From Desulfatiglandales bacterium (lineage in GTDB: Bacteria; Desulfobacterota; DSM-4660; Desulfatiglandales; Desulfatiglandaceae): a stretch of 64,000 nucleotides of DNA. How positions within the stretch are numbered: position 1 is the first letter of the stretch; each line of letters opens with the position of its first letter. Made by a program: the position numbers and the translations under genes. Positions 1-64,000 of the stretch are shown piece by piece. The stretch is taken from contig OY762721.1 of NCBI GenBank assembly GCA_963666345.1, positions 3,808,001 to 3,872,000 of the forward strand, given 5' to 3'. Below the pieces are notes generated by a model. It worked only from the letters and a program-made list of their open reading frames with translations. It did no database searches and had not been told where the DNA came from.

Positions 1-1430
1 TTGCTCTTCCTGAGAGTTTCCTGTATATGCTTACGCTCTTCGATCTCTTTTTCAAGTTCAGCAGTCCGTTGCTTGACCCGCTGTTCAAGATCCTCGTTTT
101 GCTCCTTAAGCACTTGTGTCAGCTTTTCATTTTCATAGAAAACCTTTTCTACAGCTGCAAACCATGGTTTCCATACGAGTGGAATTCCATGGCCCACTGG
201 CGTGTGTATGCGCTCACTCCTGTCCATGATGAAGCTAACGAATCTTTTTGACGGTAAAATAAATTGTCGCTGCGTAACTGCAAATGCCGTAATGCCCAGA
301 AGCAACAGCATGACCATAACAGTCATCGGCCCGATGCCTATAAGCTTTATAATTGAACTCCAAAAAGAGTTCGAGTGCTCAATATAAATGACCTGCCAGG
401 GGGCCTGATTCAGACGGCTCCGCAATATGTTAAAAGAAGCCATGCGGGTGATCTCGTTATCCGGGATCCGCATTAATCCATCAATTGAACCTCGAAGCGT
501 TTCAGGAAGGGCAGCGCTTAAAGTTTTTTCCCTTCTGTTATCGGATGATATGGTCGTGGGATGGGCTATCAGCTGACCACTGTCGTTTACCAGAAACATC
601 AGGCCCTGTTCAGGGTTGAATCTTTGCACCACGGTATTAAGGAAATCCACGGTCAGATCTATAGCCACTGTGCCGATAAAACGATCATTATCGTAAACTG
701 GTGAGGCACAGGTAGTCATGAGACCTTTGCCGAATTCATCAACGTATAACTTTGTCCAGAACCTTTTTCGATCCGGATTGTTTTGTGGAAGTCCTAGGGT
801 GTAAAATTCATGGGTAAGAAGTTCCTTTGAGAATCTGAAATTTTTTGAGGCAACCCACGGATAGATATTGATGAAATTGTCGCTGGATGTATAGTAAGCC
901 CAGGCTGAGCCCTTTATGGCCCGGGCTGAGGCTCGAAAAAGGGGGTTCAGGCTCAGGGCCATGTGTATTTCCCTGTAAAAATCTATGCTGCGGTTCTGAA
1001 TGGAGCCCTGACCCGTCAAATTACCGATCATATTCCGGTTGATAGGCGGTTTGAATGTATCAAGGTGATAGCGTTTTATATTATCTGCGTCTGTCAGATC
1101 CTTGAACTCGAGAGGCTGATTCAACACTTCGACGGCGCTGGATTGCAGGAGGTCCGCTTCGGCCGCTATACGCATGCCGTCCACGTGCTCGTTCACCCCG
1201 GCAATCAGGTTGTCCATATGAGCGGTCCGCTCCTTAAAATGCCCCTGGAGGATCTCTTTTTTATGCTTCTGGCCTAAGTTATACTGTTCGGCCAGCATAA
1301 TAAATAGAGCGGTAACAAGAAGGGTAAAAGCCACCAGAATGGACAAGGCTTGACGCATGTGAAATCGACTTACCTGGTCTTTTCCCTTCATTAGGCTATC
1401 GGTTTTTTTTACATCTGAATGCAACGACAT
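1..1430 (-). CDS. Membrane sensor with periplasmic dCache domain (probable histidine kinase or similar); runs off the left window edge
   Basis: Not in the ORF track because there is no stop in the window. ATG at 1430 with RBS AAAGGAG. Manual translation shows an N-terminal TM helix, dCache-like WTKLYVDEFGKGLMTTCASPVYDNDRFIGTVAIDL, a second TM helix, then the coiled coil LEQRVKQRTAELEKEIEERK. Confidence 0.8.
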   Translation of the reverse strand, partial: MSLHSDVKKTDSLMKGKDQVSRFHMRQALSILVAFTLLVTALFIMLAEQYNLGQKHKKEILQGHFKERTAHMDNLIAGVNEHVDGMRIAAEADLLQSSAVEVLNQPLEFKDLTDADNIKRYHLDTFKPPINRNMIGNLTGQGSIQNRSIDFYREIHMALSLNPLFRASARAIKGSAWAYYTSSDNFINIYPWVASKNFRFSKELLTHEFYTLGLPQNNPDRKRFWTKLYVDEFGKGLMTTCASPVYDNDRFIGTVAIDLTVDFLNTVVQRFNPEQGLMFLVNDSGQLIAHPTTISSDNRREKTLSAALPETLRGSIDGLMRIPDNEITRMASFNILRSRLNQAPWQVIYIEHSNSFWSSIIKLIGIGPMTVMVMLLLLGITAFAVTQRQFILPSKRFVSFIMDRSERIHTPVGHGIPLVWKPWFAAVEKVFYENEKLTQVLKEQNEDLEQRVKQRTAELEKEIEERKHIQETLRKS

Positions 1431-1700
1431 TAAAAACTCCTTTCGAGTCAGTCATACATCACTCAGTCACAGAAGATATATGGGATAGGAAATCGAATTT
1501 TGTCAAGAAAAGTATGAAAATCCGGGTCCACCACCTCAGTAAAGGCGGCGATCAAATTTCGAGGATGCGAGGATTTGAGGGGCCGGCGCTTCTATTTGTG
1601 GGCAAATCCGTGCCTTGCGGATTTTTTATATAACCGTTATCATCGGACCCTGCCCTTGTTTTGGTTTTTGGATTATCTTCAAAAGAGTTGATCTAAATGA

Positions 1701-1732
1701 AGGATTCAAGGGGTCAAGGGTTCGAGGATTCG
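1701..1732 (+). repeat. Octamer tandem array (AGGRTTCR-like x4) directly upstream of the four-helix-bundle gene
   Basis: aggattca aggggtca agggttcg aggattcg. Confidence 0.8.
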
Positions 1733-1738
1733 AGTGAA

Positions 1739-2110
1739 ATGCTTAAAAATTATAAAGAGTTAAACATTCGGCAAAAATCGTATACGCCTTGTTTGCATAT
1801 CTATAAAGAAACAAAACGTTTTTCAAAAGATGAGCGATACGCTTTGACCTCCTGAATCAGAAGATCCGATTTTTCCATACCATCGAATATCGCCTAAGGG
1901 TATGGGAGAAAAACGGCTATAGAGCATGTGAGATTTCTCTATATTGCATATGGTTCAGCCTGTGAATCGGAAACCCGGGCCATGATATCAGGTGACCTGG
2001 GTTATGTTGAAAAACAGAGGCTTCAGGAATTAGGAGGGGAAATCGGGGATGTCGAGACAATGCTCAAAGCAATGATCAAATCCCTGGAAAGAAACCCCTT
2101 GAATCCTTGA
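1739..2110 (+). pseudogene. Four-helix bundle protein (23S rRNA IVP / TIGR02436 family) with two in-frame stops
   Basis: MLKNYKELNIRQKSY...DERYALTS*IRRSDFSIPSNIA*GYGRK...FLYIAYGSACESET. TGA at 1853 and TAA at 1895 replace the family Q (QxRR) and E (NIAEG). Confidence 0.88.
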
Positions 2111-2211
2111 AACCGGGAACCCGCCCTGAGCTTGTCGAAGGGTGGGACTGAGCGAAGCGAAGAATCCTGGAACCCTTGGACCCTCTTCGCCAACTAAGTT
2201 GGAGAAGAACC
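2092..2211 (-). repeat. Inverted octamer arrays plus terminal palindrome downstream of the four-helix-bundle gene
   Basis: Reverse complement gives cgggttcc cggtttca aggattca aggggttt and agggtcca agggttcc aggattc, followed by the palindrome tcttcgccaactaagttggagaaga. Confidence 0.75.
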
Positions 2212-2360
2212 TGTTTTTTTTAAGTCTTTCGCGTTTTTCCTGTATGTCTGATCCTGTCAAAAGACAGGATTGCGCAACCTTTCCATATGTATTAGAATCA
2301 CCGTAAACGGTTGAAGGTCAAGGAGTCGGTAAAATCCAGAGACATGCGGAGGAAGAAGAG

Positions 2361-3704
2361 ATGAAATTTCTGATAATCGGTGGTGACGCGGCCGGAATGA
2401 GCGCGGCAAGTCGCGCAAAGAGAAATGCCCCTGACATGGATGTGACGGTACTTGAGGCTACCTCTGATGTCTCTTACAGCGCATGCGGGATGCCCTATAA
2501 TATCGCGGACGCCGGCGTGCCGATAGAAGACCTGGTGGTCAGACAGGCACAGGTCTTCCGGGAAAAGCAGGGAATAGACCTTAAAACAGGCCATAAGGCC
2601 CTGTCTGTGGATAGAGAATCTAAGGTGGTAACAGGGAAAAGGATGGACGGCACCGATTTCGGTATCCCTTATGACAGACTCCTTATCGCTACGGGCGCAA
2701 GACCGATCATGCCGGAACTTCCCGGGTTCGATCTTGAAGGGGTCATGGCCCTTAAGAGCCTTGCCGACGGAAGAAGGATCAAGAGTTTTATCAGGTCAGC
2801 GGATGTAAGAAAGGCGGTCATAATAGGGATGGGGTATATCGCGCTCGAGATGAGCGAGGCCTTAAGGGCGCGCGGGATTGAGGTCTCAATGGTCAAACCG
2901 CGGCCCATGTTCCTTCCCTGGATGAATCAGGATATGGCCAGGGTGGTGAAAAAGGAGGTGGAAGACAATCAGGTTGAAATGCATCCGGGCGAGGAGATTG
3001 TGCGTATCGAACGAAACGGCGGCACCCTGAATGTGATATGCACTCAAAATAAGCTTAAGGCCGATATGGTGCTGGTAGCAGTTGGGGTAAGGCCTTCAAA
3101 CGAGCTTGCCGTGGGCTCCGGACTGGAGCTTGGTCCATCAGGCGCCATCTCGGTTGACAGGGCGCTTAGGACCACCGATCATGACATATATTCGGCCGGC
3201 GACTGCGCGGATGCGTATCATGTCGTCACAGGGGAAAAGACGTGGGTCCCCCTGGCGCTAAGGGCAAACAGGGCGGGCTGGGCCGCGGCCGATAATGTGA
3301 CCGGCAGGGATGTCGAACTTCAGGGTGTGGCCGGCACAGCGGTGTTCAAGGTCTTTGACCTGCAGGTTGCAAGGACCGGCCTAAGCATGAAGGAGGCGGG
3401 AGAATTCGGCTTTGATCCTGTGGAGGTGATGATAAAGGGCAGATCCCGTGCCCATGCGCATCCCATGAACACGAGTCTTTATGTACAGATGATCGGGGAC
3501 GGAAAATCGGGCAGGCTCCTGGGTGCGCAGCTTCTGGGAAGGGAGGGTGCGGCTCACAGGGTCAATGCCCCTGCCGTGGCGCTTCACCAGCAGATGACGG
3601 TAGAGCGGTTCAGCCAGTGCGACCTTGCATACGCGCCCCCGTTCAGCCCGACGTGGGACCCTATGCTCACGGCCGCAAATCAGCTTTTAAAGAAACTGGG
3701 GTGA
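2361..3704 (+). CDS. CoA-disulfide reductase / NADH oxidase family flavoprotein
   Basis: GGDAAGMSAA FAD motif, SYSACG redox Cys, TTDHDIYSAGD, C-terminal YAPPFSPTWD. Confidence 0.9.
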   Translation: MKFLIIGGDAAGMSAASRAKRNAPDMDVTVLEATSDVSYSACGMPYNIADAGVPIEDLVVRQAQVFREKQGIDLKTGHKALSVDRESKVVTGKRMDGTDFGIPYDRLLIATGARPIMPELPGFDLEGVMALKSLADGRRIKSFIRSADVRKAVIIGMGYIALEMSEALRARGIEVSMVKPRPMFLPWMNQDMARVVKKEVEDNQVEMHPGEEIVRIERNGGTLNVICTQNKLKADMVLVAVGVRPSNELAVGSGLELGPSGAISVDRALRTTDHDIYSAGDCADAYHVVTGEKTWVPLALRANRAGWAAADNVTGRDVELQGVAGTAVFKVFDLQVARTGLSMKEAGEFGFDPVEVMIKGRSRAHAHPMNTSLYVQMIGDGKSGRLLGAQLLGREGAAHRVNAPAVALHQQMTVERFSQCDLAYAPPFSPTWDPMLTAANQLLKKLG

Positions 3705-3706
3705 TC

Positions 3707-4630
3707 CTAGAGGGTCCGCCCGGATGAAAGCCCCTCTACCTTGTCAGGGGTGTCTGTCCGCTCCTTTGCGGCGAGAAAGATCCCGGTCAAAATAAGGAGG
3801 CCGCCTGCCACCTGTAGAAAGGTGGCCTTTTCACCCAGGAAAAAATAGGCGAGAACGCTTGAGCAGACAGGCTCCCCCAGCACGAATACGGCAACAGTAG
3901 TGGCCGTCACATACTTGAGGGACCAGTTGAGCGAACTGTGGCCCAGAAGCTGCGGGATAAGCGCCAGCAACACGAAATAGAAATAGGTGCTTTGGCTGTA
4001 GCCGGAAAAACCATGGCCCAAGATGATTACAAGGCCCAGAAGCAGAAGGGATGTCAGCGCGTAAACCGGGACGATGTATGAAAGCAGGTCTAGCTCCTTT
4101 CTGACCTTTCTTCCCACCAGGAAATAGCATGAGGCCATAACGGCCCCGCCGAGCGCCATCAGATCGCCGTACGCGGAGTTTCCGGCTCCCGCATGCATGT
4201 CTGACAGGGCTATCAGAATTCCTCCTGCCAGTCCCAGCAATATGCCGATCAAAAGGAAGCTGTGTATCCTTTCCTTAAAAAACAGATAAGAGGCGATCCC
4301 TATGAAGATCGGGTTTGATGTGACGATTACCACGGAACTGAGGACCGAGGTGTGCTTCAGCGATGTGATCCAGAAAAAGAAATGGAGACTCAGAAACAGG
4401 GCTGAAAGAAAGATGAATTTGAGGTGATGTAAAGGGATGCTAAGAGGGCTTTTATCCTTAAAAATCATGGAACCGGGTATAAGGACAATTGAGGCGATGC
4501 CGAGCCTTGCCGCGGCTATCACTACCGGGGGCGCGTCATGACAGAGTTTTATGAATATGGAGGCCGTGGATATGGAAACAATACCCACTGCCAGCATTGA
4601 TATAATAAGCGGCCTTCCGGCTGGCTGCAT
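3707..4630 (-). CDS. DMT/EamA family transporter
   Basis: About 10 hydrophobic helices in two EamA repeats; LGEP motif. Confidence 0.88.
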   Translation of the reverse strand: MQPAGRPLIISMLAVGIVSISTASIFIKLCHDAPPVVIAAARLGIASIVLIPGSMIFKDKSPLSIPLHHLKFIFLSALFLSLHFFFWITSLKHTSVLSSVVIVTSNPIFIGIASYLFFKERIHSFLLIGILLGLAGGILIALSDMHAGAGNSAYGDLMALGGAVMASCYFLVGRKVRKELDLLSYIVPVYALTSLLLLGLVIILGHGFSGYSQSTYFYFVLLALIPQLLGHSSLNWSLKYVTATTVAVFVLGEPVCSSVLAYFFLGEKATFLQVAGGLLILTGIFLAAKERTDTPDKVEGLSSGRTL

Positions 4631-4631
4631 A

Positions 4632-5447
4632 TCAATCCTTTCCGAGTTCCAGCGATCGATCTCTGGCGGCCGTAATCGCCTTTTGAGTCATCTGTTCAAG
4701 GCCCAGTTCGTCGAATATTGAAAGCCCGGCCGCGGTTGTGCCCCCGGGAGAGGTCACCATCCGTCTCAGAACGGAAAGGGGCTTGTCCGATTCCTTTGCA
4801 AGGCGGGCGGCCCCTAAAAAGGTCTGAACAACAAGCCTGAGTGACATATCGCTGTCAAGCCCTACTGAGGTGCCGGCCGCCACCATCGCCTCCATTATCC
4901 TGAATATGTAGCCCGGGCCGCTTCCGGAAACCGCTGTAACCGCATCCATCAGGGTCTCCTCGACCTCGAGCGTTTCACCGACCGAATCGAAGATAACCTT
5001 TGCCGCCGCAAGGGCCTGAGCGCTGACTCTTTCATTCCCGGCAAGGGCGCTCATACCCATCTGGATGAGGGCGGGTGTGTTGGGCATTACCCTGATTATC
5101 GGCATGTCCAGACCCGCAAGCGTCCTCAGCCGGCTGATGGATACCCCGGCCGCAATGGAGATGAGGATCTGATCCTCTCTGAAAGAGCCGCTCAATTCTT
5201 CAAATACCTCCGCTGTCTTTTGCGGCTTGACCGCCAGTATTACCATGTCGCACCGGCTTACTATCCCTCTGTTTGTGGACCGGGTCACATTGAAACGGCT
5301 TGAGAGTCTCTCAAGTGCCTCTTCACTTTTATCAGAGACGGAAATTGTGTCAGGCCTGCAGATGCCGCTTTCAACGATTCCTTTTATAAGGGCCGAGGCC
5401 ATGTTTCCCGCGCCAATAAAACCTATCTTCCGGTGAATATCAGTCAT
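4632..5447 (-). CDS. proC: Pyrroline-5-carboxylate reductase
   Basis: IGFIGAGNMA, AVKPQ, RVMPNTP, SGSGPGY, VTSPGGTT. Confidence 0.97.
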   Translation of the reverse strand: MTDIHRKIGFIGAGNMASALIKGIVESGICRPDTISVSDKSEEALERLSSRFNVTRSTNRGIVSRCDMVILAVKPQKTAEVFEELSGSFREDQILISIAAGVSISRLRTLAGLDMPIIRVMPNTPALIQMGMSALAGNERVSAQALAAAKVIFDSVGETLEVEETLMDAVTAVSGSGPGYIFRIMEAMVAAGTSVGLDSDMSLRLVVQTFLGAARLAKESDKPLSVLRRMVTSPGGTTAAGLSIFDELGLEQMTQKAITAARDRSLELGKD

Positions 5448-5705
5448 TTCGCCTCCATGTACAATTTCAGATTTATTTGTCCGTCAATTTTCTACCATGA
5501 ATATTTGGTGTTATAAATAGAAAAATGTTAAGCCTTTTCAATTGAATGATGAATCAGGTGAGAATGCTTGACGGCCCAAAAAAATTGTGATAGCAAGGAT
5601 CTGCTTCAACAGATCTTTCAAAAAAACACCCCTTTATATAGATAATGGGAAAGGATTGATTTCCTTCCCGCAATAATAACCCAATCAAAAAGGAGGTTGA
5701 ACAGC

Positions 5706-7469
5706 ATGGCATATAATGCAGTCGAAATGCAGGATTGGCAGATTTCCGAGGCAGCAGAAGCAAACATGCCAACCCCGGAGGAGTGGGGTCAAAAGCTTGG
5801 ACTTGAAAGGGATGAGATCCTTATCAATGGAAGGCTGTGCAAGCTCGATTTCATGAAGATCATGGACAGGCTCAAGGACAAACCTGACGGCAAGTACATC
5901 GAGGTCACAGCGATTACTCCCACACCACTGGGTGAGGGAAAGAGTACTACGGCCTGCGGTCTGATGGAAGGAATGGGAAAGCTGGGGCTTAACGTGGGTG
6001 GTTGCCTCAGGCAGCCTTCCGGCGGACCTACCATGAATATCAAGGGAACCGCGGCCGGCGGCGGAAATTCTCTTCTTATACCGATGACCGAGTTCTCCAT
6101 GGGGCTGACCGGCGACATCAACGATATCATGAACGCCCATAACCTGGCCATGGTAGCGCTGACCGCCCGCATGCAGCATGAGAGAAACTACAATGACGAG
6201 CAGCTGGAGCGGTTGACCAAGATGCGCCGTCTCAATATAGATCCTACCCGTGTCGAGATGGGATGGATCCTCGATTACTGCGCCCAGAGCCTTAGAAATA
6301 TCATAATCGGGATCGGCGGAAGATATGACGGCTTTACCATGCAGTCCAAGTTCGGTATCGCTGTTTCCTCAGAGTTGATGGCCACTCTTTCCATTATCAA
6401 GGATCTGGCAGATTTGAGGGAGAGGCTGGATAATATCACGGTTGCCTTTGACAAGAGCGGTAAGGCGGTCACAACCGGAGACCTCGAAGTGGGCGGTGCC
6501 ATGACGGCCTGGATGCGAAACACCATCAATCCGACCCTCATGTGCACGGCGGAGTATCAGCCATGCATGGTTCACGCAGGGCCTTTCGCAAACATCGCAG
6601 TGGGCCAGTCCTCAATCATTGCCGACCGTATCGGCCTCAAGATGTTTGATTATCATGTTACGGAGAGCGGCTTCGGGGCTGACATAGGATTTGAAAAATT
6701 CTGGAACGTAAAGTGCCGTTACAGCGGGCTTAAACCGCATGTCTCGGTTCTGACCTCCACCATCAGGGCCCTCAAGATGCACGGAGGAGGTCCCAAGGTC
6801 GTGGCAGGTCTTCCGCTTGACGAGGCCTATACAAAGGAAGGCCTTGGTCTCCTGGAAAACGGGATCTCAAACATGGTCCATCACATCAATACCATCCGCA
6901 AGGCCGGTATAAATCCCGTGGTCTGCGTCAACTGCTTTCATACGGACACAAAGGACGAGATCGCCATGGTGCGGAAGTATGCCGAAGAAGCAGGCGCCAG
7001 GTGTGCGGTGTCGACCCATTGGGCCGACGGCGGAGACGGTGCGGTTGAATTCGCCGAAGCGGTCAAAGAGGCATGTGAGGAAGAAAATGATTTCAAATTC
7101 CTCTATCCTGTTGAAATGAAACTGCGTGACAGGGTCGAGACCATTGCCAAGACGGTCTACGGGGCTGACGGAGTAAGCTGGACTGCGGATGCAGAGGCAA
7201 AGGCAAAGATGCTTGAAGCCGATTCCAAATATGATGAATATACCACGATGATGGTAAAGACACATCTGAGCCTGTCTCATGACCCGACGCTCAAGGGCGT
7301 TCCCAAGGGATGGACATTGCCGATAAGAGACGTGTTGATCTATTCCGGCGCGAAATTCCTCTGCCCGTGCGCGGGAACCATCAGCCTTATGCCTGGAACC
7401 AGTTCCGATCCGGCCTTCAGGAGGGTGGATGTGGACACCAAGACAGGAAAGGTAACCGGCCTGTTCTAA
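5706..7469 (+). CDS. fhs: Formate--tetrahydrofolate ligase
   Basis: [43 protein letters not shown] at 5706 follows RBS AGGAGG. Confidence 0.97.
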
Positions 7470-7493
7470 ACGACAGCTGAAAGTAGAGAAGAT

Positions 7494-7525
7494 AAGGGGG
7501 CCTTTTTAAAGGCCCCCTTTTTTTT
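7494..7525 (+). terminator. Intrinsic terminator after fhs
   Basis: aagggggcc-ttttt aaa-ggcccccttt followed by a T run. Confidence 0.85.
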
Positions 7526-7621
7526 GTGCCTGCCGGATTGATTTTATTCCTTTGAAGGTGGATAATGTTTAATCCGATTCGAAAACTCTTTCACCAAGAC
7601 ATCTATTTGAGGACCGGTGCA

Positions 7622-8401
7622 ATGCAGGGCGTGATAGGTATAGACATTGGATCCGCATATTCCAAAGGCGTTCTCATGAGCGGAAGTGATATCGTGCACT
7701 CCGTGGTTCTTCCATCGGGCGGCAATTACGGCTCTACAGCCGATCAGGTCAGGGAAAGGCTTCTGTCCGGCTCCCGCCTTAATGAAGATGATATAAAGAT
7801 GATCGTTGCGACAGGGCTTGGAGCGAAAACGGTGTCATTTGCCCATGAAACAAAGACGGATATCTCCTGCCACAACCTTTGCGTTTCCAGGGCATTTCCA
7901 TCCGTCAGGACGGTGGTCGATGTCGGTGATCTTCACAGCAAGGCGTTCAGGATGGATGAGGCCGGAAACCTGGTCCGATTCCTTATGAGCAGCAAGTGCG
8001 CGGGAGGGAGCGGGCGAGTCCTGAAGGTCCTTGCCCGGGTCCTGCAGGTCCCTGTCGAGGATCTGGGCGAACTGTCTCTGGCCTCTCAAACCAGGGTGGA
8101 TTTTAATACGGGTTGCGCGGTTTTCGCCGAATCCGAGGCGGTTTCCCGCATAGCGGAAGGGACGAAAAAGGAAGACCTTGTGGCCGGTATTCACCGGGCC
8201 CTTGCCGCTCAGATCCTCAGCCTCGCGGAGAGAGTGGGGCTCGAAGGGGATTTCGCACTCACAGGGGGCTGGGCCCGGGACAAGGGGCTTGTCGCGGCAA
8301 CCGGAGAAGCGGTTCCTCTTAAGGTCGTAATCCCGCCAAGACCGATAATGACCGCATCGATCGGCGCGGCAATGTTTGCAGCCGACATGGTCCGTCCGTA
8401 A
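7622..8401 (+). CDS. BadF/BadG/BcrA/BcrD-type ATPase (dehydratase activator / BzdP-like), with degenerate motifs
   Basis: GIDIGS, ATGLG, KCAGGSGR, GCAVFAESE. The usual DIGGQD appears as DVGDLH. Confidence 0.85.
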   Translation: MQGVIGIDIGSAYSKGVLMSGSDIVHSVVLPSGGNYGSTADQVRERLLSGSRLNEDDIKMIVATGLGAKTVSFAHETKTDISCHNLCVSRAFPSVRTVVDVGDLHSKAFRMDEAGNLVRFLMSSKCAGGSGRVLKVLARVLQVPVEDLGELSLASQTRVDFNTGCAVFAESEAVSRIAEGTKKEDLVAGIHRALAAQILSLAERVGLEGDFALTGGWARDKGLVAATGEAVPLKVVIPPRPIMTASIGAAMFAADMVRP

Positions 8402-8668
8402 GATTCGGGGCGTATCAAATCTGTTTTTCGAGCCGATTGGATAATCGTATATAGTTAATATATAGCTATAATGTGAATGTTTTTATTGTTATTTCCTGAT
8501 AACTATTATATAGTTTTTCCTCAAAGAATATCTTTTCCTCGTACCTCCAAAAGACAGTTTAACGGATTTGGCACATTTGTATTCTCTTCGCATCATTCTG
8601 CGTCAAATATCAGGCAGGCTGACCACCTGAAGTCAAAAAGAGATAAATTCAAAAAGGAGATGTAATCG

Positions 8669-9829
8669 ATGGATGAAAATAGCGGCGGCGTGGTTTCAAA
8701 GATCGATTTACTCTATCGTGATTACGGGAAAAGGGCCGGGGCTTTGAAAGATCAGGGGGAAAAGATCATCGGGTATACCTGCTCCTTTGTGCCTGCCGAG
8801 ATAATTCATGCCTCCGGTGCTGTTCCTTTCAGGCTCAGGGGGGATGTAAATGAGCCGATCACGAAGGGTGACAACAATATGGAGACGATAGCGTGTCCAT
8901 ATATGAGAAGCTGCTTTGATCTGTCGGTCAAGGGCAGATATGATTTTTTAAGCGGTCTAATCATTCCCCACGCATGCGACAGCATGGCAAGGACATATTC
9001 GGTCTGGAAATATTGCCTGAATCTGCCTTATTCCCATTTTATCAATATCCCCCATACCCTGAGCGAATCATCAATGGAATTCTTCCGGGAAGAGTTGAAA
9101 GGCTTTATCAGAAGCCTCGGCAGGTTCTTGGGGCGCGATATTACCGATGAAAAATTGAGGGAGTCCATAGCACTTTACAACAGGAACAGGGAAAAGGTCA
9201 GGGCACTTTATGAATTGAGAAAGGCCGATCCCCCCATGATTTCAGGCACGGAGACGGCAGAACTTGTCACGGTTTGCGCCGGCCTGCCCGTGGAGGAGGC
9301 AAACGACCTGCTTGACGAGGCCCTCGATGAATTCAAAAAAAGGGGTGTATCGCCTCTTCAAAAATTTCCGAGGGTGATGATAGACGGCGCATGCATAGAC
9401 AATGTGGATCTCATCAAAGTCATAGAGAAAAGCGGGGCCAACGTTGTGGTGGATACACTCTGCCTCGGCACGAGAGATCTCTGGCCCATGGTCGATGAGG
9501 AAGGGGACCCCGTGGGGTCCCTTGCAAAACGTTACCTGGAGGATCTCAACTGTCCAAGGACCTACAGGGGGAATCAGACCGGGATTTATCAGGATGATCT
9601 CGAACTTCGCTTTGGTGACATAAGGGGCTTTGCCGGAGATTTTGAGGCGGACGGAGCGATAATCTATCATTACAAGTATTGTGACCCTTTCGGTTTTGAG
9701 ATACATGCGAGAAGGACATTCTTCGATTCCCTTGAGATTCCTTCACTATACCTGGAGGATGAGTACTCCTCAGGCACGATCGGCCAGCTCAAGACACGTA
9801 TCCAGGCCTTTGTGGAGATGCTTGAGTAA
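8669..9829 (+). CDS. 2-hydroxyacyl-CoA dehydratase / benzoyl-CoA reductase subunit (HgdB/BcrC/BzdN-like)
   Basis: IGYTCSFVPAEIIHA, CPY, HACD, KYCDP, GQLKTRIQAFVEML. Confidence 0.9.
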   Translation: MDENSGGVVSKIDLLYRDYGKRAGALKDQGEKIIGYTCSFVPAEIIHASGAVPFRLRGDVNEPITKGDNNMETIACPYMRSCFDLSVKGRYDFLSGLIIPHACDSMARTYSVWKYCLNLPYSHFINIPHTLSESSMEFFREELKGFIRSLGRFLGRDITDEKLRESIALYNRNREKVRALYELRKADPPMISGTETAELVTVCAGLPVEEANDLLDEALDEFKKRGVSPLQKFPRVMIDGACIDNVDLIKVIEKSGANVVVDTLCLGTRDLWPMVDEEGDPVGSLAKRYLEDLNCPRTYRGNQTGIYQDDLELRFGDIRGFAGDFEADGAIIYHYKYCDPFGFEIHARRTFFDSLEIPSLYLEDEYSSGTIGQLKTRIQAFVEMLE

Positions 9830-9981
9830 AAAGGCAAGGATTTGAAAAAGGCTTCAGGGATTCCAGTATCCGAGGCTTCAACGGGATGATATTTAAGCAT
9901 GGTATTGTTGCCGCATTGAATCTTGTATAGCTTGTGTGCACATATTTTATAGCTGTCTTTCATAAAAGGAGGTGCGGCCAG

Positions 9982-11373
9982 ATGGCAGAAGAGAAAAAAA
10001 GACCAAGAAAGAGAAGGACCGCAACGGTTGCCGCGAGCAATATAGCCCCCATGGTAAAGGAGTCGATAACCGGCACCCTGAAGGCCGCTGAGGAAGGGAA
10101 AAAGCTTGCCTATTCCTTTATATGCTGCAGCTATGATGAGATCCTGATGGCAATGGATATAGTGCCGGTGTGGACGGAAAACTACGCCGGCATATGCGGG
10201 GCAAAAAGGGATGCTGAAAGATTCCTTGAAAGGGCCCAGTCTCTCGGTTTTTCAAGATCCCTATGCACTTATGCCCTCTGCGGGATCGGATTCGATCAGT
10301 GGAGGGAGGAGCTGAAGGAGATGCCGCCCGAGGCCCCCTGGGGAGGGCAGGTAAGGCCGGACTTCATGCTCTCAAGCGGCCAGATATTGTGCGACCCGCG
10401 CAACAAGTGGTATCAGGCGGTCCAGGAGTTCATGCCTGATGTGCCCATCTTCAATGTGGATCTCCCTTATCCCCTTTACGAGGACGATATAGAGGTCTCC
10501 GATGTCCAGGATTATTACATAAGACATATCACGGACGAACTCAGGGGTCTGATTAGGTTCCTGGAAGAGCAGACAGGCAAAAAGATCGATTATGACCGTT
10601 TGAGAGAACTGGTGGATCTGGGGGAAAGGACATGGAACCTGATCTGGGAGACCTATGAACTGAGAAGGGCTGTGCCTACCCCGATGGGTACCGGTGACGC
10701 AATGAACACAATGGTTCCCATGGTCTTTATGCTGGGCACACAGGAGGCGTATGATTTTTTCATGTCTCTTAATGCAGAGCTGAAAGAGAAAATCTCGAAA
10801 AAAGAGGGCGTTGTAAAGGATGAAAAATACAGGCTTCTCTGGGGCGGGGGCCTGCCCGCCTGGTTCGCGCTAAAAGATTTCAACTATTTCAACAGCAAGG
10901 GGGCGGTATTTCCGGCCGAGACCACCTACAGGATGATCGAACCCATTTACAAACTGAACATGCCTGACACGGATGACCCGGTCGAACGCCTTGCCTGGAG
11001 ATGGCTCGGATACTGGACCTACTGGTATGACAAGGCAAAGAAGCGGCCGGGATCTCACCCGGATGTCGAACGCCTGATACAGTACATCGAGGATTACAGG
11101 ATAGACGGGATAGTAATGCATGAGGCCTTTTCATGCAGGACATGGCATTTGAGCCTCATATGGCAGGTAAACCAGCTCCAGAAGATATACAAGCCGGTAC
11201 CGGTGCTGGTTCTGGGCGGAGACGGGAAAGAAAAAGAGATGCAGAGGGAAATCCCCGCCCTTATCCTTGAAAGCGATATCATAGACATAAGCTCCTACTC
11301 GGAGGTCGAGACAAGGAGCAGGATAGATGCCTTCATAGAAACCCTTGAGGGGGTAAAGGGCCGGCAGGCCTAG
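9982..11373 (+). CDS. 2-hydroxyacyl-CoA dehydratase / benzoyl-CoA reductase subunit (HgdA/BcrB/BzdO-like)
   Basis: ENYAGICGAK, SLCTYA, LCDPRNKW, FSCR, SRIDAFIETL. ATG at 9982 follows AGGAGG. Confidence 0.88.
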   Translation: MAEEKKRPRKRRTATVAASNIAPMVKESITGTLKAAEEGKKLAYSFICCSYDEILMAMDIVPVWTENYAGICGAKRDAERFLERAQSLGFSRSLCTYALCGIGFDQWREELKEMPPEAPWGGQVRPDFMLSSGQILCDPRNKWYQAVQEFMPDVPIFNVDLPYPLYEDDIEVSDVQDYYIRHITDELRGLIRFLEEQTGKKIDYDRLRELVDLGERTWNLIWETYELRRAVPTPMGTGDAMNTMVPMVFMLGTQEAYDFFMSLNAELKEKISKKEGVVKDEKYRLLWGGGLPAWFALKDFNYFNSKGAVFPAETTYRMIEPIYKLNMPDTDDPVERLAWRWLGYWTYWYDKAKKRPGSHPDVERLIQYIEDYRIDGIVMHEAFSCRTWHLSLIWQVNQLQKIYKPVPVLVLGGDGKEKEMQREIPALILESDIIDISSYSEVETRSRIDAFIETLEGVKGRQA

Positions 11374-11380
11374 AAAGGTT

Positions 11381-12226
11381 GTGGAATTGAAGGAGTATTA
11401 CGCGGGAGTGGATATAGGCTCCACCATGACCAAGGTGGTGATAATGAACCGGGGCATAGCCTCAGCCATTATCGGACCTACCGGAGCGGAACAGCGGCGC
11501 CTTGCGGATCAGGTAATGAAAAAGGCCCTTAAGGAAGCGGGCGTCTCATTTGATTCACTGATCTATATCGTCGCAACAGGTTACGGCAGGATCAATGTGC
11601 CTTTCGCCGACAGGCAGATAACGGAGATAAGCTGTCATGCAAAAGGGGTGTCATATTTTTTCCCCGAATCCGAGATGTGCATAGACATAGGAGGCCAGGA
11701 CAGCAAGGGCATCAGGATAAGAGACGGGAAACCTGTTGATTTTGTAATGAACGACAAGTGTGCGGCAGGCACCGGCAGGTTCCTGGAGATAACAGCGGAT
11801 GCGCTCGGCATAAAGGTGGGAGAGATGGGTGAGATAGCCCTTGCAAGTAAGTCCTCTGTCCAGATAAGCAACCTGTGTACCATATTCGCGGAACAGGAGG
11901 TGGTTGAAAGGCTCGCAGATGGCGTCGCGCTGAACGATCTGGTGGCGGGCATCCTGGAATCGCTCGCAGGCAGGGTGTCCAATATGGTCAAGAGGCTTTC
12001 CGTTCCAAAGGAGATTGTCGTTACAGGCGGTGTGGCCAAAAATGCCGCCATTGTGGATATGCTTTCACGCAGGCTTGGATGTAAGGCGGGTGTTCCTCCT
12101 GAACCCCTTATTACAGGTGCGGTCGGCGCGGCAATGATAGGAAAGGAGATAGTGGAAAAGGCAAAAAAAACAGGGGTGAAACCGGAGAAAAAGCGGCGCA
12201 GGCTGGACAAGGTGAAGATCTTTTGA
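11381..12226 (+). CDS. Acyl-CoA dehydratase activase ATPase (HgdC/BzdQ-like)
   Basis: GVDIGSTMTK, ATGYGR, EISCHAKG, DIGGQDSK, NDKCAAGTGRFLE, CTIFAEQE. Confidence 0.92.
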   Translation: MELKEYYAGVDIGSTMTKVVIMNRGIASAIIGPTGAEQRRLADQVMKKALKEAGVSFDSLIYIVATGYGRINVPFADRQITEISCHAKGVSYFFPESEMCIDIGGQDSKGIRIRDGKPVDFVMNDKCAAGTGRFLEITADALGIKVGEMGEIALASKSSVQISNLCTIFAEQEVVERLADGVALNDLVAGILESLAGRVSNMVKRLSVPKEIVVTGGVAKNAAIVDMLSRRLGCKAGVPPEPLITGAVGAAMIGKEIVEKAKKTGVKPEKKRRRLDKVKIF

Positions 12227-12264
12227 CCGGGTGTTTGGTATAATGTCGAGGCACCATGCTCCTT

Positions 12265-12918
12265 CTACAATGAAGTGAGTAAAAAACTGCCGTTAGCCTC
12301 CTTTTTTACCCGAAGGCCGAACATGGTTATGGTTTCGATCAGGGGCCGGCCCAGGACAAAGTCGAGCTCACCTGCCTCAAGTTTGAATGTCCGGGCGGTA
12401 TTGGGTCTCAGGGCAAGGTCGAAGCGAAGGATCTGAATAATATCTTCCACCGCACGTTCACCATCTTTTTCAATAGACCTTACAATCCCTTCAAGCCTTT
12501 TGAGGCCGCATCTTTTTTCGTGCTCATCAATCAGTTCAAGAAGTTCGGGGTCTTTGAGGATGCCTTTCCTGTCCGCCTTAGGTCTTGAAAATACCTTCAT
12601 GAAATCATCCGTATCCCAGCATTTGAGGGCCTCGCATTGCGTGGGTCTGTTCCGGTAGATAGCGCATGAATGAGTGTCTTCTTCATAAAAGACACAGCCC
12701 CCGTTTTTCTTTTCCCTTATCTTCACAAGTTCCTTTCCAATAATGACAGGTCCGCCTTTGATAGGGTCGGCGGCCAGCTCTCCCTGTCTTATGGTAAAAA
12801 GGTCCTTGAGAGCTATGAAACCTTGTTCAACAAGGATGATATCCTCCTGCTGAAGGGTAGGGCTCGATTTGAGACAGCACTGCCCGCATCTTAAGCATTT
12901 TGTTCTTTGTGCCTCCAT
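12265..12918 (-). CDS. YkgJ/CxxCxxCC family cysteine-cluster protein
   Basis: CLRCGQCC ... CVFY ... CAIYRNRPTQC. Confidence 0.85.
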   Translation of the reverse strand: MEAQRTKCLRCGQCCLKSSPTLQQEDIILVEQGFIALKDLFTIRQGELAADPIKGGPVIIGKELVKIREKKNGGCVFYEEDTHSCAIYRNRPTQCEALKCWDTDDFMKVFSRPKADRKGILKDPELLELIDEHEKRCGLKRLEGIVRSIEKDGERAVEDIIQILRFDLALRPNTARTFKLEAGELDFVLGRPLIETITMFGLRVKKEANGSFLLTSL

Positions 12919-13055
12919 CTTGATGCGCCTCAGAATTCCCCTTTTTTTATTGTCTTAATTGTTTTAAAAAATCAACATAGAAGACCAGCAGCCTGCCGTC
13001 AATTGAATTTAAGGATTCAAGGATTCCAGGGGCAAAGGGTTCGGGTGGGGGCTAT

Positions 13056-13440
13056 CCCTCCGGCACCTCCGATTGTGCGTAAACAGACAGATGTCTTTAA
13101 GAGCGGGCAGGGGTGTCCCCAATTTTTCCATATAACCAGTAACGAATAACACTGCCCGTTCAAGGTGGTTACTGTTCCGGCACCGGCACTCTTTTTCCGT
13201 CCTTCTCTATTTCTTGCGGAAAAGTGACCGCATCCACGGGTTTTTGCAGGCGTTACCTTGGCTGACAGGGCACCGTAAAAGAAAGCCCGGTCTGCGGCCA
13301 CTGCTACTTCCTGTGGTATTTTTTTGTGAGATAAGACCGGGGAAAAAGCCCCGGCGCCTCCGTTTGTTTGTAAGGCAAGCAGAGATATCGGAAAACGGGC
13401 GGAGGCTTTTCACGCCTTTCTCGCCACTTATAATCAGTGA
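13056..13440 (+). repeat. Dispersed ~290-bp structured repeat, copy 1 (about 1.3 units)
   Basis: Long near-identical blocks shared with 34754-35062 and 40262-40620; the unit start ccggc(a/g)cctccg recurs at 13060 and 13351. Confidence 0.92.
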
Positions 13441-13458
13441 TGTGGAACCGTGCAAAAC

Positions 13459-13495
13459 AAGGGGCCTCCCGGATAAACCGGAAAGGCCCCTTTTC
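13459..13495. terminator. Hairpin downstream of the thiolase gene (probable terminator)
   Basis: aaggggcct-cccggataaaccgga-aaggcccctttt. Confidence 0.6.
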
Positions 13496-13524
13496 GCCTG
13501 GCAAGGAGGAGGAAAGCAGGCGTA

Positions 13525-14724
13525 TTACGAACCAACCTTGAAGATAATCGATGCCCCTGTGTCACCGGCGGCGCACCCGGCCCACAGACCGTACCCGCCG
13601 CCCATAAGGGCGAGTTCCTCTATCATTTCCATCATAAGCCTTCCCGCGGTGGGCGCCTGCGGGTGGCCGTAGATGAGAGAGCTTCCGTAGTTGTTCATCC
13701 ACATGACATCAAATCCCATCTTTTTTGCCATGTTTATGTCGTTTATCGCAAAGGGGTTATGTGTCTTGACCGCCTTGATTTCATCCATTTTGAGCCCGGC
13801 GTTTTTGAGGGCCATCTCGGCTGCGGGCACCGGGGCGGCGGCCATGTAGCCTCTCTTTGCCCTTGAAAAACCGTAGGAGACAATCTGTACGGCCATGGCC
13901 GGGTCCTTGCTCAGTTCCCTGGCCTTTTCCTTTGTAGTTACAATGAAGCCGCAGCTTCCGTCGGCAGGGTGCGTCTGCGCGCCGAAACTGTGCACCCCTC
14001 CAGGTTCCACCGACCTCAATTTGGCAAGACCTTCAGCCGTTGAAGGGGTAACCCCTTCATCTTCTTCCACAAGGATTGTCTTTTTCCTTGATATCTTTAC
14101 TTCCGCGGGAAACATATATCTTTTCTGAAAGGCCCTGTCGTCCGCCAGGGCATCCTGGTACTGTTCATATCTTCGAAAGGCCACCGCATCACATTCTTCC
14201 TTTGTGGCGCCGATTTCTTTGGCCACATTTTCGGCGGTCTGTATCATCTTGAGACCCGCATTCGGATCGCTGTTAAAGTGATCCATCATCCAGTTCTCGG
14301 AGATCACCTCTCCGCCCGGACCCATAGGGTTGGGCCATATCGTATGCGGACCGTTTGAACAGCGGTCCGTCATGAGCGCGAAGGCAGTGTCAAAACTTCC
14401 GCATTCTATGTTCACCGCGGCCAGATGAACGCATGTGGTGGAGGTGGTGCAGGCCTGGTTGATCATAAGGCCGGGAAGATCCTTTTCATTGTCAACCAGC
14501 ATGGCAGCGGCCCAGTTGTGGCTGTAAAAGAGCTCAGGCTGCCCGATGGTGATACCGAAATATAGATACTCCAGCATCTTTGGATCATAGTCGCTTGCAA
14601 GGAGCCACCTGCGGGCCGATTTTGCTCCCAGTTCTATGGAATTTTCATTCTGCATTGTGCCCTGCCAGCGGCAGAAAGGGGTTGAGTAGTAGCCCCCGTA
14701 GGGGATAAATGCCTTGTTTAACAT
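13525..14724 (-). CDS. Thiolase family protein
   Basis: NQACTTS nucleophile, GHP, CAAG; HNPF in place of NEAF. Confidence 0.9.
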   Translation of the reverse strand: MLNKAFIPYGGYYSTPFCRWQGTMQNENSIELGAKSARRWLLASDYDPKMLEYLYFGITIGQPELFYSHNWAAAMLVDNEKDLPGLMINQACTTSTTCVHLAAVNIECGSFDTAFALMTDRCSNGPHTIWPNPMGPGGEVISENWMMDHFNSDPNAGLKMIQTAENVAKEIGATKEECDAVAFRRYEQYQDALADDRAFQKRYMFPAEVKISRKKTILVEEDEGVTPSTAEGLAKLRSVEPGGVHSFGAQTHPADGSCGFIVTTKEKARELSKDPAMAVQIVSYGFSRAKRGYMAAAPVPAAEMALKNAGLKMDEIKAVKTHNPFAINDINMAKKMGFDVMWMNNYGSSLIYGHPQAPTAGRLMMEMIEELALMGGGYGLWAGCAAGDTGASIIFKVGS

Positions 14725-14918
14725 GGATGTCTACCTCCGCTTGTTAAGATATGAGTCTAAACTAAATGGTTTTTCTCCAATTCAGATTGGAGAAAAGGGT
14801 CCGAGTTCCTTTGTCTTGGCTACTGCCGGGCGCTCAGATCTTTAGAATTGTATGGCAGTTCGTTCAGACCATTGAATGATCAGGATTACAAATGCTCGAC
14901 CGGGGATGCGGCAGTCTG

Positions 14919-16499
14919 TCAGGCATCGCTCCACCTGCCGTGTTTTTCCCTCAGTATCCTGTGCAGTATCTTGCCCGTAGGGGTCCTCGGCATTTCGTCA
15001 TCCTGTATGAAGTCGATTGTCTTGGGTCTCTTGAACCCGGCCAGTTTCCCTTTGGTGAATTCGAGTATCTCCTCTGCCAGGGCCTCATCGCCCCGGTAAC
15101 CCTCGTTAAGCACAATGATTGCCTTTACCGCTTCTCCCCATTTGTCATCAGGAATACCTATGACCGCGATATCCCTTACCGCCTCATGCGCCCCGGCAAC
15201 GCTTTCCACTTCCGAGGGGTAGACATTTTCCCCACCCGTTATTATCATGTTGGCCTTTCTGTCAACCAGGACGTAGTAGCCGTCTTCATCCCGTATTACC
15301 ATGTCTCCCGCTGACGACCACTTTCCGTCAAATGCCTGTTTTGTCTTTTCAGGTTCCTTGAGGTATTCCTTGAAGAGCATGGGGGTCCTGTAAAAGAGCT
15401 CTCCCACCTGGCCATCCGGCACGTCGTTTCTATTTTCATCGAGTATCCTTATCCTGTCTGTGCCGAAGATCTCCTTGCCTATGGATCCAAGTTTCTTGAA
15501 CTGATCTTCGGGACGCAGCAGGGTGACCAGTCCGCCTTCGGTACTGCCGTAGGCCTCCCATAGTTCGGCATTCTTAAAATACTCCATTATGGCCAGTTTG
15601 AGGTCCTTTCTTGCGGGCGCCGATGAAATGAGGAGCTGGCGTATCGAACTGACGTCGATATTGCCTTTTATGTCATCAGGCAGGGCGAGCATCATTATGT
15701 AGTGGGTGGGAACCAGGGAGGTAAAGGTGATTCCGTACTTTTCAATGGTTTTGAGCAGGTCCACCGGATCGAAACTTGTCATGTTGTAGACAAAGACGGG
15801 TGCTGATACCAGGGTGTAGGGAAAGGAATAGAATATGGAATTGACATGGCACATCGGCATCACGAGCATGACCTTATCTGTGGGAAGCACCCCCATGTTT
15901 ATGTCGTTCAGGTAATACTGCGCCATGTAGCTTTCATGTGTCCTTACCACTCCCTTTGGCGTGCCGGTAGCACCGGATGTGTACATGATGGTCCAGGTGT
16001 CGTCTCCATCCACCATGATATCCGGCTCTTCGGGCGATGAACCGGCAAGCCAGTCTTCGTAACCGATATAGCCTTCAGGGACCTCTCCGTCCCCCAGATA
16101 GATATAGGCGTCGGCCGGAACAGACAGTTTGTCCCTTATGCCGTTTATAAGCTCCACAAAGGGCTTTTCAACTATAAAGGCCTTGCATTCGGAATGACTT
16201 GCTATGCGTTCGACATCAGGGGCGGCGAGCCTGAACATTATGGGGACTATTATCTGCCCCCCCTTGGCGCACCCGGCGTAGATATCCATCCATTCGCCCC
16301 TGTTGAATGCTATGACTGCAAAGGTCTCTTTGTATCCCACTCCGATACCGGCGAGCCCGTTTGCAAGGCGGCACGATCTTTCGTTCCACTGTTTGAATGT
16401 GTATTCATTGACCTTATCCTGCCACCCGAGCCTGTCAGGATAATTGACGGCATTCATCTTTAATACTGTCCCCGCATGCATCCACTTGCTGGTCGTCAT
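14919..16499 (-). CDS. Acyl-CoA synthetase (AMP-forming)
   Basis: YTSGATGTPKG, YGSTE, AGD, DRKANMIITGGENVYP, TGKI. Start placed at MTTSKW after a G-rich RBS. Confidence 0.93.
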   Translation of the reverse strand: MTTSKWMHAGTVLKMNAVNYPDRLGWQDKVNEYTFKQWNERSCRLANGLAGIGVGYKETFAVIAFNRGEWMDIYAGCAKGGQIIVPIMFRLAAPDVERIASHSECKAFIVEKPFVELINGIRDKLSVPADAYIYLGDGEVPEGYIGYEDWLAGSSPEEPDIMVDGDDTWTIMYTSGATGTPKGVVRTHESYMAQYYLNDINMGVLPTDKVMLVMPMCHVNSIFYSFPYTLVSAPVFVYNMTSFDPVDLLKTIEKYGITFTSLVPTHYIMMLALPDDIKGNIDVSSIRQLLISSAPARKDLKLAIMEYFKNAELWEAYGSTEGGLVTLLRPEDQFKKLGSIGKEIFGTDRIRILDENRNDVPDGQVGELFYRTPMLFKEYLKEPEKTKQAFDGKWSSAGDMVIRDEDGYYVLVDRKANMIITGGENVYPSEVESVAGAHEAVRDIAVIGIPDDKWGEAVKAIIVLNEGYRGDEALAEEILEFTKGKLAGFKRPKTIDFIQDDEMPRTPTGKILHRILREKHGRWSDA

Positions 16500-16572
16500 A
16501 ATACCCCCCCCTCTGTCGATTGGGTTACAGTGAGCGCCCGCCGGCACTTTCCGAGTGATACTTCCCTTGTCC

Positions 16573-19164
16573 TTACATGGCATTGGCAACAATTTCGGTG
16601 ATGTCCATTATCTTTATCTTCCCGCGTTCCTCCTTGGGGATGGCCTTTGCGCCTTTTCGAAGGTTGTCCTTGCATGCGGCACAGCCGGAAACGATAATCT
16701 CGGCTCCTACTTCAAGGGCGTCCCTGACTCTTTCTTCAGCCATGTCAACCGACATTTCAGGGTTGTTGGCGCTCACCCCGCCTCCTCCGCCGCAGCATCT
16801 GGCATGGAGCCTGTTGCGCGCCATTTCCACATATTCTAGTCCCGGTATGGCCTTGAGTATGTTTCTCGGCTCCTCAAAAATCTTGAAAGCCCTTCCAAGA
16901 TCGCACGGATCATGGTAGGTAACCTTTTTGCCCAGCTCTTTGCTGAATGTGATCTTTCCCTCATTGATAAGTCTTTCCAGATAATGCACCGAGTGGTAGA
17001 CATCAAGGCCCAGGTCTCCCACTTGAGGGTAGATCTTTTTGAAGGTCTTGTAGCAACCCGCACAGGGCGTGACGAGTTCGCGGGCACCTGTGGCCCTTAT
17101 CTTTTCAATGACCTTTTCCGCGTGTTCCTCGAAGTCGTCCGCGCCCATGAGAAAGAGCGGAAAACCGCAGCAGCCCTCGTCCGCAGCCAGTGTGGTATAT
17201 TCGATTCCTGCCTCCTCAAGAGGTTTTATAAGGCTTGGCACCATTTTCATGTCAAGATAGCTGGGCACACAACCCATGAATAGGAGCGTATCCGCCCTGG
17301 ACTTCAGCTTCCCGTTCCTTATCCTCTCCTTGAGAACAGGAGGATAGATGTCAATCCTGTCTTCTTCGGCGCTTGCATAGACATTACCTGTTTTGCCGAT
17401 ATTCTCCCTTACCGCCATGACAGGTTCAGGCGTGAGTCCGTCATTGAAGAGCTTTTTTCTGACCCCTTCGACGATTTCGTCTACCTTTACCTGGGCCGGA
17501 CAGAAGTAGGTACATGCCTGACAGGTGGTGCAGCTGTAAAATGCCTCCGCGAGGTCGGATGAAGCTGGAAGGGTACCGTAGATGTAATTAAAGGCGAGTG
17601 CATTACGGCCCCTGGCGTTTCTCGATTCCCTGTGGGTTATGCTGAATGTGGGGCAACCCAGCCTGCAGAATCCGCAGTGGATGCAGGCGATTACCTCGTT
17701 GTCGAGTTCAAGGCCGAGTGAATTGACACCTTCCGGGTGATCAAGCAGCGGCTTGAAGGCGAAGTAGTCATATATGTCGTACTTTTTCTTTTCAAGCCCC
17801 ATCTTGCCGGGATTCAGGATGTTGTTGGGGTCGAGTGCGTCCTTTATGGTCCTCATGACATCAAGCGCAGGCCCGAGCTGCTTTTCTATGTACGGCGCCC
17901 GTGCAAGTCCGGTCCCATGTTCGGCTGTCACGGTCCCGCCCATCTCGATGGCCAGATCGGCAAGTTCATCCGCGGCCGGTTTGAGTCTGTCCCATTCGTC
18001 CCTGCTTCTCATGTCGGTTACAAAGGTCGTGTGAACGTTTCCATCCCCGATGTGGCCGAATGTGGTTATGAGAAGCCGGTATTTGTCGGAGATCTCCTGC
18101 GCCCTTTTTATGACTTCGGGAATCCTTGTCGGGGGGATGCCCAGATCCTCTGAAATGGCCACGAGCCTGTTTCCCGGTTTTATCCTGGAAAGGGTAGGCA
18201 CAAGTTTTCCGCGTGCCTCCATTATCTCGGCCGCCTTGGCAGGGTCGTCACTCCATGTGAATTCCTTTACATCACGGCTCCGGCATATCTCCCTGATCCT
18301 TTCCATGTCTTTTACGACGGTTTCCTCCACGCCGTCTGACTCTATGATGAGCATGGCCTCTATGCCGGTGATGTCTCTTTCAATGGCCTTTTCAACGACC
18401 TTGAGGGAGTATTTGTCCAAGATTTCGCAGGCCGTCAACTGAATGCCTGATCCTATTATGTCCTTGACCGCATTACCCGCGGCAAACAGGTCATCGAATA
18501 TTGCCAGGGCCAGGGCGTTGTATTCAGGAACTACCTGAATCGCGACGGTTATTTGCGTTATTATGCCGAGGGTGCCTTCAGAACTCGCAAAGACCCGGTT
18601 GAGATCGTAACCGAAGGAGGATTTCGGGGTTTTGAACCCCGTTTCAATGATAGTCCCGTCGGCAAGTACCACCTTCATGGCCTTGAGATAATCCCTGGCG
18701 GTTCCATATTTGACCGCCCTGTGGCCGCTTGAGTTGGTTGACATCATGCCGCCTATGGTGGCTATCGCCTCGCTTCCCGGGTTGGGGGGGAACATAAGGT
18801 TATGTTCGGCGAGAGCCGCATTGAGCTGGTTGCAGATCACGCCCGGTTCAACGGTGGCGTAAAAGTTGTCCTTGTTTATTTCCAGGATGCTGTTCATCCT
18901 GTGGAGATCAAGCAGGATGCCGCCCTTTACCGGAAGGGAGGCGCCCGTTGTCGCGGTGCCTGAACCCTGAACCGTTACCGGCATTCCATGGCTGTTCGCG
19001 AGACTCATTATCCCTGATATCTGCTCGGTGGTAGTGGCGAATACAACGGCATCAGGAATGCCTTCGTGAACGGAAAGGTCCCTTGAATAGGAAATGCATT
19101 CAACAGGACCGGTAAAGACATTTTCCTGGCCTACGATCTGGATAATCTTAGGTATTATATCCAT
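16573..19164 (-). CDS. FAD-linked oxidoreductase (GlcD/D-LDH-like) fused to 4Fe-4S and CCG (GlcF/HdrD-like) domains
   Basis: FAD_binding_4 region, HIGDGNVH, AEHGTG, CxxCxxCxxxCP twice, CCG motifs, YHDPC. Confidence 0.9.
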   Translation of the reverse strand: MDIIPKIIQIVGQENVFTGPVECISYSRDLSVHEGIPDAVVFATTTEQISGIMSLANSHGMPVTVQGSGTATTGASLPVKGGILLDLHRMNSILEINKDNFYATVEPGVICNQLNAALAEHNLMFPPNPGSEAIATIGGMMSTNSSGHRAVKYGTARDYLKAMKVVLADGTIIETGFKTPKSSFGYDLNRVFASSEGTLGIITQITVAIQVVPEYNALALAIFDDLFAAGNAVKDIIGSGIQLTACEILDKYSLKVVEKAIERDITGIEAMLIIESDGVEETVVKDMERIREICRSRDVKEFTWSDDPAKAAEIMEARGKLVPTLSRIKPGNRLVAISEDLGIPPTRIPEVIKRAQEISDKYRLLITTFGHIGDGNVHTTFVTDMRSRDEWDRLKPAADELADLAIEMGGTVTAEHGTGLARAPYIEKQLGPALDVMRTIKDALDPNNILNPGKMGLEKKKYDIYDYFAFKPLLDHPEGVNSLGLELDNEVIACIHCGFCRLGCPTFSITHRESRNARGRNALAFNYIYGTLPASSDLAEAFYSCTTCQACTYFCPAQVKVDEIVEGVRKKLFNDGLTPEPVMAVRENIGKTGNVYASAEEDRIDIYPPVLKERIRNGKLKSRADTLLFMGCVPSYLDMKMVPSLIKPLEEAGIEYTTLAADEGCCGFPLFLMGADDFEEHAEKVIEKIRATGARELVTPCAGCYKTFKKIYPQVGDLGLDVYHSVHYLERLINEGKITFSKELGKKVTYHDPCDLGRAFKIFEEPRNILKAIPGLEYVEMARNRLHARCCGGGGGVSANNPEMSVDMAEERVRDALEVGAEIIVSGCAACKDNLRKGAKAIPKEERGKIKIMDITEIVANAM

Positions 19165-19260
19165 TTCTTGACCTCCTCAGCCGGTTTTAAGACATCTGGA
19201 AGAAAACAAAGTGGGGAAATGGAAAGTAAACAATTATGGCTATTATTTAGCTATAAAGTG

Positions 19261-19290
19261 ACTATAAAACAGCGCTGAAGGGCTTGTCAA
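19261..19290 (-). promoter_or_regulatory. Putative sigma70 promoter for the oxidoreductase-ligase-thiolase operon
   Basis: TTGACA-18 nt-TATAGT on the minus strand. Confidence 0.55.
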
Positions 19291-19390
19291 GTCAAATAAC
19301 CTGCAGCATAACCAAGTTGATGGAAGATCGATAATAGAATACCGGGCGCGATTATGGAAACGTGTATAATGTGGATTATATCATGTTTTT

Positions 19391-21394
19391 CTAATCAGGG
19401 GATCTTATTTCCAGCTGTTTTTTCTCAAGCCCTTTGATCCTGTCACGATATTGAGCCGCTTTTTCAAAATCAAGTCCGGCGGCAGCCTCCTTCATCTTCT
19501 CTGTGATTTCTGAGATCATGTCGTCAAGATCTTCGGGAGTTGCATAAAATGCCTCATCCTCAGCCGCCATGGGAAGATCCACATAGTCGGCTTCATAGAC
19601 CGAACTCAATATATTCCGGATGTTTTTACGTATGGAGGTAGGTGTAATGCCGTTCAGGCGGTTGTATTCCCCCTGGCGGCTCCGCCGCCTGTCGCTTTCC
19701 TCGAGGGTACGCCTGATGGATTCGGTCAGCCTGTCCGCATAAAGGACGACCGTTCCGTTTACATTTCTTGCGGCCCTGCCGCAGGTCTGTATCAGGGATC
19801 TCTCTGATCTCAGAAATCCCTCCTTGTCTGCATCCAGGATCGCCACGAGGGAGACTTCGGGAAGGTCAAGCCCCTCTCTGAGCAGATTTATCCCTACTAG
19901 GACGTCAAAAAGGCCCAGCCTCAGGTCCCTGATGATTTCCATCCTCTCTATGGTCTTGATGTCGGAGTGCATATAACGAACGCGCACGTTAAGTTCGGAA
20001 TAGTATTCCGTGAGATTTTCGGCCATTATTTTTGTAAGGGTCGTAACAAGGACCCTTTCATTTTTTTCCGCCCTCTGTCTTATCAGCCCGAGGAGATCGT
20101 CAACCTGATTTGAGGCGGGCCTTATAATGATTTCAGGGTCCAGAAGACCTGTGGGCCTTATTATCTGCTCGGCAGTCATCTGAGTAACTTCAAGCTCGTA
20201 ATGCCCGGGTGTGGCGGAGACATAAATGGTCTGAGGCACCCTTTCCCTGAATTCCTCGAATTGAAGAGGCCTGTTATCCAGGGCCGAGGGGAGTCTGAAT
20301 CCGTAATTTACAAGGGTTTCCTTTCTGGATCGGTCTCCCCTGTACATCCCGTTCAACTGAGGTATGGTGATATGGCTTTCATCTATGATGACAAGGAAAT
20401 TTTTAGGAAAATAATCGAGCAGAGTGGGTGGCGGTTCTCCCTGGTTCCTTCCCGTAAGGTGCCGCGAATAGTTCTCTATGCCGTGACAGTAACCCACCTC
20501 CAGCATCATTTCCAGATCGAAAAGCGTCCGTTCTTCAATCCTCTGGGCCTCCAGGAGCTTGTCCCGAGACCTTAAATATCGAAGCCTATCCTTCAACTCC
20601 TCCTTTATCCCGGTTATGGCACGCTCTCTTATCTTTGTGGTGGTGACATAGTGGCTGGCGGGGTAGACGGTTATCCTGCCAAGGTCCTGAATGATCTTCC
20701 CTGTCAGCGGATCTATCTCCTTTATCTCCTCCACCTCGTCTCCGAAGAAGCATAGCCTAACGGCCCTGTCTTCCTCGTGAACCGGATAAATGTCCAGTAT
20801 GTCGCCCCTTACACGGAACCTGCCCCTGAAAAAATCTATCTCACCTCTTTCATAGTGGATCTCGACTAGCTTTTTGACCGCATCATCCCTTGAAAGAAGA
20901 GAGCCCTTTTCCACGTATAAGAGCATGTCATGATACGCTTCAGGGGATCCCAGTCCATATATGCATGACACGCTTGCCACTATGATGACATCATCCCTGT
21001 CCAGAAGGGATCTGGTCGCGGCATGGCGCATCTTGTCTATCTGTTCGTTAATGGAGGAATCCTTCTGGATATAGGTATCCGACTGGGGTATGTATGCCTC
21101 GGGCTGATAATAGTCATAGTAACTGACAAAGTATTCCACGGCATTTTGAGGGAAAAGATTTTTGATCTCTCCATATAGCTGGGCTGCAAGGGTCTTGTTG
21201 GGCGCCATTATCAGAGTGGGTTTCTGTGCCTTGGCAATGACATGCGCCATGGTGAACGTCTTGCCAGATCCCGTCACTCCCAACAGCACCTGGTGCGACA
21301 GTCCCTTATCTATTCCCTCTGAGAGCAGACTTATGGCGTTGGGTTGATCACCGCACGGTGTCAGGTCGGTAACAAGAGAAAAGGGTGCGCCCAT
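19391..21394 (-). CDS. uvrB: Excinuclease ABC subunit B
   Basis: [27 protein letters not shown]-terminal UVR domain. Confidence 0.98.
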
Positions 21395-21580
21395 TTGACT
21401 ATTCCGTTTAAGACTGTTTGATTATGGAAACCCATGTTGTCCGGGTGTTTTTTGCCCCCGGTCGCGGCTTCCGTAACAAACAACCGATTAATGGCAGGAC
21501 AAAAAAATATCCCGGAAAAATTAACAGGAGGCATCGCCTCCTGATTTTTTATCTCCGAAATTAGGTGTGCAAAGACTCGG

Positions 21581-22078
21581 CTACAGGTCCCTGTTATTGC
21601 GAGGTGCCGCTACAAGGCTTGCAACCGCATATGCCTCTATACCTTCAAGCCGGCCGCAAAAACCCATCTTTTCCGTGGTCGTGGCCTTTATGCTGACTAA
21701 GGATTTATCGGATTTGAGCGCCCCTGAAATATTTGTTTTCATGCCGTCAATGTATGTCGAAAGCATCGGTTCCTGGGCGCAGATGGTGGAATCGATATTG
21801 TTTACGCCGAAGCCCTCCCTTTCAGCCATCTCCATTACATTTTCAAGGAGGGATATACTTGAAGCACCTTTGTACAGCGGGTCCTTGTCAGGAAAATGTT
21901 TGCCTATATCGCCCAATGCAAGGGCCCCTAAAATGGCGTCCATAATGGCGTGGGTAAGCACGTCGGCGTCACTATGCCCCTCAAGCCCGAACGCATGAGG
22001 GATATTTATCCCGCCCAGGATAAGAGGCCTGCCCTTTACCAGACGGTGCGCGTCGTATCCAAAACCTATTCGAAACAA
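21581..22078 (-). CDS. ispF: 2-C-methyl-D-erythritol 2,4-cyclodiphosphate synthase
   Basis: RIGFGYDAH, GHSDADV, DIGKHFP, KATTTEKMG. Confidence 0.96.
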   Translation of the reverse strand: MFRIGFGYDAHRLVKGRPLILGGINIPHAFGLEGHSDADVLTHAIMDAILGALALGDIGKHFPDKDPLYKGASSISLLENVMEMAEREGFGVNNIDSTICAQEPMLSTYIDGMKTNISGALKSDKSLVSIKATTTEKMGFCGRLEGIEAYAVASLVAAPRNNRDL

Positions 22079-22225
22079 ATTACCCTCTTAAGAATATAAG
22101 CTGTTTGCGAAGATCGATGCGAGTGTCTTCCTTTGATCCGGGATTACAGCCGCTCAGTTACGGATTATCCGCTTGTTTTGTCTGACAAGCTTCAAATCTG
22201 ATCGGGAGATGACCCATGACTTATT

Positions 22226-22453
22226 CTAGTGGCATGTACTGCAGTTTCCACCGGAACAGGAGGCGCAAGCGGAAGAAGATGAACCTGAAGAGTCGATTGA
22301 TTCTTCGCCTTTGCTCTTAAATCCGCAGGCGGAAATGAGCCGCTCCAGTTTTTCCCCGTCGCATTGCGGGCAGCAGATCTTGCCGCTGCTTTTAAAGACA
22401 AGTGCCTCAAATTCATTTTCGCAGTCGAGGCATCTGAATTCATATATAGGCAT
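22226..22453 (-). CDS. FmdB family zinc-ribbon protein
   Basis: MPIYEFRCLDC...CPQC, C-terminal CASCSGGNCSTC. Confidence 0.88.
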   Translation of the reverse strand: MPIYEFRCLDCENEFEALVFKSSGKICCPQCDGEKLERLISACGFKSKGEESIDSSGSSSSACASCSGGNCSTCH

Positions 22454-22476
22454 AGAAAATCCTTTCCTTGTTTGTT

Positions 22477-23424
22477 TTATTGATCAAGCCCTTCAATTAT
22501 TGCCGCAGCCATAAGAGGGAACATTATTTCGTGATGGCCAACGAGATTAAAGCCTTTTCCCCCTTCAAGAGTAGGTCGGTTGACAACATTTGTTATAGGC
22601 CTGTACTGCTTGATAAAATCCATATTAACGGTGGTCACGTCTTTAACCTCAAACCCGAGGTTCCTGACAAGGCTCAACGCCTTTAGAAAGACTTCCGGCA
22701 TGATTACGGCTGAGCCGAGGTTGATAAAAACACCTCCCTCAAGACCGGACACGAGGCCTGAAAATATCCTGAAATCCTTGTGGGATGCCTTTCCTATGGA
22801 CCCCCCGTCGGCCTGTGGGTGAAAATGAATTATATCCGTTCCTATTGCCACATGAACCGTTACGGGTATTTCCAGTTCGAAGGCCCTGGCAAGCAGACTG
22901 AGCCTGTTGTAGGGGAACCCTTCCCTGACAAGCATTTCTCCCACTGATCTGCCCAGACCCATGTCCTTTGAGGCTCCCTCTACTATGGCCCTGTTTATAT
23001 GACGTCCGGTCTCTTCCGCCATCCCGAATCTGCCTTCACCGATTTCAGCAGCCACGTCCTCCGATGTATGCCCTACCATCGCGATTTCGGAATCATGTAT
23101 GATTCCGGCTCCATTCAGGGCGAGCCCGGTTATTAACCCTCTTTCCATCAGTTCGAGAATGACGGGATTTAATCCGACCTTGATAGGATGAGCACCCATT
23201 GCAAGTATTATGGTTCTTCCTGAAGAGTGAGCCCTTAAAATTCTCTCCACCGCCTCTTTCATGTCTTCCGCTGCGAGGGTATGCGGCAATGTCTTGAACC
23301 AATCGGAAAGAGATCCGCCGGGCGCCCAGGCACGGCCGAAATGTTCAAGCCTGATCTTGCTTTTCCTTCCCTTAAGCGGATAGGATTTTACCTTTTTAAG
23401 TGATATGGGTTTTATTTCCGTCAT
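22477..23424 (-). CDS. Conserved hypothetical protein, deoxyhypusine-synthase-like fold
   Basis: MGAHPIKVGL, NGAGIIHD, IGTDIIH, GSAVIMPEVFLKA, GHHEIM. Confidence 0.65.
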   Translation of the reverse strand: MTEIKPISLKKVKSYPLKGRKSKIRLEHFGRAWAPGGSLSDWFKTLPHTLAAEDMKEAVERILRAHSSGRTIILAMGAHPIKVGLNPVILELMERGLITGLALNGAGIIHDSEIAMVGHTSEDVAAEIGEGRFGMAEETGRHINRAIVEGASKDMGLGRSVGEMLVREGFPYNRLSLLARAFELEIPVTVHVAIGTDIIHFHPQADGGSIGKASHKDFRIFSGLVSGLEGGVFINLGSAVIMPEVFLKALSLVRNLGFEVKDVTTVNMDFIKQYRPITNVVNRPTLEGGKGFNLVGHHEIMFPLMAAAIIEGLDQ

Positions 23425-23436
23425 ATCATTCCACTG

Positions 23437-24030
23437 TTAAACCGTCTCATTTGTCATGTGCCCCTGAAAGAGCATATGGTCCACAAGCTCACATAGTATA
23501 TGGCCGGCAAGTATATGGGATTCCTGTATCCTCGCTGTACACTGGCCTTTTGCAATTATTGCAAGATCCACTATTCCTGCAAGCTTGCCTCCGTCCTTGC
23601 CCAGGAAGGCAGCCGTATACATACCCTGAATCCTGGCGTCTTTTACGGCGGATAGGAGATTCTCCGAATTACCGCTGGTACTTATTGCGAGCAGGACGTC
23701 TCCATCCATGCCGAGCGCCTTGATCTGTTTGGAAAATATCTCATTAAAGGAATAATCGTTCCCGATGCTGGTAATTATTGACGAATCGGTGGTAAGCGCC
23801 ATCGCAGGAAGGGGAGGGCGTTCAAGTGAAATCTTGTTAACAAACTCCGCCGCAATGTGCTGAGAGTCAGCCGCACTTCCGCCGTTTCCGCAGATCATGA
23901 GCTTCCTGTCTCCGGTAAAAGCTGATACAACCTTTTCGGCAAGAAGAATAAGGTTTGAGGTATTTTCCCCGATGAAATTTTCCTTCAGGCTTATGCTTTC
24001 CTTTAATATCCCATGAATAAAGTTTTCCAA
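23437..24030 (-). CDS. gmhA: Phosphoheptose isomerase
   Basis: CGNGGSAADSQH, GNDY, STSGNS, RIQESH. Confidence 0.95.
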   Translation of the reverse strand: MENFIHGILKESISLKENFIGENTSNLILLAEKVVSAFTGDRKLMICGNGGSAADSQHIAAEFVNKISLERPPLPAMALTTDSSIITSIGNDYSFNEIFSKQIKALGMDGDVLLAISTSGNSENLLSAVKDARIQGMYTAAFLGKDGGKLAGIVDLAIIAKGQCTARIQESHILAGHILCELVDHMLFQGHMTNETV

Positions 24031-24669
24031 TTGATTATTCTCGCTCCTAAGATGAAAAATACTGTCCGGCAGTTCAAAAGCTAAAGCTTTTGAGCCTGAA
24101 TGTCAACTTGGCAAAGGGCACCCCGGTCCGCCATAAAGGCATTATATCCGCCTGCACCCAACGTCCTGACGGGTGCCTGAGACAACATGTAACCCTGATG
24201 GACGGTTGATTATGGATTACTCGAATTCCTGATTTTGATCCTTTATGCAGGGTTGAAAGCCTTTTATCAATAAAATATGGTCCATTTTTTGCCTTTCAAT
24301 TGCTGCGCAGGTCTATTTTTTATTGAAAATGTCTATTCCATGTGATAGACAAATACAACTTTGATTAATTCTCGCATTTTAATCCGCCAGAGGCGAACAG
24401 AGGTTTAATTACCCGAAGCTGGCTTCGTTCGATGGGAATGCATTATAGGTGCCATGAAGTCTCTGGAAACGAAGCGAAAAAATCCGTATCTTAAACGTAA
24501 TCAACGGTGAATTCAATTCCACCTATCAAAAGACTATATGCCCGCCTGATGTGCGGTGGCATTTTGAGATTACTTCATTACATTAATTGCAGGAGGGTAG
24601 AGGTCAAAGTTCGTTGATTGGCGGAAGGGTTTCTTTATCTAATAAACATCAATTAAGGGGGGGAAGATC

Positions 24670-24939
24670 ATGACTAAGGCAGAATTAGTTGCTGAATTGG
24701 CCAAGAAGGCAGATTTAACTAAAGCCGATACCGAGAGAGTTTTAAATTCATTCATCGACGTAGCCAAAAAGACTCTTAAGAAAGAGGGCAGGCTTGCTCT
24801 TGCAGGCTTTGGCTCCTTTGTAGTGTCAAAAAGGAAGGCCCGCAAAGGAAGAAATCCTCAGACAGGTGAACCGATCAAAATCAAAGCCAGTAAGGTTGTA
24901 AGGTTCAAGGCTGGGAAGGCTCTGAAGGAGAAGCTTTAA
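24670..24939 (+). CDS. hup: DNA-binding protein HU
   Basis: MTKAELV, GFGSF, RKGRNPQTGE, FKAGKALK. Confidence 0.95.
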   Translation: MTKAELVAELAKKADLTKADTERVLNSFIDVAKKTLKKEGRLALAGFGSFVVSKRKARKGRNPQTGEPIKIKASKVVRFKAGKALKEKL

Positions 24940-24982
24940 GTCTTAGTCGGTCTTCAAGGATACGGCCTTTATATATTAAAAC

Positions 24983-25017
24983 GGCGGGGGCGGTAATGTG
25001 CCACCCGCCTTTTTTTT
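24983..25017 (+). terminator. Intrinsic terminator after HU
   Basis: ggcggg...cccgcc followed by a T run. Confidence 0.75.
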
Positions 25018-25046
25018 AAACTTCCACCCTAACACCTTTTATATCA

Positions 25047-26459
25047 TCAGCTCAAAGAGGCCAGTTCATTGATCGCCCTTGAGATTATTGAAAGCTCCCT
25101 TTCCTGAATGGTCCTTACGTCCAGAAGCACTCTGTCTCTGTCAAGCCGGGTGATTATCGGCGGGTCATATCCTCGAAGCCATTTTTCAATGAAATTAGCG
25201 GTAAGCCCGGCTGGTAAAAGGGAAATCAGTCGTGAAGGAAATTCGGCAAGGGGAAGCGATCCTCCGCCCGGCCTTGAGACACCGTCAACGAGCTTTATGG
25301 TAAAATTGCCATTGTCCGTATCTCCTATCATCCTGACGAGCCTTTCAGCCTTTGCCGCCATTTTTTCATATGGTTCACAGATCATTCTGAGTGTGGGTAT
25401 ATCATCCAGGGCATTTTTTTCATCCCTGTAAATCCTGAGTGTCTCCTCCAGGGCCACGAGTGTCATCTTGTCTATCCTGAGTGCCCTGTTAACCGGATTT
25501 TGCCTGATTGCCTCTATTATTTCCTTTTTTCCAAGCATTATCCCTGCCTGTGGTCCTCCCAGAAGCTTATCCCCGCTGAAGGTTACCAGATCCGGGCCCT
25601 GCGCCAATACCTCCTTGACCGGAGGCTCTTTGACGATCCCGTATTTGCTGAAATCCACAAAACATCCGCTCCCAAGGTCCTCCATAACCGGTATTCCATA
25701 TTTTTTGCCCAGTTTGACGAGATCCGATAACGGGACCTCACTGGTAAAACCGACAATCTGATAGTTACTCGTGTGTACCTTCAGCAGCAGCGCGGTTTCA
25801 GGACCTATAACACTTTCATAATCCCTGAGATGAGTTTTGTTAGTGGTACCCACATCCACCAGTATCGCACCGCTGCTTCTCATCACATCGGGAATCCTGA
25901 AGGACCCGCCTATCTCTACGAGTTGACCTCTGGAGACCGGTACTTCACGGCCTTTTGCCAGTGTCTCAAGGGCTATAAAAACGGCGGCGGCGTTGTTGTT
26001 CACCACAAGGGCGGCTTCAGCCCCTGTCAGTTCTTTTAGGATGTCGACTACATGGCTGTACCTGCTCCCTCTCCTGCCCTCCTCCAGGTCATATTCAAGA
26101 TTGCTGTACCCGCCTGCAACCGGGTGGATCTTTTCAAGGACGCGCTCGGCCAGTATCGATCTGCCCAGGTTCGTGTGTACCACTATCCCGGTTGCGTTTA
26201 CAAGAGGTCTCAGGCTGGGCCGTGATATGAACGCCGCCTTTTTCGCGACGAGGTCTTCTATCGATTCAAGTCTGATATCCGATTCTTCTGATATTTGGCC
26301 TGAAAGAATTTCCTCCCTGAGTTCGTCGAGTACCTCGGTTATGGCCTTAAGCAGCAGTGAACGGGGGTATGTGCCTGTAATTCCGACAACGGTTTCGGTC
26401 ATCAACAGTCGATCGACAGCAGGGATGTTTCTTAACAGTTCTTGCTTGGGGGTTGTCAT
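25047..26459 (-). CDS. selA: L-seryl-tRNA(Sec) selenium transferase
   Basis: NATGIVVHTNLGR, NNNAAA, EIGGSFRIP, FSGDKLLGGPQAG. ATG at 26459 follows AAGGAGG. Confidence 0.96.
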   Translation of the reverse strand: MTTPKQELLRNIPAVDRLLMTETVVGITGTYPRSLLLKAITEVLDELREEILSGQISEESDIRLESIEDLVAKKAAFISRPSLRPLVNATGIVVHTNLGRSILAERVLEKIHPVAGGYSNLEYDLEEGRRGSRYSHVVDILKELTGAEAALVVNNNAAAVFIALETLAKGREVPVSRGQLVEIGGSFRIPDVMRSSGAILVDVGTTNKTHLRDYESVIGPETALLLKVHTSNYQIVGFTSEVPLSDLVKLGKKYGIPVMEDLGSGCFVDFSKYGIVKEPPVKEVLAQGPDLVTFSGDKLLGGPQAGIMLGKKEIIEAIRQNPVNRALRIDKMTLVALEETLRIYRDEKNALDDIPTLRMICEPYEKMAAKAERLVRMIGDTDNGNFTIKLVDGVSRPGGGSLPLAEFPSRLISLLPAGLTANFIEKWLRGYDPPIITRLDRDRVLLDVRTIQERELSIISRAINELASLS

Positions 26460-26731
26460 CGGTTTTCCCTCCTTGAGATAATGTGAGAGGCTAGCTGAAA
26501 ATATAATCGTTGTCAATCAGCAGCGCCCTGAACCTCCATCAGGAGGAAATGTGCGACGTATAATGGGGCATACGCCTCGGCAATGGCTCTCCGCTTGCTT
26601 CCGGTATCCTGCGGTTGCCGGGGGGAAGGGTGAAGTCTTATCGGCGGACCCGGATGGGATGGAATTCTATGCCGATCAACAGAAACATGCTTGCAAAAAG
26701 AAATGTCTTTGTGGTATAAATAATTTTTCAT

Positions 26732-26808
26732 GGTGGGTGTAGCTCAGTTGGTAGAGCACTGGGTTGTGGCCCCAGTGGTCGAGGGTTCAAGTCCCTTCAC
26801 TCACCCCA
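26732..26808 (+). tRNA. tRNA-His (GTG)
   Basis: G-1 plus GTGGGTG acceptor, anticodon loop ttGTGgc, GTTCAAGTC T-loop, encoded CCA. Confidence 0.97.
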
Positions 26809-26826
26809 TAAAATGCAAAGTAAAAC

Positions 26827-26851
26827 AGGGAGCTATATGCTCCCTTTTTTA
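26827..26851 (+). terminator. Terminator after tRNA-His
   Basis: agggagc-tatat-gctccct followed by a T run. Confidence 0.8.
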
Positions 26852-26955
26852 TTCGGCCTTCGTAAATGATAAGTCTTTTTTGTGAGATTCGGCAGAGAGG
26901 GAGTTCGGACTGAAATCCGGTTTGCGCTGGAATTGGAAAAGAGGATAAGTGAAGA

Positions 26956-26996
26956 TTAAAAGGCCTTCCGGAAGATTGGCCCGGAAGGCCTTTTAA
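26956..26996 (-). terminator. Terminator hairpin after the glutamate synthase gene
   Basis: ttaaaaggccttccgg-N9-ccggaaggccttttaa, a perfect 16-bp inverted repeat. Confidence 0.8.
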
Positions 26997-27026
26997 TGCG
27001 AATATCCTGTTTTCAAAAAAACCGTA

Positions 27027-28688
27027 TCAGGAATTGAGAATTTTTTTAGCGCTTTCGTCGTTTACATCGGAGACGTGCGGTATCCCTGTTTCTCGTGAAG
27101 TCTCTCTGTTTCCCGACATCAGATCTCCCCTTGAGACCTGATTCAGCGAAAACTTTCTGGCGCCTGCCATTAGCTGCTGCAGACCGCAGGCAAGCTTGTC
27201 GGCAAGTGTATAGAATGCTATGGCGCCGTATGGGATGTTTTTCATTTCGTCTTTGCCCACCTTTTTCTCCACATCAAAGTAATTGGCAAAGATCTCCTTT
27301 GCGCTGTTACCTATCTGTTTGACGGTCCTGGGCAGTTCGGACCAGTGGCCCCTGAGTTCTCCTCTCCTATCCGGAAAAAGGGCACCTTCGATATTGGATC
27401 CCACGAATCCGGGAATCATTACGGCCCTTCCCATACACACCATCTTGGTAAATGGAGCGCCGAGAGCCAGGGCCTTGAAGATATGATCTTCAAGGGCAAA
27501 TCCTCCCGCAAAGGACATGTCTACAACCCTGTGTCCTTTTGCAGCAAGTATACTGGCGTATTCATATGCCTTTGAGTGGAGATTTATGGACGGCACACCC
27601 CAGCTTTGCATCATGTTCCATGGACTCATTCCGGTTCCTCCGCCTGAACCGTCGATGGTGAGTAGATCCAGTTTGGCATCAGTGGCGAATTTTATCGCCA
27701 TGGCGAGTTCTTCCATGCCGTAGGATCCTGTCTTGAGGGTAATCCTCTTGAACCCCGCATCTCGGAGATAGGCGACGCTGTTCATGAAATCCTCGCGCAC
27801 CTTGTCCCATGAATTAAGATTGGTGGCACCCAGACGGCTGTGGCGGGCAAAGGATTTTATTGAGCCGTTTTCAAAGGCCTGCTGAACCTCTTTCAAGGAC
27901 GGGTCCGGATCCACCACATAACCTCTGTTCTTGAGAAAAAGGGCATAATCAAGACTGGCCACCTGGATTTCACCGCCTATATCCTTTGCCCCCTGTCCCC
28001 ATTTCAGTTCTATGATGCATTTGTCTCCATACTTATCAACCACATATTCGGCGACCCCGTTTCTGGTATCTTCAACGTTAAGCTGCACAATAACCGCCCC
28101 GTATCCATCAAAATAGCGGAGGTATGTTTCAATACGTCTGTCCAGCTCAGGTGAAATCTTGATTTTCCCTTTTCTGTCTTCGCTAGGGCTGATTTCCGAT
28201 TTTCGGTCGACTCCCACGACATTTTCGCCGATTACTATAGGTATTCCCACAAGCGCGCCTCCTATGGCAAAGGAGTCCCAGTATTTTTCCGCGATAAATG
28301 TGGATCCGAGGGCTCCGGTCATAAGCGGTATGCGTGACTTGGTCTTTATCTCATTGCCGAATTGCGTTTCAAGATTTACATTCGGAAAGATACAGTCGTC
28401 CGGATCGGTTGAAAGGCCGTTCGGTACTCCATGAGCGCCGTAGGCATATCCCTGAACGCGGAGCGAGTTGTAGGAAACTCCGACATGGCTGGTGTTATTG
28501 GCGCCAGCGGTTACAAACCCGAAACTTCTCGGATAGAGCAGTTTTCTGCCCACGAGGCTTGAAAGCCATGTCTCGCATTTGCCCTTGCAATCCGCCCGGC
28601 AGAGGGTGCAAAGGCCCGCTTCAGTCGGATTACCCCTGTTGTTTGTGCCCAGTGCGTCGTTACTCTTTGAAAATCTCATGTCTGCCAT
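27027..28688 (-). CDS. Stand-alone FMN-binding glutamate synthase family protein
   Basis: IELKWGQGAKDIGG, TIDGSGGGTG, FKALALGA; N-terminal CxxCxxxCxxxC. Confidence 0.9.
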   Translation of the reverse strand: MADMRFSKSNDALGTNNRGNPTEAGLCTLCRADCKGKCETWLSSLVGRKLLYPRSFGFVTAGANNTSHVGVSYNSLRVQGYAYGAHGVPNGLSTDPDDCIFPNVNLETQFGNEIKTKSRIPLMTGALGSTFIAEKYWDSFAIGGALVGIPIVIGENVVGVDRKSEISPSEDRKGKIKISPELDRRIETYLRYFDGYGAVIVQLNVEDTRNGVAEYVVDKYGDKCIIELKWGQGAKDIGGEIQVASLDYALFLKNRGYVVDPDPSLKEVQQAFENGSIKSFARHSRLGATNLNSWDKVREDFMNSVAYLRDAGFKRITLKTGSYGMEELAMAIKFATDAKLDLLTIDGSGGGTGMSPWNMMQSWGVPSINLHSKAYEYASILAAKGHRVVDMSFAGGFALEDHIFKALALGAPFTKMVCMGRAVMIPGFVGSNIEGALFPDRRGELRGHWSELPRTVKQIGNSAKEIFANYFDVEKKVGKDEMKNIPYGAIAFYTLADKLACGLQQLMAGARKFSLNQVSRGDLMSGNRETSRETGIPHVSDVNDESAKKILNS

Positions 28689-28892
28689 AATAATTTCTCC
28701 TATTTAAAACCATTTTGTTAGAGGGTAAAAAACTCCATGTTTCCGTAAGACAGAAACAATATTCGCTCTATATGGAAATTTGGCTGTTTCTCCGGTCTTT
28801 TTGCTTCATGCAGAGGAGCAGAATTCTTCAGGAGAACAGGGAGATTAAATTGAAAGAGCGAAAGACCTTTTCACTGACTCATGGCGGGGCAT

Positions 28893-28968
28893 AAAAAAAG
28901 GCGCCTCTCCATAAACGGAAAAGACGCCTTTGTCTTATTCAAGATATGTCACACACGCCATTGTGTGT
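28893..28968 (-). promoter_or_regulatory. ANTAR dual-hairpin RNA motif overlapping an intrinsic terminator
   Basis: Minus strand: P1 acacac-AATGGC-gtgtgt, P2 aagac-AAAGGC-gtctt. The 3' half of P2 is the 5' arm of terminator aaaggcgtct...aggcgcc followed by a T run. Confidence 0.85.
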
Positions 28969-28998
28969 AATTAAAACATCACTAAAATATAATCAAAA

Positions 28999-29026
28999 AT
29001 AATATCAATAAATGCCGTTATGTCAA
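28999..29026 (-). promoter_or_regulatory. Putative sigma70 promoter for the ANTAR leader
   Basis: TTGACA-16 nt-TATTAT on the minus strand. Confidence 0.6.
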
Positions 29027-29066
29027 GTACTTTTTGTTAAAAAGCATCCGAGATTAATATGTCGAA

Positions 29067-29750
29067 CTAATTGCCGAGTTTATTCAGAAGCTCCTTCGAG
29101 ACTTCCTTTACGCCGGGAGTGCCGTCAAGCTCTACTATCTTGGGAACTCCGCCCCTTCCGGCAGATATGCCCTTGTAAAAGATAACCGCGGCCATGGTGC
29201 CTGTTTTGGTATCGTAGTAGATATTGTGTCGCTGATCGATAGCCTCTTCATCCTGATCGTCGCTTCTTGTCTTGAGTTCACCGCCACAGACCCTGCACCT
29301 GTCTCCATCCGGTTTTATCGCGTCGATATAGATATTATTGGGATGGTTGTTGTCATTTACGCACAGGCGCCTTCCCATGATTCGGTTTTTTGCTATCTGA
29401 CGATCAAGTCCCATCTCTATTACTATGTCGATGGTTATGCCTTCCTTTTGGAGGGCCTTATCAAGTTCTTCTGCCTGAGTGAGGTTCCTGGGGAACCCGT
29501 CAAGAAGCCATCCGTTTTTGCAGTCGCCCTCCCTGAGCCGGTCGAGGATCATGGGAATGGTAATAGCGTCAGGCACCAGTTCTCCTCTGTCTATATAACC
29601 CTTTGCCTCTTTACCAAGTTGAGTCTGCCGGGATATGTTTTCCCTGAAAATCACCCCTGTTTCAATATGTGGTATCCCGAATTTATCCTTTACAATAGCT
29701 CCCTGTGTTCCTTTCCCACTGCCGTTGGGTCCGAAAAAGAGTATGTTCAT
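29067..29750 (-). CDS. adk: Adenylate kinase
   Basis: GPNGSGKGTQ, GELVPD, LDGFPR, RSDD; LID motif C-X5-H-X15-C-X2-C. Confidence 0.96.
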   Translation of the reverse strand: MNILFFGPNGSGKGTQGAIVKDKFGIPHIETGVIFRENISRQTQLGKEAKGYIDRGELVPDAITIPMILDRLREGDCKNGWLLDGFPRNLTQAEELDKALQKEGITIDIVIEMGLDRQIAKNRIMGRRLCVNDNNHPNNIYIDAIKPDGDRCRVCGGELKTRSDDQDEEAIDQRHNIYYDTKTGTMAAVIFYKGISAGRGGVPKIVELDGTPGVKEVSKELLNKLGN

Positions 29751-29796
29751 TTTCCCCGCTCCTTTCTTGGATTCATTCCTATCCGGAATATAGGAA

Positions 29797-31017
29797 TCAA
29801 GACGCGCCAATAAAGCTGTCAATCATCTCATGACCATTTTCAAAGAAAAGCCCTGATTTGACGGCCTCTTTTTCTGAAAAGGGCCTGTTCTTTGCAGCCT
29901 TGCCGAGTTCCCTTTTGCTGGCCCATGCAAAAGGTGCCGGTTCAGATGTATGGGTTTTTTTGATGACAGGGGTGAAGTGATCACTTGCAACGGCTATCCT
30001 GTAATCATCGAATCGGGCCAATCCCTTGAGCGCGGTACCCACCACCTTTTTATCGAAATCCTGGATCGCCTTTATCTTGTCTTTAAAACTTCCATTATGT
30101 CCCGCCTCATCGGGGGCCTCCACATGGACGAAAACAAAGTCCAGTTCATCAAGACCCTTGAGCGCTGATTCCGCCTTGCCAAGGTAGTTTGTGTCAAGAT
30201 ATCCGGTTGCTCCTTTCACATCGATGGTGCAAAAACCGGCGTAGATGCCAATCCCTTTAAGAAGGTCCACAGCGGAGATTACACCACCCTTAAGCCCGTA
30301 TTTTTTCTCAAAGAGCGGAAGCGTAGGGGCCTTTCCCTCTCCCCAGAGCCAGATGGAATTTGCGGCTGAAAGACCTCTTTCGGCCCTGCTGATATTGACA
30401 GGGTGATCCTTCAGAAGAGGCCATGAGCTTCGTATGATCCCGGGGATCGGATCTTCACCGTTTCCGTTCAGGTATGAGGCCATATCCTGATCCAGGACGT
30501 CATGAGGAGGTATGGTCAGGAGGTTTTCAGGCCCCTTTTTCCATACAAGAAGGTGGCGATAGGCAACACCGGCATAAATCACCGCATCCCTGATTACCAG
30601 TTCATCTGTCAGCGTTTCAACGATGCACCTTGCTTCCGGAGTGGTTATATCCCCTGAGCTGTGGCTCTTCATTACTATCTTACCGCCCTGGCCCCAGTTC
30701 AGGGTAACCAGATTCATCCTGAATGCCATATCATCCTGCCTAAGATTTACTCCCATGCTTGCTGCCTCAAACGGGGATCTTCCGGTATGATAGCGTCCGG
30801 GATCATAGCCCAGAAGACTCAGGTTGGCCACATCGCTTCCTGGTTCCATCCCCTCCGGGATGGTCTTGAGTCTGCCTATCCTGCAAGAGGCTATGCGATC
30901 CATGTTGGGAGTGTGCGCGGCCTCAAGCGGGGTTTTTCCCCCAAGTTCGGAGATGGGGTAATCGGCCATTCCGTCACCGACAAGAAACAGGTGTTTTGTC
31001 TTTTGGTCTGAGGTCAT
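29797..31017 (-). CDS. apgM: Cofactor-independent phosphoglycerate mutase, ApgM family
   Basis: GDGMAD, TPLEAA, PGSDVAN, HVEAPDEAGH, DHFTP. Confidence 0.9.
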   Translation of the reverse strand: MTSDQKTKHLFLVGDGMADYPISELGGKTPLEAAHTPNMDRIASCRIGRLKTIPEGMEPGSDVANLSLLGYDPGRYHTGRSPFEAASMGVNLRQDDMAFRMNLVTLNWGQGGKIVMKSHSSGDITTPEARCIVETLTDELVIRDAVIYAGVAYRHLLVWKKGPENLLTIPPHDVLDQDMASYLNGNGEDPIPGIIRSSWPLLKDHPVNISRAERGLSAANSIWLWGEGKAPTLPLFEKKYGLKGGVISAVDLLKGIGIYAGFCTIDVKGATGYLDTNYLGKAESALKGLDELDFVFVHVEAPDEAGHNGSFKDKIKAIQDFDKKVVGTALKGLARFDDYRIAVASDHFTPVIKKTHTSEPAPFAWASKRELGKAAKNRPFSEKEAVKSGLFFENGHEMIDSFIGAS

Positions 31018-31061
31018 GTCTATTTCACTATGGAAAGCCCGGTCCTTGGGGTCGGGTTTTT

Positions 31062-32384
31062 TTATTGATTATTATCGTGTCGTTGTCTTTCAACCCTTAT
31101 CATTATGGTCTTGGCGGTCAGCACATCAAGCTCTTCCATCATTGAAAGGGCCTTTCTCACATCCTTTTCTTTTGCCTCGTGCGTCATCATTACAACAGGC
31201 ACGGAGCCGTTCAGATCCCTGCCTTTCTGAATAACCGAATAGAGACTTATATTGTTTCGTCCCAGGACACCTGAGATCTTAGAGAGAACCCCGGGCCTGT
31301 CAATGGCTGAAAATCTGAAATAGTAGGGGGAACGTAGTTCCTCCAGAGGCTGAATCCCGGCCCTTTTTTCAGAACATCTGGCATGGGCCAGCGGCAGCAT
31401 GAAACCTCTTATCCCCAGCCTGATCTGCCTTGCGAGCTCTATGATATCGGAGGCCACAGCGCTTCCCGTTGGCTTTTTCCCCGCCCCCAGGCCGTAGAAT
31501 AGATTAGGACCGACAAAATCACCTTCAAGGTAAATCGCATTAAATGCATCATTGACATTGGCGAGGATGTGGTCTTTTGGAATCATGACTGGATGAACCC
31601 TTGCCTCGACCATGTCTCCCTGGTTTCTAGCGATTGCGAGAAGTTTCAGGCTGTAGCCGAATTCTGTTCCATACCCGATATCATCCGGCGTGATTTCCGT
31701 GATCCCCTCCCTGTAGATATCATTGAAAGATACGGGATAGCCGAGTATGAGAGAAGTGAGTATGGCGATCTTGTGCGCGGCGTCAGTCCCGTCGACATCC
31801 AGATCCGGAGGGTCCTCCGCAAACCCCAGTTTGACTGCTTCACCGACCGCCTCGGAGTAGGTTATGCCATCCTGCGTCATCTTTGTGAGAATATAGTTGG
31901 AGGTCCCGTTCAATATGCCCATTATTGTCCGGATCCGATTGGCGGAAAGGCCTCTTCTCAATGCCCCGATTATGGGGATGCCCCCCCCGACGCTTGCTTC
32001 AAAACCAATACTTACACCCGCTTCTTCCGCCTTCTTATAAATTTCCTGCCCGCATTCGGCAAGGAGAGCCTTGTTGGCGGTGACCACGTGTTTACCTTTG
32101 TCCATCGCCTCAAGGATAAACTCCTTTGCCTTTGTAAGACCGCCTACAAGCTCAACCACCACATGGATATCAGGATCATTTATGATATCCATGGCGTCCC
32201 GGGTCAGCATACTCTTTTCTACCGGAATCCCCCTGTCGGTTACAATGTCGAGGTCGGCGATTTTCTTGACCGCCACTTCGGCACCAACCCGGTTGGCTAT
32301 GACATCCCGGTTGGAAAAAAGGACCTCGCAGGTGCCTGCGCCTACCGTTCCAAACCCGATTATCCCAATGTTTATCTTTTCCAT
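31062..32384 (-). CDS. hom: Homoserine dehydrogenase with C-terminal ACT domain
   Basis: GFGTVG, VTANKA, EASVGGGIP, NGTSNYIL, DRPGVLSKI. Confidence 0.96.
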   Translation of the reverse strand: MEKINIGIIGFGTVGAGTCEVLFSNRDVIANRVGAEVAVKKIADLDIVTDRGIPVEKSMLTRDAMDIINDPDIHVVVELVGGLTKAKEFILEAMDKGKHVVTANKALLAECGQEIYKKAEEAGVSIGFEASVGGGIPIIGALRRGLSANRIRTIMGILNGTSNYILTKMTQDGITYSEAVGEAVKLGFAEDPPDLDVDGTDAAHKIAILTSLILGYPVSFNDIYREGITEITPDDIGYGTEFGYSLKLLAIARNQGDMVEARVHPVMIPKDHILANVNDAFNAIYLEGDFVGPNLFYGLGAGKKPTGSAVASDIIELARQIRLGIRGFMLPLAHARCSEKRAGIQPLEELRSPYYFRFSAIDRPGVLSKISGVLGRNNISLYSVIQKGRDLNGSVPVVMMTHEAKEKDVRKALSMMEELDVLTAKTIMIRVERQRHDNNQ

Positions 32385-32495
32385 CACTTCCATCCCGGTG
32401 AGGTTCAAAAAATCTTGAATTAAAATTTATCAGGCCTCTTCATATCCGTTTAACAGGGGGATCATGAGAGTCGCTGTGCAGCAGACAGGAGGCCT

Positions 32496-33668
32496 TCAAC
32501 CCTGCATTATCTGTCTTATACCTCTTACTGCCTGGTTTATGCGGTGATGGTTTTCCACGAGTGCGAAACGGACATATTCATCTCCGTACTCTCCGAAACC
32601 CTTTCCAGGGGATACGGCAACCTTTGCCTCTTTTATCATCATCTCAGAGAAGGCTATCGACCCCATTTTCCTGAACTGCTCGGGCAATTTGGCCCATACG
32701 AACATGGTCCCCTTCGGCTTCTCCACCTCCCAGCCGACCCGGTTCAACCCGTTCACCAGGGCATCACGCCTCTCCCTGTAGACGTCCACTATCTCGTTGA
32801 CGCAATTATCCGGACCGTTGAGAGCAATGATCGCTGCTATCTGTATAGGTTGAAACATGCCGTAGTCAAGATAGCTTTTTATCCTTCTCAGGGCTGCCAC
32901 CATCTCCGGATTACCCACGCAGAATCCGACACGCCATCCGGCCATGGAATAGCTTTTTGTGAGACTGTATGTCTCGACTCCAATGTCCTTTGCCCCGGGT
33001 ATCTCAAGAAAACTGGGGGGCTTGTACCCGTCGAATACCAGATCCGCGTATGCAAAGTCGTGAATGACCATCATATTATGCTCTTTGCAGAAGTCCACTA
33101 TCTTTTCAAAGAACTCCCTTTCCACCACCTCTGTCGTGGGGTTATGCGGATAGGATACGATAAGCATCTTTGGACTGGGCCAGGTCTGTTTGGTTGCGTT
33201 CAGCAGGTCTTCAAAAAAATCCCTGTCAGGGCCTATGGGAATGCTTCTCAGATCACCTCCTGCTATAATCACAGAATAGGGGTGAATAGGATATGTGGGG
33301 TTGGGTGCAAACACCACATCTCCCGGGCTGATGGTTGCCAGTACCAGGTGGGCAAGACCTTCTTTTGATCCGATAGTCACTATAGCTTCGTCATCCGGGT
33401 CAAGATCCACGTCAAAACGCCTTTTGTACCAGCTGCATATGGCTTGACGAAGCTTGGTTATCCCCTTGGAAGCGGAATAACGATGATTCTGACCCTTCCG
33501 GGCGGCTTCAACGAGTTTTTCAACTATATGTTTGGGGGTAGGGATGTCGGGGTTACCCATTCCCAGATCTATTATATCCTCGCCTCTGTGCCTTGCCTCC
33601 ATCTTGATTTTATCCACGGCGGCAAAGACATAGCGGGGGAGCCTGTCCATCCTTCTGAATTCATGCAT
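32496..33668 (-). CDS. Class I/II PLP aminotransferase (AlaC/YfdZ-like)
   Basis: [33 protein letters not shown]. Confidence 0.92.
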
Positions 33669-33851
33669 AGCGTCCTAACTCCTTGACATAATATTAAGGC
33701 CACGTGCCTTGTGTCTTAATGATTTTTTCCCTTTGTAACGAAACAAGGCCGATATTATAACGGCCTTAACCCAATAACGACTTTGTTTGAGTTTCGTACA
33801 CTATACCAGAGCAGAGAAAAAATCAAAAACTAAGTGAGGTATGGGGGCCGC

Positions 33852-34259
33852 TCATAAATTATCAGGTATGACGGACCTGGTTATCTTTTCCATTTCTGAA
33901 ATAACCGAGGCATCCTGTCTTGAAGGGGCAACCCTCTTTTTATATTCCAGTACCACGATTTCGGCTACGATATCATTGAACCTGAGAGTGCCGCGCTCCC
34001 TTTCAGCCTTTTCCCCGGCCTTCGAAAGGATTTCGACTATCTCCTCTTCCTTGTGCTGTATCCTTGTCGTGAGGGCCTTTAGATAAAGCTCCTGTTTACT
34101 AAGTCCGGGATTGGCCTTTTTGACCGTGTTAAAGGCCATCAACTGCTGCTTTGCTATCATTTTCGCAAAGGCATGAGGATTTTTCGGGGAAGACTTCACG
34201 CCCAGTATTATGAGACAAAGCACTACCGCCGAGATAATGACAACTACGATGCTAATCAT
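33852..34259 (-). CDS. Hypothetical membrane-anchored protein
   Basis: N-terminal hydrophobic helix; overlaps the stop of the upstream ORF. Confidence 0.65.
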   Translation of the reverse strand: MISIVVVIISAVVLCLIILGVKSSPKNPHAFAKMIAKQQLMAFNTVKKANPGLSKQELYLKALTTRIQHKEEEIVEILSKAGEKAERERGTLRFNDIVAEIVVLEYKKRVAPSRQDASVISEMEKITRSVIPDNL

Positions 34260-34662
34260 CCTTTTTTTCTTCTACCTCTTTTTGCATCTTGAAATCGTCA
34301 AGTCCGTCCCTCCAGCTGAGCATTGAGGAATCGCATTCCAGACCCGGTGTGGAAGGCGGAATGTATGGTGGTTTCTTTTCTAAAAAGGGGTCGAGGGCGT
34401 GTCCCTTCATAAAACCCCATTTCCACCTGGCGAATCTCAAAACCTGAAGCAGCAGATAGGGTCCGAATACAAAAAAATAGAATATCCACATGTTGCCCCT
34501 GAGAAGGGCGCGAAGCGAGTCATATCCCTCTACAAGGGATTCATTCCTGGGCATTTCGCCGAAAATCGCCAGAATGAGTATGAACGTGGTGGGAATAATC
34601 ACCGCCCCAAAGGAGATGGCGCAGATGAATATCAACGATTCGTTTGCAAGTTTCTTTTTCAT
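34252..34662 (-). CDS. Hypothetical membrane protein
   Basis: Two hydrophobic segments; purine-rich RBS. Confidence 0.6.
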   Translation of the reverse strand: MKKKLANESLIFICAISFGAVIIPTTFILILAIFGEMPRNESLVEGYDSLRALLRGNMWIFYFFVFGPYLLLQVLRFARWKWGFMKGHALDPFLEKKPPYIPPSTPGLECDSSMLSWRDGLDDFKMQKEVEEKKDD

Positions 34663-34753
34663 GTCCCTTTTTCCTATTTTTATCCGGACTAGTCAACTTT
34701 TTTGGATGAATCTGACCTGTCGGGTATATAATCCTGTATGTAAAAATGTCTGT

Positions 34754-35062
34754 CGCTCCGGCACCGGCAATTTTTCTCCGGCCTTCTCTATACCTTACGG
34801 AAAGGTGTCCGCATCCCCGGGCTTTTGCAGGCGTTACCTTGGCTGACAGGGCACCCGGGAAAGAAAGCCTGTCTGCGGCCACTATTGCTTCCTGTGGTAT
34901 TTTTTTGTGAGAGAAGACCGGAAAAAGTGCCCCGGCACCTGCGCTCGTTAGTGAGGCAGGCAGAGATATTAAAAAAACGGTCGGTTGGCTTTTCCCGCAT
35001 TTCACGTCTTTCTCTCCCACTTATAACCGGTAACGAATAACGGTGTCCGATCAGGTGGCGGT
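34754..35062 (+). repeat. Dispersed ~290-bp structured repeat, copy 2 (permuted end points)
   Basis: Starts mid-unit (ctccggcaccggca) and continues through the unit junction to tataaccggtaacgaataac. Confidence 0.9.
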
Positions 35063-35063
35063 C

Positions 35064-35092
35064 TTGACACTCAGCCCCCTTTTTTCTATGCT
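35064..35092 (+). promoter_or_regulatory. Putative sigma70 promoter for the IscU-like gene
   Basis: TTGACA-17 nt-TATGCT. Confidence 0.65.
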
Positions 35093-35173
35093 CACCTGAT
35101 CTGTCAATCGATCCAGAAACCGTGAAATTTGAGCAGAGGACGGAATAAACCCAATAGCAGGGAAAGATGTTTT

Positions 35174-35578
35174 ATGGGAAGAAATGAAGGTGGTTTCGAT
35201 TTTCTGCAGGATCACTCTATGCGCTATCTGGAAATGGCACTCAGGACCGACAGGTGCGAAAGGCCCGAAAATGCCGATGGATACGGCAAAAAGAAGGGGG
35301 AGTGCGGTGATACTGTGGAGATGTTTATCAGCATTAAAGACGCCCGCATAATTGCGATCAGCTTCATGACCGACGGGTGCATGAGCACAAATGCGTGTGC
35401 CAATACGGTCGCTCAGCTTGCTGAAGGCAGGGGCATGGAGGAGGCCTGGGAGATTACACCTGAAGATCTATCAGGGTATCTTGAGACACTGCCTCGGGAG
35501 AATTTCCATTGTGCCGAACTGGCCGTTGGGACCTTTTACATGGCCCTTGCCGATGCCGGCAGAAAATCGAATCCCTGA
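35174..35578 (+). CDS. IscU/NifU-like Fe-S scaffold protein
   Basis: GECGDTV, DGCMSTNAC, HCAELAV. Confidence 0.85.
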   Translation: MGRNEGGFDFLQDHSMRYLEMALRTDRCERPENADGYGKKKGECGDTVEMFISIKDARIIAISFMTDGCMSTNACANTVAQLAEGRGMEEAWEITPEDLSGYLETLPRENFHCAELAVGTFYMALADAGRKSNP

Positions 35579-35649
35579 TGCATGGAACCCGCCATGGGAA
35601 AAAGCCGAATCGGCTTTTCTTTTTTTAATCCATAAACGAGGCCGGCCTT

Positions 35650-36783
35650 ATGGCGGACGATATCTACCGAAGATTGGCATTATACCTTGACAGCCTTCCG
35701 GGTGGATTTCCATCTACTGAAAGCGGTGTGGAAATACGTATACTGCAAAGACTTTTCAGCCCCATGGAAGCGGACCTTGCGATGCATTTGACCCTTATAC
35801 CGGAGGAATCCAAGGTTATCGCCGCAAGGGCCGGCATGACTGTTGAAGAGGCCGAAAAACGGCTGGAGCAGATGGCCTTGAAGGGACTGCTTTTCAGGAT
35901 AGAGCTGAAAAGACGGCCGCCCCTTTATATGTCCGCCCAGTATGTTATCGGTATATGGGAATATCACCTGAACGACCTTGACCCACAGCTTATAAGGGAT
36001 ATGAATGAATATATACCGACCCTGTTTGATCTTAAGGCATGGAAAAAGGCCCCTCAGCTGCGAACCATACCTGTCAATAAAAGCCTGACCGTCCGGCAGG
36101 ACATTATGCACTATGAAGATGCAAGAGAGCTTGTTACCTCCAAAAGGAAGATCATTGTCGCACCCTGTATCTGCAGGCGGGAGCACAAGATGATAGGTGA
36201 AGGATGCGGAAAAGAGGATGAGACATGCCTTGTATTTGGATTGGGTGCCGAATATTATCACAAAAACGGCCTGGGACGCTTCATAGACAGCACTGAGGCC
36301 CTTGAGATACTTGAAAAGGCCGATAAGGAGGCCCTGGTTCTTCAGCCCAGTAACGCAAAGAAGATCGTCAATATCTGCTGCTGTTGCGGTTGCTGCTGTC
36401 AGGTTTTAAGGAGTTTCAAACGATACCCGAGACCATCCGATCTGGTGTCATCTCCCTTCAGGGCGGAACTCAAGACGGCTGACTGCGAGGGGTGCGGGGT
36501 CTGTGTCGAACGCTGTCAGATGGATGCATTGAGGCTTGAACAAGGCGTGGCGGTCCTTGACGGCGACAGGTGTATAGGCTGTGGCCTCTGCGTCACTACC
36601 TGTCCTACCGGCGCATTAAAGCTGGTGCGTAAGCCTGAGAAGGATCAGCCCAGGGTCCCCGGAAATATGACGGAGGCCTATATAAGGCTTGGAAAGGCCA
36701 GGGGAAAAATGAGCAACACGAGCCTTGTTAAGATGCAGCTTAAATCAAAACTCGACAGGCTTATGGCATCAGGTAAAAAATAA
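35650..36783 (+). CDS. 4Fe-4S dicluster protein with N-terminal wHTH-like region
   Basis: CICR, NICCCCGCCC, CEGCGVCVERC, CIGCGLCVTTCP. Confidence 0.85.
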   Translation: MADDIYRRLALYLDSLPGGFPSTESGVEIRILQRLFSPMEADLAMHLTLIPEESKVIAARAGMTVEEAEKRLEQMALKGLLFRIELKRRPPLYMSAQYVIGIWEYHLNDLDPQLIRDMNEYIPTLFDLKAWKKAPQLRTIPVNKSLTVRQDIMHYEDARELVTSKRKIIVAPCICRREHKMIGEGCGKEDETCLVFGLGAEYYHKNGLGRFIDSTEALEILEKADKEALVLQPSNAKKIVNICCCCGCCCQVLRSFKRYPRPSDLVSSPFRAELKTADCEGCGVCVERCQMDALRLEQGVAVLDGDRCIGCGLCVTTCPTGALKLVRKPEKDQPRVPGNMTEAYIRLGKARGKMSNTSLVKMQLKSKLDRLMASGKK

Positions 36784-36788
36784 TTATT

Positions 36789-37940
36789 TTGAGAAAGGTT
36801 TATGTTTTGACTCCTGTTTCCATCGTTAGGTGTAAAAGTTATGATCCTGATGCGGTCGATGAGGCGGTGCGCCGGGCAACCGAACTGCTGGGAGGTATAT
36901 CCAGATATGTAAAAAAGGGGGACAGGGTGCTCTTAAAGCCTAATCTGCTTTCCGCGCGCAAGCCTGAGAAGAGAGTGACTACCGATCCTGAAGTAGTTCG
37001 TGCCGTGGCCATGATGGTAATTGAGGCGGGCGGAAAACCTTTTATCGGAGACAGCCCCGGCATAGATTCGTTCAAGCGGGTTGCCGTAAAATCAGGTATG
37101 GCAGGGGTAGCGGAAAGACTTTCGATTGAATGTGTGGAATTGAGAGATCCAAGGCCTGTGGGCGCGATTGAAGGGGCTGAGTTCAAAAATCTGGAGATAG
37201 CTTCCCAGGCGCTTGAGGCCGATGTGGTTATCAATCTTCCCAAGCTTAAGGCCCACTGCCAGATGGGTCTCACCCTGGGCGTCAAGAACCTCTTCGGTAC
37301 CATAGTGGCGCAGAGAAAGGCTGAATGGCACCACATGGCAGGTGTTGACAGGGACATCTTCGCCTCACTTCTGCTGGACATCTACAGGGGCGTCGGTCCT
37401 TCCCTGACAATAGTCGACGGTGTTTGGGGGATGGAGGGAAACGGACCTTCAAACGGAATCCCCCGGAAACTCGATATGATTGCGGCATCAGAGGACTGTG
37501 TGGCTCTTGATATGGCCGTATGCAGTATACTGAGGGTGCCTTTATCTTCATTTCCTCTGTACAGGGCTGCCAGAAAAAGGGGTATCGGTGAGACCAACCT
37601 TCAGGGAATAGAATTCAGAGGGGATTCGCCTGATTCTCTTTCCGTCAAAGATTTCATCGTCCCGGAGCTGGATTCATTGAACCTGCTGCCTGGCGGGTTT
37701 GACTGGTTTACCAAGCGTTTTCTCGTTTCAAAACCTGTTCAGGATGATGGAAGGTGCGTAAGGTGCGGGCAGTGCGCCGAGATCTGTCCGGTTGATGCGA
37801 TAGAGGTGGGTGAAAAACATTTCCACATGGATTACGACAGGTGCATTCGCTGTTACTGCTGCCAGGAGATATGCCCGCAAGATGCCATCAGGTTCAGAAA
37901 AGGGCTCCTGGTGAGGTTCCTGAACCGCATAAGTCGTTGA
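36789..37940 (+). CDS. DUF362 domain protein with C-terminal ferredoxin
   Basis: VLLKPNLL, TTDP, INLPKLKAH, KNLFG, MEGNGP, two CxxCxxCxxxCP motifs. Confidence 0.9.
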   Translation: MRKVYVLTPVSIVRCKSYDPDAVDEAVRRATELLGGISRYVKKGDRVLLKPNLLSARKPEKRVTTDPEVVRAVAMMVIEAGGKPFIGDSPGIDSFKRVAVKSGMAGVAERLSIECVELRDPRPVGAIEGAEFKNLEIASQALEADVVINLPKLKAHCQMGLTLGVKNLFGTIVAQRKAEWHHMAGVDRDIFASLLLDIYRGVGPSLTIVDGVWGMEGNGPSNGIPRKLDMIAASEDCVALDMAVCSILRVPLSSFPLYRAARKRGIGETNLQGIEFRGDSPDSLSVKDFIVPELDSLNLLPGGFDWFTKRFLVSKPVQDDGRCVRCGQCAEICPVDAIEVGEKHFHMDYDRCIRCYCCQEICPQDAIRFRKGLLVRFLNRISR

Positions 37941-38024
37941 CGTTGATCGGAGGCAAGGTCCGAACATATTAGCCAGGTGGGTATTCAGGCGCTGCACGCT
38001 TTAACCTGATTTCGTGAGCCGTTT

Positions 38025-39215
38025 TTATCCCAACCAATCCCTTTTAAGCCTGGAAAACCCGCCTTGCCTGATTGCGCTTCGGATGTCTTTCATGAGGGCT
38101 TCAACAAAGTAATGATTATGGATGGCGGCGAGCCTTGGAGCCAGCAGCTCTTTTGCCATGAAAAGATGCCTGAGATATGCCTTTGTATAGTTCATGCAGG
38201 TGTAACAGGCGCAACCCTCTTCTATGGGCGAGAGGTCCTCTCTGAAAGCCGAGTTCAAGATGTTTATCCTGAACCGTTTTGATCTCCTGTTGAAGAGTGT
38301 GCCGATACGTGCCATAAGAGAAGGCGTTATGCAGTCAAACATATCGATCCCCCTTTCAACCACCTCGAATATGTCCTCAATCTCTCCGATACCGAGCAGG
38401 TGCCTCGGCTTTTCAGGGTCAAGATTCGGCAGGGTCCAGTCAAGGATCCTATGCATATCCTCTTTGGATTTTCCCAGTGAACCCCCTATGGCGTAGCCGT
38501 CGAAACCCAGGCTCGAGATGAAGGTGCTGCTCTTTTCCCTGAGATCCCTGTAGGGACCTCCCTGGACAATTCCGAAAAGGGACTGCGAAGGGGCCGAAAG
38601 CTCATCGAATTTTTCAAGCGAGCGAAGCGCCCATCGATGGGTACGATTCAGGGCGGACAGGGTGTGTCCGTAGCTGTGGAGAGGTGAGGTGCATTCGTCC
38701 AGCACCAGGATGATGTCGGCTCCCAGCCTGGTTTCTATCTCTATTACATGCTCAGGCGTAAAAAAATGAACTGATCCGTCCAGATAGGAGCGAAATTCCA
38801 CTCCATCTTCTCCCACTTTTACCAGGGGGCCTTTACCCTCAATGGACCTCTGTTTGAGTCCTGTTTGTTCCGGAAAAACAGATGCGATCTTGCCCACACC
38901 CTGTTCCCTTCCGGCGCCCAGACTGAAAATCTGAAATCCGCCGGAATCCGTCATAAGAGGACCTTTCCATCTCATAAAGGGGTGAAGACCGCCCATCCGC
39001 TCGATCAATCCCTCTCCCGGCCTGAGGTGCAGATGGTAGGTGTTTGCTATTATCACCCTGGTCCCCGTCAGTTCGAGATCAGCGGGGCAAAGACCCCTTA
39101 CTGCACCCAGCGTCCCCACGGCAACATATGACGGCGTGTCGATTATTCCATGGGGTGTTATTATCTTGCCGGCCCTTGCCCTGCTTTCCGTGGAAAGGAT
39201 CCTGAATGAACTCAT
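38025..39215 (-). CDS. tgt: tRNA-guanine transglycosylase
   Basis: NTYHL, TDSGGFQ, LDEC, VQGG, IGGSLG, HLLGIG, DMFDC, CACYTC...H zinc site. Confidence 0.95.
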   Translation of the reverse strand: MSSFRILSTESRARAGKIITPHGIIDTPSYVAVGTLGAVRGLCPADLELTGTRVIIANTYHLHLRPGEGLIERMGGLHPFMRWKGPLMTDSGGFQIFSLGAGREQGVGKIASVFPEQTGLKQRSIEGKGPLVKVGEDGVEFRSYLDGSVHFFTPEHVIEIETRLGADIILVLDECTSPLHSYGHTLSALNRTHRWALRSLEKFDELSAPSQSLFGIVQGGPYRDLREKSSTFISSLGFDGYAIGGSLGKSKEDMHRILDWTLPNLDPEKPRHLLGIGEIEDIFEVVERGIDMFDCITPSLMARIGTLFNRRSKRFRINILNSAFREDLSPIEEGCACYTCMNYTKAYLRHLFMAKELLAPRLAAIHNHYFVEALMKDIRSAIRQGGFSRLKRDWLG

Positions 39216-40177
39216 CAGTAGAAAACGCCTATGGTCCTGTGGTACGGTTTTATCCTGTAGTCATCGGTCTGCCCGAGATTCCATAAAATCCAGTCTATGT
39301 CAAATGCTTTCAATCTTGTCCCTCTCTGCTTCAGCCGTCTCATTATCAACTCTGAAGCCCATATGGTGTTTGCCCTTATCTCGACTTCTTCCCGGCTTCC
39401 CGGCTCCAGTAGAATCATATGTTCAACCTTCCTGGCAAGTTCGGGGGAGTATGCCAGGATATCCAGATGCCTGAGTACCTGGGGAAGTTTGTAGTCGGCA
39501 AAGACCGTGAGGCTGTCGATGTCGGTAAACCTGCCCCATTTTTTCCCCTTGAAGGCGCCGCATATATCGGCTGAGATGATCTGGGCTCTCTTGTAAAAAA
39601 AGACCCGCCTGTGTTTAAAAATCGCCTCATCGCGATAAGAGAAAAGCTCTTTTGCAAGGTTCCTGGCAAGACAAAGCGCGGAGTTTCCAGCTTCCTCGAC
39701 AATCCCTGCGGCCCTGCCCTGATACTTCTTAAGGAGAAGGAGCCCGAGTTCATTCAGCGCTCCCACTCTTTCGTCAAGGAGTTGAAGCCGGCCTTCAGTG
39801 CCGAATATCTTTTGTAACCCTTGTGTGTCAAGAGAAGTGAGAAATTCCGCATCGTCCATAGGTACGCCCGATTCCATCGCATTTTTCAGCGCTGCTGCAA
39901 GGGCGTTGTAACCTGAAAGGTTTTTCCCTCCATATCTGAAGGTCCATGGTTTTTGATCCGGGCCGGGCCAGAAGCAGAAGTTGATTGTGTCAAGCGCCAG
40001 GAGGTAGGCAACGGTTTTCTCCGAGCCGTCATAGAAGTGATGCCTGTAATCCCATGGAGGTGCTTTAAGTGAGCCGGAATCAAGCCTTTTAACGAATCTA
40101 TCCAGCGCCTTTATGTTTATACGGACCAGGCTTCCATTTTCGGCAACAAATTCGGCTGATTCCAGGACTTCCTGCAT
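39215..40177 (-). CDS. Queuosine salvage hydrolase (Qng1/DUF2419 family)
   Basis: LDTINFCFW, GY, FYKRAQI, LTVFADYKLPQVL, EVEIRA, IDWILW, PYHRTIGVFY. Confidence 0.92.
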   Translation of the reverse strand: MQEVLESAEFVAENGSLVRINIKALDRFVKRLDSGSLKAPPWDYRHHFYDGSEKTVAYLLALDTINFCFWPGPDQKPWTFRYGGKNLSGYNALAAALKNAMESGVPMDDAEFLTSLDTQGLQKIFGTEGRLQLLDERVGALNELGLLLLKKYQGRAAGIVEEAGNSALCLARNLAKELFSYRDEAIFKHRRVFFYKRAQIISADICGAFKGKKWGRFTDIDSLTVFADYKLPQVLRHLDILAYSPELARKVEHMILLEPGSREEVEIRANTIWASELIMRRLKQRGTRLKAFDIDWILWNLGQTDDYRIKPYHRTIGVFY

Positions 40178-40261
40178 GGTTTAGGAGTCTTTCCCTCCTT
40201 TATTTTTTATCAAATCACAATCATTTTTATAACATTTTTGGCTGGATAGGGAAAGAAGAGA

Positions 40262-40620
40262 CCCCTCCGGCACCTCCGTTTGTGTGTAAACAAACAGGGG
40301 CTTTCAAGGACGGGCAGGGATGTCCCGGTTTTTCCGTATAACCAGTAACGAATAACTCTGCCGGATCAGGCAGTTACCGCTCCGTCACCGGCACTTTTTC
40401 CCCGGTCTTCTCTATTCCTTACGGAAAAGTAGCCGCATCCCCGGGCTTTTGCAGACGTTACCTTGGCTGATATGGCACCGTGGAACAAAGCCCTGTCTGC
40501 GGCCACTGCTACTTCCTGTGGTATTTTTTTGTGAGATAAGACCGGGGAAAAAATCCCGGCACCTCCGTTTGTACTTTAACAGCCGGTTTTGCAGGAAAAT
40601 GGGCAGGGAATACCTGCCCA
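40262..40620 (+). repeat. Dispersed ~290-bp structured repeat, copy 3 (about 1.2 units)
   Basis: ccggcacctccgtttgt occurs at 40267 and 40556; near-perfect internal inverted repeat at 40390-40413 and 40533-40554. Confidence 0.92.
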
Positions 40621-40635
40621 TTGGAGATATGAGGC

Positions 40636-42645
40636 CTAGGATCGGGAAATCATTGACATGGCCTTTTCTGCGACATTTTCAGCTGTCAGGCCGAACTCCT
40701 TGTAGAGCCTTTTATAAGGGGCGGAGGCCCCGAAGTGGTCGATTCCCACAACTTCGCCCTTTTGTCCGACATAGCGGTGCCATCCCTGAGTCACTCCGGC
40801 TTCAACGGCGATTCGATTTTCCACCTGAGGGGGCAGGACCTCATCCTTGTATGAGTCAGGCTGGGCATCAAAAAGTTCCCATGACGGCATGCTTACGACA
40901 CGGACCGCCACGCCTTTTTCCTCCAGCCTTCCGGAGGCCTCGAGTGCGATTTGTATTTCCGAGCCTGTGGAAAGGATTATCAGCTCCGGTGTCTTTTTAT
41001 CGGCCTGTTTAAGTATGTAGGCGCCTTTTGAAAGGGCCGCCGACGGCCCGAAGACCTGCCGGTCAAGCACGGGAAGGCCCTGACGAGTCAGTGCAAGCGC
41101 GACCGGCCCGTCTGAATGGTTTAAGGCGAAACGCCAGGCCTGAGCGGTTTCATTCGCATCACAAGGCCTTATGACCGTCAGATTGGGTATGGCCCTGAGA
41201 CTGGCGAGCTGTTCCACCGGCTGGTGGGTAGGGCCGTCTTCTCCAAGCCCTATACTGTCATGGGTGAATACATATATCGCCTTGAGTTTCATAAGGGCTG
41301 CGAGTCTTATTGCGGGCCTCATATATTCGGAAAAAATCAGAAACGTCCCCCCGTAAGGTATGATCCCCCCGTGAAGGGACATGCCGTTCATAACCGATCC
41401 CATGCCATGCTCTCTGACGCCGAATCGCAGGTTTCGTCCTGAATAGTCCGGAGCCTGAAAATCTTTTTCGCCATTTATCACAGTCTTGTTTGACGGGGCA
41501 AGGTCTGCGGATCCGCCAAAGAGATTGGGGATGTCTTTTGCAAATGAATTAAGGATTTTGCCGGAGGCGGCCCTTGTGGCAATGCCTTTTTCATCTGCCG
41601 GAAAATCAGGTATGCTTTGTTCCCAATCCTTTGGAAACTCTCCCTTGATCCATCTTTTCCACTGTTCGGCAAGTTCGGGATAGGTCTCTTTATAGCTGTG
41701 AAAAAGAGAGATCCACTCAGTTTCAAGCCCGGTTCCTTTCTCAACGGCCCGGCGGAAATGGGTCTCCGCCTCTTGCGGTATTTCAAACGGCTTTTCAGAG
41801 GGCCAACCCAGTTTCTGTTTGGTGATCCTTAGTTCTTCCTCCCCAAGGGGCTCACCGTGTGCCGAGGGTGTGTCCTGTTTGTTGGGGCTCCCGAAGCCGA
41901 TATGTGTCCTTACCGATATTAACGACGGCCTTGAAGTATCATCCTGAGCCGCAGCTATGGCTTTTTCGATCGCCTGCAGGTCGTTTCCGTCCTCAACCTG
42001 CTGCACATGCCAGCCATATGCCTCAAAACGCGCCAGCCTGTTCTCCGTAAAGGTTATGTGGGTGCTCCCTTCAATGGAGATCTCATTGTCGTCATAGAGA
42101 TAGATGAGTTTGCCAAGTTTCAGGTGGCCCGCAAGAGAGGCCGCCTCGTGAGACACACCCTCCATAAGGTCTCCGTCGCTTACGATCGCATAGGTAAAGT
42201 GGTTTACTATTTCATGGTTTTCCCGGTTAAAGCGGGCCGCAAGAAAACGTTCCGCAATCGCCATGCCCACTCCATTCGCAAAACCCTGACCCAGAGGCCC
42301 TGTGGTTGTTTCAACGCCCGGGGTAACATGGTATTCAGGGTGCCCGGGTGTAAGACTTTTCCACTGCCTGAAATTTTTGAGGTCATCCATGGAAAGTTCG
42401 TATCCGGTAAGATGGAGAAGGCTGTAGAGGAGCATGGATCCGTGGCCTGCTGAAAGGACGAAGCGATCCCTGTCGGGCCAGGCGGGGTTTTTGGGATTGT
42501 GTCGAAGAAACCTTGTCCAGAGGACATATGCCATGGGCGCGGCACCCATGGGCATTCCCGGATGACCCGATTTTGCGTTTTCAACGCCTTCTGCTGAAAG
42601 GATTCTTAATGTATTGACAGAAAGCTCATCCATATTCTTTTCCAT
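40636..42645 (-). CDS. tkt: Transketolase
   Basis: [37 protein letters not shown]. Confidence 0.98.
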
Positions 42646-42684
42646 AATTGTGTCTATTGCTCCTTTTAAAGATTTTAGGGGTTA

Positions 42685-43398
42685 TCATTCATTATCCATA
42701 ATTTTGTTTCCCCTCCCTTTTTTGATCAGAAGGGGTATTAAAAGTGAAAAAGCCAGGATAGTCAGGGAGATGAAAAATTCCGTAGTAAAGAGCTCTCCCC
42801 ACTTTCCATTTGCCCATACCTGTTTAAGCGTTCCTCCAAGGATGGAAAATACCAGAAGACCCGCAAGCATCCCTGTGCCTGTTCCTGCAAGAAAATCTCT
42901 GTAGCGCACATTGGTCAGACCGAGGGCGAAATTAAGAGGCGTAAAAGGGACATTAAACAGGCGCAGATAGAATACAGCCAAAAACCCGTTGCGTCCAATA
43001 GGCGCTTCATATTTTTTGAACCTTTTCCACAGGATTGAGTGAAAAAACTCCGTGCCGAGCGATCTGGAAAGAAAAAAGGCGCCGCTGGCGCCTGCAAGAC
43101 AACCAACCCATGAATATACAAAACCCCAGGAAGTCCCGAATATAACCCCTCCGGCAAGGACCATAAGACTTGCCGGCAGGAACAGGCATATGGTTATTCC
43201 ATGTAATACCATAAATATGAACGGTGCCCACAAGCCGGAGCCCTCAAGCAGCCGGCCGAGGTATTCAGGAGTAAGAAGCTCACTGAAATGGGTGAAACCA
43301 AAAATGTAGAGGCCGATGCACGCTATGGCACCCAACATCAGGAACTTCAGAAATCCGGACCTTGAGATCTTTTCCAACGGCTGAGATGGTTTTTTCAT
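42685..43398 (-). CDS. TVP38/TMEM64 (DedA superfamily) membrane protein
   Basis: LP..AGG.IFG..G pattern, LRLFNVPF, NFALGLT. Confidence 0.85.
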   Translation of the reverse strand: MKKPSQPLEKISRSGFLKFLMLGAIACIGLYIFGFTHFSELLTPEYLGRLLEGSGLWAPFIFMVLHGITICLFLPASLMVLAGGVIFGTSWGFVYSWVGCLAGASGAFFLSRSLGTEFFHSILWKRFKKYEAPIGRNGFLAVFYLRLFNVPFTPLNFALGLTNVRYRDFLAGTGTGMLAGLLVFSILGGTLKQVWANGKWGELFTTEFFISLTILAFSLLIPLLIKKGRGNKIMDNE

Positions 43399-43736
43399 CT
43401 TAAGTAATTCTTTTCAGCGGGAAGGGGTTTTGAAAAATTTAGATATCATTATCAGGTTTTTACAGACTAATCAATCGTATGATGGAACATATGACAACCA
43501 ATGACCTTTCCGCAGCATTTTGGACGGTAATTTTGTTTGAACGGATCATCCGGCCCTTTTGGCCGGAAGTCGGATAGGACATAATGCATTAGATAAAATT
43601 GTTTTTTATTAATCGTTCATGTTAATATCAGGCCTGATAACTTATATGAAAAGATGTGTTTAGGTGTCCTGCGGACCTTTTACGAAGCCGTCAACATCGG
43701 GTTACGCTGATCTGATACTGTTTACACCAGGGAGAA

Positions 43737-44570
43737 ATGGATATGGACGTCATTGATAGAATGAACGATTTTCTGGACATCCTGGGCCTTTCCGAGGAAC
43801 CTATGGGAATTTATTATACCGATGAGATGCCCAATGGAGGCTTTTCCCCCAAAGCCCTTGATCTTCCCACCAGAGAGAAAGAACTCGGAAACGAGATCGA
43901 CTGGCAGACGATTTTTTCAAACTTCTCCTGTGTGATAGGCAATATCTGGCGCGCCAGAAGGAAAAAGAGCGCCGCGGTCTTTGATAAGGAACGTTTCGGT
44001 TGTCCCGGGGGGGCCTTTTTCCTCGGATTTATGAAGCCTCAGACCGAGACGATCATCCATTACGTTTCAAGCGGCATACCGGGGCATATGGATGGTGAGT
44101 TATACTGCGAGTCACCCGATGAACTTAGAAAGATCTTCGAATATATCGATCCCGGACCAGCGCCCGCCGACTACTGTGTTGTTAAGCCGCTAAGCCTTTT
44201 TGAGGGTAGTGAAATGCCTGAGGTAGTGGCCTTCTTTGTCCGTCCCGAAAGTTTATGCGGGCTCCATCAGCTCGCCGCGTTTGTCACTAATGATCCCGAA
44301 GTGGTGGTATCCCCATGGGGTGCCGCCTGCACCAATCTGATCACCTGGCCTCTGAAATATATTCAGTCAGGTGAGAACAAGGCGGTCCTGGGTGGTTGGG
44401 ACCCGTCTGCAAGAAAATTTTTTAAGACTGATGAGCTAAGCTTCTCGGTGCCTTACGGTATGTTTCTGGAAATGCTTGAGAGGTTTGAGGGCTCTTTTCT
44501 TACAACTCCGACGTGGGCTGTTGTGAGAAAAAAAATACTCAGAAGTAAAAAGGTATGGGGGGAGTCGTAG
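43737..44570 (+). CDS. DUF169 domain protein
   Basis: SCVIG, CPGGAFFLG, PWGAAC, GGWDPSAR. Confidence 0.8.
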   Translation: MDMDVIDRMNDFLDILGLSEEPMGIYYTDEMPNGGFSPKALDLPTREKELGNEIDWQTIFSNFSCVIGNIWRARRKKSAAVFDKERFGCPGGAFFLGFMKPQTETIIHYVSSGIPGHMDGELYCESPDELRKIFEYIDPGPAPADYCVVKPLSLFEGSEMPEVVAFFVRPESLCGLHQLAAFVTNDPEVVVSPWGAACTNLITWPLKYIQSGENKAVLGGWDPSARKFFKTDELSFSVPYGMFLEMLERFEGSFLTTPTWAVVRKKILRSKKVWGES

Positions 44571-44576
44571 GCGGTT

Positions 44577-47030
44577 TCAGCCTGTCTTTGTTCTGCCTAA
44601 AAGAAGGCTGTTAACCACGACTGTAATACTGCTCATGGCCATGGCAACGGCCGCCATGATGGGATGGAGCTGCCTGAGAAAATCCGGGGCAAGGTCAAAG
44701 GGATAAAGTATTCCTGCTGCAACCGGTATCAGAATGATATTATAGCAGAATGCCCAGAAAAGATTCTGCTTCACCTTTTTCATGGTTGCCCTGCTGAGGG
44801 AAATGGCCTTGGGGATGCCTGACAGGCTTCCGCTTACAAGTACTACCTCTCCCGCCTCGATAGCGATATCGGTACCGGTTCCTATGGCCATGCCTACGTC
44901 GGCCTGGGCAAGGGCAGGGGCGTCGTTTATACCGTCTCCGACCATCCCGACCTTTTCCCCTTTTTGCTGAAGCTCTTTTATCTTCCCGACCTTTTCTTCA
45001 GGTTTTACCCCGGCGATAACATTATCTATCTCTATTTGGGAGGCGATCGAATCGGCGGTCTGCTTGTTGTCACCGGTCAGCATAACCAGCTTGAGGCCGA
45101 ATCCATGGAGCGCCTTCAGGGCATCCTTTGAGTCCGGCTTGGTCTTGTCCGAGAGGCCTATTAATCCCGCCTTTTCACCATTTATGACAAGGAGAACGAC
45201 TGTCTTCCCCTCCTTTTGAAGGGAATCTATGTTCCCTTTTATCCGCTCTTCATCCGTGCCCCTGCCTTTAAACCACTCAGGCCTTCCCAGTTCGACTTCA
45301 AGGCCTTGAATCCTTGCGTGAACCCCGAATCCGCTTGTGGCCTTAAAGTCTTGAGACTCCAAAAGGGGTATTCCTCTTTTTTCAGCCTCTCTGAATATGG
45401 CTCGTCCCAGGGGATGCTCTGAACCTGATTCGGCGGATGCTGCAATACTCAGTATCTTTTTGTCATCTGCCGATTTCGGATCAAGGACGATTATGTCGGT
45501 AAGCTCCGGGCGGCCGAGGGTAATTGTCCCGGTCTTGTCAAGGACAATGGTTTGAAGGCCGGCTGTATTTTCAAGCGCCTCACTGTTTTTAAACAGTATG
45601 CCCTTTTGAGCGCCTCTTCCCGTTCCGGCCATTATGGCTGTGGGCGTCGCAAGTCCGAGCGCGCAGGGGCACGCTATTACCAGGACCGCCACGAATCGTA
45701 TCATGGAGGATACAAAATCACCACCAAGTGAAAACCATATGAAAAAAGTCACTGCGGCTATAAGTATGACCCCCGGGACGAATACCGCGGCAACCCTGTC
45801 GGCAAGGGCCTGAATAGGGGGTTTGCTTCCCTGGGCCTGCTGGACCAGTTTTATTATACGAGCGAGCGCCGTGTCTTTTCCAACCTTTGTGGCCTCAAAC
45901 CTGAGCATGCCCTCGCCGTTTATGGTCCCTCCTGTAATTTCGTCTCCAGGCCCTTTCTCGGACGGTACCGGTTCTCCGGTGAGCATGGATTCATCAACGC
46001 TTGACACCCCTTTTATAACCACTCCGTCCACAGGGATGCTTTCTCCCGGTCTTACAATGATGGTATCCCCCACGTTAATCGCCGAAAGAGGGACCTCCTC
46101 TTCTCTGCCGTCCCGAAGGACACCGGCTGTCTTGGGCCGCAGTTCCATAAGGTTACGGATGGCCTGCCCGGTCCTTGCCTTTGTTCGCGATTCGAGAAGT
46201 TTTCCCAGCTTTATCAGTGTGATTATGAGCGCTGATGTCTCAAAGTAGACATGATGTCCAAGGGAAGGGAACAACAGGAGACTCAAAGAATAGCCGTAGG
46301 CAACCGATGAACCCATTGCCACCAGCAGATCCATATTTGCACTCATGTTTCTTAGACTCTTTATCCCTCCGGTATAAAAGTCCCAGCCGGTGTAAAACTG
46401 AACAGGGGTCGCAAGTGCAAGAAAAAACCAGTTTACCCATACGGCATGGCTCCAGGGTCCCAGGAGCCCGAAATCCCTTCCCATGCTAAGTACAAACAGG
46501 GGGGCTGCAAAGACGACTCCGATCATAAACTTACGAAGATGATTCCTGATCTCCGCATTCCTTGCAGCAAGCTCCGCGTCTTCACCCTGGGAAAGGATCT
46601 CGGGGGCAATGACTCCGTAGCCCGCTTTTTCGATGGCCCCGGTTATCTCCTCCGGGCTTACAAGTGAAGGTATATATTCCACAAAAGCCCTTTCCGCGGA
46701 AAGGTTCACTGAGGCCTTCAAGACGCCCTTGACCTTGTTGCTCAAAATTCTTTCAATAGCCATGGCACAGTTTGCACAGGTCATTCCCGTGACAGGTATT
46801 TCGATCGTGGAAGAGACAACCCCGTAACCGGCGGCCTTTACGGCGGTAACGATCCGGTCGATATCGGAGATATCCCTGTCAAATATCACGCTTGCCTTTT
46901 CCGAGGCAAAATTGACTTTCACCTCTTTAACACTATCGAGCTTTTTGATTGCCCTTTCTATGTTGCCGGCGCAATCGGCACAGGTCATTCCAGTGACGGA
47001 CAGGCTTATGTTTTCAGCTTTGTCAGACAA
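44577..47030 (-). CDS. copA: Copper-exporting P1B-type ATPase
   Basis: Two GMTCxxC HMA domains, TGEP, CPC, DKTGT, SEHP, GDGIND, YN, MAMSS. Confidence 0.95.
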
Positions 47031-47035
47031 TATGA

Positions 47036-47248
47036 TTATTTCCCCACAGAGTCCGGGTATCCTATCTGTTCCAGGGTATTCCTGATAATTTCAGGAGTGG
47101 CAGGATCGTCATATCGCACGATGATTTCTTTAGTGTCCGTGTCACCGCTGACCTCTTTTACACCTGGCAATTCAGAAAGTTCCCTCTGAATGGTCATTAC
47201 GCAGTGGCCGCATGTAATACCGGGTATAAGGAACCGGGTCTTGTCCAT
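47036..47248 (-). CDS. copZ: Copper chaperone (HMA domain)
   Basis: ITCGHC, C-terminal GY; directly upstream of copA. Confidence 0.9.
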
Positions 47249-47744
47249 TTTTCATTCTCCTTTCAGATGTTTCCCCTTAAGGAAGGACAAAAATGAGAGT
47301 TAATAAACCGTTTTTCATAAATTAAACATGAAAAAGGTTTAATCAATGTAAAGATAGCAAGCAGGCACCTCTGCTTTTATTGAATCGGATTGTTTATGCG
47401 TTGAATGGGAAGATTTTGATTAGTGCCATAAGACAGCAATTGATTGAGATCGGGAAAAGAAAGGTCGTTGCGGGAGGAGAAGGGGGGCTGGTCCCACAAT
47501 ACTTATAAGAAATAAGGCTAAGTATGAGATTTGCAGGCGAGGTCCTAATCCGGGCTTATAAAAGGTAGCAAAAAAATCCATTTGTCAGCTAGGGAGTAGC
47601 GGTTTGTGCATTGACTTTTATTACAGCGCTCGCAAACTGTAATATTTGAGGAACCTGCCCCCGGTCTCAATGGAAATAAAACAGAAGGGATGCTAAGAGT
47701 CAATACCTAATAAATGCCTGTATTATAGGTAAATAATCCAGGTT

Positions 47745-49106
47745 TTATTTCATTGAAAGAAGGTAGGATCTCAGGTTTATCGATTTTTTCTTTATACCCA
47801 GTTTGTTTCTTATGCCGTTTCGGTGAAATTCTATTGTCCTGGCGGACAGACTCATTACCTCTGCTATACGTTTTGTGGGCATCCCCTGCCTCACCAGGTT
47901 TGCCACGGTGATTTCAGTGGGGGTGAGTGTTTCGTATCTCTGAGAGATGGTTCTCAAAAAGGGCGATACAACCTCCTTGAGGTTTGATTCAATTATCTCC
48001 AGGTATGTATCCCGGGTCTCCGTAACATCGGTTTCCCTCAATTTCGCAACAAACGGCTCTATTAATTCCTGAATATTTGTGAGCACGTTTCTTTCAATTA
48101 CCTCCCTGTCTTTTTGCCTTTTGCGCAGGAGCACCTCAAGGGCGATATTTGCCTGTTCCAGTCTTTTGTTCTTTTTTTTGAGTTCCCTTTCCTTGTCCCT
48201 GATGGTTTTTTCCATCAGTTTTTTTTCCGTGATGTCTTCTCCGTATACGGCCACCTGCAGTACCGTGCCTTTTTCATCAGATATGGGAAACCCTCTCAGG
48301 TTATAGATCCTGCCAAGGGTCCCTTCGTCTTCCACCTCAAGACGGGTCCTTTTCCTGACAAGCTGCTTCAGCAGGGCCATGCGTTTTTTGGCTATCGGTT
48401 CAGGGGCGATTTCAAGTATGTTTTTGCCTTCGATTTTTTCTATTTCAAGACCCAGCAAATCGGCAACTTTCTGGTTCGCAGATATAATATTCCCCTCAGT
48501 ATCAAAGAGAAACACCAAATCGGGCGGGGCATTCAGGAGGGCTCGAAGCGCCTTATTCTGATTTTCCATTTTTCCGTGGGCCTTTTCAAGCGCCTTTTCG
48601 GTCATCTTTCGTTTGGTAATGTCCCTGGTGAATTCTGAAAAGCCCTCGATTTTTCCTTCGCTTAAAACCGGATTAAACGAGACCTCGAAATATCTTTTCT
48701 TCCCGTCTTCATCGGAATGGACATAGGTCGCGGAAACTTTTTCCCCTTTTAATACCCTTTTGTGAAGACCTTCCCACCAGGATCGCTCCTTTTCCGGCAG
48801 GAATGTGTGGGGCTGCAAACCCGGTTCCATCTTTATTCCGAGCAGGTCTTCCATGATGCGGGCGTAATTTTGGTTGAAATAGACGGGTTTTGCGTTCCTG
48901 TCACTGAAAAGTATGTAATCATCGATATTTTCAAGGAGGGCATAAAGGCTGTGTGCAAATATCCTCGGCTCGCAGGACGGATCCTGACAATCTATGTCTC
49001 TTAATCTTTTGAGAAAGGCGTTATCGGTTTCAGATAAAGTGGCGTCTGTTTTTTCTGCTATATCGGAATCTGGAAGAATTGAGGGAGCAAGATCATTTTC
49101 CGGCAT
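47745..49106 (-). CDS. PAS-PAS-LuxR transcriptional regulator
   Basis: Two PAS/PAC domains (RDIT, EDIT) and C-terminal LTPTE...TIEFHRNGIRNKLG HTH. Confidence 0.9.
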   Translation of the reverse strand: MPENDLAPSILPDSDIAEKTDATLSETDNAFLKRLRDIDCQDPSCEPRIFAHSLYALLENIDDYILFSDRNAKPVYFNQNYARIMEDLLGIKMEPGLQPHTFLPEKERSWWEGLHKRVLKGEKVSATYVHSDEDGKKRYFEVSFNPVLSEGKIEGFSEFTRDITKRKMTEKALEKAHGKMENQNKALRALLNAPPDLVFLFDTEGNIISANQKVADLLGLEIEKIEGKNILEIAPEPIAKKRMALLKQLVRKRTRLEVEDEGTLGRIYNLRGFPISDEKGTVLQVAVYGEDITEKKLMEKTIRDKERELKKKNKRLEQANIALEVLLRKRQKDREVIERNVLTNIQELIEPFVAKLRETDVTETRDTYLEIIESNLKEVVSPFLRTISQRYETLTPTEITVANLVRQGMPTKRIAEVMSLSARTIEFHRNGIRNKLGIKKKSINLRSYLLSMK

Positions 49107-49189
49107 GACCGTTACCTCTTTCAAAGTGAGGAGCAGATTTCGTAATTATTCTATTTGAAGAAATTAAGCTTGTAAAGAATCATGCAAAG

Positions 49190-49236
49190 AAAAGGGAGAA
49201 AAGCGCCCCGCTCAATTGAAACATAGAGCGGGGCGC
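49190..49236 (-). terminator. Terminator after the oxidoreductase/ACT operon
   Basis: gcgccccgctc...gagcggggcgc with a T-rich tail on the minus strand. Confidence 0.7.
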
Positions 49237-49266
49237 AGGTCTTTTTAAAAGGGCATTGATTAGAGG

Positions 49267-49695
49267 TCACATCCTGTAGAGTTCTTCTCCCAGAACCCTT
49301 ATCCAGTTTTCTTCCATGATCTTGATCGCTTCTCCACTGGGGCCGGTACCCAGTACCAGGACGGTTATGTCGCCTGTTCCTATGCAGGGATATATGTAAT
49401 CGACGTTTATCCCCGCCTTTTTCAGCGGTTTCAGGATTGCGTTCATGCCCCCGGGGTGATGTGGCGTTTCGCAGGCCAGGACTTCATTTACTGTCAGGCC
49501 GTATCCTGCCGTTTTAAGGACGTTCGCGGCCTTATCAGGGTCGTTAGCTATAAAATGAAGCATGCCCTTGTCAGCCTCGGTTACAACGTAAAATGCTATT
49601 ATATTAATGCCGTTGCTGCCAAGCAGTTCACTGACCGCCGAGAGGGTCCCCGGTTTGTTTTCAAGTAACAGATCTATCTGTTTGACTGTTTTCAT
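49267..49695 (-). CDS. ACT domain protein (two ACT repeats)
   Basis: LENKPGTL, GINI, HPGGM, GINVDYIY. Confidence 0.9.
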   Translation of the reverse strand: MKTVKQIDLLLENKPGTLSAVSELLGSNGINIIAFYVVTEADKGMLHFIANDPDKAANVLKTAGYGLTVNEVLACETPHHPGGMNAILKPLKKAGINVDYIYPCIGTGDITVLVLGTGPSGEAIKIMEENWIRVLGEELYRM

Positions 49696-50243
49696 TTCTT
49701 TACTCCCTTCAAGACATATTCCGCTCCCCTGTCAAGGGCCTTTCGGTTGAGCTCCATAACAGAGGCCTTTTTACCTTTAACTTTTTCTTCGAGTCCAAGC
49801 ATTACCGATTCCAGAGAGGTTATTCCCGTCTTTGTTACAAAGGCCCCTACCATTATCATGTTTATTGTCCTGGCACTGCCCAGTTCCTTGGCAATTTCAT
49901 TGGCGGGAATCTTGATCGTTTCCACATCATCCCTGGACGGGTCAACATCGATAAGGCTTGAGTTGAGTATGAACACTCCTCCTGATTTTACGGATGCCTC
50001 ATATTTTACAAGAGATGGCCGATTCATTATGACCGCATAGTCCGGGGATGAGGCTACCGGGGAAAATATCTCTTCATCAGATACCACAACAGTGCAGTTG
50101 GCGGTTCCTCCACGTACTTCCGCACCATAGGACGGCAGGTACGTTACGTTTTTTCCGTCCTTCATAGCCGCAACCGCCGTAACATAACCCATCATGAGGA
50201 CTCCCTGCCCCCCAAAACCTGCAAAGACTGTTTTTTTGCTCAT
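49692..50243 (-). CDS. 2-oxoacid:ferredoxin oxidoreductase gamma subunit
   Basis: AGFGGQG, PSYGAEVRGG. Confidence 0.93.
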   Translation of the reverse strand: MSKKTVFAGFGGQGVLMMGYVTAVAAMKDGKNVTYLPSYGAEVRGGTANCTVVVSDEEIFSPVASSPDYAVIMNRPSLVKYEASVKSGGVFILNSSLIDVDPSRDDVETIKIPANEIAKELGSARTINMIMVGAFVTKTGITSLESVMLGLEEKVKGKKASVMELNRKALDRGAEYVLKGVKK

Positions 50244-50287
50244 CGTGATCAATCCTGTATCTTGTAGATTAATAAATCCGATAGACC

Positions 50288-51040
50288 CTATGAGAGCTTT
50301 CCCACCTCGTCTTTTATCACCTTGAGGGGAAAGACCTTTGTCATTTTATCTTCTATCCTTTTCGCCGCATCCAAAGGTGACATCTTCCAGTTGGTGGGGC
50401 AGGGGGATAGGATCTCCACCAGGGAAAAACCCAGCCCGGCCATCTGAACCTTGAATGCCTTGGTAAGTGCCCTCTTTGTGCGTATGATGTTTTTGGGAAA
50501 ATCTACTGCGGTGCGCTCTATATAAACGCTTCCCCTCGCAATGGCCAGCATCTGGCTCAGATCTATGGGCGTGCCGTCTCTTTCACGGTCTCTTCCGCCC
50601 GGTGTGGTAGTGGAATTCTGTCCCAGAAGAGTAGTGGGAGCCATCTGACCACCTGTCATGCCGTAAACACCATTGTTGACAAATATGACGGTGATGTTTT
50701 CTCCCCTGTTTGCCGCATGGATTGTCTCCGCAGTACCAATGGCGGCAATATCGCCATCTCCCTGATAGGTAAAGACGACCCTGTCAGGCAGGGTCCTCTT
50801 GATTCCGGTTGCAACCGCGGCGCCTCTTCCGTGGGGCGCTTCACCCATATCCACGTCAAGGTAATTGTAGGCCAGAACCGCACATCCTGCCGGAGGGACC
50901 CCTATGGTCCTGTCGCCGATTTCCAGCTCCTCTATCACCTCCGCCACCAGGCGATGAATGATACTGTGCCCGCAGCCTGGACAGTAATGAAAAACCGCTT
51001 CTTTGAGGTACCTGGGTCTCTTGAAAACCTGTTTTGCCAT
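50288..51040 (-). CDS. 2-oxoacid:ferredoxin oxidoreductase beta (TPP-binding) subunit
   Basis: YCPGCGH, QGDGD...NN, YGMTGGQ, SPCPT. Confidence 0.93.
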   Translation of the reverse strand: MAKQVFKRPRYLKEAVFHYCPGCGHSIIHRLVAEVIEELEIGDRTIGVPPAGCAVLAYNYLDVDMGEAPHGRGAAVATGIKRTLPDRVVFTYQGDGDIAAIGTAETIHAANRGENITVIFVNNGVYGMTGGQMAPTTLLGQNSTTTPGGRDRERDGTPIDLSQMLAIARGSVYIERTAVDFPKNIIRTKRALTKAFKVQMAGLGFSLVEILSPCPTNWKMSPLDAAKRIEDKMTKVFPLKVIKDEVGKLS

Positions 51041-51043
51041 TGA

Positions 51044-52123
51044 TCAATCCTCTTCGAGATGCTGCCTGTGATAAAGGCTGTTTATAACCTTGGCAATCTC
51101 ATCAGGCGTAGAAATTATTCCACCCGGACGGCCGTAAAAATGTATATTGCTCCTGCCTTCCAGTGACAGTTTTACATCCTCCAGCATCTGACCCGTGCTC
51201 ATTTCAAAGACCATGAAGTCCTTTACAAGCCGACTCATTTCCCTGAGCATGCCTGCGGGAAACGGCCACAGCGTAACAGGTCTCAAAAGGCCCACCTTGA
51301 GCCCCATGTCTCTGACCCGCTTTACCGCGCCCTTCGCGATCCTGGCAGCCGTACCATATGCGATTATGACAAGCCTGGCATCCGTTGTCATGTAATTGTC
51401 ACAACTGGTTATTTCCCTGGCGATGGCCTCATATTTTCTCATCAGTTTCCAGTTGCGCGACTCCTCAGAATTGGGGTCCAGCAAAAGAGATTTTATTATT
51501 CTGCTGGGCCTTCCCTTTGCACCGTCCAACAGCCAGGGTTTCAGGGGAAGCTTGTCCGGATCCACCGGTTCGGGGAATTGAACAGGCTCCATCATCTGGC
51601 CCATCATGCCGTCTCCGAGTATCATTACGGGCGTCCTGTATCTGTCCGCGTACTCGAAGGCCTTTCGTGTCAGATCAGCCAGTTCCTGCCCCCCCGAGGG
51701 TGCAAGCACTATGGTACGGTAATCGCCATGCCCTCCGCCTCTTGTGGCCTGGAAATAATCTCCCTGGGACGGGGCTATGTTTCCAAGGCCGGGGCCCCCA
51801 CGCATTGTGTTTATGATCACCGAAGGCAGTTCCTGGGCAGCCAGATATGAAATACCTTCCTGCTTCAGGCTTATGCCGGGACTTGAAGAACTGGTCATGC
51901 AGCGTGCGCCTGCCATGGAGGCCCCTATGAGCATGTTTATCGCGGCAAGCTCGCTTTCGGCCTGGATAAAGGTTCCGTGCTCAAGCTTTGCCATGGCACC
52001 CGATACATACTCGGCAAGTTCATTCTGGGGAGTAATAGGGTAACCTGCGTAAAAACGGCAACCGGCGCGGACCGCGGCCTCACCGATTACATGACTTCCT
52101 CTCATCAATACCTTTTCAGTCAC
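51044..52123 (-). CDS. 2-oxoacid:ferredoxin oxidoreductase alpha subunit (VorB-like)
   Basis: GYPITP, QAESE, SSSPG, RGGPGLG. GTG at 52123 follows GAGG. Confidence 0.93.
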   Translation of the reverse strand: MTEKVLMRGSHVIGEAAVRAGCRFYAGYPITPQNELAEYVSGAMAKLEHGTFIQAESELAAINMLIGASMAGARCMTSSSSPGISLKQEGISYLAAQELPSVIINTMRGGPGLGNIAPSQGDYFQATRGGGHGDYRTIVLAPSGGQELADLTRKAFEYADRYRTPVMILGDGMMGQMMEPVQFPEPVDPDKLPLKPWLLDGAKGRPSRIIKSLLLDPNSEESRNWKLMRKYEAIAREITSCDNYMTTDARLVIIAYGTAARIAKGAVKRVRDMGLKVGLLRPVTLWPFPAGMLREMSRLVKDFMVFEMSTGQMLEDVKLSLEGRSNIHFYGRPGGIISTPDEIAKVINSLYHRQHLEED

Positions 52124-52352
52124 GATAAACCTCGATTGCCACATCAGGGCAGATAACTGCACAGAGTGCACATCCTGTACACCCTGAGGCCTTCTTTTCG
52201 CCCCCATTGACCTCTGCAGGATAATATCCTTTCTGATTAAGTTTTTCAGAAATTGTTATCATCTTGTTGGGGCAGACCGATATACAAAGATAACACCCCT
52301 TACATAATTCCCTGTCGATGGTAATGCTTCCTGATTTTGTCTTTTTGGTCAT
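52116..52352 (-). CDS. 2x[4Fe-4S] ferredoxin (oxidoreductase delta subunit)
   Basis: CKGCYLCISVCP, CTGCALCAVICP. Confidence 0.92.
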   Translation of the reverse strand: MTKKTKSGSITIDRELCKGCYLCISVCPNKMITISEKLNQKGYYPAEVNGGEKKASGCTGCALCAVICPDVAIEVYRD

Positions 52353-52830
52353 TTTTATCTACCGCTAAATTTGGTTGGAAATGGTATCAGAGCTGTCCGT
52401 TAAAATAGATGTTTGAGAAACATGAGAATTTCGATAAGTATGCAGACATATTCGCGACAGATTTTTTTGTCAAGTATTTTTTAGTCATTTTTATTCTCGT
52501 TGGCCTTCTTTCACCTTTCAGTCTCTTAAAGAGATTGAAGGGGTATAAAAACTCGTATGTAAATCAAGAGGCCGGAAGGGATTTGCAGTCGGCGCAAGCC
52601 CGCGGACATGGGCTTTAATGGAATTTTCCAGGATAGAAGAGGGCCCGAAAGTCGCCTGTTCGGACCTGCTGCGGAGTTCTGCCGTCAAGGCTGTCTTCCG
52701 GGCCGGATTGTAGTGCTGTACCTGAGGAGTACTTGGGAAAATCTTGATGCCATGGCCGGCTCAAAGATCGTGAAAAGATGGAGAAACTGCGATCAACCGG
52801 TTACAAAAGCGCAGCTTCAGGCGCAAGGCA

Positions 52831-53805
52831 TCAATTAATCATGAGGGAAACGAATTCCTGCTTGTCTCTGTTTTCGGTCTGTAAAACCTTTTCCGTTTTT
52901 CCCCCTGTCAGTTTGACGTCGATCTCCTCTCTGCCCTCCGTGTCACTGTATGCGGCCGTGATGGCGGCGGCAAGCTCAAGGACCTCATCGGAGGCAGTGC
53001 CGGAAAGCAGTGCTGTCGGCCCCGGAACCGATGCAGGTCTAAGGAGGAGATCTTCATCGCCTGACAGGGTGCTGATCACCTCGTTTTCCCTCTTGTTTCT
53101 TCCTACAACCAGCTTGGTCAAATGGTTCAGGCTGAAATGCCTCCCCAGTTTGAGTAATTCCAGAGCCCTTTTATCCGGAGTGACGCTCCTGTGAAGGAGA
53201 TCTTTAAGCCTTGTTGAAAATACCTGCTCGGTCAACATGCACCCACCGCCGGGGGAGGGATACTCGGTGATATTGAGGCTCGCGGCAAGCTTCATCTGGG
53301 GCTTGCGTGAGCGGCCCTGGATGTCGAGGAGCAGCTTTCTGTCGACCCATCCCTTTTGCTCCGGAACGGTTTGCGGCAGAAGTCCGGCTGAAAGCGGCCT
53401 CAGGAGCAGCCCTTCAATCCCGCTTTCGCGGGCAACAAGCTCAAGGGACCGCCTGTTCTGAGACATGGGTCGTTGTCCCATTACCTCGCCGGAAAAGACA
53501 AAGGCTGCGTTTTCCTGCGCGAGCATTTCTCCGGCTATCCTGAACATCAGGGCGTGACAGTCGATACAGGGATTCATGTTTCCGCCGTATCCATGCTTAG
53601 GGTCTTTTACTATTTCCAGATGTCGGGATGTGATATCCTTTTTCTTGAACCGAAGGCCGAGATTTCCGGCTGATTGCTCAGCCTTTTCCGCTGAAAAAAA
53701 GGGGGTCTCAAAAAAAATGGCCAGGACATCAATGCCCTGGGCCCTTATCAGCTCGGCAGCAAGGATGCTGTCAAGGCCCCCTGAAAAAACAGCCAGGGCT
53801 TTCAT
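52831..53805 (-). CDS. ThiI-like PP-loop tRNA sulfurtransferase family protein
   Basis: SGGLDS, NPCIDC, GEVMGQRPMSQ, GGGC, GRH. Confidence 0.8.
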   Translation of the reverse strand: MKALAVFSGGLDSILAAELIRAQGIDVLAIFFETPFFSAEKAEQSAGNLGLRFKKKDITSRHLEIVKDPKHGYGGNMNPCIDCHALMFRIAGEMLAQENAAFVFSGEVMGQRPMSQNRRSLELVARESGIEGLLLRPLSAGLLPQTVPEQKGWVDRKLLLDIQGRSRKPQMKLAASLNITEYPSPGGGCMLTEQVFSTRLKDLLHRSVTPDKRALELLKLGRHFSLNHLTKLVVGRNKRENEVISTLSGDEDLLLRPASVPGPTALLSGTASDEVLELAAAITAAYSDTEGREEIDVKLTGGKTEKVLQTENRDKQEFVSLMIN

Positions 53806-53839
53806 GAAATATCCGCTCCCTTTTGAGGCAAGTGCAACT

Positions 53840-54796
53840 CTACAGCCCCTTCTCCGCCAATGATTCTATCAGCGATTTCTGTTGACTGTTGAGGGCCTTG
53901 GGCACGGACACGATTATCTCCACATACGCGTCGCCCTTTTGCGAACCATTCATTCGGGGAAGTCCATAACCCTTGAGACGAAGTTTCGAGTTGTTCTGGG
54001 TGCCGGGCGGGACCTTCAGCTTCAGATAGCCCTTGTATATGGTCGGAACCTCGATGTTTGTTCCCAGGACTGCTTCCGAATAGCTGATATGCTGCTTCAG
54101 ATGCAGGTCGTCCCCGTCTCTCCTGAACAGGGGATGATCGAGCAGTTTTATCTTTACGTAAAGGTCTCCGGCCGGCCCTCCGAATTTGCCCTGTGCTCCT
54201 TTTCCCGGCAGCCTCAGCTTTTTGCCTTCCTGTATGCCTGTCGGGATCTTTACCGACACGCTTTCCTGACGGCCTTCAATCTGATAGGAGATGGTCTTCT
54301 TGGTCGGCTCTGAAATTTCCTCGAGGGTCAGCGCGAGTTCGTAAATGAGGTCTTGCCCTTTTACCGCCTGATTGAATCCTCCGTGCGGTCCATAGGATGA
54401 AGAGAAGGGTGAACCCCCGGTTCTGTAAACCCTCCTGCCCCCACGGCCACCCATGTTGCCGAAAAGTTGACTGAATATGTCTCCTGAACCTGAACCACCG
54501 CCGAACCCGAATTCCCTGAAAATACTGGAAAAATCCGCTTCCCTGAATATATCATCCTGGGAAAAGCGGTTCTGAAAGCCTTCGGCCCCGAACATGTCAT
54601 ACTGTTTTTTCTTCTCCGGGTTGCTCAGTACGGCATATGCCTCGCTTATCTCCTTGAACTTGGACTCAGCCTCTTTGTTGTCCCTGTTCCTGTCAGGATG
54701 ATACTTCAGGGCCAGTTTTCGGTATGCCTTTTTGATTTCCTCTGAAGAAGCAGACTCGGAAACCCCGAGAATTTTATAATAATCTTTACCAGCCAT
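53840..54796 (-). CDS. DnaJ-class (type II, CbpA-like) chaperone
   Basis: J domain with HPD, G/F region, C-terminal domain, no zinc finger. Confidence 0.92.
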
Positions 54797-55039
54797 TAGG
54801 TTCTTTGTTCTTAAATCCCGCAAACGGGATATCTTTTCCCGCCTTAGGGCGAATGAATTAGTTTGATATAATCATCCCGATAAGGAATGACAGGCAGTTT
54901 AACTGTTTTGACTAAAAACAAAAAAAATATTCCTACGAAAGAATAATCACAGGATCGCATAAGTCAAGACGGAATAGATCCTTACGGCAAGCTTTCCTTT
55001 TGACGGTACAGGCGTTGGCTGAAAAACCGATTAGCCAAC

Positions 55040-55150
55040 AAGCGTTTGCCGGCGGTAGATGATGGGCCTGATGTGCTTGAAACCCTTGAAGAGCAGCTGG
55101 ATGTCTTTGAGGGTCTTGTCCTGGATAAGGCAACAGATTATTTTGAAGAA
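55040..55150 (+). pseudogene. Fragment of a response-regulator receiver domain
   Basis: KRLPAVDDGPDVLETLEEQLDV...DKATDY resembles a REC N-terminus (LAVDDEPDVL); similarity ends before the phosphoacceptor Asp. Confidence 0.55.
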
Positions 55151-55190
55151 ATAGACCCTTTCATAATAAATGAAGGCGAGCCCTGTTTCT

Positions 55191-55790
55191 TTATGATCCC
55201 GGGGTCAATTTGTAGGCGAAATTGGCCTTTATGTTGAGTCTCGATACGGTGACCGAACCCGGAAACGGGGGGAAAGGGGCCGCCTTTTTTATGGAATTCA
55301 AGGCATTTTCATCCAGCATGCCGTGAGAGGATGAATCAAGGACCTTGATGCCTATAAGTTTCCCCTGCCTGCTGAGGCTGAATAATATGAGGACCTGACC
55401 CTCTATCAGGTTTTCCCACGCCCTTTTAGGGTATTTCCAATTTTCCATGAGCCGTTGTTTTATTACAGCTGCGTAGGAGCTGTATCTCTTGTCCGTCGTG
55501 TCAAGACAGATGGTTTCCGCGCCTTTTTCGACCGTTTTTCCCGTGGCAGGCTTTACACTTATGCGACTACCACCCCAATCCTCAAGTTCGGAAAGTTTGT
55601 CTACCGGGGGTCTGATGAATTCGACATGGTATGTTCTGAGCGGTTTTATCGTCCAATTGAGAGGAAATGCCTTCTGGATGACCAGAAGCAGGGCCGCGTG
55701 AAACAGGAGGGAGACGGTAATGCTGGCCCATCTTACCTTTTTTCGGTCTTTAAGCGGGACCTGCTTAATGCTGTTGGTTTTTGGGGCCAT
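55191..55790 (-). CDS. TonB C-terminal domain protein
   Basis: TM SLLFHAALL, WKYP..A....EG, SSSHGMLD..A...AAPFPPFP. Confidence 0.85.
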   Translation of the reverse strand: MAPKTNSIKQVPLKDRKKVRWASITVSLLFHAALLLVIQKAFPLNWTIKPLRTYHVEFIRPPVDKLSELEDWGGSRISVKPATGKTVEKGAETICLDTTDKRYSSYAAVIKQRLMENWKYPKRAWENLIEGQVLILFSLSRQGKLIGIKVLDSSSHGMLDENALNSIKKAAPFPPFPGSVTVSRLNIKANFAYKLTPGS

Positions 55791-56352
55791 TGACCCACCA
55801 GTCCGTCTTTTTTTTGAACCACCAGTCCGTACTGTGCCCGGCCAGAATTTCTTGCGCCAGATCTTTTGCCGCTTTTGTGGCAAGTCTCTGAACCGCAAAG
55901 GAGAGCCATTCGCTCGCGTTGGGGTTTCCGCTGTCAAGCTGCTCTTTTAATTCCAGGATCAGGTCCAGTTGGTCGGCATCCTTTGCGATCTGCGCCTCCA
56001 GGCTGTCGCAGCTGTTGAATTCCTCTACCAGCTTTTTTATGTCCTCACCAAAGGCCAGTCCTTTTACCTGATCCTCGACGGCCTTTTTTTCGTCCACCCT
56101 GGTATAGCGTTTGTTTACATAGTTGTGATCAGCGGTTCTTGCCTCCGGCAGGTCGTGGAACAGGCACATAAGAACGACCCTGTTGCTGTCCGCCTCCGGA
56201 TTCATGGAGCAGAGCACATAGCCTATAACCGTTGTCCTGAAGGAGTGATCAGCCACGGATTCACCCCCGGAACCCAGGAACTGATAGCCTGTACGGGGAG
56301 TTTTTTTCAGCATCCCGGCTTCAAATAAGAATTCCGCTAGTCTTTTCAGCAT
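55765..56352 (-). CDS. HD domain phosphohydrolase (HD_3/YfbR-like)
   Basis: RTG, ESVADHS, FHDLPE, DADQLD. Confidence 0.88.
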   Translation of the reverse strand: MLKRLAEFLFEAGMLKKTPRTGYQFLGSGGESVADHSFRTTVIGYVLCSMNPEADSNRVVLMCLFHDLPEARTADHNYVNKRYTRVDEKKAVEDQVKGLAFGEDIKKLVEEFNSCDSLEAQIAKDADQLDLILELKEQLDSGNPNASEWLSFAVQRLATKAAKDLAQEILAGHSTDWWFKKKTDWWVNGPKNQQH

Positions 56353-56730
56353 AATGTCCCTTGAATATGGATATGAAGGGTAAAAGTCAAGCCTCTAGTT
56401 GGTTTCCATTCGAAAATGGCCTTTTTGCCCGATATCTGAGTCGATTTGCATAGCCGTTTGTACGATGCACGATATGTACTTGTCCGTGCAATTGATTGAG
56501 TTTCTTGATTTGATATCCCGGACCGGCACCGGTAGGTTCGATCCGGCAGGGTTAAGGCAAGATCCGGACTAACGCCCGGTTGTGTCATTTAGATGGTGGA
56601 TTTTGGTTCCCTGTTTCCTTGATTTATTTTTTTCCAGTGTTTAGTATTAATTGCCTGAGGTAAAATATGAAATGGCATAGGTTTCCTCAATAAAGGAGAC
56701 CTGATACATTCCCAAACAGGACGGTGACGG

Positions 56731-57243
56731 TTGTCTATGAAAATATACACATACCCTGATCCGGTCTTAAAGACAGAGGCAAGGCCGGTTGCGAATATAG
56801 ACGGAGATACTCAGAAGCTTATAGATGAAATGATCAAGACCATGTATGAGGCCCCTGGAATCGGACTCGCTGCAAACCAGGTGGGGGAACTGAAGAGAGT
56901 AATCGTCTTTGATCTTAAGCCAAGGGAGGATGGAAGGAATCCCTGCGAACTTATAAATCCCGAGGTGGTCGAGGGTGAGGGTTCCATTACCCATGAAGAG
57001 GCGTGCCTCAGCGTGGTTGATTATGCCGCCGATGTTACCCGTAACTTCCGCGTACAGGTCAAGGGGCTCGACAGACTGGGTAATCCGGTCAGCCTGGAGG
57101 CCGAGGGGCTTCTTGCGGTGTGTCTGCAGCACGAGATAGATCACCTGAACGGGATGCTCTTTATTGACAGGATAAGCGCTCTGAAACGCTCCCTTTACAA
57201 GAAACGGCTCAAAAAGATACTCAAGGCCGGAGATGAGGAGTAG
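56731..57243 (+). CDS. def: Peptide deformylase
   Basis: GIGLAANQ, EACLS, QHEIDHLNG. Confidence 0.97.
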   Translation: MSMKIYTYPDPVLKTEARPVANIDGDTQKLIDEMIKTMYEAPGIGLAANQVGELKRVIVFDLKPREDGRNPCELINPEVVEGEGSITHEEACLSVVDYAADVTRNFRVQVKGLDRLGNPVSLEAEGLLAVCLQHEIDHLNGMLFIDRISALKRSLYKKRLKKILKAGDEE

Positions 57244-57249
57244 ACGCAA

Positions 57250-58209
57250 ATGAGACGAAATCTCCCCGCACGGCCCGAAATAGTGTTCATGGGCACCCCT
57301 GATTTTGCCGTATCCTCATTAAACGCGCTTTTGCGGGATGCTCACAATGTCTCTTGCGTTGTAACCCAGCCGGACCGCCCCAAGGGAAGAGGAAGAAAGA
57401 TGCTTCCCAGCCCGGTAAAGTGTTGCGCCTTGGAAGCGGATATGGATGTGCTCCAGCCCTCAAGGGCCTCGGACGGCCGATTCTGTGACCTTATCCGTGA
57501 AAAGAGCCCTGACATAATAATCGTGGTTGCCTTCGGCCAGATCCTTAAAAAGGAGCTGCTTGAAATTCCGAAATGGGGTGTGTTGAATATACATGCCTCG
57601 CTTCTGCCTTTTTACAGGGGGGCTGCCCCGATCCAGTGGGCGGTAATAAATAATGAGAAAAAGACGGGCCTGAGCGCCATGAAAATGGATGAGGGAATGG
57701 ACACGGGCCCTGTCCTGCAGCAACAGGAGGTTCCGATCGGAAAGGATGATACAGCCGGGGATCTTCATGACAGGTTGGCCGCACTTTCAGGTGATTTTCT
57801 CTTAAGGACACTTGAAGGTATTTCAACGGGAGTCCTGAATGAGTCTGCCCAGGACGATGAAAAGGCGACATATGCCCCCAAAATCGATCGTTCAGTATCA
57901 CGCATTGACTGGGAAAGACCGGCGGAAGAGATTTCAGCCCTTATAAGGGGGCTCGATCCATGGCCCGGGGCCTACACCATGGTCGCGGGTAAACAGTTGA
58001 AGCTTTTTTCCCCCGAACTCCCGGAGCATCAGACAGGGTGCCTGTGTCCCGGAACAGTTACTGGTGCGCCTGACGGCTGCCTTGAAATAGGAGCCGGATC
58101 AGGAAACGTAAGGGTCAGGGAACTCCAGGTTTCAGGCAAAAAGAGGCTGCCTGCAGGAGATTTCATGAGGGGTTTTCCGATCAAGGTCGGGACAAGATTT
58201 GAGACATAA
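57250..58209 (+). CDS. fmt: Methionyl-tRNA formyltransferase
   Basis: FMGTPDFA, TQPDRP, NIHASLLP..RGAAP. Confidence 0.97.
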   Translation: MRRNLPARPEIVFMGTPDFAVSSLNALLRDAHNVSCVVTQPDRPKGRGRKMLPSPVKCCALEADMDVLQPSRASDGRFCDLIREKSPDIIIVVAFGQILKKELLEIPKWGVLNIHASLLPFYRGAAPIQWAVINNEKKTGLSAMKMDEGMDTGPVLQQQEVPIGKDDTAGDLHDRLAALSGDFLLRTLEGISTGVLNESAQDDEKATYAPKIDRSVSRIDWERPAEEISALIRGLDPWPGAYTMVAGKQLKLFSPELPEHQTGCLCPGTVTGAPDGCLEIGAGSGNVRVRELQVSGKKRLPAGDFMRGFPIKVGTRFET

Positions 58210-58357
58210 GGCTGCCAATGGATCTGTCTCATTATGGAAGATTCGGCTCTGAAAACCATAACTTTTCCCCTTTCAGAGGTAAACCGGTACCTGGTCGATC
58301 CGGGCCGGGATTTTTCGACAAACGGCTGGGAAGCAGAGGAAGGCCCATCGGGCAGCA

Positions 58358-59218
58358 ATGACAGGTATATCAAGACAAGCCGAAAAGATACAAAATGATC
58401 CGACCGCAGGAGCCGCTGACGGAGATGGGCTATTTAAAGAGGCTCAGCTTATAGATCGCCCTCGGAAAAGGATTTTTATCGTCCTGCTGCTGCTTACCTG
58501 CGTGGGCATGGTGGCCCTTGCCTTTGCCCTGTGGTGGGTACCCTACGTGGGCCTTGGAAACATACATCCGAGCCTTCCCCTGCTGCTTGCTCTGGCATTC
58601 GGCGGCATTGTCCTTTTCGGCCTGGGAGGGGCGCTCACCCTTTTGTTCACCATAATCAGGGGACGGAACCTCTTTTTCAACCGTCGCATAAGGGGTGTGG
58701 TGATCCGGTTCCTTTTCCCTCTCCTTGTAGGGCTGGGCAGGTGTTTGGGGATCAGCAAAAAGGAGATCAGAAGGTCCTTTATAGCGATAAACAACCAGTT
58801 GGTCCTGGCCGAGGCCTCGGAGGTCGAATCAGACAGGCTTCTCCTGCTTATCCCCCACTGTCTTCAGAATCATGAATGCCCCGTAAGGATCATCATGAAT
58901 GTGGAAAACTGCAAGGGCTGCGGGAAATGTAAGATAAAGGATCTTGTGGCCCTTTCAAGGCGTTACGGAATCTCAATCGCGGTGGCGACCGGAGGCACCC
59001 TGGCAAGAAAGATTGTGGTCGAGAAGAGACCCGAACTAATAATAGCGGTTGCCTGTGAAAGGGACCTCACAAGCGGTATCCAGGATACCTACCCCATACC
59101 TGTTTACGGGATACTCAACAACAGGCCTTTCGGCCCCTGTTTCGACACCGATGTAAACATGCATATGGTGGAGCAGGGGATTGTCACTTTTCTTCGCAAC
59201 AAGGCGTCCGATGCCTAG
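58358..59218 (+). CDS. DUF116 domain membrane protein
   Basis: PHCLQ, CKGCGKC, VATGGTLA, VACERDL. Confidence 0.85.
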   Translation: MTGISRQAEKIQNDPTAGAADGDGLFKEAQLIDRPRKRIFIVLLLLTCVGMVALAFALWWVPYVGLGNIHPSLPLLLALAFGGIVLFGLGGALTLLFTIIRGRNLFFNRRIRGVVIRFLFPLLVGLGRCLGISKKEIRRSFIAINNQLVLAEASEVESDRLLLLIPHCLQNHECPVRIIMNVENCKGCGKCKIKDLVALSRRYGISIAVATGGTLARKIVVEKRPELIIAVACERDLTSGIQDTYPIPVYGILNNRPFGPCFDTDVNMHMVEQGIVTFLRNKASDA

Positions 59219-60557
59219 AACACTGGCACTTAAGGTCCTTGACAGGCTCGACAAGGACCCGGGATCTCCTTCCGAATATCTTGAGCAGGCGATCGGACGG
59301 GGGCGTGTACCGACTCCCAGGGACAGGGCCTTCGCTTTCAACCTGATCCAGGGTGTACAGCGCTGGAAGCTCAGGCTCGACTGGATTATAAGCGGATCAG
59401 TACGCTTTCCTTTTAAACAAATTGATCCCTCCATACTCAATGTCCTTCGTATTGCTCTCTATCAGATACTTTTCATGGACAGAGTCCCGGATTCCGCTGC
59501 GGTGAACGAGGCGGTTAAGGAGGCACGCAAGACCGGAAGGCGTCATGTCGCCTCTTTTGTAAACGGCATCTTAAGGCAGATCTGCCGACAGGGGGCGGAG
59601 GTTGACTTGCCCGACAGGGACAGGGACAAAGAGCGGTTCCTTTCCGTATCGCAATCATATCCTGAGTGGATAGTGAGGAAGTGGATAAATGAGTTAGGGC
59701 CTGATGAGGCGGAAAGGCTCCTTGAGGCCGGAAACCTCATGCCTTCTCTGGTAATAAGGACAAACCGGCTCAAGACAGACAGGCAGGGGTTGATAAAGGC
59801 ACTTAAAGATGAGGGGTTGGATGCGGTGCCTACCGGCTATTCGCCCGACGGGCTGGTACTTGAAGGACTGAGGGGGAGTCTCGCCGGCCTTGAATCATTT
59901 GGCAGGGGCCTTTTCCAGGTCCAGGGAGAGGCCTCCCAGCTGTGCGCCTTTCTTGCTTCTCCCGGGCCGGGTATGCGAATCCTCGACCTGTGCGCGGGCC
60001 TTGGCGGAAAGTCCACCCACCTTGCCCAGGTTATAAATAACAGGGGAATGATTGTTGCCCTTGACATAAACCGCCACAGGCTGCTAAGGCTTTGTGATAC
60101 CTCAGACCGGCTGGGGATTTCCTGCATCCGCCCGGTGCTGGCTGATGCTTCATCAGGATCATATTCCCCTTTCAGAACCCCTTTTGACCTTATAGTGGTG
60201 GATGCTCCGTGCTCCGGACTGGGTAATGTTTCAAGACATCCGGACCTCAAATGGAGAAAGGATGCCGAGGGTATCAGGAGGCTTGCCCGGCTTCAGACAG
60301 ACATACTGAATAATGCCGAATCTCTCCTCAAAAGCGGGGGCAGGATGGTCTATATGACATGCACCATTTCAAGGGAAGAAAACGAGGATTTGATTCACGG
60401 TTTCCTTGACAGGCATAAGACGATGAGACTTCTGGATCTCAATGATCACTGCACAGGCAGGGTGCAGGGCCTTATCGATGACAGGGGGTTTTTCAGGGCA
60501 CTGCCCCATGTCCACGGTATGGAAGGTTTTTTCGGTGCCCTTTTGATGAAAAACTGA
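59211..60557 (+). CDS. rsmB: 16S rRNA m5C967 methyltransferase
   Basis: NusB-like N-terminus, DLCAGLGGKS, DAPCSGLG, YMTC; located in the def-fmt operon. Confidence 0.93.
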   Translation: MPRTLALKVLDRLDKDPGSPSEYLEQAIGRGRVPTPRDRAFAFNLIQGVQRWKLRLDWIISGSVRFPFKQIDPSILNVLRIALYQILFMDRVPDSAAVNEAVKEARKTGRRHVASFVNGILRQICRQGAEVDLPDRDRDKERFLSVSQSYPEWIVRKWINELGPDEAERLLEAGNLMPSLVIRTNRLKTDRQGLIKALKDEGLDAVPTGYSPDGLVLEGLRGSLAGLESFGRGLFQVQGEASQLCAFLASPGPGMRILDLCAGLGGKSTHLAQVINNRGMIVALDINRHRLLRLCDTSDRLGISCIRPVLADASSGSYSPFRTPFDLIVVDAPCSGLGNVSRHPDLKWRKDAEGIRRLARLQTDILNNAESLLKSGGRMVYMTCTISREENEDLIHGFLDRHKTMRLLDLNDHCTGRVQGLIDDRGFFRALPHVHGMEGFFGALLMKN

Positions 60558-60656
60558 CACTTTCAAGCCGGACCGGCCTTAAGGTTTCATACAGAAGGGT
60601 GTTTACGGGCATTTGGAGCGTTTACAGACTGCCGGACAATTACAGGGGGAACATGC

Positions 60657-61325
60657 ATGTACAAGATATCGCCTTCAATCCTTTCCGCGGATTTCACCCG
60701 CCTCGGAGATGAGATAAAAGCCGTTGAAAATGCAGGAGCGGACTACATCCATGTCGACGTAATGGACGGACATTTTGTCCCCAATATAACCATAGGGCCT
60801 TTGATGGTAAAGGCCGTGCGCAGGATTACGAATCTTCCCATCGACGTTCATCTGATGATCTCAAATCCTGATCTCTATCTGGATGATTTTGCCGGTGCGG
60901 GTGCCGATTACTTGACCGTGCACGCGGAGGCGCCTCTGCATCTGCACAGGACCATTCAGCACATGCAAAAATTGGGGGTGCATCCCGGTGTGACCCTCAA
61001 CCCGGCCACTCCCCTCAATGTCCTGGAATATATCCTTGACGAGCTTGACATGGTGCTTCTGATGACCGTCAATCCGGGTTTTGAAAGCCAGGCATTCATT
61101 CCCGCGATGCTTCCAAAGATAGAGACGCTGAGGGAAACGATTGTAAAAAGAGGTCTTGATGTAGACATCGAAGTGGACGGGGGAATAAGCACCAAGACTA
61201 TCGGGAGTGTATCGGCCGCGGGCGCGAACGTATTTGTGGCCGGCTCCGCAATCTTCTATAGCGAAGATTACGGGGAAACAATAAAGGCCATGCGAAAGGC
61301 CGTTGTAAAGAAGAACCGGGTATAA
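60657..61325 (+). CDS. rpe: Ribulose-phosphate 3-epimerase
   Basis: SPSILSADF, HVDVMDGHFVPN, MTVNPGF, VDGGI. Confidence 0.97.
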   Translation: MYKISPSILSADFTRLGDEIKAVENAGADYIHVDVMDGHFVPNITIGPLMVKAVRRITNLPIDVHLMISNPDLYLDDFAGAGADYLTVHAEAPLHLHRTIQHMQKLGVHPGVTLNPATPLNVLEYILDELDMVLLMTVNPGFESQAFIPAMLPKIETLRETIVKRGLDVDIEVDGGISTKTIGSVSAAGANVFVAGSAIFYSEDYGETIKAMRKAVVKKNRV

Positions 61326-61432
61326 CTAATGCTGGTCTCTTTGAGACTTATGATGTTTGAACTTTAATCCATGTCCCTAGGGGCAAAGCGCGTATCTTCT
61401 GTGCGCTTTTTTTTATAAAAGGAGAAACCTTA

Positions 61433-62428
61433 ATGACAAAAAAAATAATCAATATATTTACCTTGAGCCTCTTGTTCCTTGCGCTCTTTTCAGGCATTCA
61501 TCAGGGGGCTTACGCTGCCGAAGAAGACAAGCTTGGAACCAACGTCGCCCTTGTAAACGGGGTGCCTTTAAGCAGCAGTGATTTTGATACCCATCTTTCC
61601 GCGTATTTGACCCGCATGAAGAGGACGGGCAAGGTGGGAGGCGTTACAAACGAGCAGATCAAAAACAGGGTGCTTGATGAAATGATCAACAGGGAACTGA
61701 TCTACCAGGAAAGCCAGAGGTTGCAGGTTTCCGTGGATGAAAAGGCGATCGATAAGCAGATGGAGCAGGTGGTCGCGAGTTTTGCCGGCAGACAGGAATA
61801 TGAGCAGGCACTGGAAAAAGGCGGAATCTCGGAGCAAGCCCTTCGTGCCCAGATAGGCAAGGGAATGCTTATCGACAAGTATATAGAAAAGGAATTTGTA
61901 GAAAAGGTTGAAATCTCCGATGAGGAAACCAGGACGTATTACGATCAAAATCCGCAATTTTTCAAACAGCCCGAACAGGTAAGGGCAAGACATATCCTCA
62001 TAAAGATGGACAAAGGCGCTGACGCGGCTGAAAAAGAGGAGGCAGGTAAAAAGATCGCGGCAATAAGGGAGAGGTTGGAAAAAGGGGAGGCCTTTGAAGA
62101 TCTCGCAAAGGAAGCCTCCGCCTGCCCAAGCGGGAAAAACGGGGGAGACCTGGGATATTTTGGGAGAGGAAAAATGCTGAAGGCCTTTGAAGATGCCGCC
62201 TTCGCCCTTCAACCGGGTGAGATGAGCGACGTGGTGGAGACCGAATACGGCCTGCACATCATTAAGAGCGTGGATAAAAAGGCCGAAGGCATGGTGCCCT
62301 ATGATGAGGTGAAGGGCAATCTTGTTAAGTTCCTGACAAAGCAGGAGGTCCAGAAGAATGTCTTAGCTCGTGTGGATGAACTTAAAGCCAACGCCCAAAT
62401 TGTTCGTTCGATTGAAAAATCTGAATAA
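61433..62428 (+). CDS. SurA/PrsA-like parvulin peptidyl-prolyl isomerase
   Basis: Signal peptide, ARHILI, GGDLGYF, ETEYGLHII. Confidence 0.92.
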   Translation: MTKKIINIFTLSLLFLALFSGIHQGAYAAEEDKLGTNVALVNGVPLSSSDFDTHLSAYLTRMKRTGKVGGVTNEQIKNRVLDEMINRELIYQESQRLQVSVDEKAIDKQMEQVVASFAGRQEYEQALEKGGISEQALRAQIGKGMLIDKYIEKEFVEKVEISDEETRTYYDQNPQFFKQPEQVRARHILIKMDKGADAAEKEEAGKKIAAIRERLEKGEAFEDLAKEASACPSGKNGGDLGYFGRGKMLKAFEDAAFALQPGEMSDVVETEYGLHIIKSVDKKAEGMVPYDEVKGNLVKFLTKQEVQKNVLARVDELKANAQIVRSIEKSE

Positions 62429-62615
62429 AAAATTGGTTTTTTTGATTTGTTTTTTTGTTCAGTCGTTTTTTTTCTTGACGTATAAGAAAAAATATGTCCT
62501 ATTTCTGGCGAATATCCGATGACTCGGCTTTAATACGGGTCGGTGTTACTTCTTGTGAGTGACGACCTGACGTGGGGGACCAAATAAGGTTAACTTTAAC
62601 AAGGAGGTTGAGGCT

Positions 62616-62816
62616 TTGGAAGAAGGAACTGTAAAATGGTTTAGTGAGAGAAAGGGCTATGGTTTTATTGAGCAGGAAAGCGGTGGCGATGTTTTTGTCC
62701 ACTACTCCTCAATAAACATGTCCGGCTTCAAGACCCTCGCTGAAGGTGAAAAGGTCAGTTTTGAGGTTGAAGAGAGTGATCGTGGTCCTGTGGCAAAGAA
62801 TGTGAGTAAATCCTAG
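62616..62816 (+). CDS. Cold-shock protein
   Basis: GTVKWF, KGYGFI, DVFVHYS. TTG start follows AGGAGG. Confidence 0.95.
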
Positions 62817-62837
62817 AATACACCTGAAGCAACTCTC

Positions 62838-62875
62838 AAAGGCATCCCGTCAACGGCGACTGGGTGCCTTTTTTT
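62838..62875 (+). terminator. Terminator after the cold-shock gene
   Basis: aaaggcatcc...gggtgcc followed by a T run. Confidence 0.75.
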
Positions 62876-62901
62876 GGTTGAATGATTTTGTTCAAAAATC
62901 T

Positions 62902-62930
62902 TTGACTCAAGGGCATTAGAATGTTATAGC
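62902..62930 (+). promoter_or_regulatory. Putative sigma70 promoter of the tRNA-Ser pair
   Basis: TTGACT-17 nt-TATAGC with extended TG. Confidence 0.6.
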
Positions 62931-63060
62931 TCATGGGTGTTTATTGCGGGGATGATCGGCAGGTACAGGCTTGCCACACCATGTGCCCGTATTCAGCCCG
63001 CTGAAAGACGTACGGAAAATGTACGTGAGGGCAATGCCTGAAGAATTAGATGAGCATTTC

Positions 63061-63148
63061 GGAGGGATGGCCGAGTGGTTGAAGGCGGCGGTCTTGAAAA
63101 CCGTTGTCCCGAGAGGGACCGTGGGTTCGAATCCTACTCCCTCCGCCA
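63061..63148 (+). tRNA. tRNA-Ser (TGA)
   Basis: GGAGGGA acceptor, loop ctTGAaa, long variable arm, GTTCGAATC, G discriminator, CCA. Confidence 0.97.
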
Positions 63149-63160
63149 TTCCAGGAACAC

Positions 63161-63253
63161 GGAGAGATGGCCGAGTCGGCTGAAGGCGCTCGCCTGCTAA
63201 GCGAGTGTGGGGAGAAATCTCCACCGAGGGTTCGAATCCCTCTCTCTCCGCCA
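63161..63253 (+). tRNA. tRNA-Ser (GCT)
   Basis: GGAGAGA acceptor, loop ctGCTaa, long variable arm, CCA. Confidence 0.97.
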
Positions 63254-64000
63254 TTTCAATAACTTAGCACCCCTTTTGTAACCCACCTTATCATTTACCC
63301 AATGTGTTTAGCGTAGCGGACCGTAGCGCTTTATCTTGAAGCAGTTCTACCGTGCTATGGAAATCACCCGACATTACATGCAAATATGTCTCTGTCGTTG
63401 ATACTTTTTCATGCCCGAGAAGGAACTGAATCTGTTTAATAGGGACGTCGTTTTCTAGTAAAGTTGTTGCAGCATGATGCCTCAGGGCATGGAAGCCAAA
63501 AGGTGGAACTTCAGCCTGCTTACATAAACGCTTCATCATTTGATTTAGTTGATCCAAGGAGAAATCAAAAACGTAGAGAGGGCGACCTTTAACTTTTTTC
63601 TGCCTCCTCTCCAAAATCTTCATGACGTTAGTGGTCATTGGCTTTGGCATGCACTTTAGGCCCCCACCTTTTTTCCGGGTGAAAAGGTCTACCCATCTAG
63701 TCTGGAAATTAATATCCTGCCATTTTAGATATCGTATCTCCCTGCGCCTGCCGAGAAGGTCATATATACATTCGATAAAGTCTTGCTCGTCACCTGTGGC
63801 TTGGAGCTTAACCTTCAGGATGTCCCCCTTGGGAGGAACATATTTCTGGAACTCATCCTCGGGGAATGGCTTGATGCCTTTGCAGGGGTTCCTGTAAAAG
63901 ATTATATCCTCATCGTTTGCCCAGTTGTAGAGTGCCTTAATTTCTTTCTTATCCCTATTGGCGGCACAGTTTCCTGAGATTCGTGCCCGGGCCTTTAGAT
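63254..64000. mobile_element. Left end of a probable tRNA-Ser-integrated island or prophage
   Basis: Integrase ends 37 bp after the tRNA CCA; an IHF-like site lies next to the tRNA. Confidence 0.7.
63291..64000 (-). CDS. Tyrosine recombinase/integrase (5' part outside the window)
   Basis: Frame is open from the window edge: ...ALYNWA...NPC...[16 protein letters not shown]...TRK...FHALRH...[13 protein letters not shown], giving the R-K-HxxR-H-Y catalytic set. Confidence 0.93.

Follow-up and report, generated by a model that had tools for sequence, protein, structure and literature searches.

What is the repeat that recurs in three intergenic gaps of a Desulfatiglandales bacterium, and how did it spread without an evident transposase? 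The window analysed here, a 64,000-nucleotide stretch of the genome, holds copies at 13056-13440, 34754-35062 and 40262-40620, which match one another in blastn with E-values down to 1e-83. Their shared blocks and common + orientation are as the preliminary description gave them. A whole-genome search, which that description had proposed, identifies the three as members of a larger dispersed family, with 34 full 188-bp cores and 10 partial cores in the 4.16-Mb host genome (96.7% complete). The explanation we prefer, and to which we give about an even chance, is a MITE-derived hairpin whose shell and transposase are missing here, with one founder multiplied by fork-linked local copying and trimmed by slippage.

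Units, linkers and core boundaries

Each unit joins a core, which makes up ~64% of its length, to a linker of ~105 bp (range 93-129 bp) that forms the ragged part of the unit. The head-to-tail unit seen earlier in the window is real, measuring about 282-318 bp in four arrays, one trimer and three dimers. Copies share a median identity of 78%, and the units of the trimer are 97.5-99.5% identical. The parts of the window copies are collected in Table 1. We further note that the gap between the transketolase and queuosine-salvage genes measures 461 bp with copy 3 versus 1-51 bp in six relatives. The GGATTCAA-type octamers that abut copy 1 are a separate repeat, and their arrays away from cores take the leading orientation in 40 of 76 cases.

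Table 1. Parts of the three repeat copies and of the adjoining octamer array, in window positions
Feature	Positions	Strand	Remarks
GGATTCAA-type short octamer repeats, abutting copy 1	13006..13047	+	separate genome-wide repeat, no strand bias
Copy 1 arm-to-arm junction (the earlier "unit start")	13056..13074	+	likely scar of a deleted core
Copy 1 full linker, 103 bp, with TAACNRR heptamers	13075..13177	+	locus u3821178
Copy 1 core, 188-bp rod hairpin	13178..13365	-	190.8 bits; family-wide, minus is the better-folding strand
Copy 1 downstream linker, partial	13366..13440	+	
Copy 2 core, from the conserved left boundary	34755..34946	-	179.2 bits; ~10 bp of upstream linker
Copy 2 downstream linker, almost full	34947..35062	+	0.89 of a linker
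Copy 3 arm-to-arm junction and full 101-bp linker	40263..40382	+	
Copy 3 core, in the transketolase / queuosine-salvage gene gap	40383..40570	-	195.7 bits
Copy 3 downstream linker remnant, short	40571..40620	+	

The copies had been taken for circularly permuted pieces of this unit, a view that the family as a whole does not bear out. Outer ends in the host genome are ragged and the core is unbroken in 34 of 34 full copies, while the missing part of a partial core lay within 500 bp in none of 10 cases. Among the 25 non-tandem copies the upstream linker length does not complement the downstream one (Spearman +0.25), and 24% have a linker-length sum near one unit (p = 0.81). The supposed unit start, CCGGC[AG]CCTCCG, does recur, at 13060 and 13351 (291 bp) and at 40267 and 40556 (289 bp), and there the two core arms meet across the direct repeat CCGGCACC, which is present at both core ends. 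Its recurrence is best read as an arm-to-arm junction left by a deleted core; at C1 3425895, 458297 and 2099084 the products of deletion between microhomologies can be seen. The permuted look may then reflect core-linker-core arrays minus one core, lost between CCGGCACC repeats at the hairpin base. Copy 2 starts at the core boundary, 34755, and continues through its linker to ~35062.

Other features reported from the window extend to the family in part. The repeat is indeed gene-less and non-autonomous, without fixed outer ends or target duplication: its ends are ragged, and no repeat longer than 3 bp was found at the ends of the 11 short-ended copies checked. Scattered 1-base indels in the cores led us to reject a coding role. 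The window copies all sit upstream of minus-strand genes, but this is not a genome-wide rule, as 20 of 35 copies are so placed, near the background of gaps.

A conserved rod hairpin and its shells in relatives

The core is a covarying rod hairpin of ~190 bases with a central bubble and with unpaired motifs conserved across three families, and its better-folding strand is the window minus strand. In the minus-strand rod, 24 of 38 pairs have changed on both sides, and 88% of cells pair versus 40-50% for slid partners. G-U exceeds A-C on this strand by 71 to 34 in the unfitted alignment and by 155 to 59 with model fitting (77 of 83 model-fitted rows), and folding of the minus-strand DNA gives z = -5.8. 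RNAalifold on the plus strand returns a weak consensus with 3 covarying pairs, and the hand-built minus-strand rod is better. Slippage alone does not easily account for a fold conserved across three families despite sequence divergence.

Alternatively, such a rod might function as a structured RNA or, by binding RNA polymerase, as a promoter mimic (6S-like or Frpo-like); it would be maintained by selection acting on the host and spread passively by any vehicle that takes it up. We consider this quite unlikely. The central bubble, the strong covariation and the conserved unpaired motifs would suit this reading, as would a -35/17-nt/extended -10-like arrangement, which is the top-scoring site and identically placed in 34 of 77 copies, and the failure to detect a canonical 6S in the host genome or in 74 family members. 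However, the promoter-like score is not above that of shuffles (10.7 vs 10.3), the site falls on the worse-folding strand, and a strict promoter scan finds nothing in copy 3. In family f3, moreover, 16 of 17 genomes have a canonical single-copy 6S alongside the core (at the zapA-rny locus in both that were checked), and the 6S profile fails to match the cores (E at least 0.19, on the opposite strand). The core is also patchily distributed: of 148 other genomes of the order 37 have it, and of 150 others sampled across the phylum none does, with copy numbers from 1 to over 100 per genome; 12 of 35 host-genome copies lie between divergent genes, where read-through is absent. One RNA run covers a small share of the window in scattered short contigs from which strand and level are not readable.

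Homology to 6S RNA, suggested by a resemblance, was rejected: RF00013 is unmatched, and at zapA-rny, the conserved 6S locus of this order, true 6S is found in f3 but no core stands in the host genome. A retrozyme or group II intron derivative was likewise set aside, as Rfam returned neither a hammerhead core nor an intron domain V; in alignment A2 the letters after the CTGA motif vary and depart from the hammerhead consensus. The search matched no Rfam family, and none had been recognised from the letters.

Homologues in relatives were reached only via profile and covariance models. Copy 1 gave no match when 40 relatives were searched in blastn fashion, nor did a search of plasmids, phages and viral contigs for the repeat; two weak R1 matches (G049 and G058) were judged spurious on inspection. 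In many relatives the core lies inside MITEs with ISH6-family ends and 8-bp target duplications, and the same terminal repeat bounds 1582-1584-bp elements encoding a 460-aa transposase (transpos_ISH6, 457 bits against a cut-off of 240). Among 38 elements in relatives with both ends found, 11 have an exact 8-bp AT-rich duplication, and these duplications agree with the ISH6-family target, stated as AANATNTT (PMC3942029). By their shared terminal repeats and 8-bp duplication, the elements that hold the relatives' cores are ISH6-family MITEs. An IS66-type identity of the MITE ends was considered and replaced by ISH6. The autonomous ISH6 element itself carries no core, and the short 80-170-bp ISH6 shells are mostly internal deletions rather than empty acceptors of the core. 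The core has at least three kinds of flank and also occurs without any. Its dispersal and carriage by MITEs across the order speak against the earlier suggestion that it is a relic of a tandem ncRNA array.

The host-genome copies differ from ISH6-family MITEs in their ends, in duplication and in cognate transposase. The ISH6 end motif has one lone 1-mismatch match in the host genome, not at a core, and tblastn with the 460-aa transposase finds nothing there at E 0.01. We regard it as improbable that all copies are ordinary ISH6 MITEs inserted long ago, with shells since eroded and transposase lost. The ISH6 shells of relatives fit this account, the linker length is near that of two joined MITE flanks, and a loose scan matches the copy 2 linker to the end motif with 3 mismatches. 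Yet thirty independent shells are unlikely all to have eroded to one and the same boundary around a core still 78% alike, and a shell is also missing from the recent tandem arrays, which are 97-99.5% identical. The shelled family of another genome (G129) is, furthermore, unpolarised, whereas that of the host genome is polarised.

Ancestry, replication polarity and mode of spread

The 11 host-genome copies sampled for a core tree form one clade (100/100). Shell labels, which come from loose motif detection that mislabelled one host-genome copy, are scattered over the tree with at least 8 changes; the tree is unrooted for the direction of change, and loss of the shell is the best reading. The closest relative of a copy lies a median of 83 kb away (p = 0.0005, 29 loci), a local clustering for which gene conversion could be another source. 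Orientation relative to replication is common to 27 of 30 loci (p = 8e-6), with ori and ter placed by GC skew because DnaA-box clustering failed to locate the origin, and this polarity is independent of flanking gene direction. By local skew it amounts to 31 of 35 copies in the host genome versus 17 of 30 in shelled G129 (Fisher p = 0.005), an assembly scaffolded with N runs in which 30 of 43 matches were scored. In 32 of 35 copies the strand written + in the window serves as lagging-strand template; the better-folding strand is the leading-strand template. Same-species metagenome loci, found by a core motif, are filled in 12 of 12 cases, with no polymorphic empty site seen among them. Run X7 contains a sister strain of ~97% identity.

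Under the explanation we prefer, a conserved 190-base hairpin, which often rides ISH6-type MITEs in relatives, would have persisted without its shell in the host genome. Head-to-tail core-plus-linker units would be copied locally in association with the replication fork, probably through template switching or illegitimate recombination aided by the hairpin and the short linker repeats; the link to the fork is likely. Slippage deletions would trim the units afterwards. Polarity may arise at insertion, or through more frequent deletion of the orientation that places the better-folding strand on the lagging-strand template.

A rather unlikely alternative is that the core is a single-stranded element independent of any autonomous shell: an HUH enzyme (IS200/RAYT-type) or a reverse transcriptase, working in trans, would copy concatemers or circles of core plus linker and insert pieces of them at the lagging-strand template. 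It is a corrected form of an idea in the preliminary description. The strand bias fits, the lagging-strand template being the target of IS608 and ISDra2 (PMC6006769), and ragged ends, absent duplications and tandem units are all compatible, as is the presence of the core in several flank kinds and flank-free. The host genome has 17 Y1/HUH matches, two reverse transcriptases and one IS110, so that an enzyme could act in trans; six tnpA copies of IS200 type, nearly identical to one another, and three RAYT-like genes are present. However, a check for such neighbours, proposed earlier, lists no Y1, reverse transcriptase or IS110 match within 5 kb of a full core, and the core is unlike the IS200-type and RAYT ends that were seen. 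Unit-length permutation and split cores are absent, and the better-folding strand is the opposite template strand. Of eight end-to-start joins of ISH6 MITEs, compared with the linker as candidates for its origin in a decayed circle junction, two resemble it weakly (7 of 200 shuffles score as high) and the other six are at chance level; a back-going joint from 35032 to 34773 in a sister-strain DNA run would suit a circle or concatemer, but is explained equally well by a tandem copy.

It is also conceivable, but unlikely, that the 200-base rod is a self-contained mobile module and so represents a new class of bacterial short interspersed element. If so, a host or transposon enzyme would recognise its fold, or RNA polymerase would use it as a primer-making hairpin, and the module would board different MITE shells as well as spread naked, as single-stranded concatemer pieces at the fork.

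Relation to known repeat systems

By the usual view a MITE needs nothing but its ends. In the present repeat, however, conservation lies in the inner hairpin, which compensatory change has maintained across three families and which travels in different shells; one genome has amplified it to ~35 copies without a shell. Should the fold be mere cargo, the result is a repeat family that is well mapped but ordinary, in uncultured bacteria of the sulfate-reducer type. We found no description of the family in the literature covered, mostly open-access journals, and it had also been thought undescribed from the window.

One close relation is to ISH6-family (p-MULT 2) insertion sequences, such as ISDesp5 (PMC3942029), and their MITEs, since the core of relatives lies between the terminal repeats of the 1.58-kb ISH6 element. 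The host-genome copies, in contrast, are polarised and tandem and have no terminal repeats, duplications or transposase. The rod of ~190-200 nt with a central bubble recalls 6S RNA (RF00013), but there is no covariance-model match and the copies are many and dispersed. One arm has promoter-like spacing as in Frpo, an ssDNA hairpin promoter (PMC12672017), but here its score is at chance level.

The bcr1 repeat of the Bacillus cereus group is likewise lineage-restricted and gene-less, with a fold kept by compensatory changes and variable positions; it is 155 bp long and is set apart by 5-bp direct repeats, a cruciform fold and transcription (PMC3184786). The likeness is one of description. A strand bias is also known for bcr1. 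REP/BIME and PATE repeats are modular, sometimes tandem intergenic hairpins moved by HUH tyrosine transposases, with a replication polarity as in IS200/IS605. The orientation tied to replication is similar here, but the hairpin measures ~190 bp against 20-40 bp in theirs, no RAYT or tnpA adjoins it, it has no fixed cleavage end, and its ends are unlike. With a tested shelled family that is unpolarised and a shell-less one that is strongly polarised, the present family offers a natural experiment on the spread of structured repeats that have no cognate transposase, a question it shares with bcr1-like and REP-like repeats.

Repeat units, core fold and outer ends

All three repeats of the preliminary description are present in the window. 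The 'unit start' motif of that description returns at a spacing of 291 bp in copy 1 and of 289 bp in copy 3. The proposed head-to-tail unit is real: a trimer with a period of 293 bp, its units 97.5-99.5% alike, and three dimers resolve it into a 188-bp core plus a linker of 93-129 bp. Across the 4.16-Mb single-contig genome, an iterated profile finds 44 loci (34 full 188-bp cores and 10 partial), with a median identity of 78% between copies. The stretch of the contig from ~3.85 Mb across 0 to 1.12 Mb, which surrounds the terminus inferred from skew, has no full core, and 21 of the 35 fall at 1.2-2.1 Mb. As anticipated, no Rfam family matches the window or the eight loci searched.

The fold of the core is conserved. 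In 25 sequences, a rod built by hand on the window minus strand shows changes on both sides at 24 of 38 pairs, with pairing in 88% of cells vs 40-50% for slid partners; the shuffle control for this test is inflated by relatedness, and the structure was drawn from the same sequences. On this strand G-U exceeds A-C, by 71 to 34 in the unfitted alignment and by 155 to 59 in 77 of 83 model-fitted rows (the six weakest were dropped, five of them reverse-strand self-matches). Small hairpin modules bearing CTGAGCG sit inside core arms, in either arm and either orientation, and seem to be a repeat targeting a repeat.

Circular permutation of the copies, as had been proposed, gains no support from comparison of end points. 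No outer end falls inside the core (34/34 full copies intact), the absent part of a partial core is never found within 500 bp (10 partial cores), and upstream and downstream flanks do not sum to one linker (25 non-tandem copies, p = 0.81). Copy 2, said to begin mid-unit, begins at the core and has no break inside it. The outer ends are indeed not fixed: copies have ragged flanks of 2-129 bp upstream and 5-106 bp downstream and measure 195-407 bp in total, and the reported lack of target-site duplication extends to the copies of this genome. CCGGCACC is present at both ends of the core; in copies 1 and 3, and at contig positions 1209158, 1907883 and 441999, 'unit start' consists of left-arm and right-arm letters joined across CCGGCACC, and further cores are deleted between other microhomologies. 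We infer that these arm-to-arm junctions are deletion scars.

Coordinates of repeats and other features (C1, contig OY762721.1; L-numbers, loci from relatives)
Feature	Sequence	Position	Remark
Repeat copy 1	window	13056-13440	
Repeat copy 2	window	34754-35062	
Repeat copy 3	window	40262-40620	
tRNA gene	window	26733-26805	
tRNA gene	window	63061-63145	
tRNA gene	window	63161-63250	
RAYT-like Y1 transposase gene	C1	1930193-1931134	own inverted repeats, unrelated to core
RAYT-like Y1 transposase gene	C1	2026896-2027915	own inverted repeats, unrelated to core
RAYT-like Y1 transposase gene	C1	3692874-3693674	
Lone IS110-family gene	C1	2029044-2030400	GGATTCAA-type octamer array ~280 bp downstream, possibly its target
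525-aa reverse transcriptase-like gene adjoining long ORF and IS200 copy	C1	3778444-3782002	ORF presumably with SIR2-like motifs; looks like a defence locus
zapA-rny gap	C1	1292453-1292900	canonical 6S RNA not detected
CTGAGCG module in core	C1	3800080-3800175	
CTGAGCG module in core	C1	3492300-3492404	
CTGAGCG module in core	L290		
CTGAGCG module in core	L315		
CTGAGCG module in core	L259		
CTGAGCG module in core	L289		
CTGAGCG module in core	L093		
ISH6 element abutting a reverse transcriptase frame of group II intron type	L273	2848-3495	frame truncated by the element

The core and its ISH6 shell in relatives

With a covariance model, the core is detected in 20 of 104 further genomes of the family, 37 of 148 of the order and 0 of 150 sampled from the phylum, with at most 145 matches in one genome. 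In one relative genus (g53) and in the relative G129, the core lies within elements of 266-350 bp that end in terminal inverted repeats and are flanked by AT-rich 8-bp duplications. The same terminal repeat flanks 1582-1584-bp elements encoding a 460-aa protein above the ISH6 cut-off (457 vs 240 bits); this IS itself holds no core. Among elements having both ends, 11 of 38 show an exact 8-bp duplication. The core's vehicle in relatives is often an ISH6 MITE, its shell being of ISH6 and not IS66 type, and other genera carry the core with different flanks or none. The shell recurs in records titled Deltaproteobacteria, Desulfobacterales or Desulfatiglandales, and at L299, L271 and L091 its cargo is a different, unrelated hairpin (330-345 bp). 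According to PMC3942029, the duplicated ISH6 target is AANATNTT, ISDesp5 of Desulfobacterium is a named example, and circular intermediates are proposed for the superfamily.

Polarity, local kinship and spread

The copies of this genome are unlike their shelled relatives: they are shell-less, polarised and locally related. The ISH6 transposase was not found in the genome, nor the shell terminal repeat at its cores. Eleven sampled copies form one clade, and the nearest kin of a copy lies at a median of 83 kb (p = 0.0005; Mantel p = 0.04; 29 loci). With ori at ~2.155 Mb and ter at ~0.136 Mb, both from GC skew, 32 of 35 copies (27 of 30 loci, p = 8e-6) share one orientation relative to replication, independent of flanking gene direction, and the leading-strand template is the strand of better fold. 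The three misoriented copies all lie <170 kb from ori. By local skew, 31/35 are so oriented here vs 17/30 in shelled G129 (p = 0.005); the 7-mer and 8-mer repeats found in and next to the linker are not polarised where they occur away from cores.

Comparison with orthologous sites, suggested earlier, identifies copy 3 as an insertion. Transketolase adjoins the queuosine-salvage gene in 8 of 29 relatives' loci, with a gap of 1-51 bp in six of these vs 461 bp at copy 3; the other two gaps (717 and 1052 bp) read like a further gene. Same-species metagenome loci, picked by the core motif, are filled in 12 of 12 cases.

We give about even credence to a MITE core that, having no shell, would multiply by local copying linked to the replication fork, with slippage trimming core-plus-linker copies and polarity arising on insertion or through retention. 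Hairpin folding and loss governed by orientation to replication are described for attC sites (PMC5371416), and orientation bias for many IS families (PMC3971601). Spread by an enzyme-driven single-strand route seems less likely. The genome encodes 17 Y1 matches, two reverse transcriptases and one IS110, but of such genes, suggested earlier as possible neighbours, none stands closer than 5 kb to any full core, and the enzyme-gene ends examined are unlike the core. Two of eight ISH6 end-to-start joins weakly resemble the linker, and a sister-strain DNA run holds one back-going joint, which a tandem copy would also give. Frpo-type promoters are described in PMC12672017. That the core is a functional RNA or promoter mimic is distinctly improbable, for although the rod shape fits, RF00013 gives no match, the promoter-like score is at chance level, and 16 of 17 family-f3 genomes hold a separate true 6S to which the core has no similarity. 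Canonical 6S RNA was detected neither in this genome nor in any family-f1 (0/74) or family-f6 (0/48) genome, and may be lost or strongly diverged across most of the order.

Comparison with known systems

New here are the negative outcome of the permutation test, the asymmetry between strands in folding, the contrast in polarity between shelled and shell-less copies, the local kinship and the empty orthologous site. Tests of membership separated the copies of this genome from ISH6 MITEs (by terminal repeat, duplication and transposase) and the core from 6S RNA (by RF00013 and the f3 6S), REP/BIME and retrozymes. No description of the core family was found in the literature searched, which covered part of the field through main texts. 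Multicopy repeats of unknown function are reported from Geobacter (PMC2700814), and the core family behaves much as bcr1 and further structured interspersed repeats do (PMC3184786).
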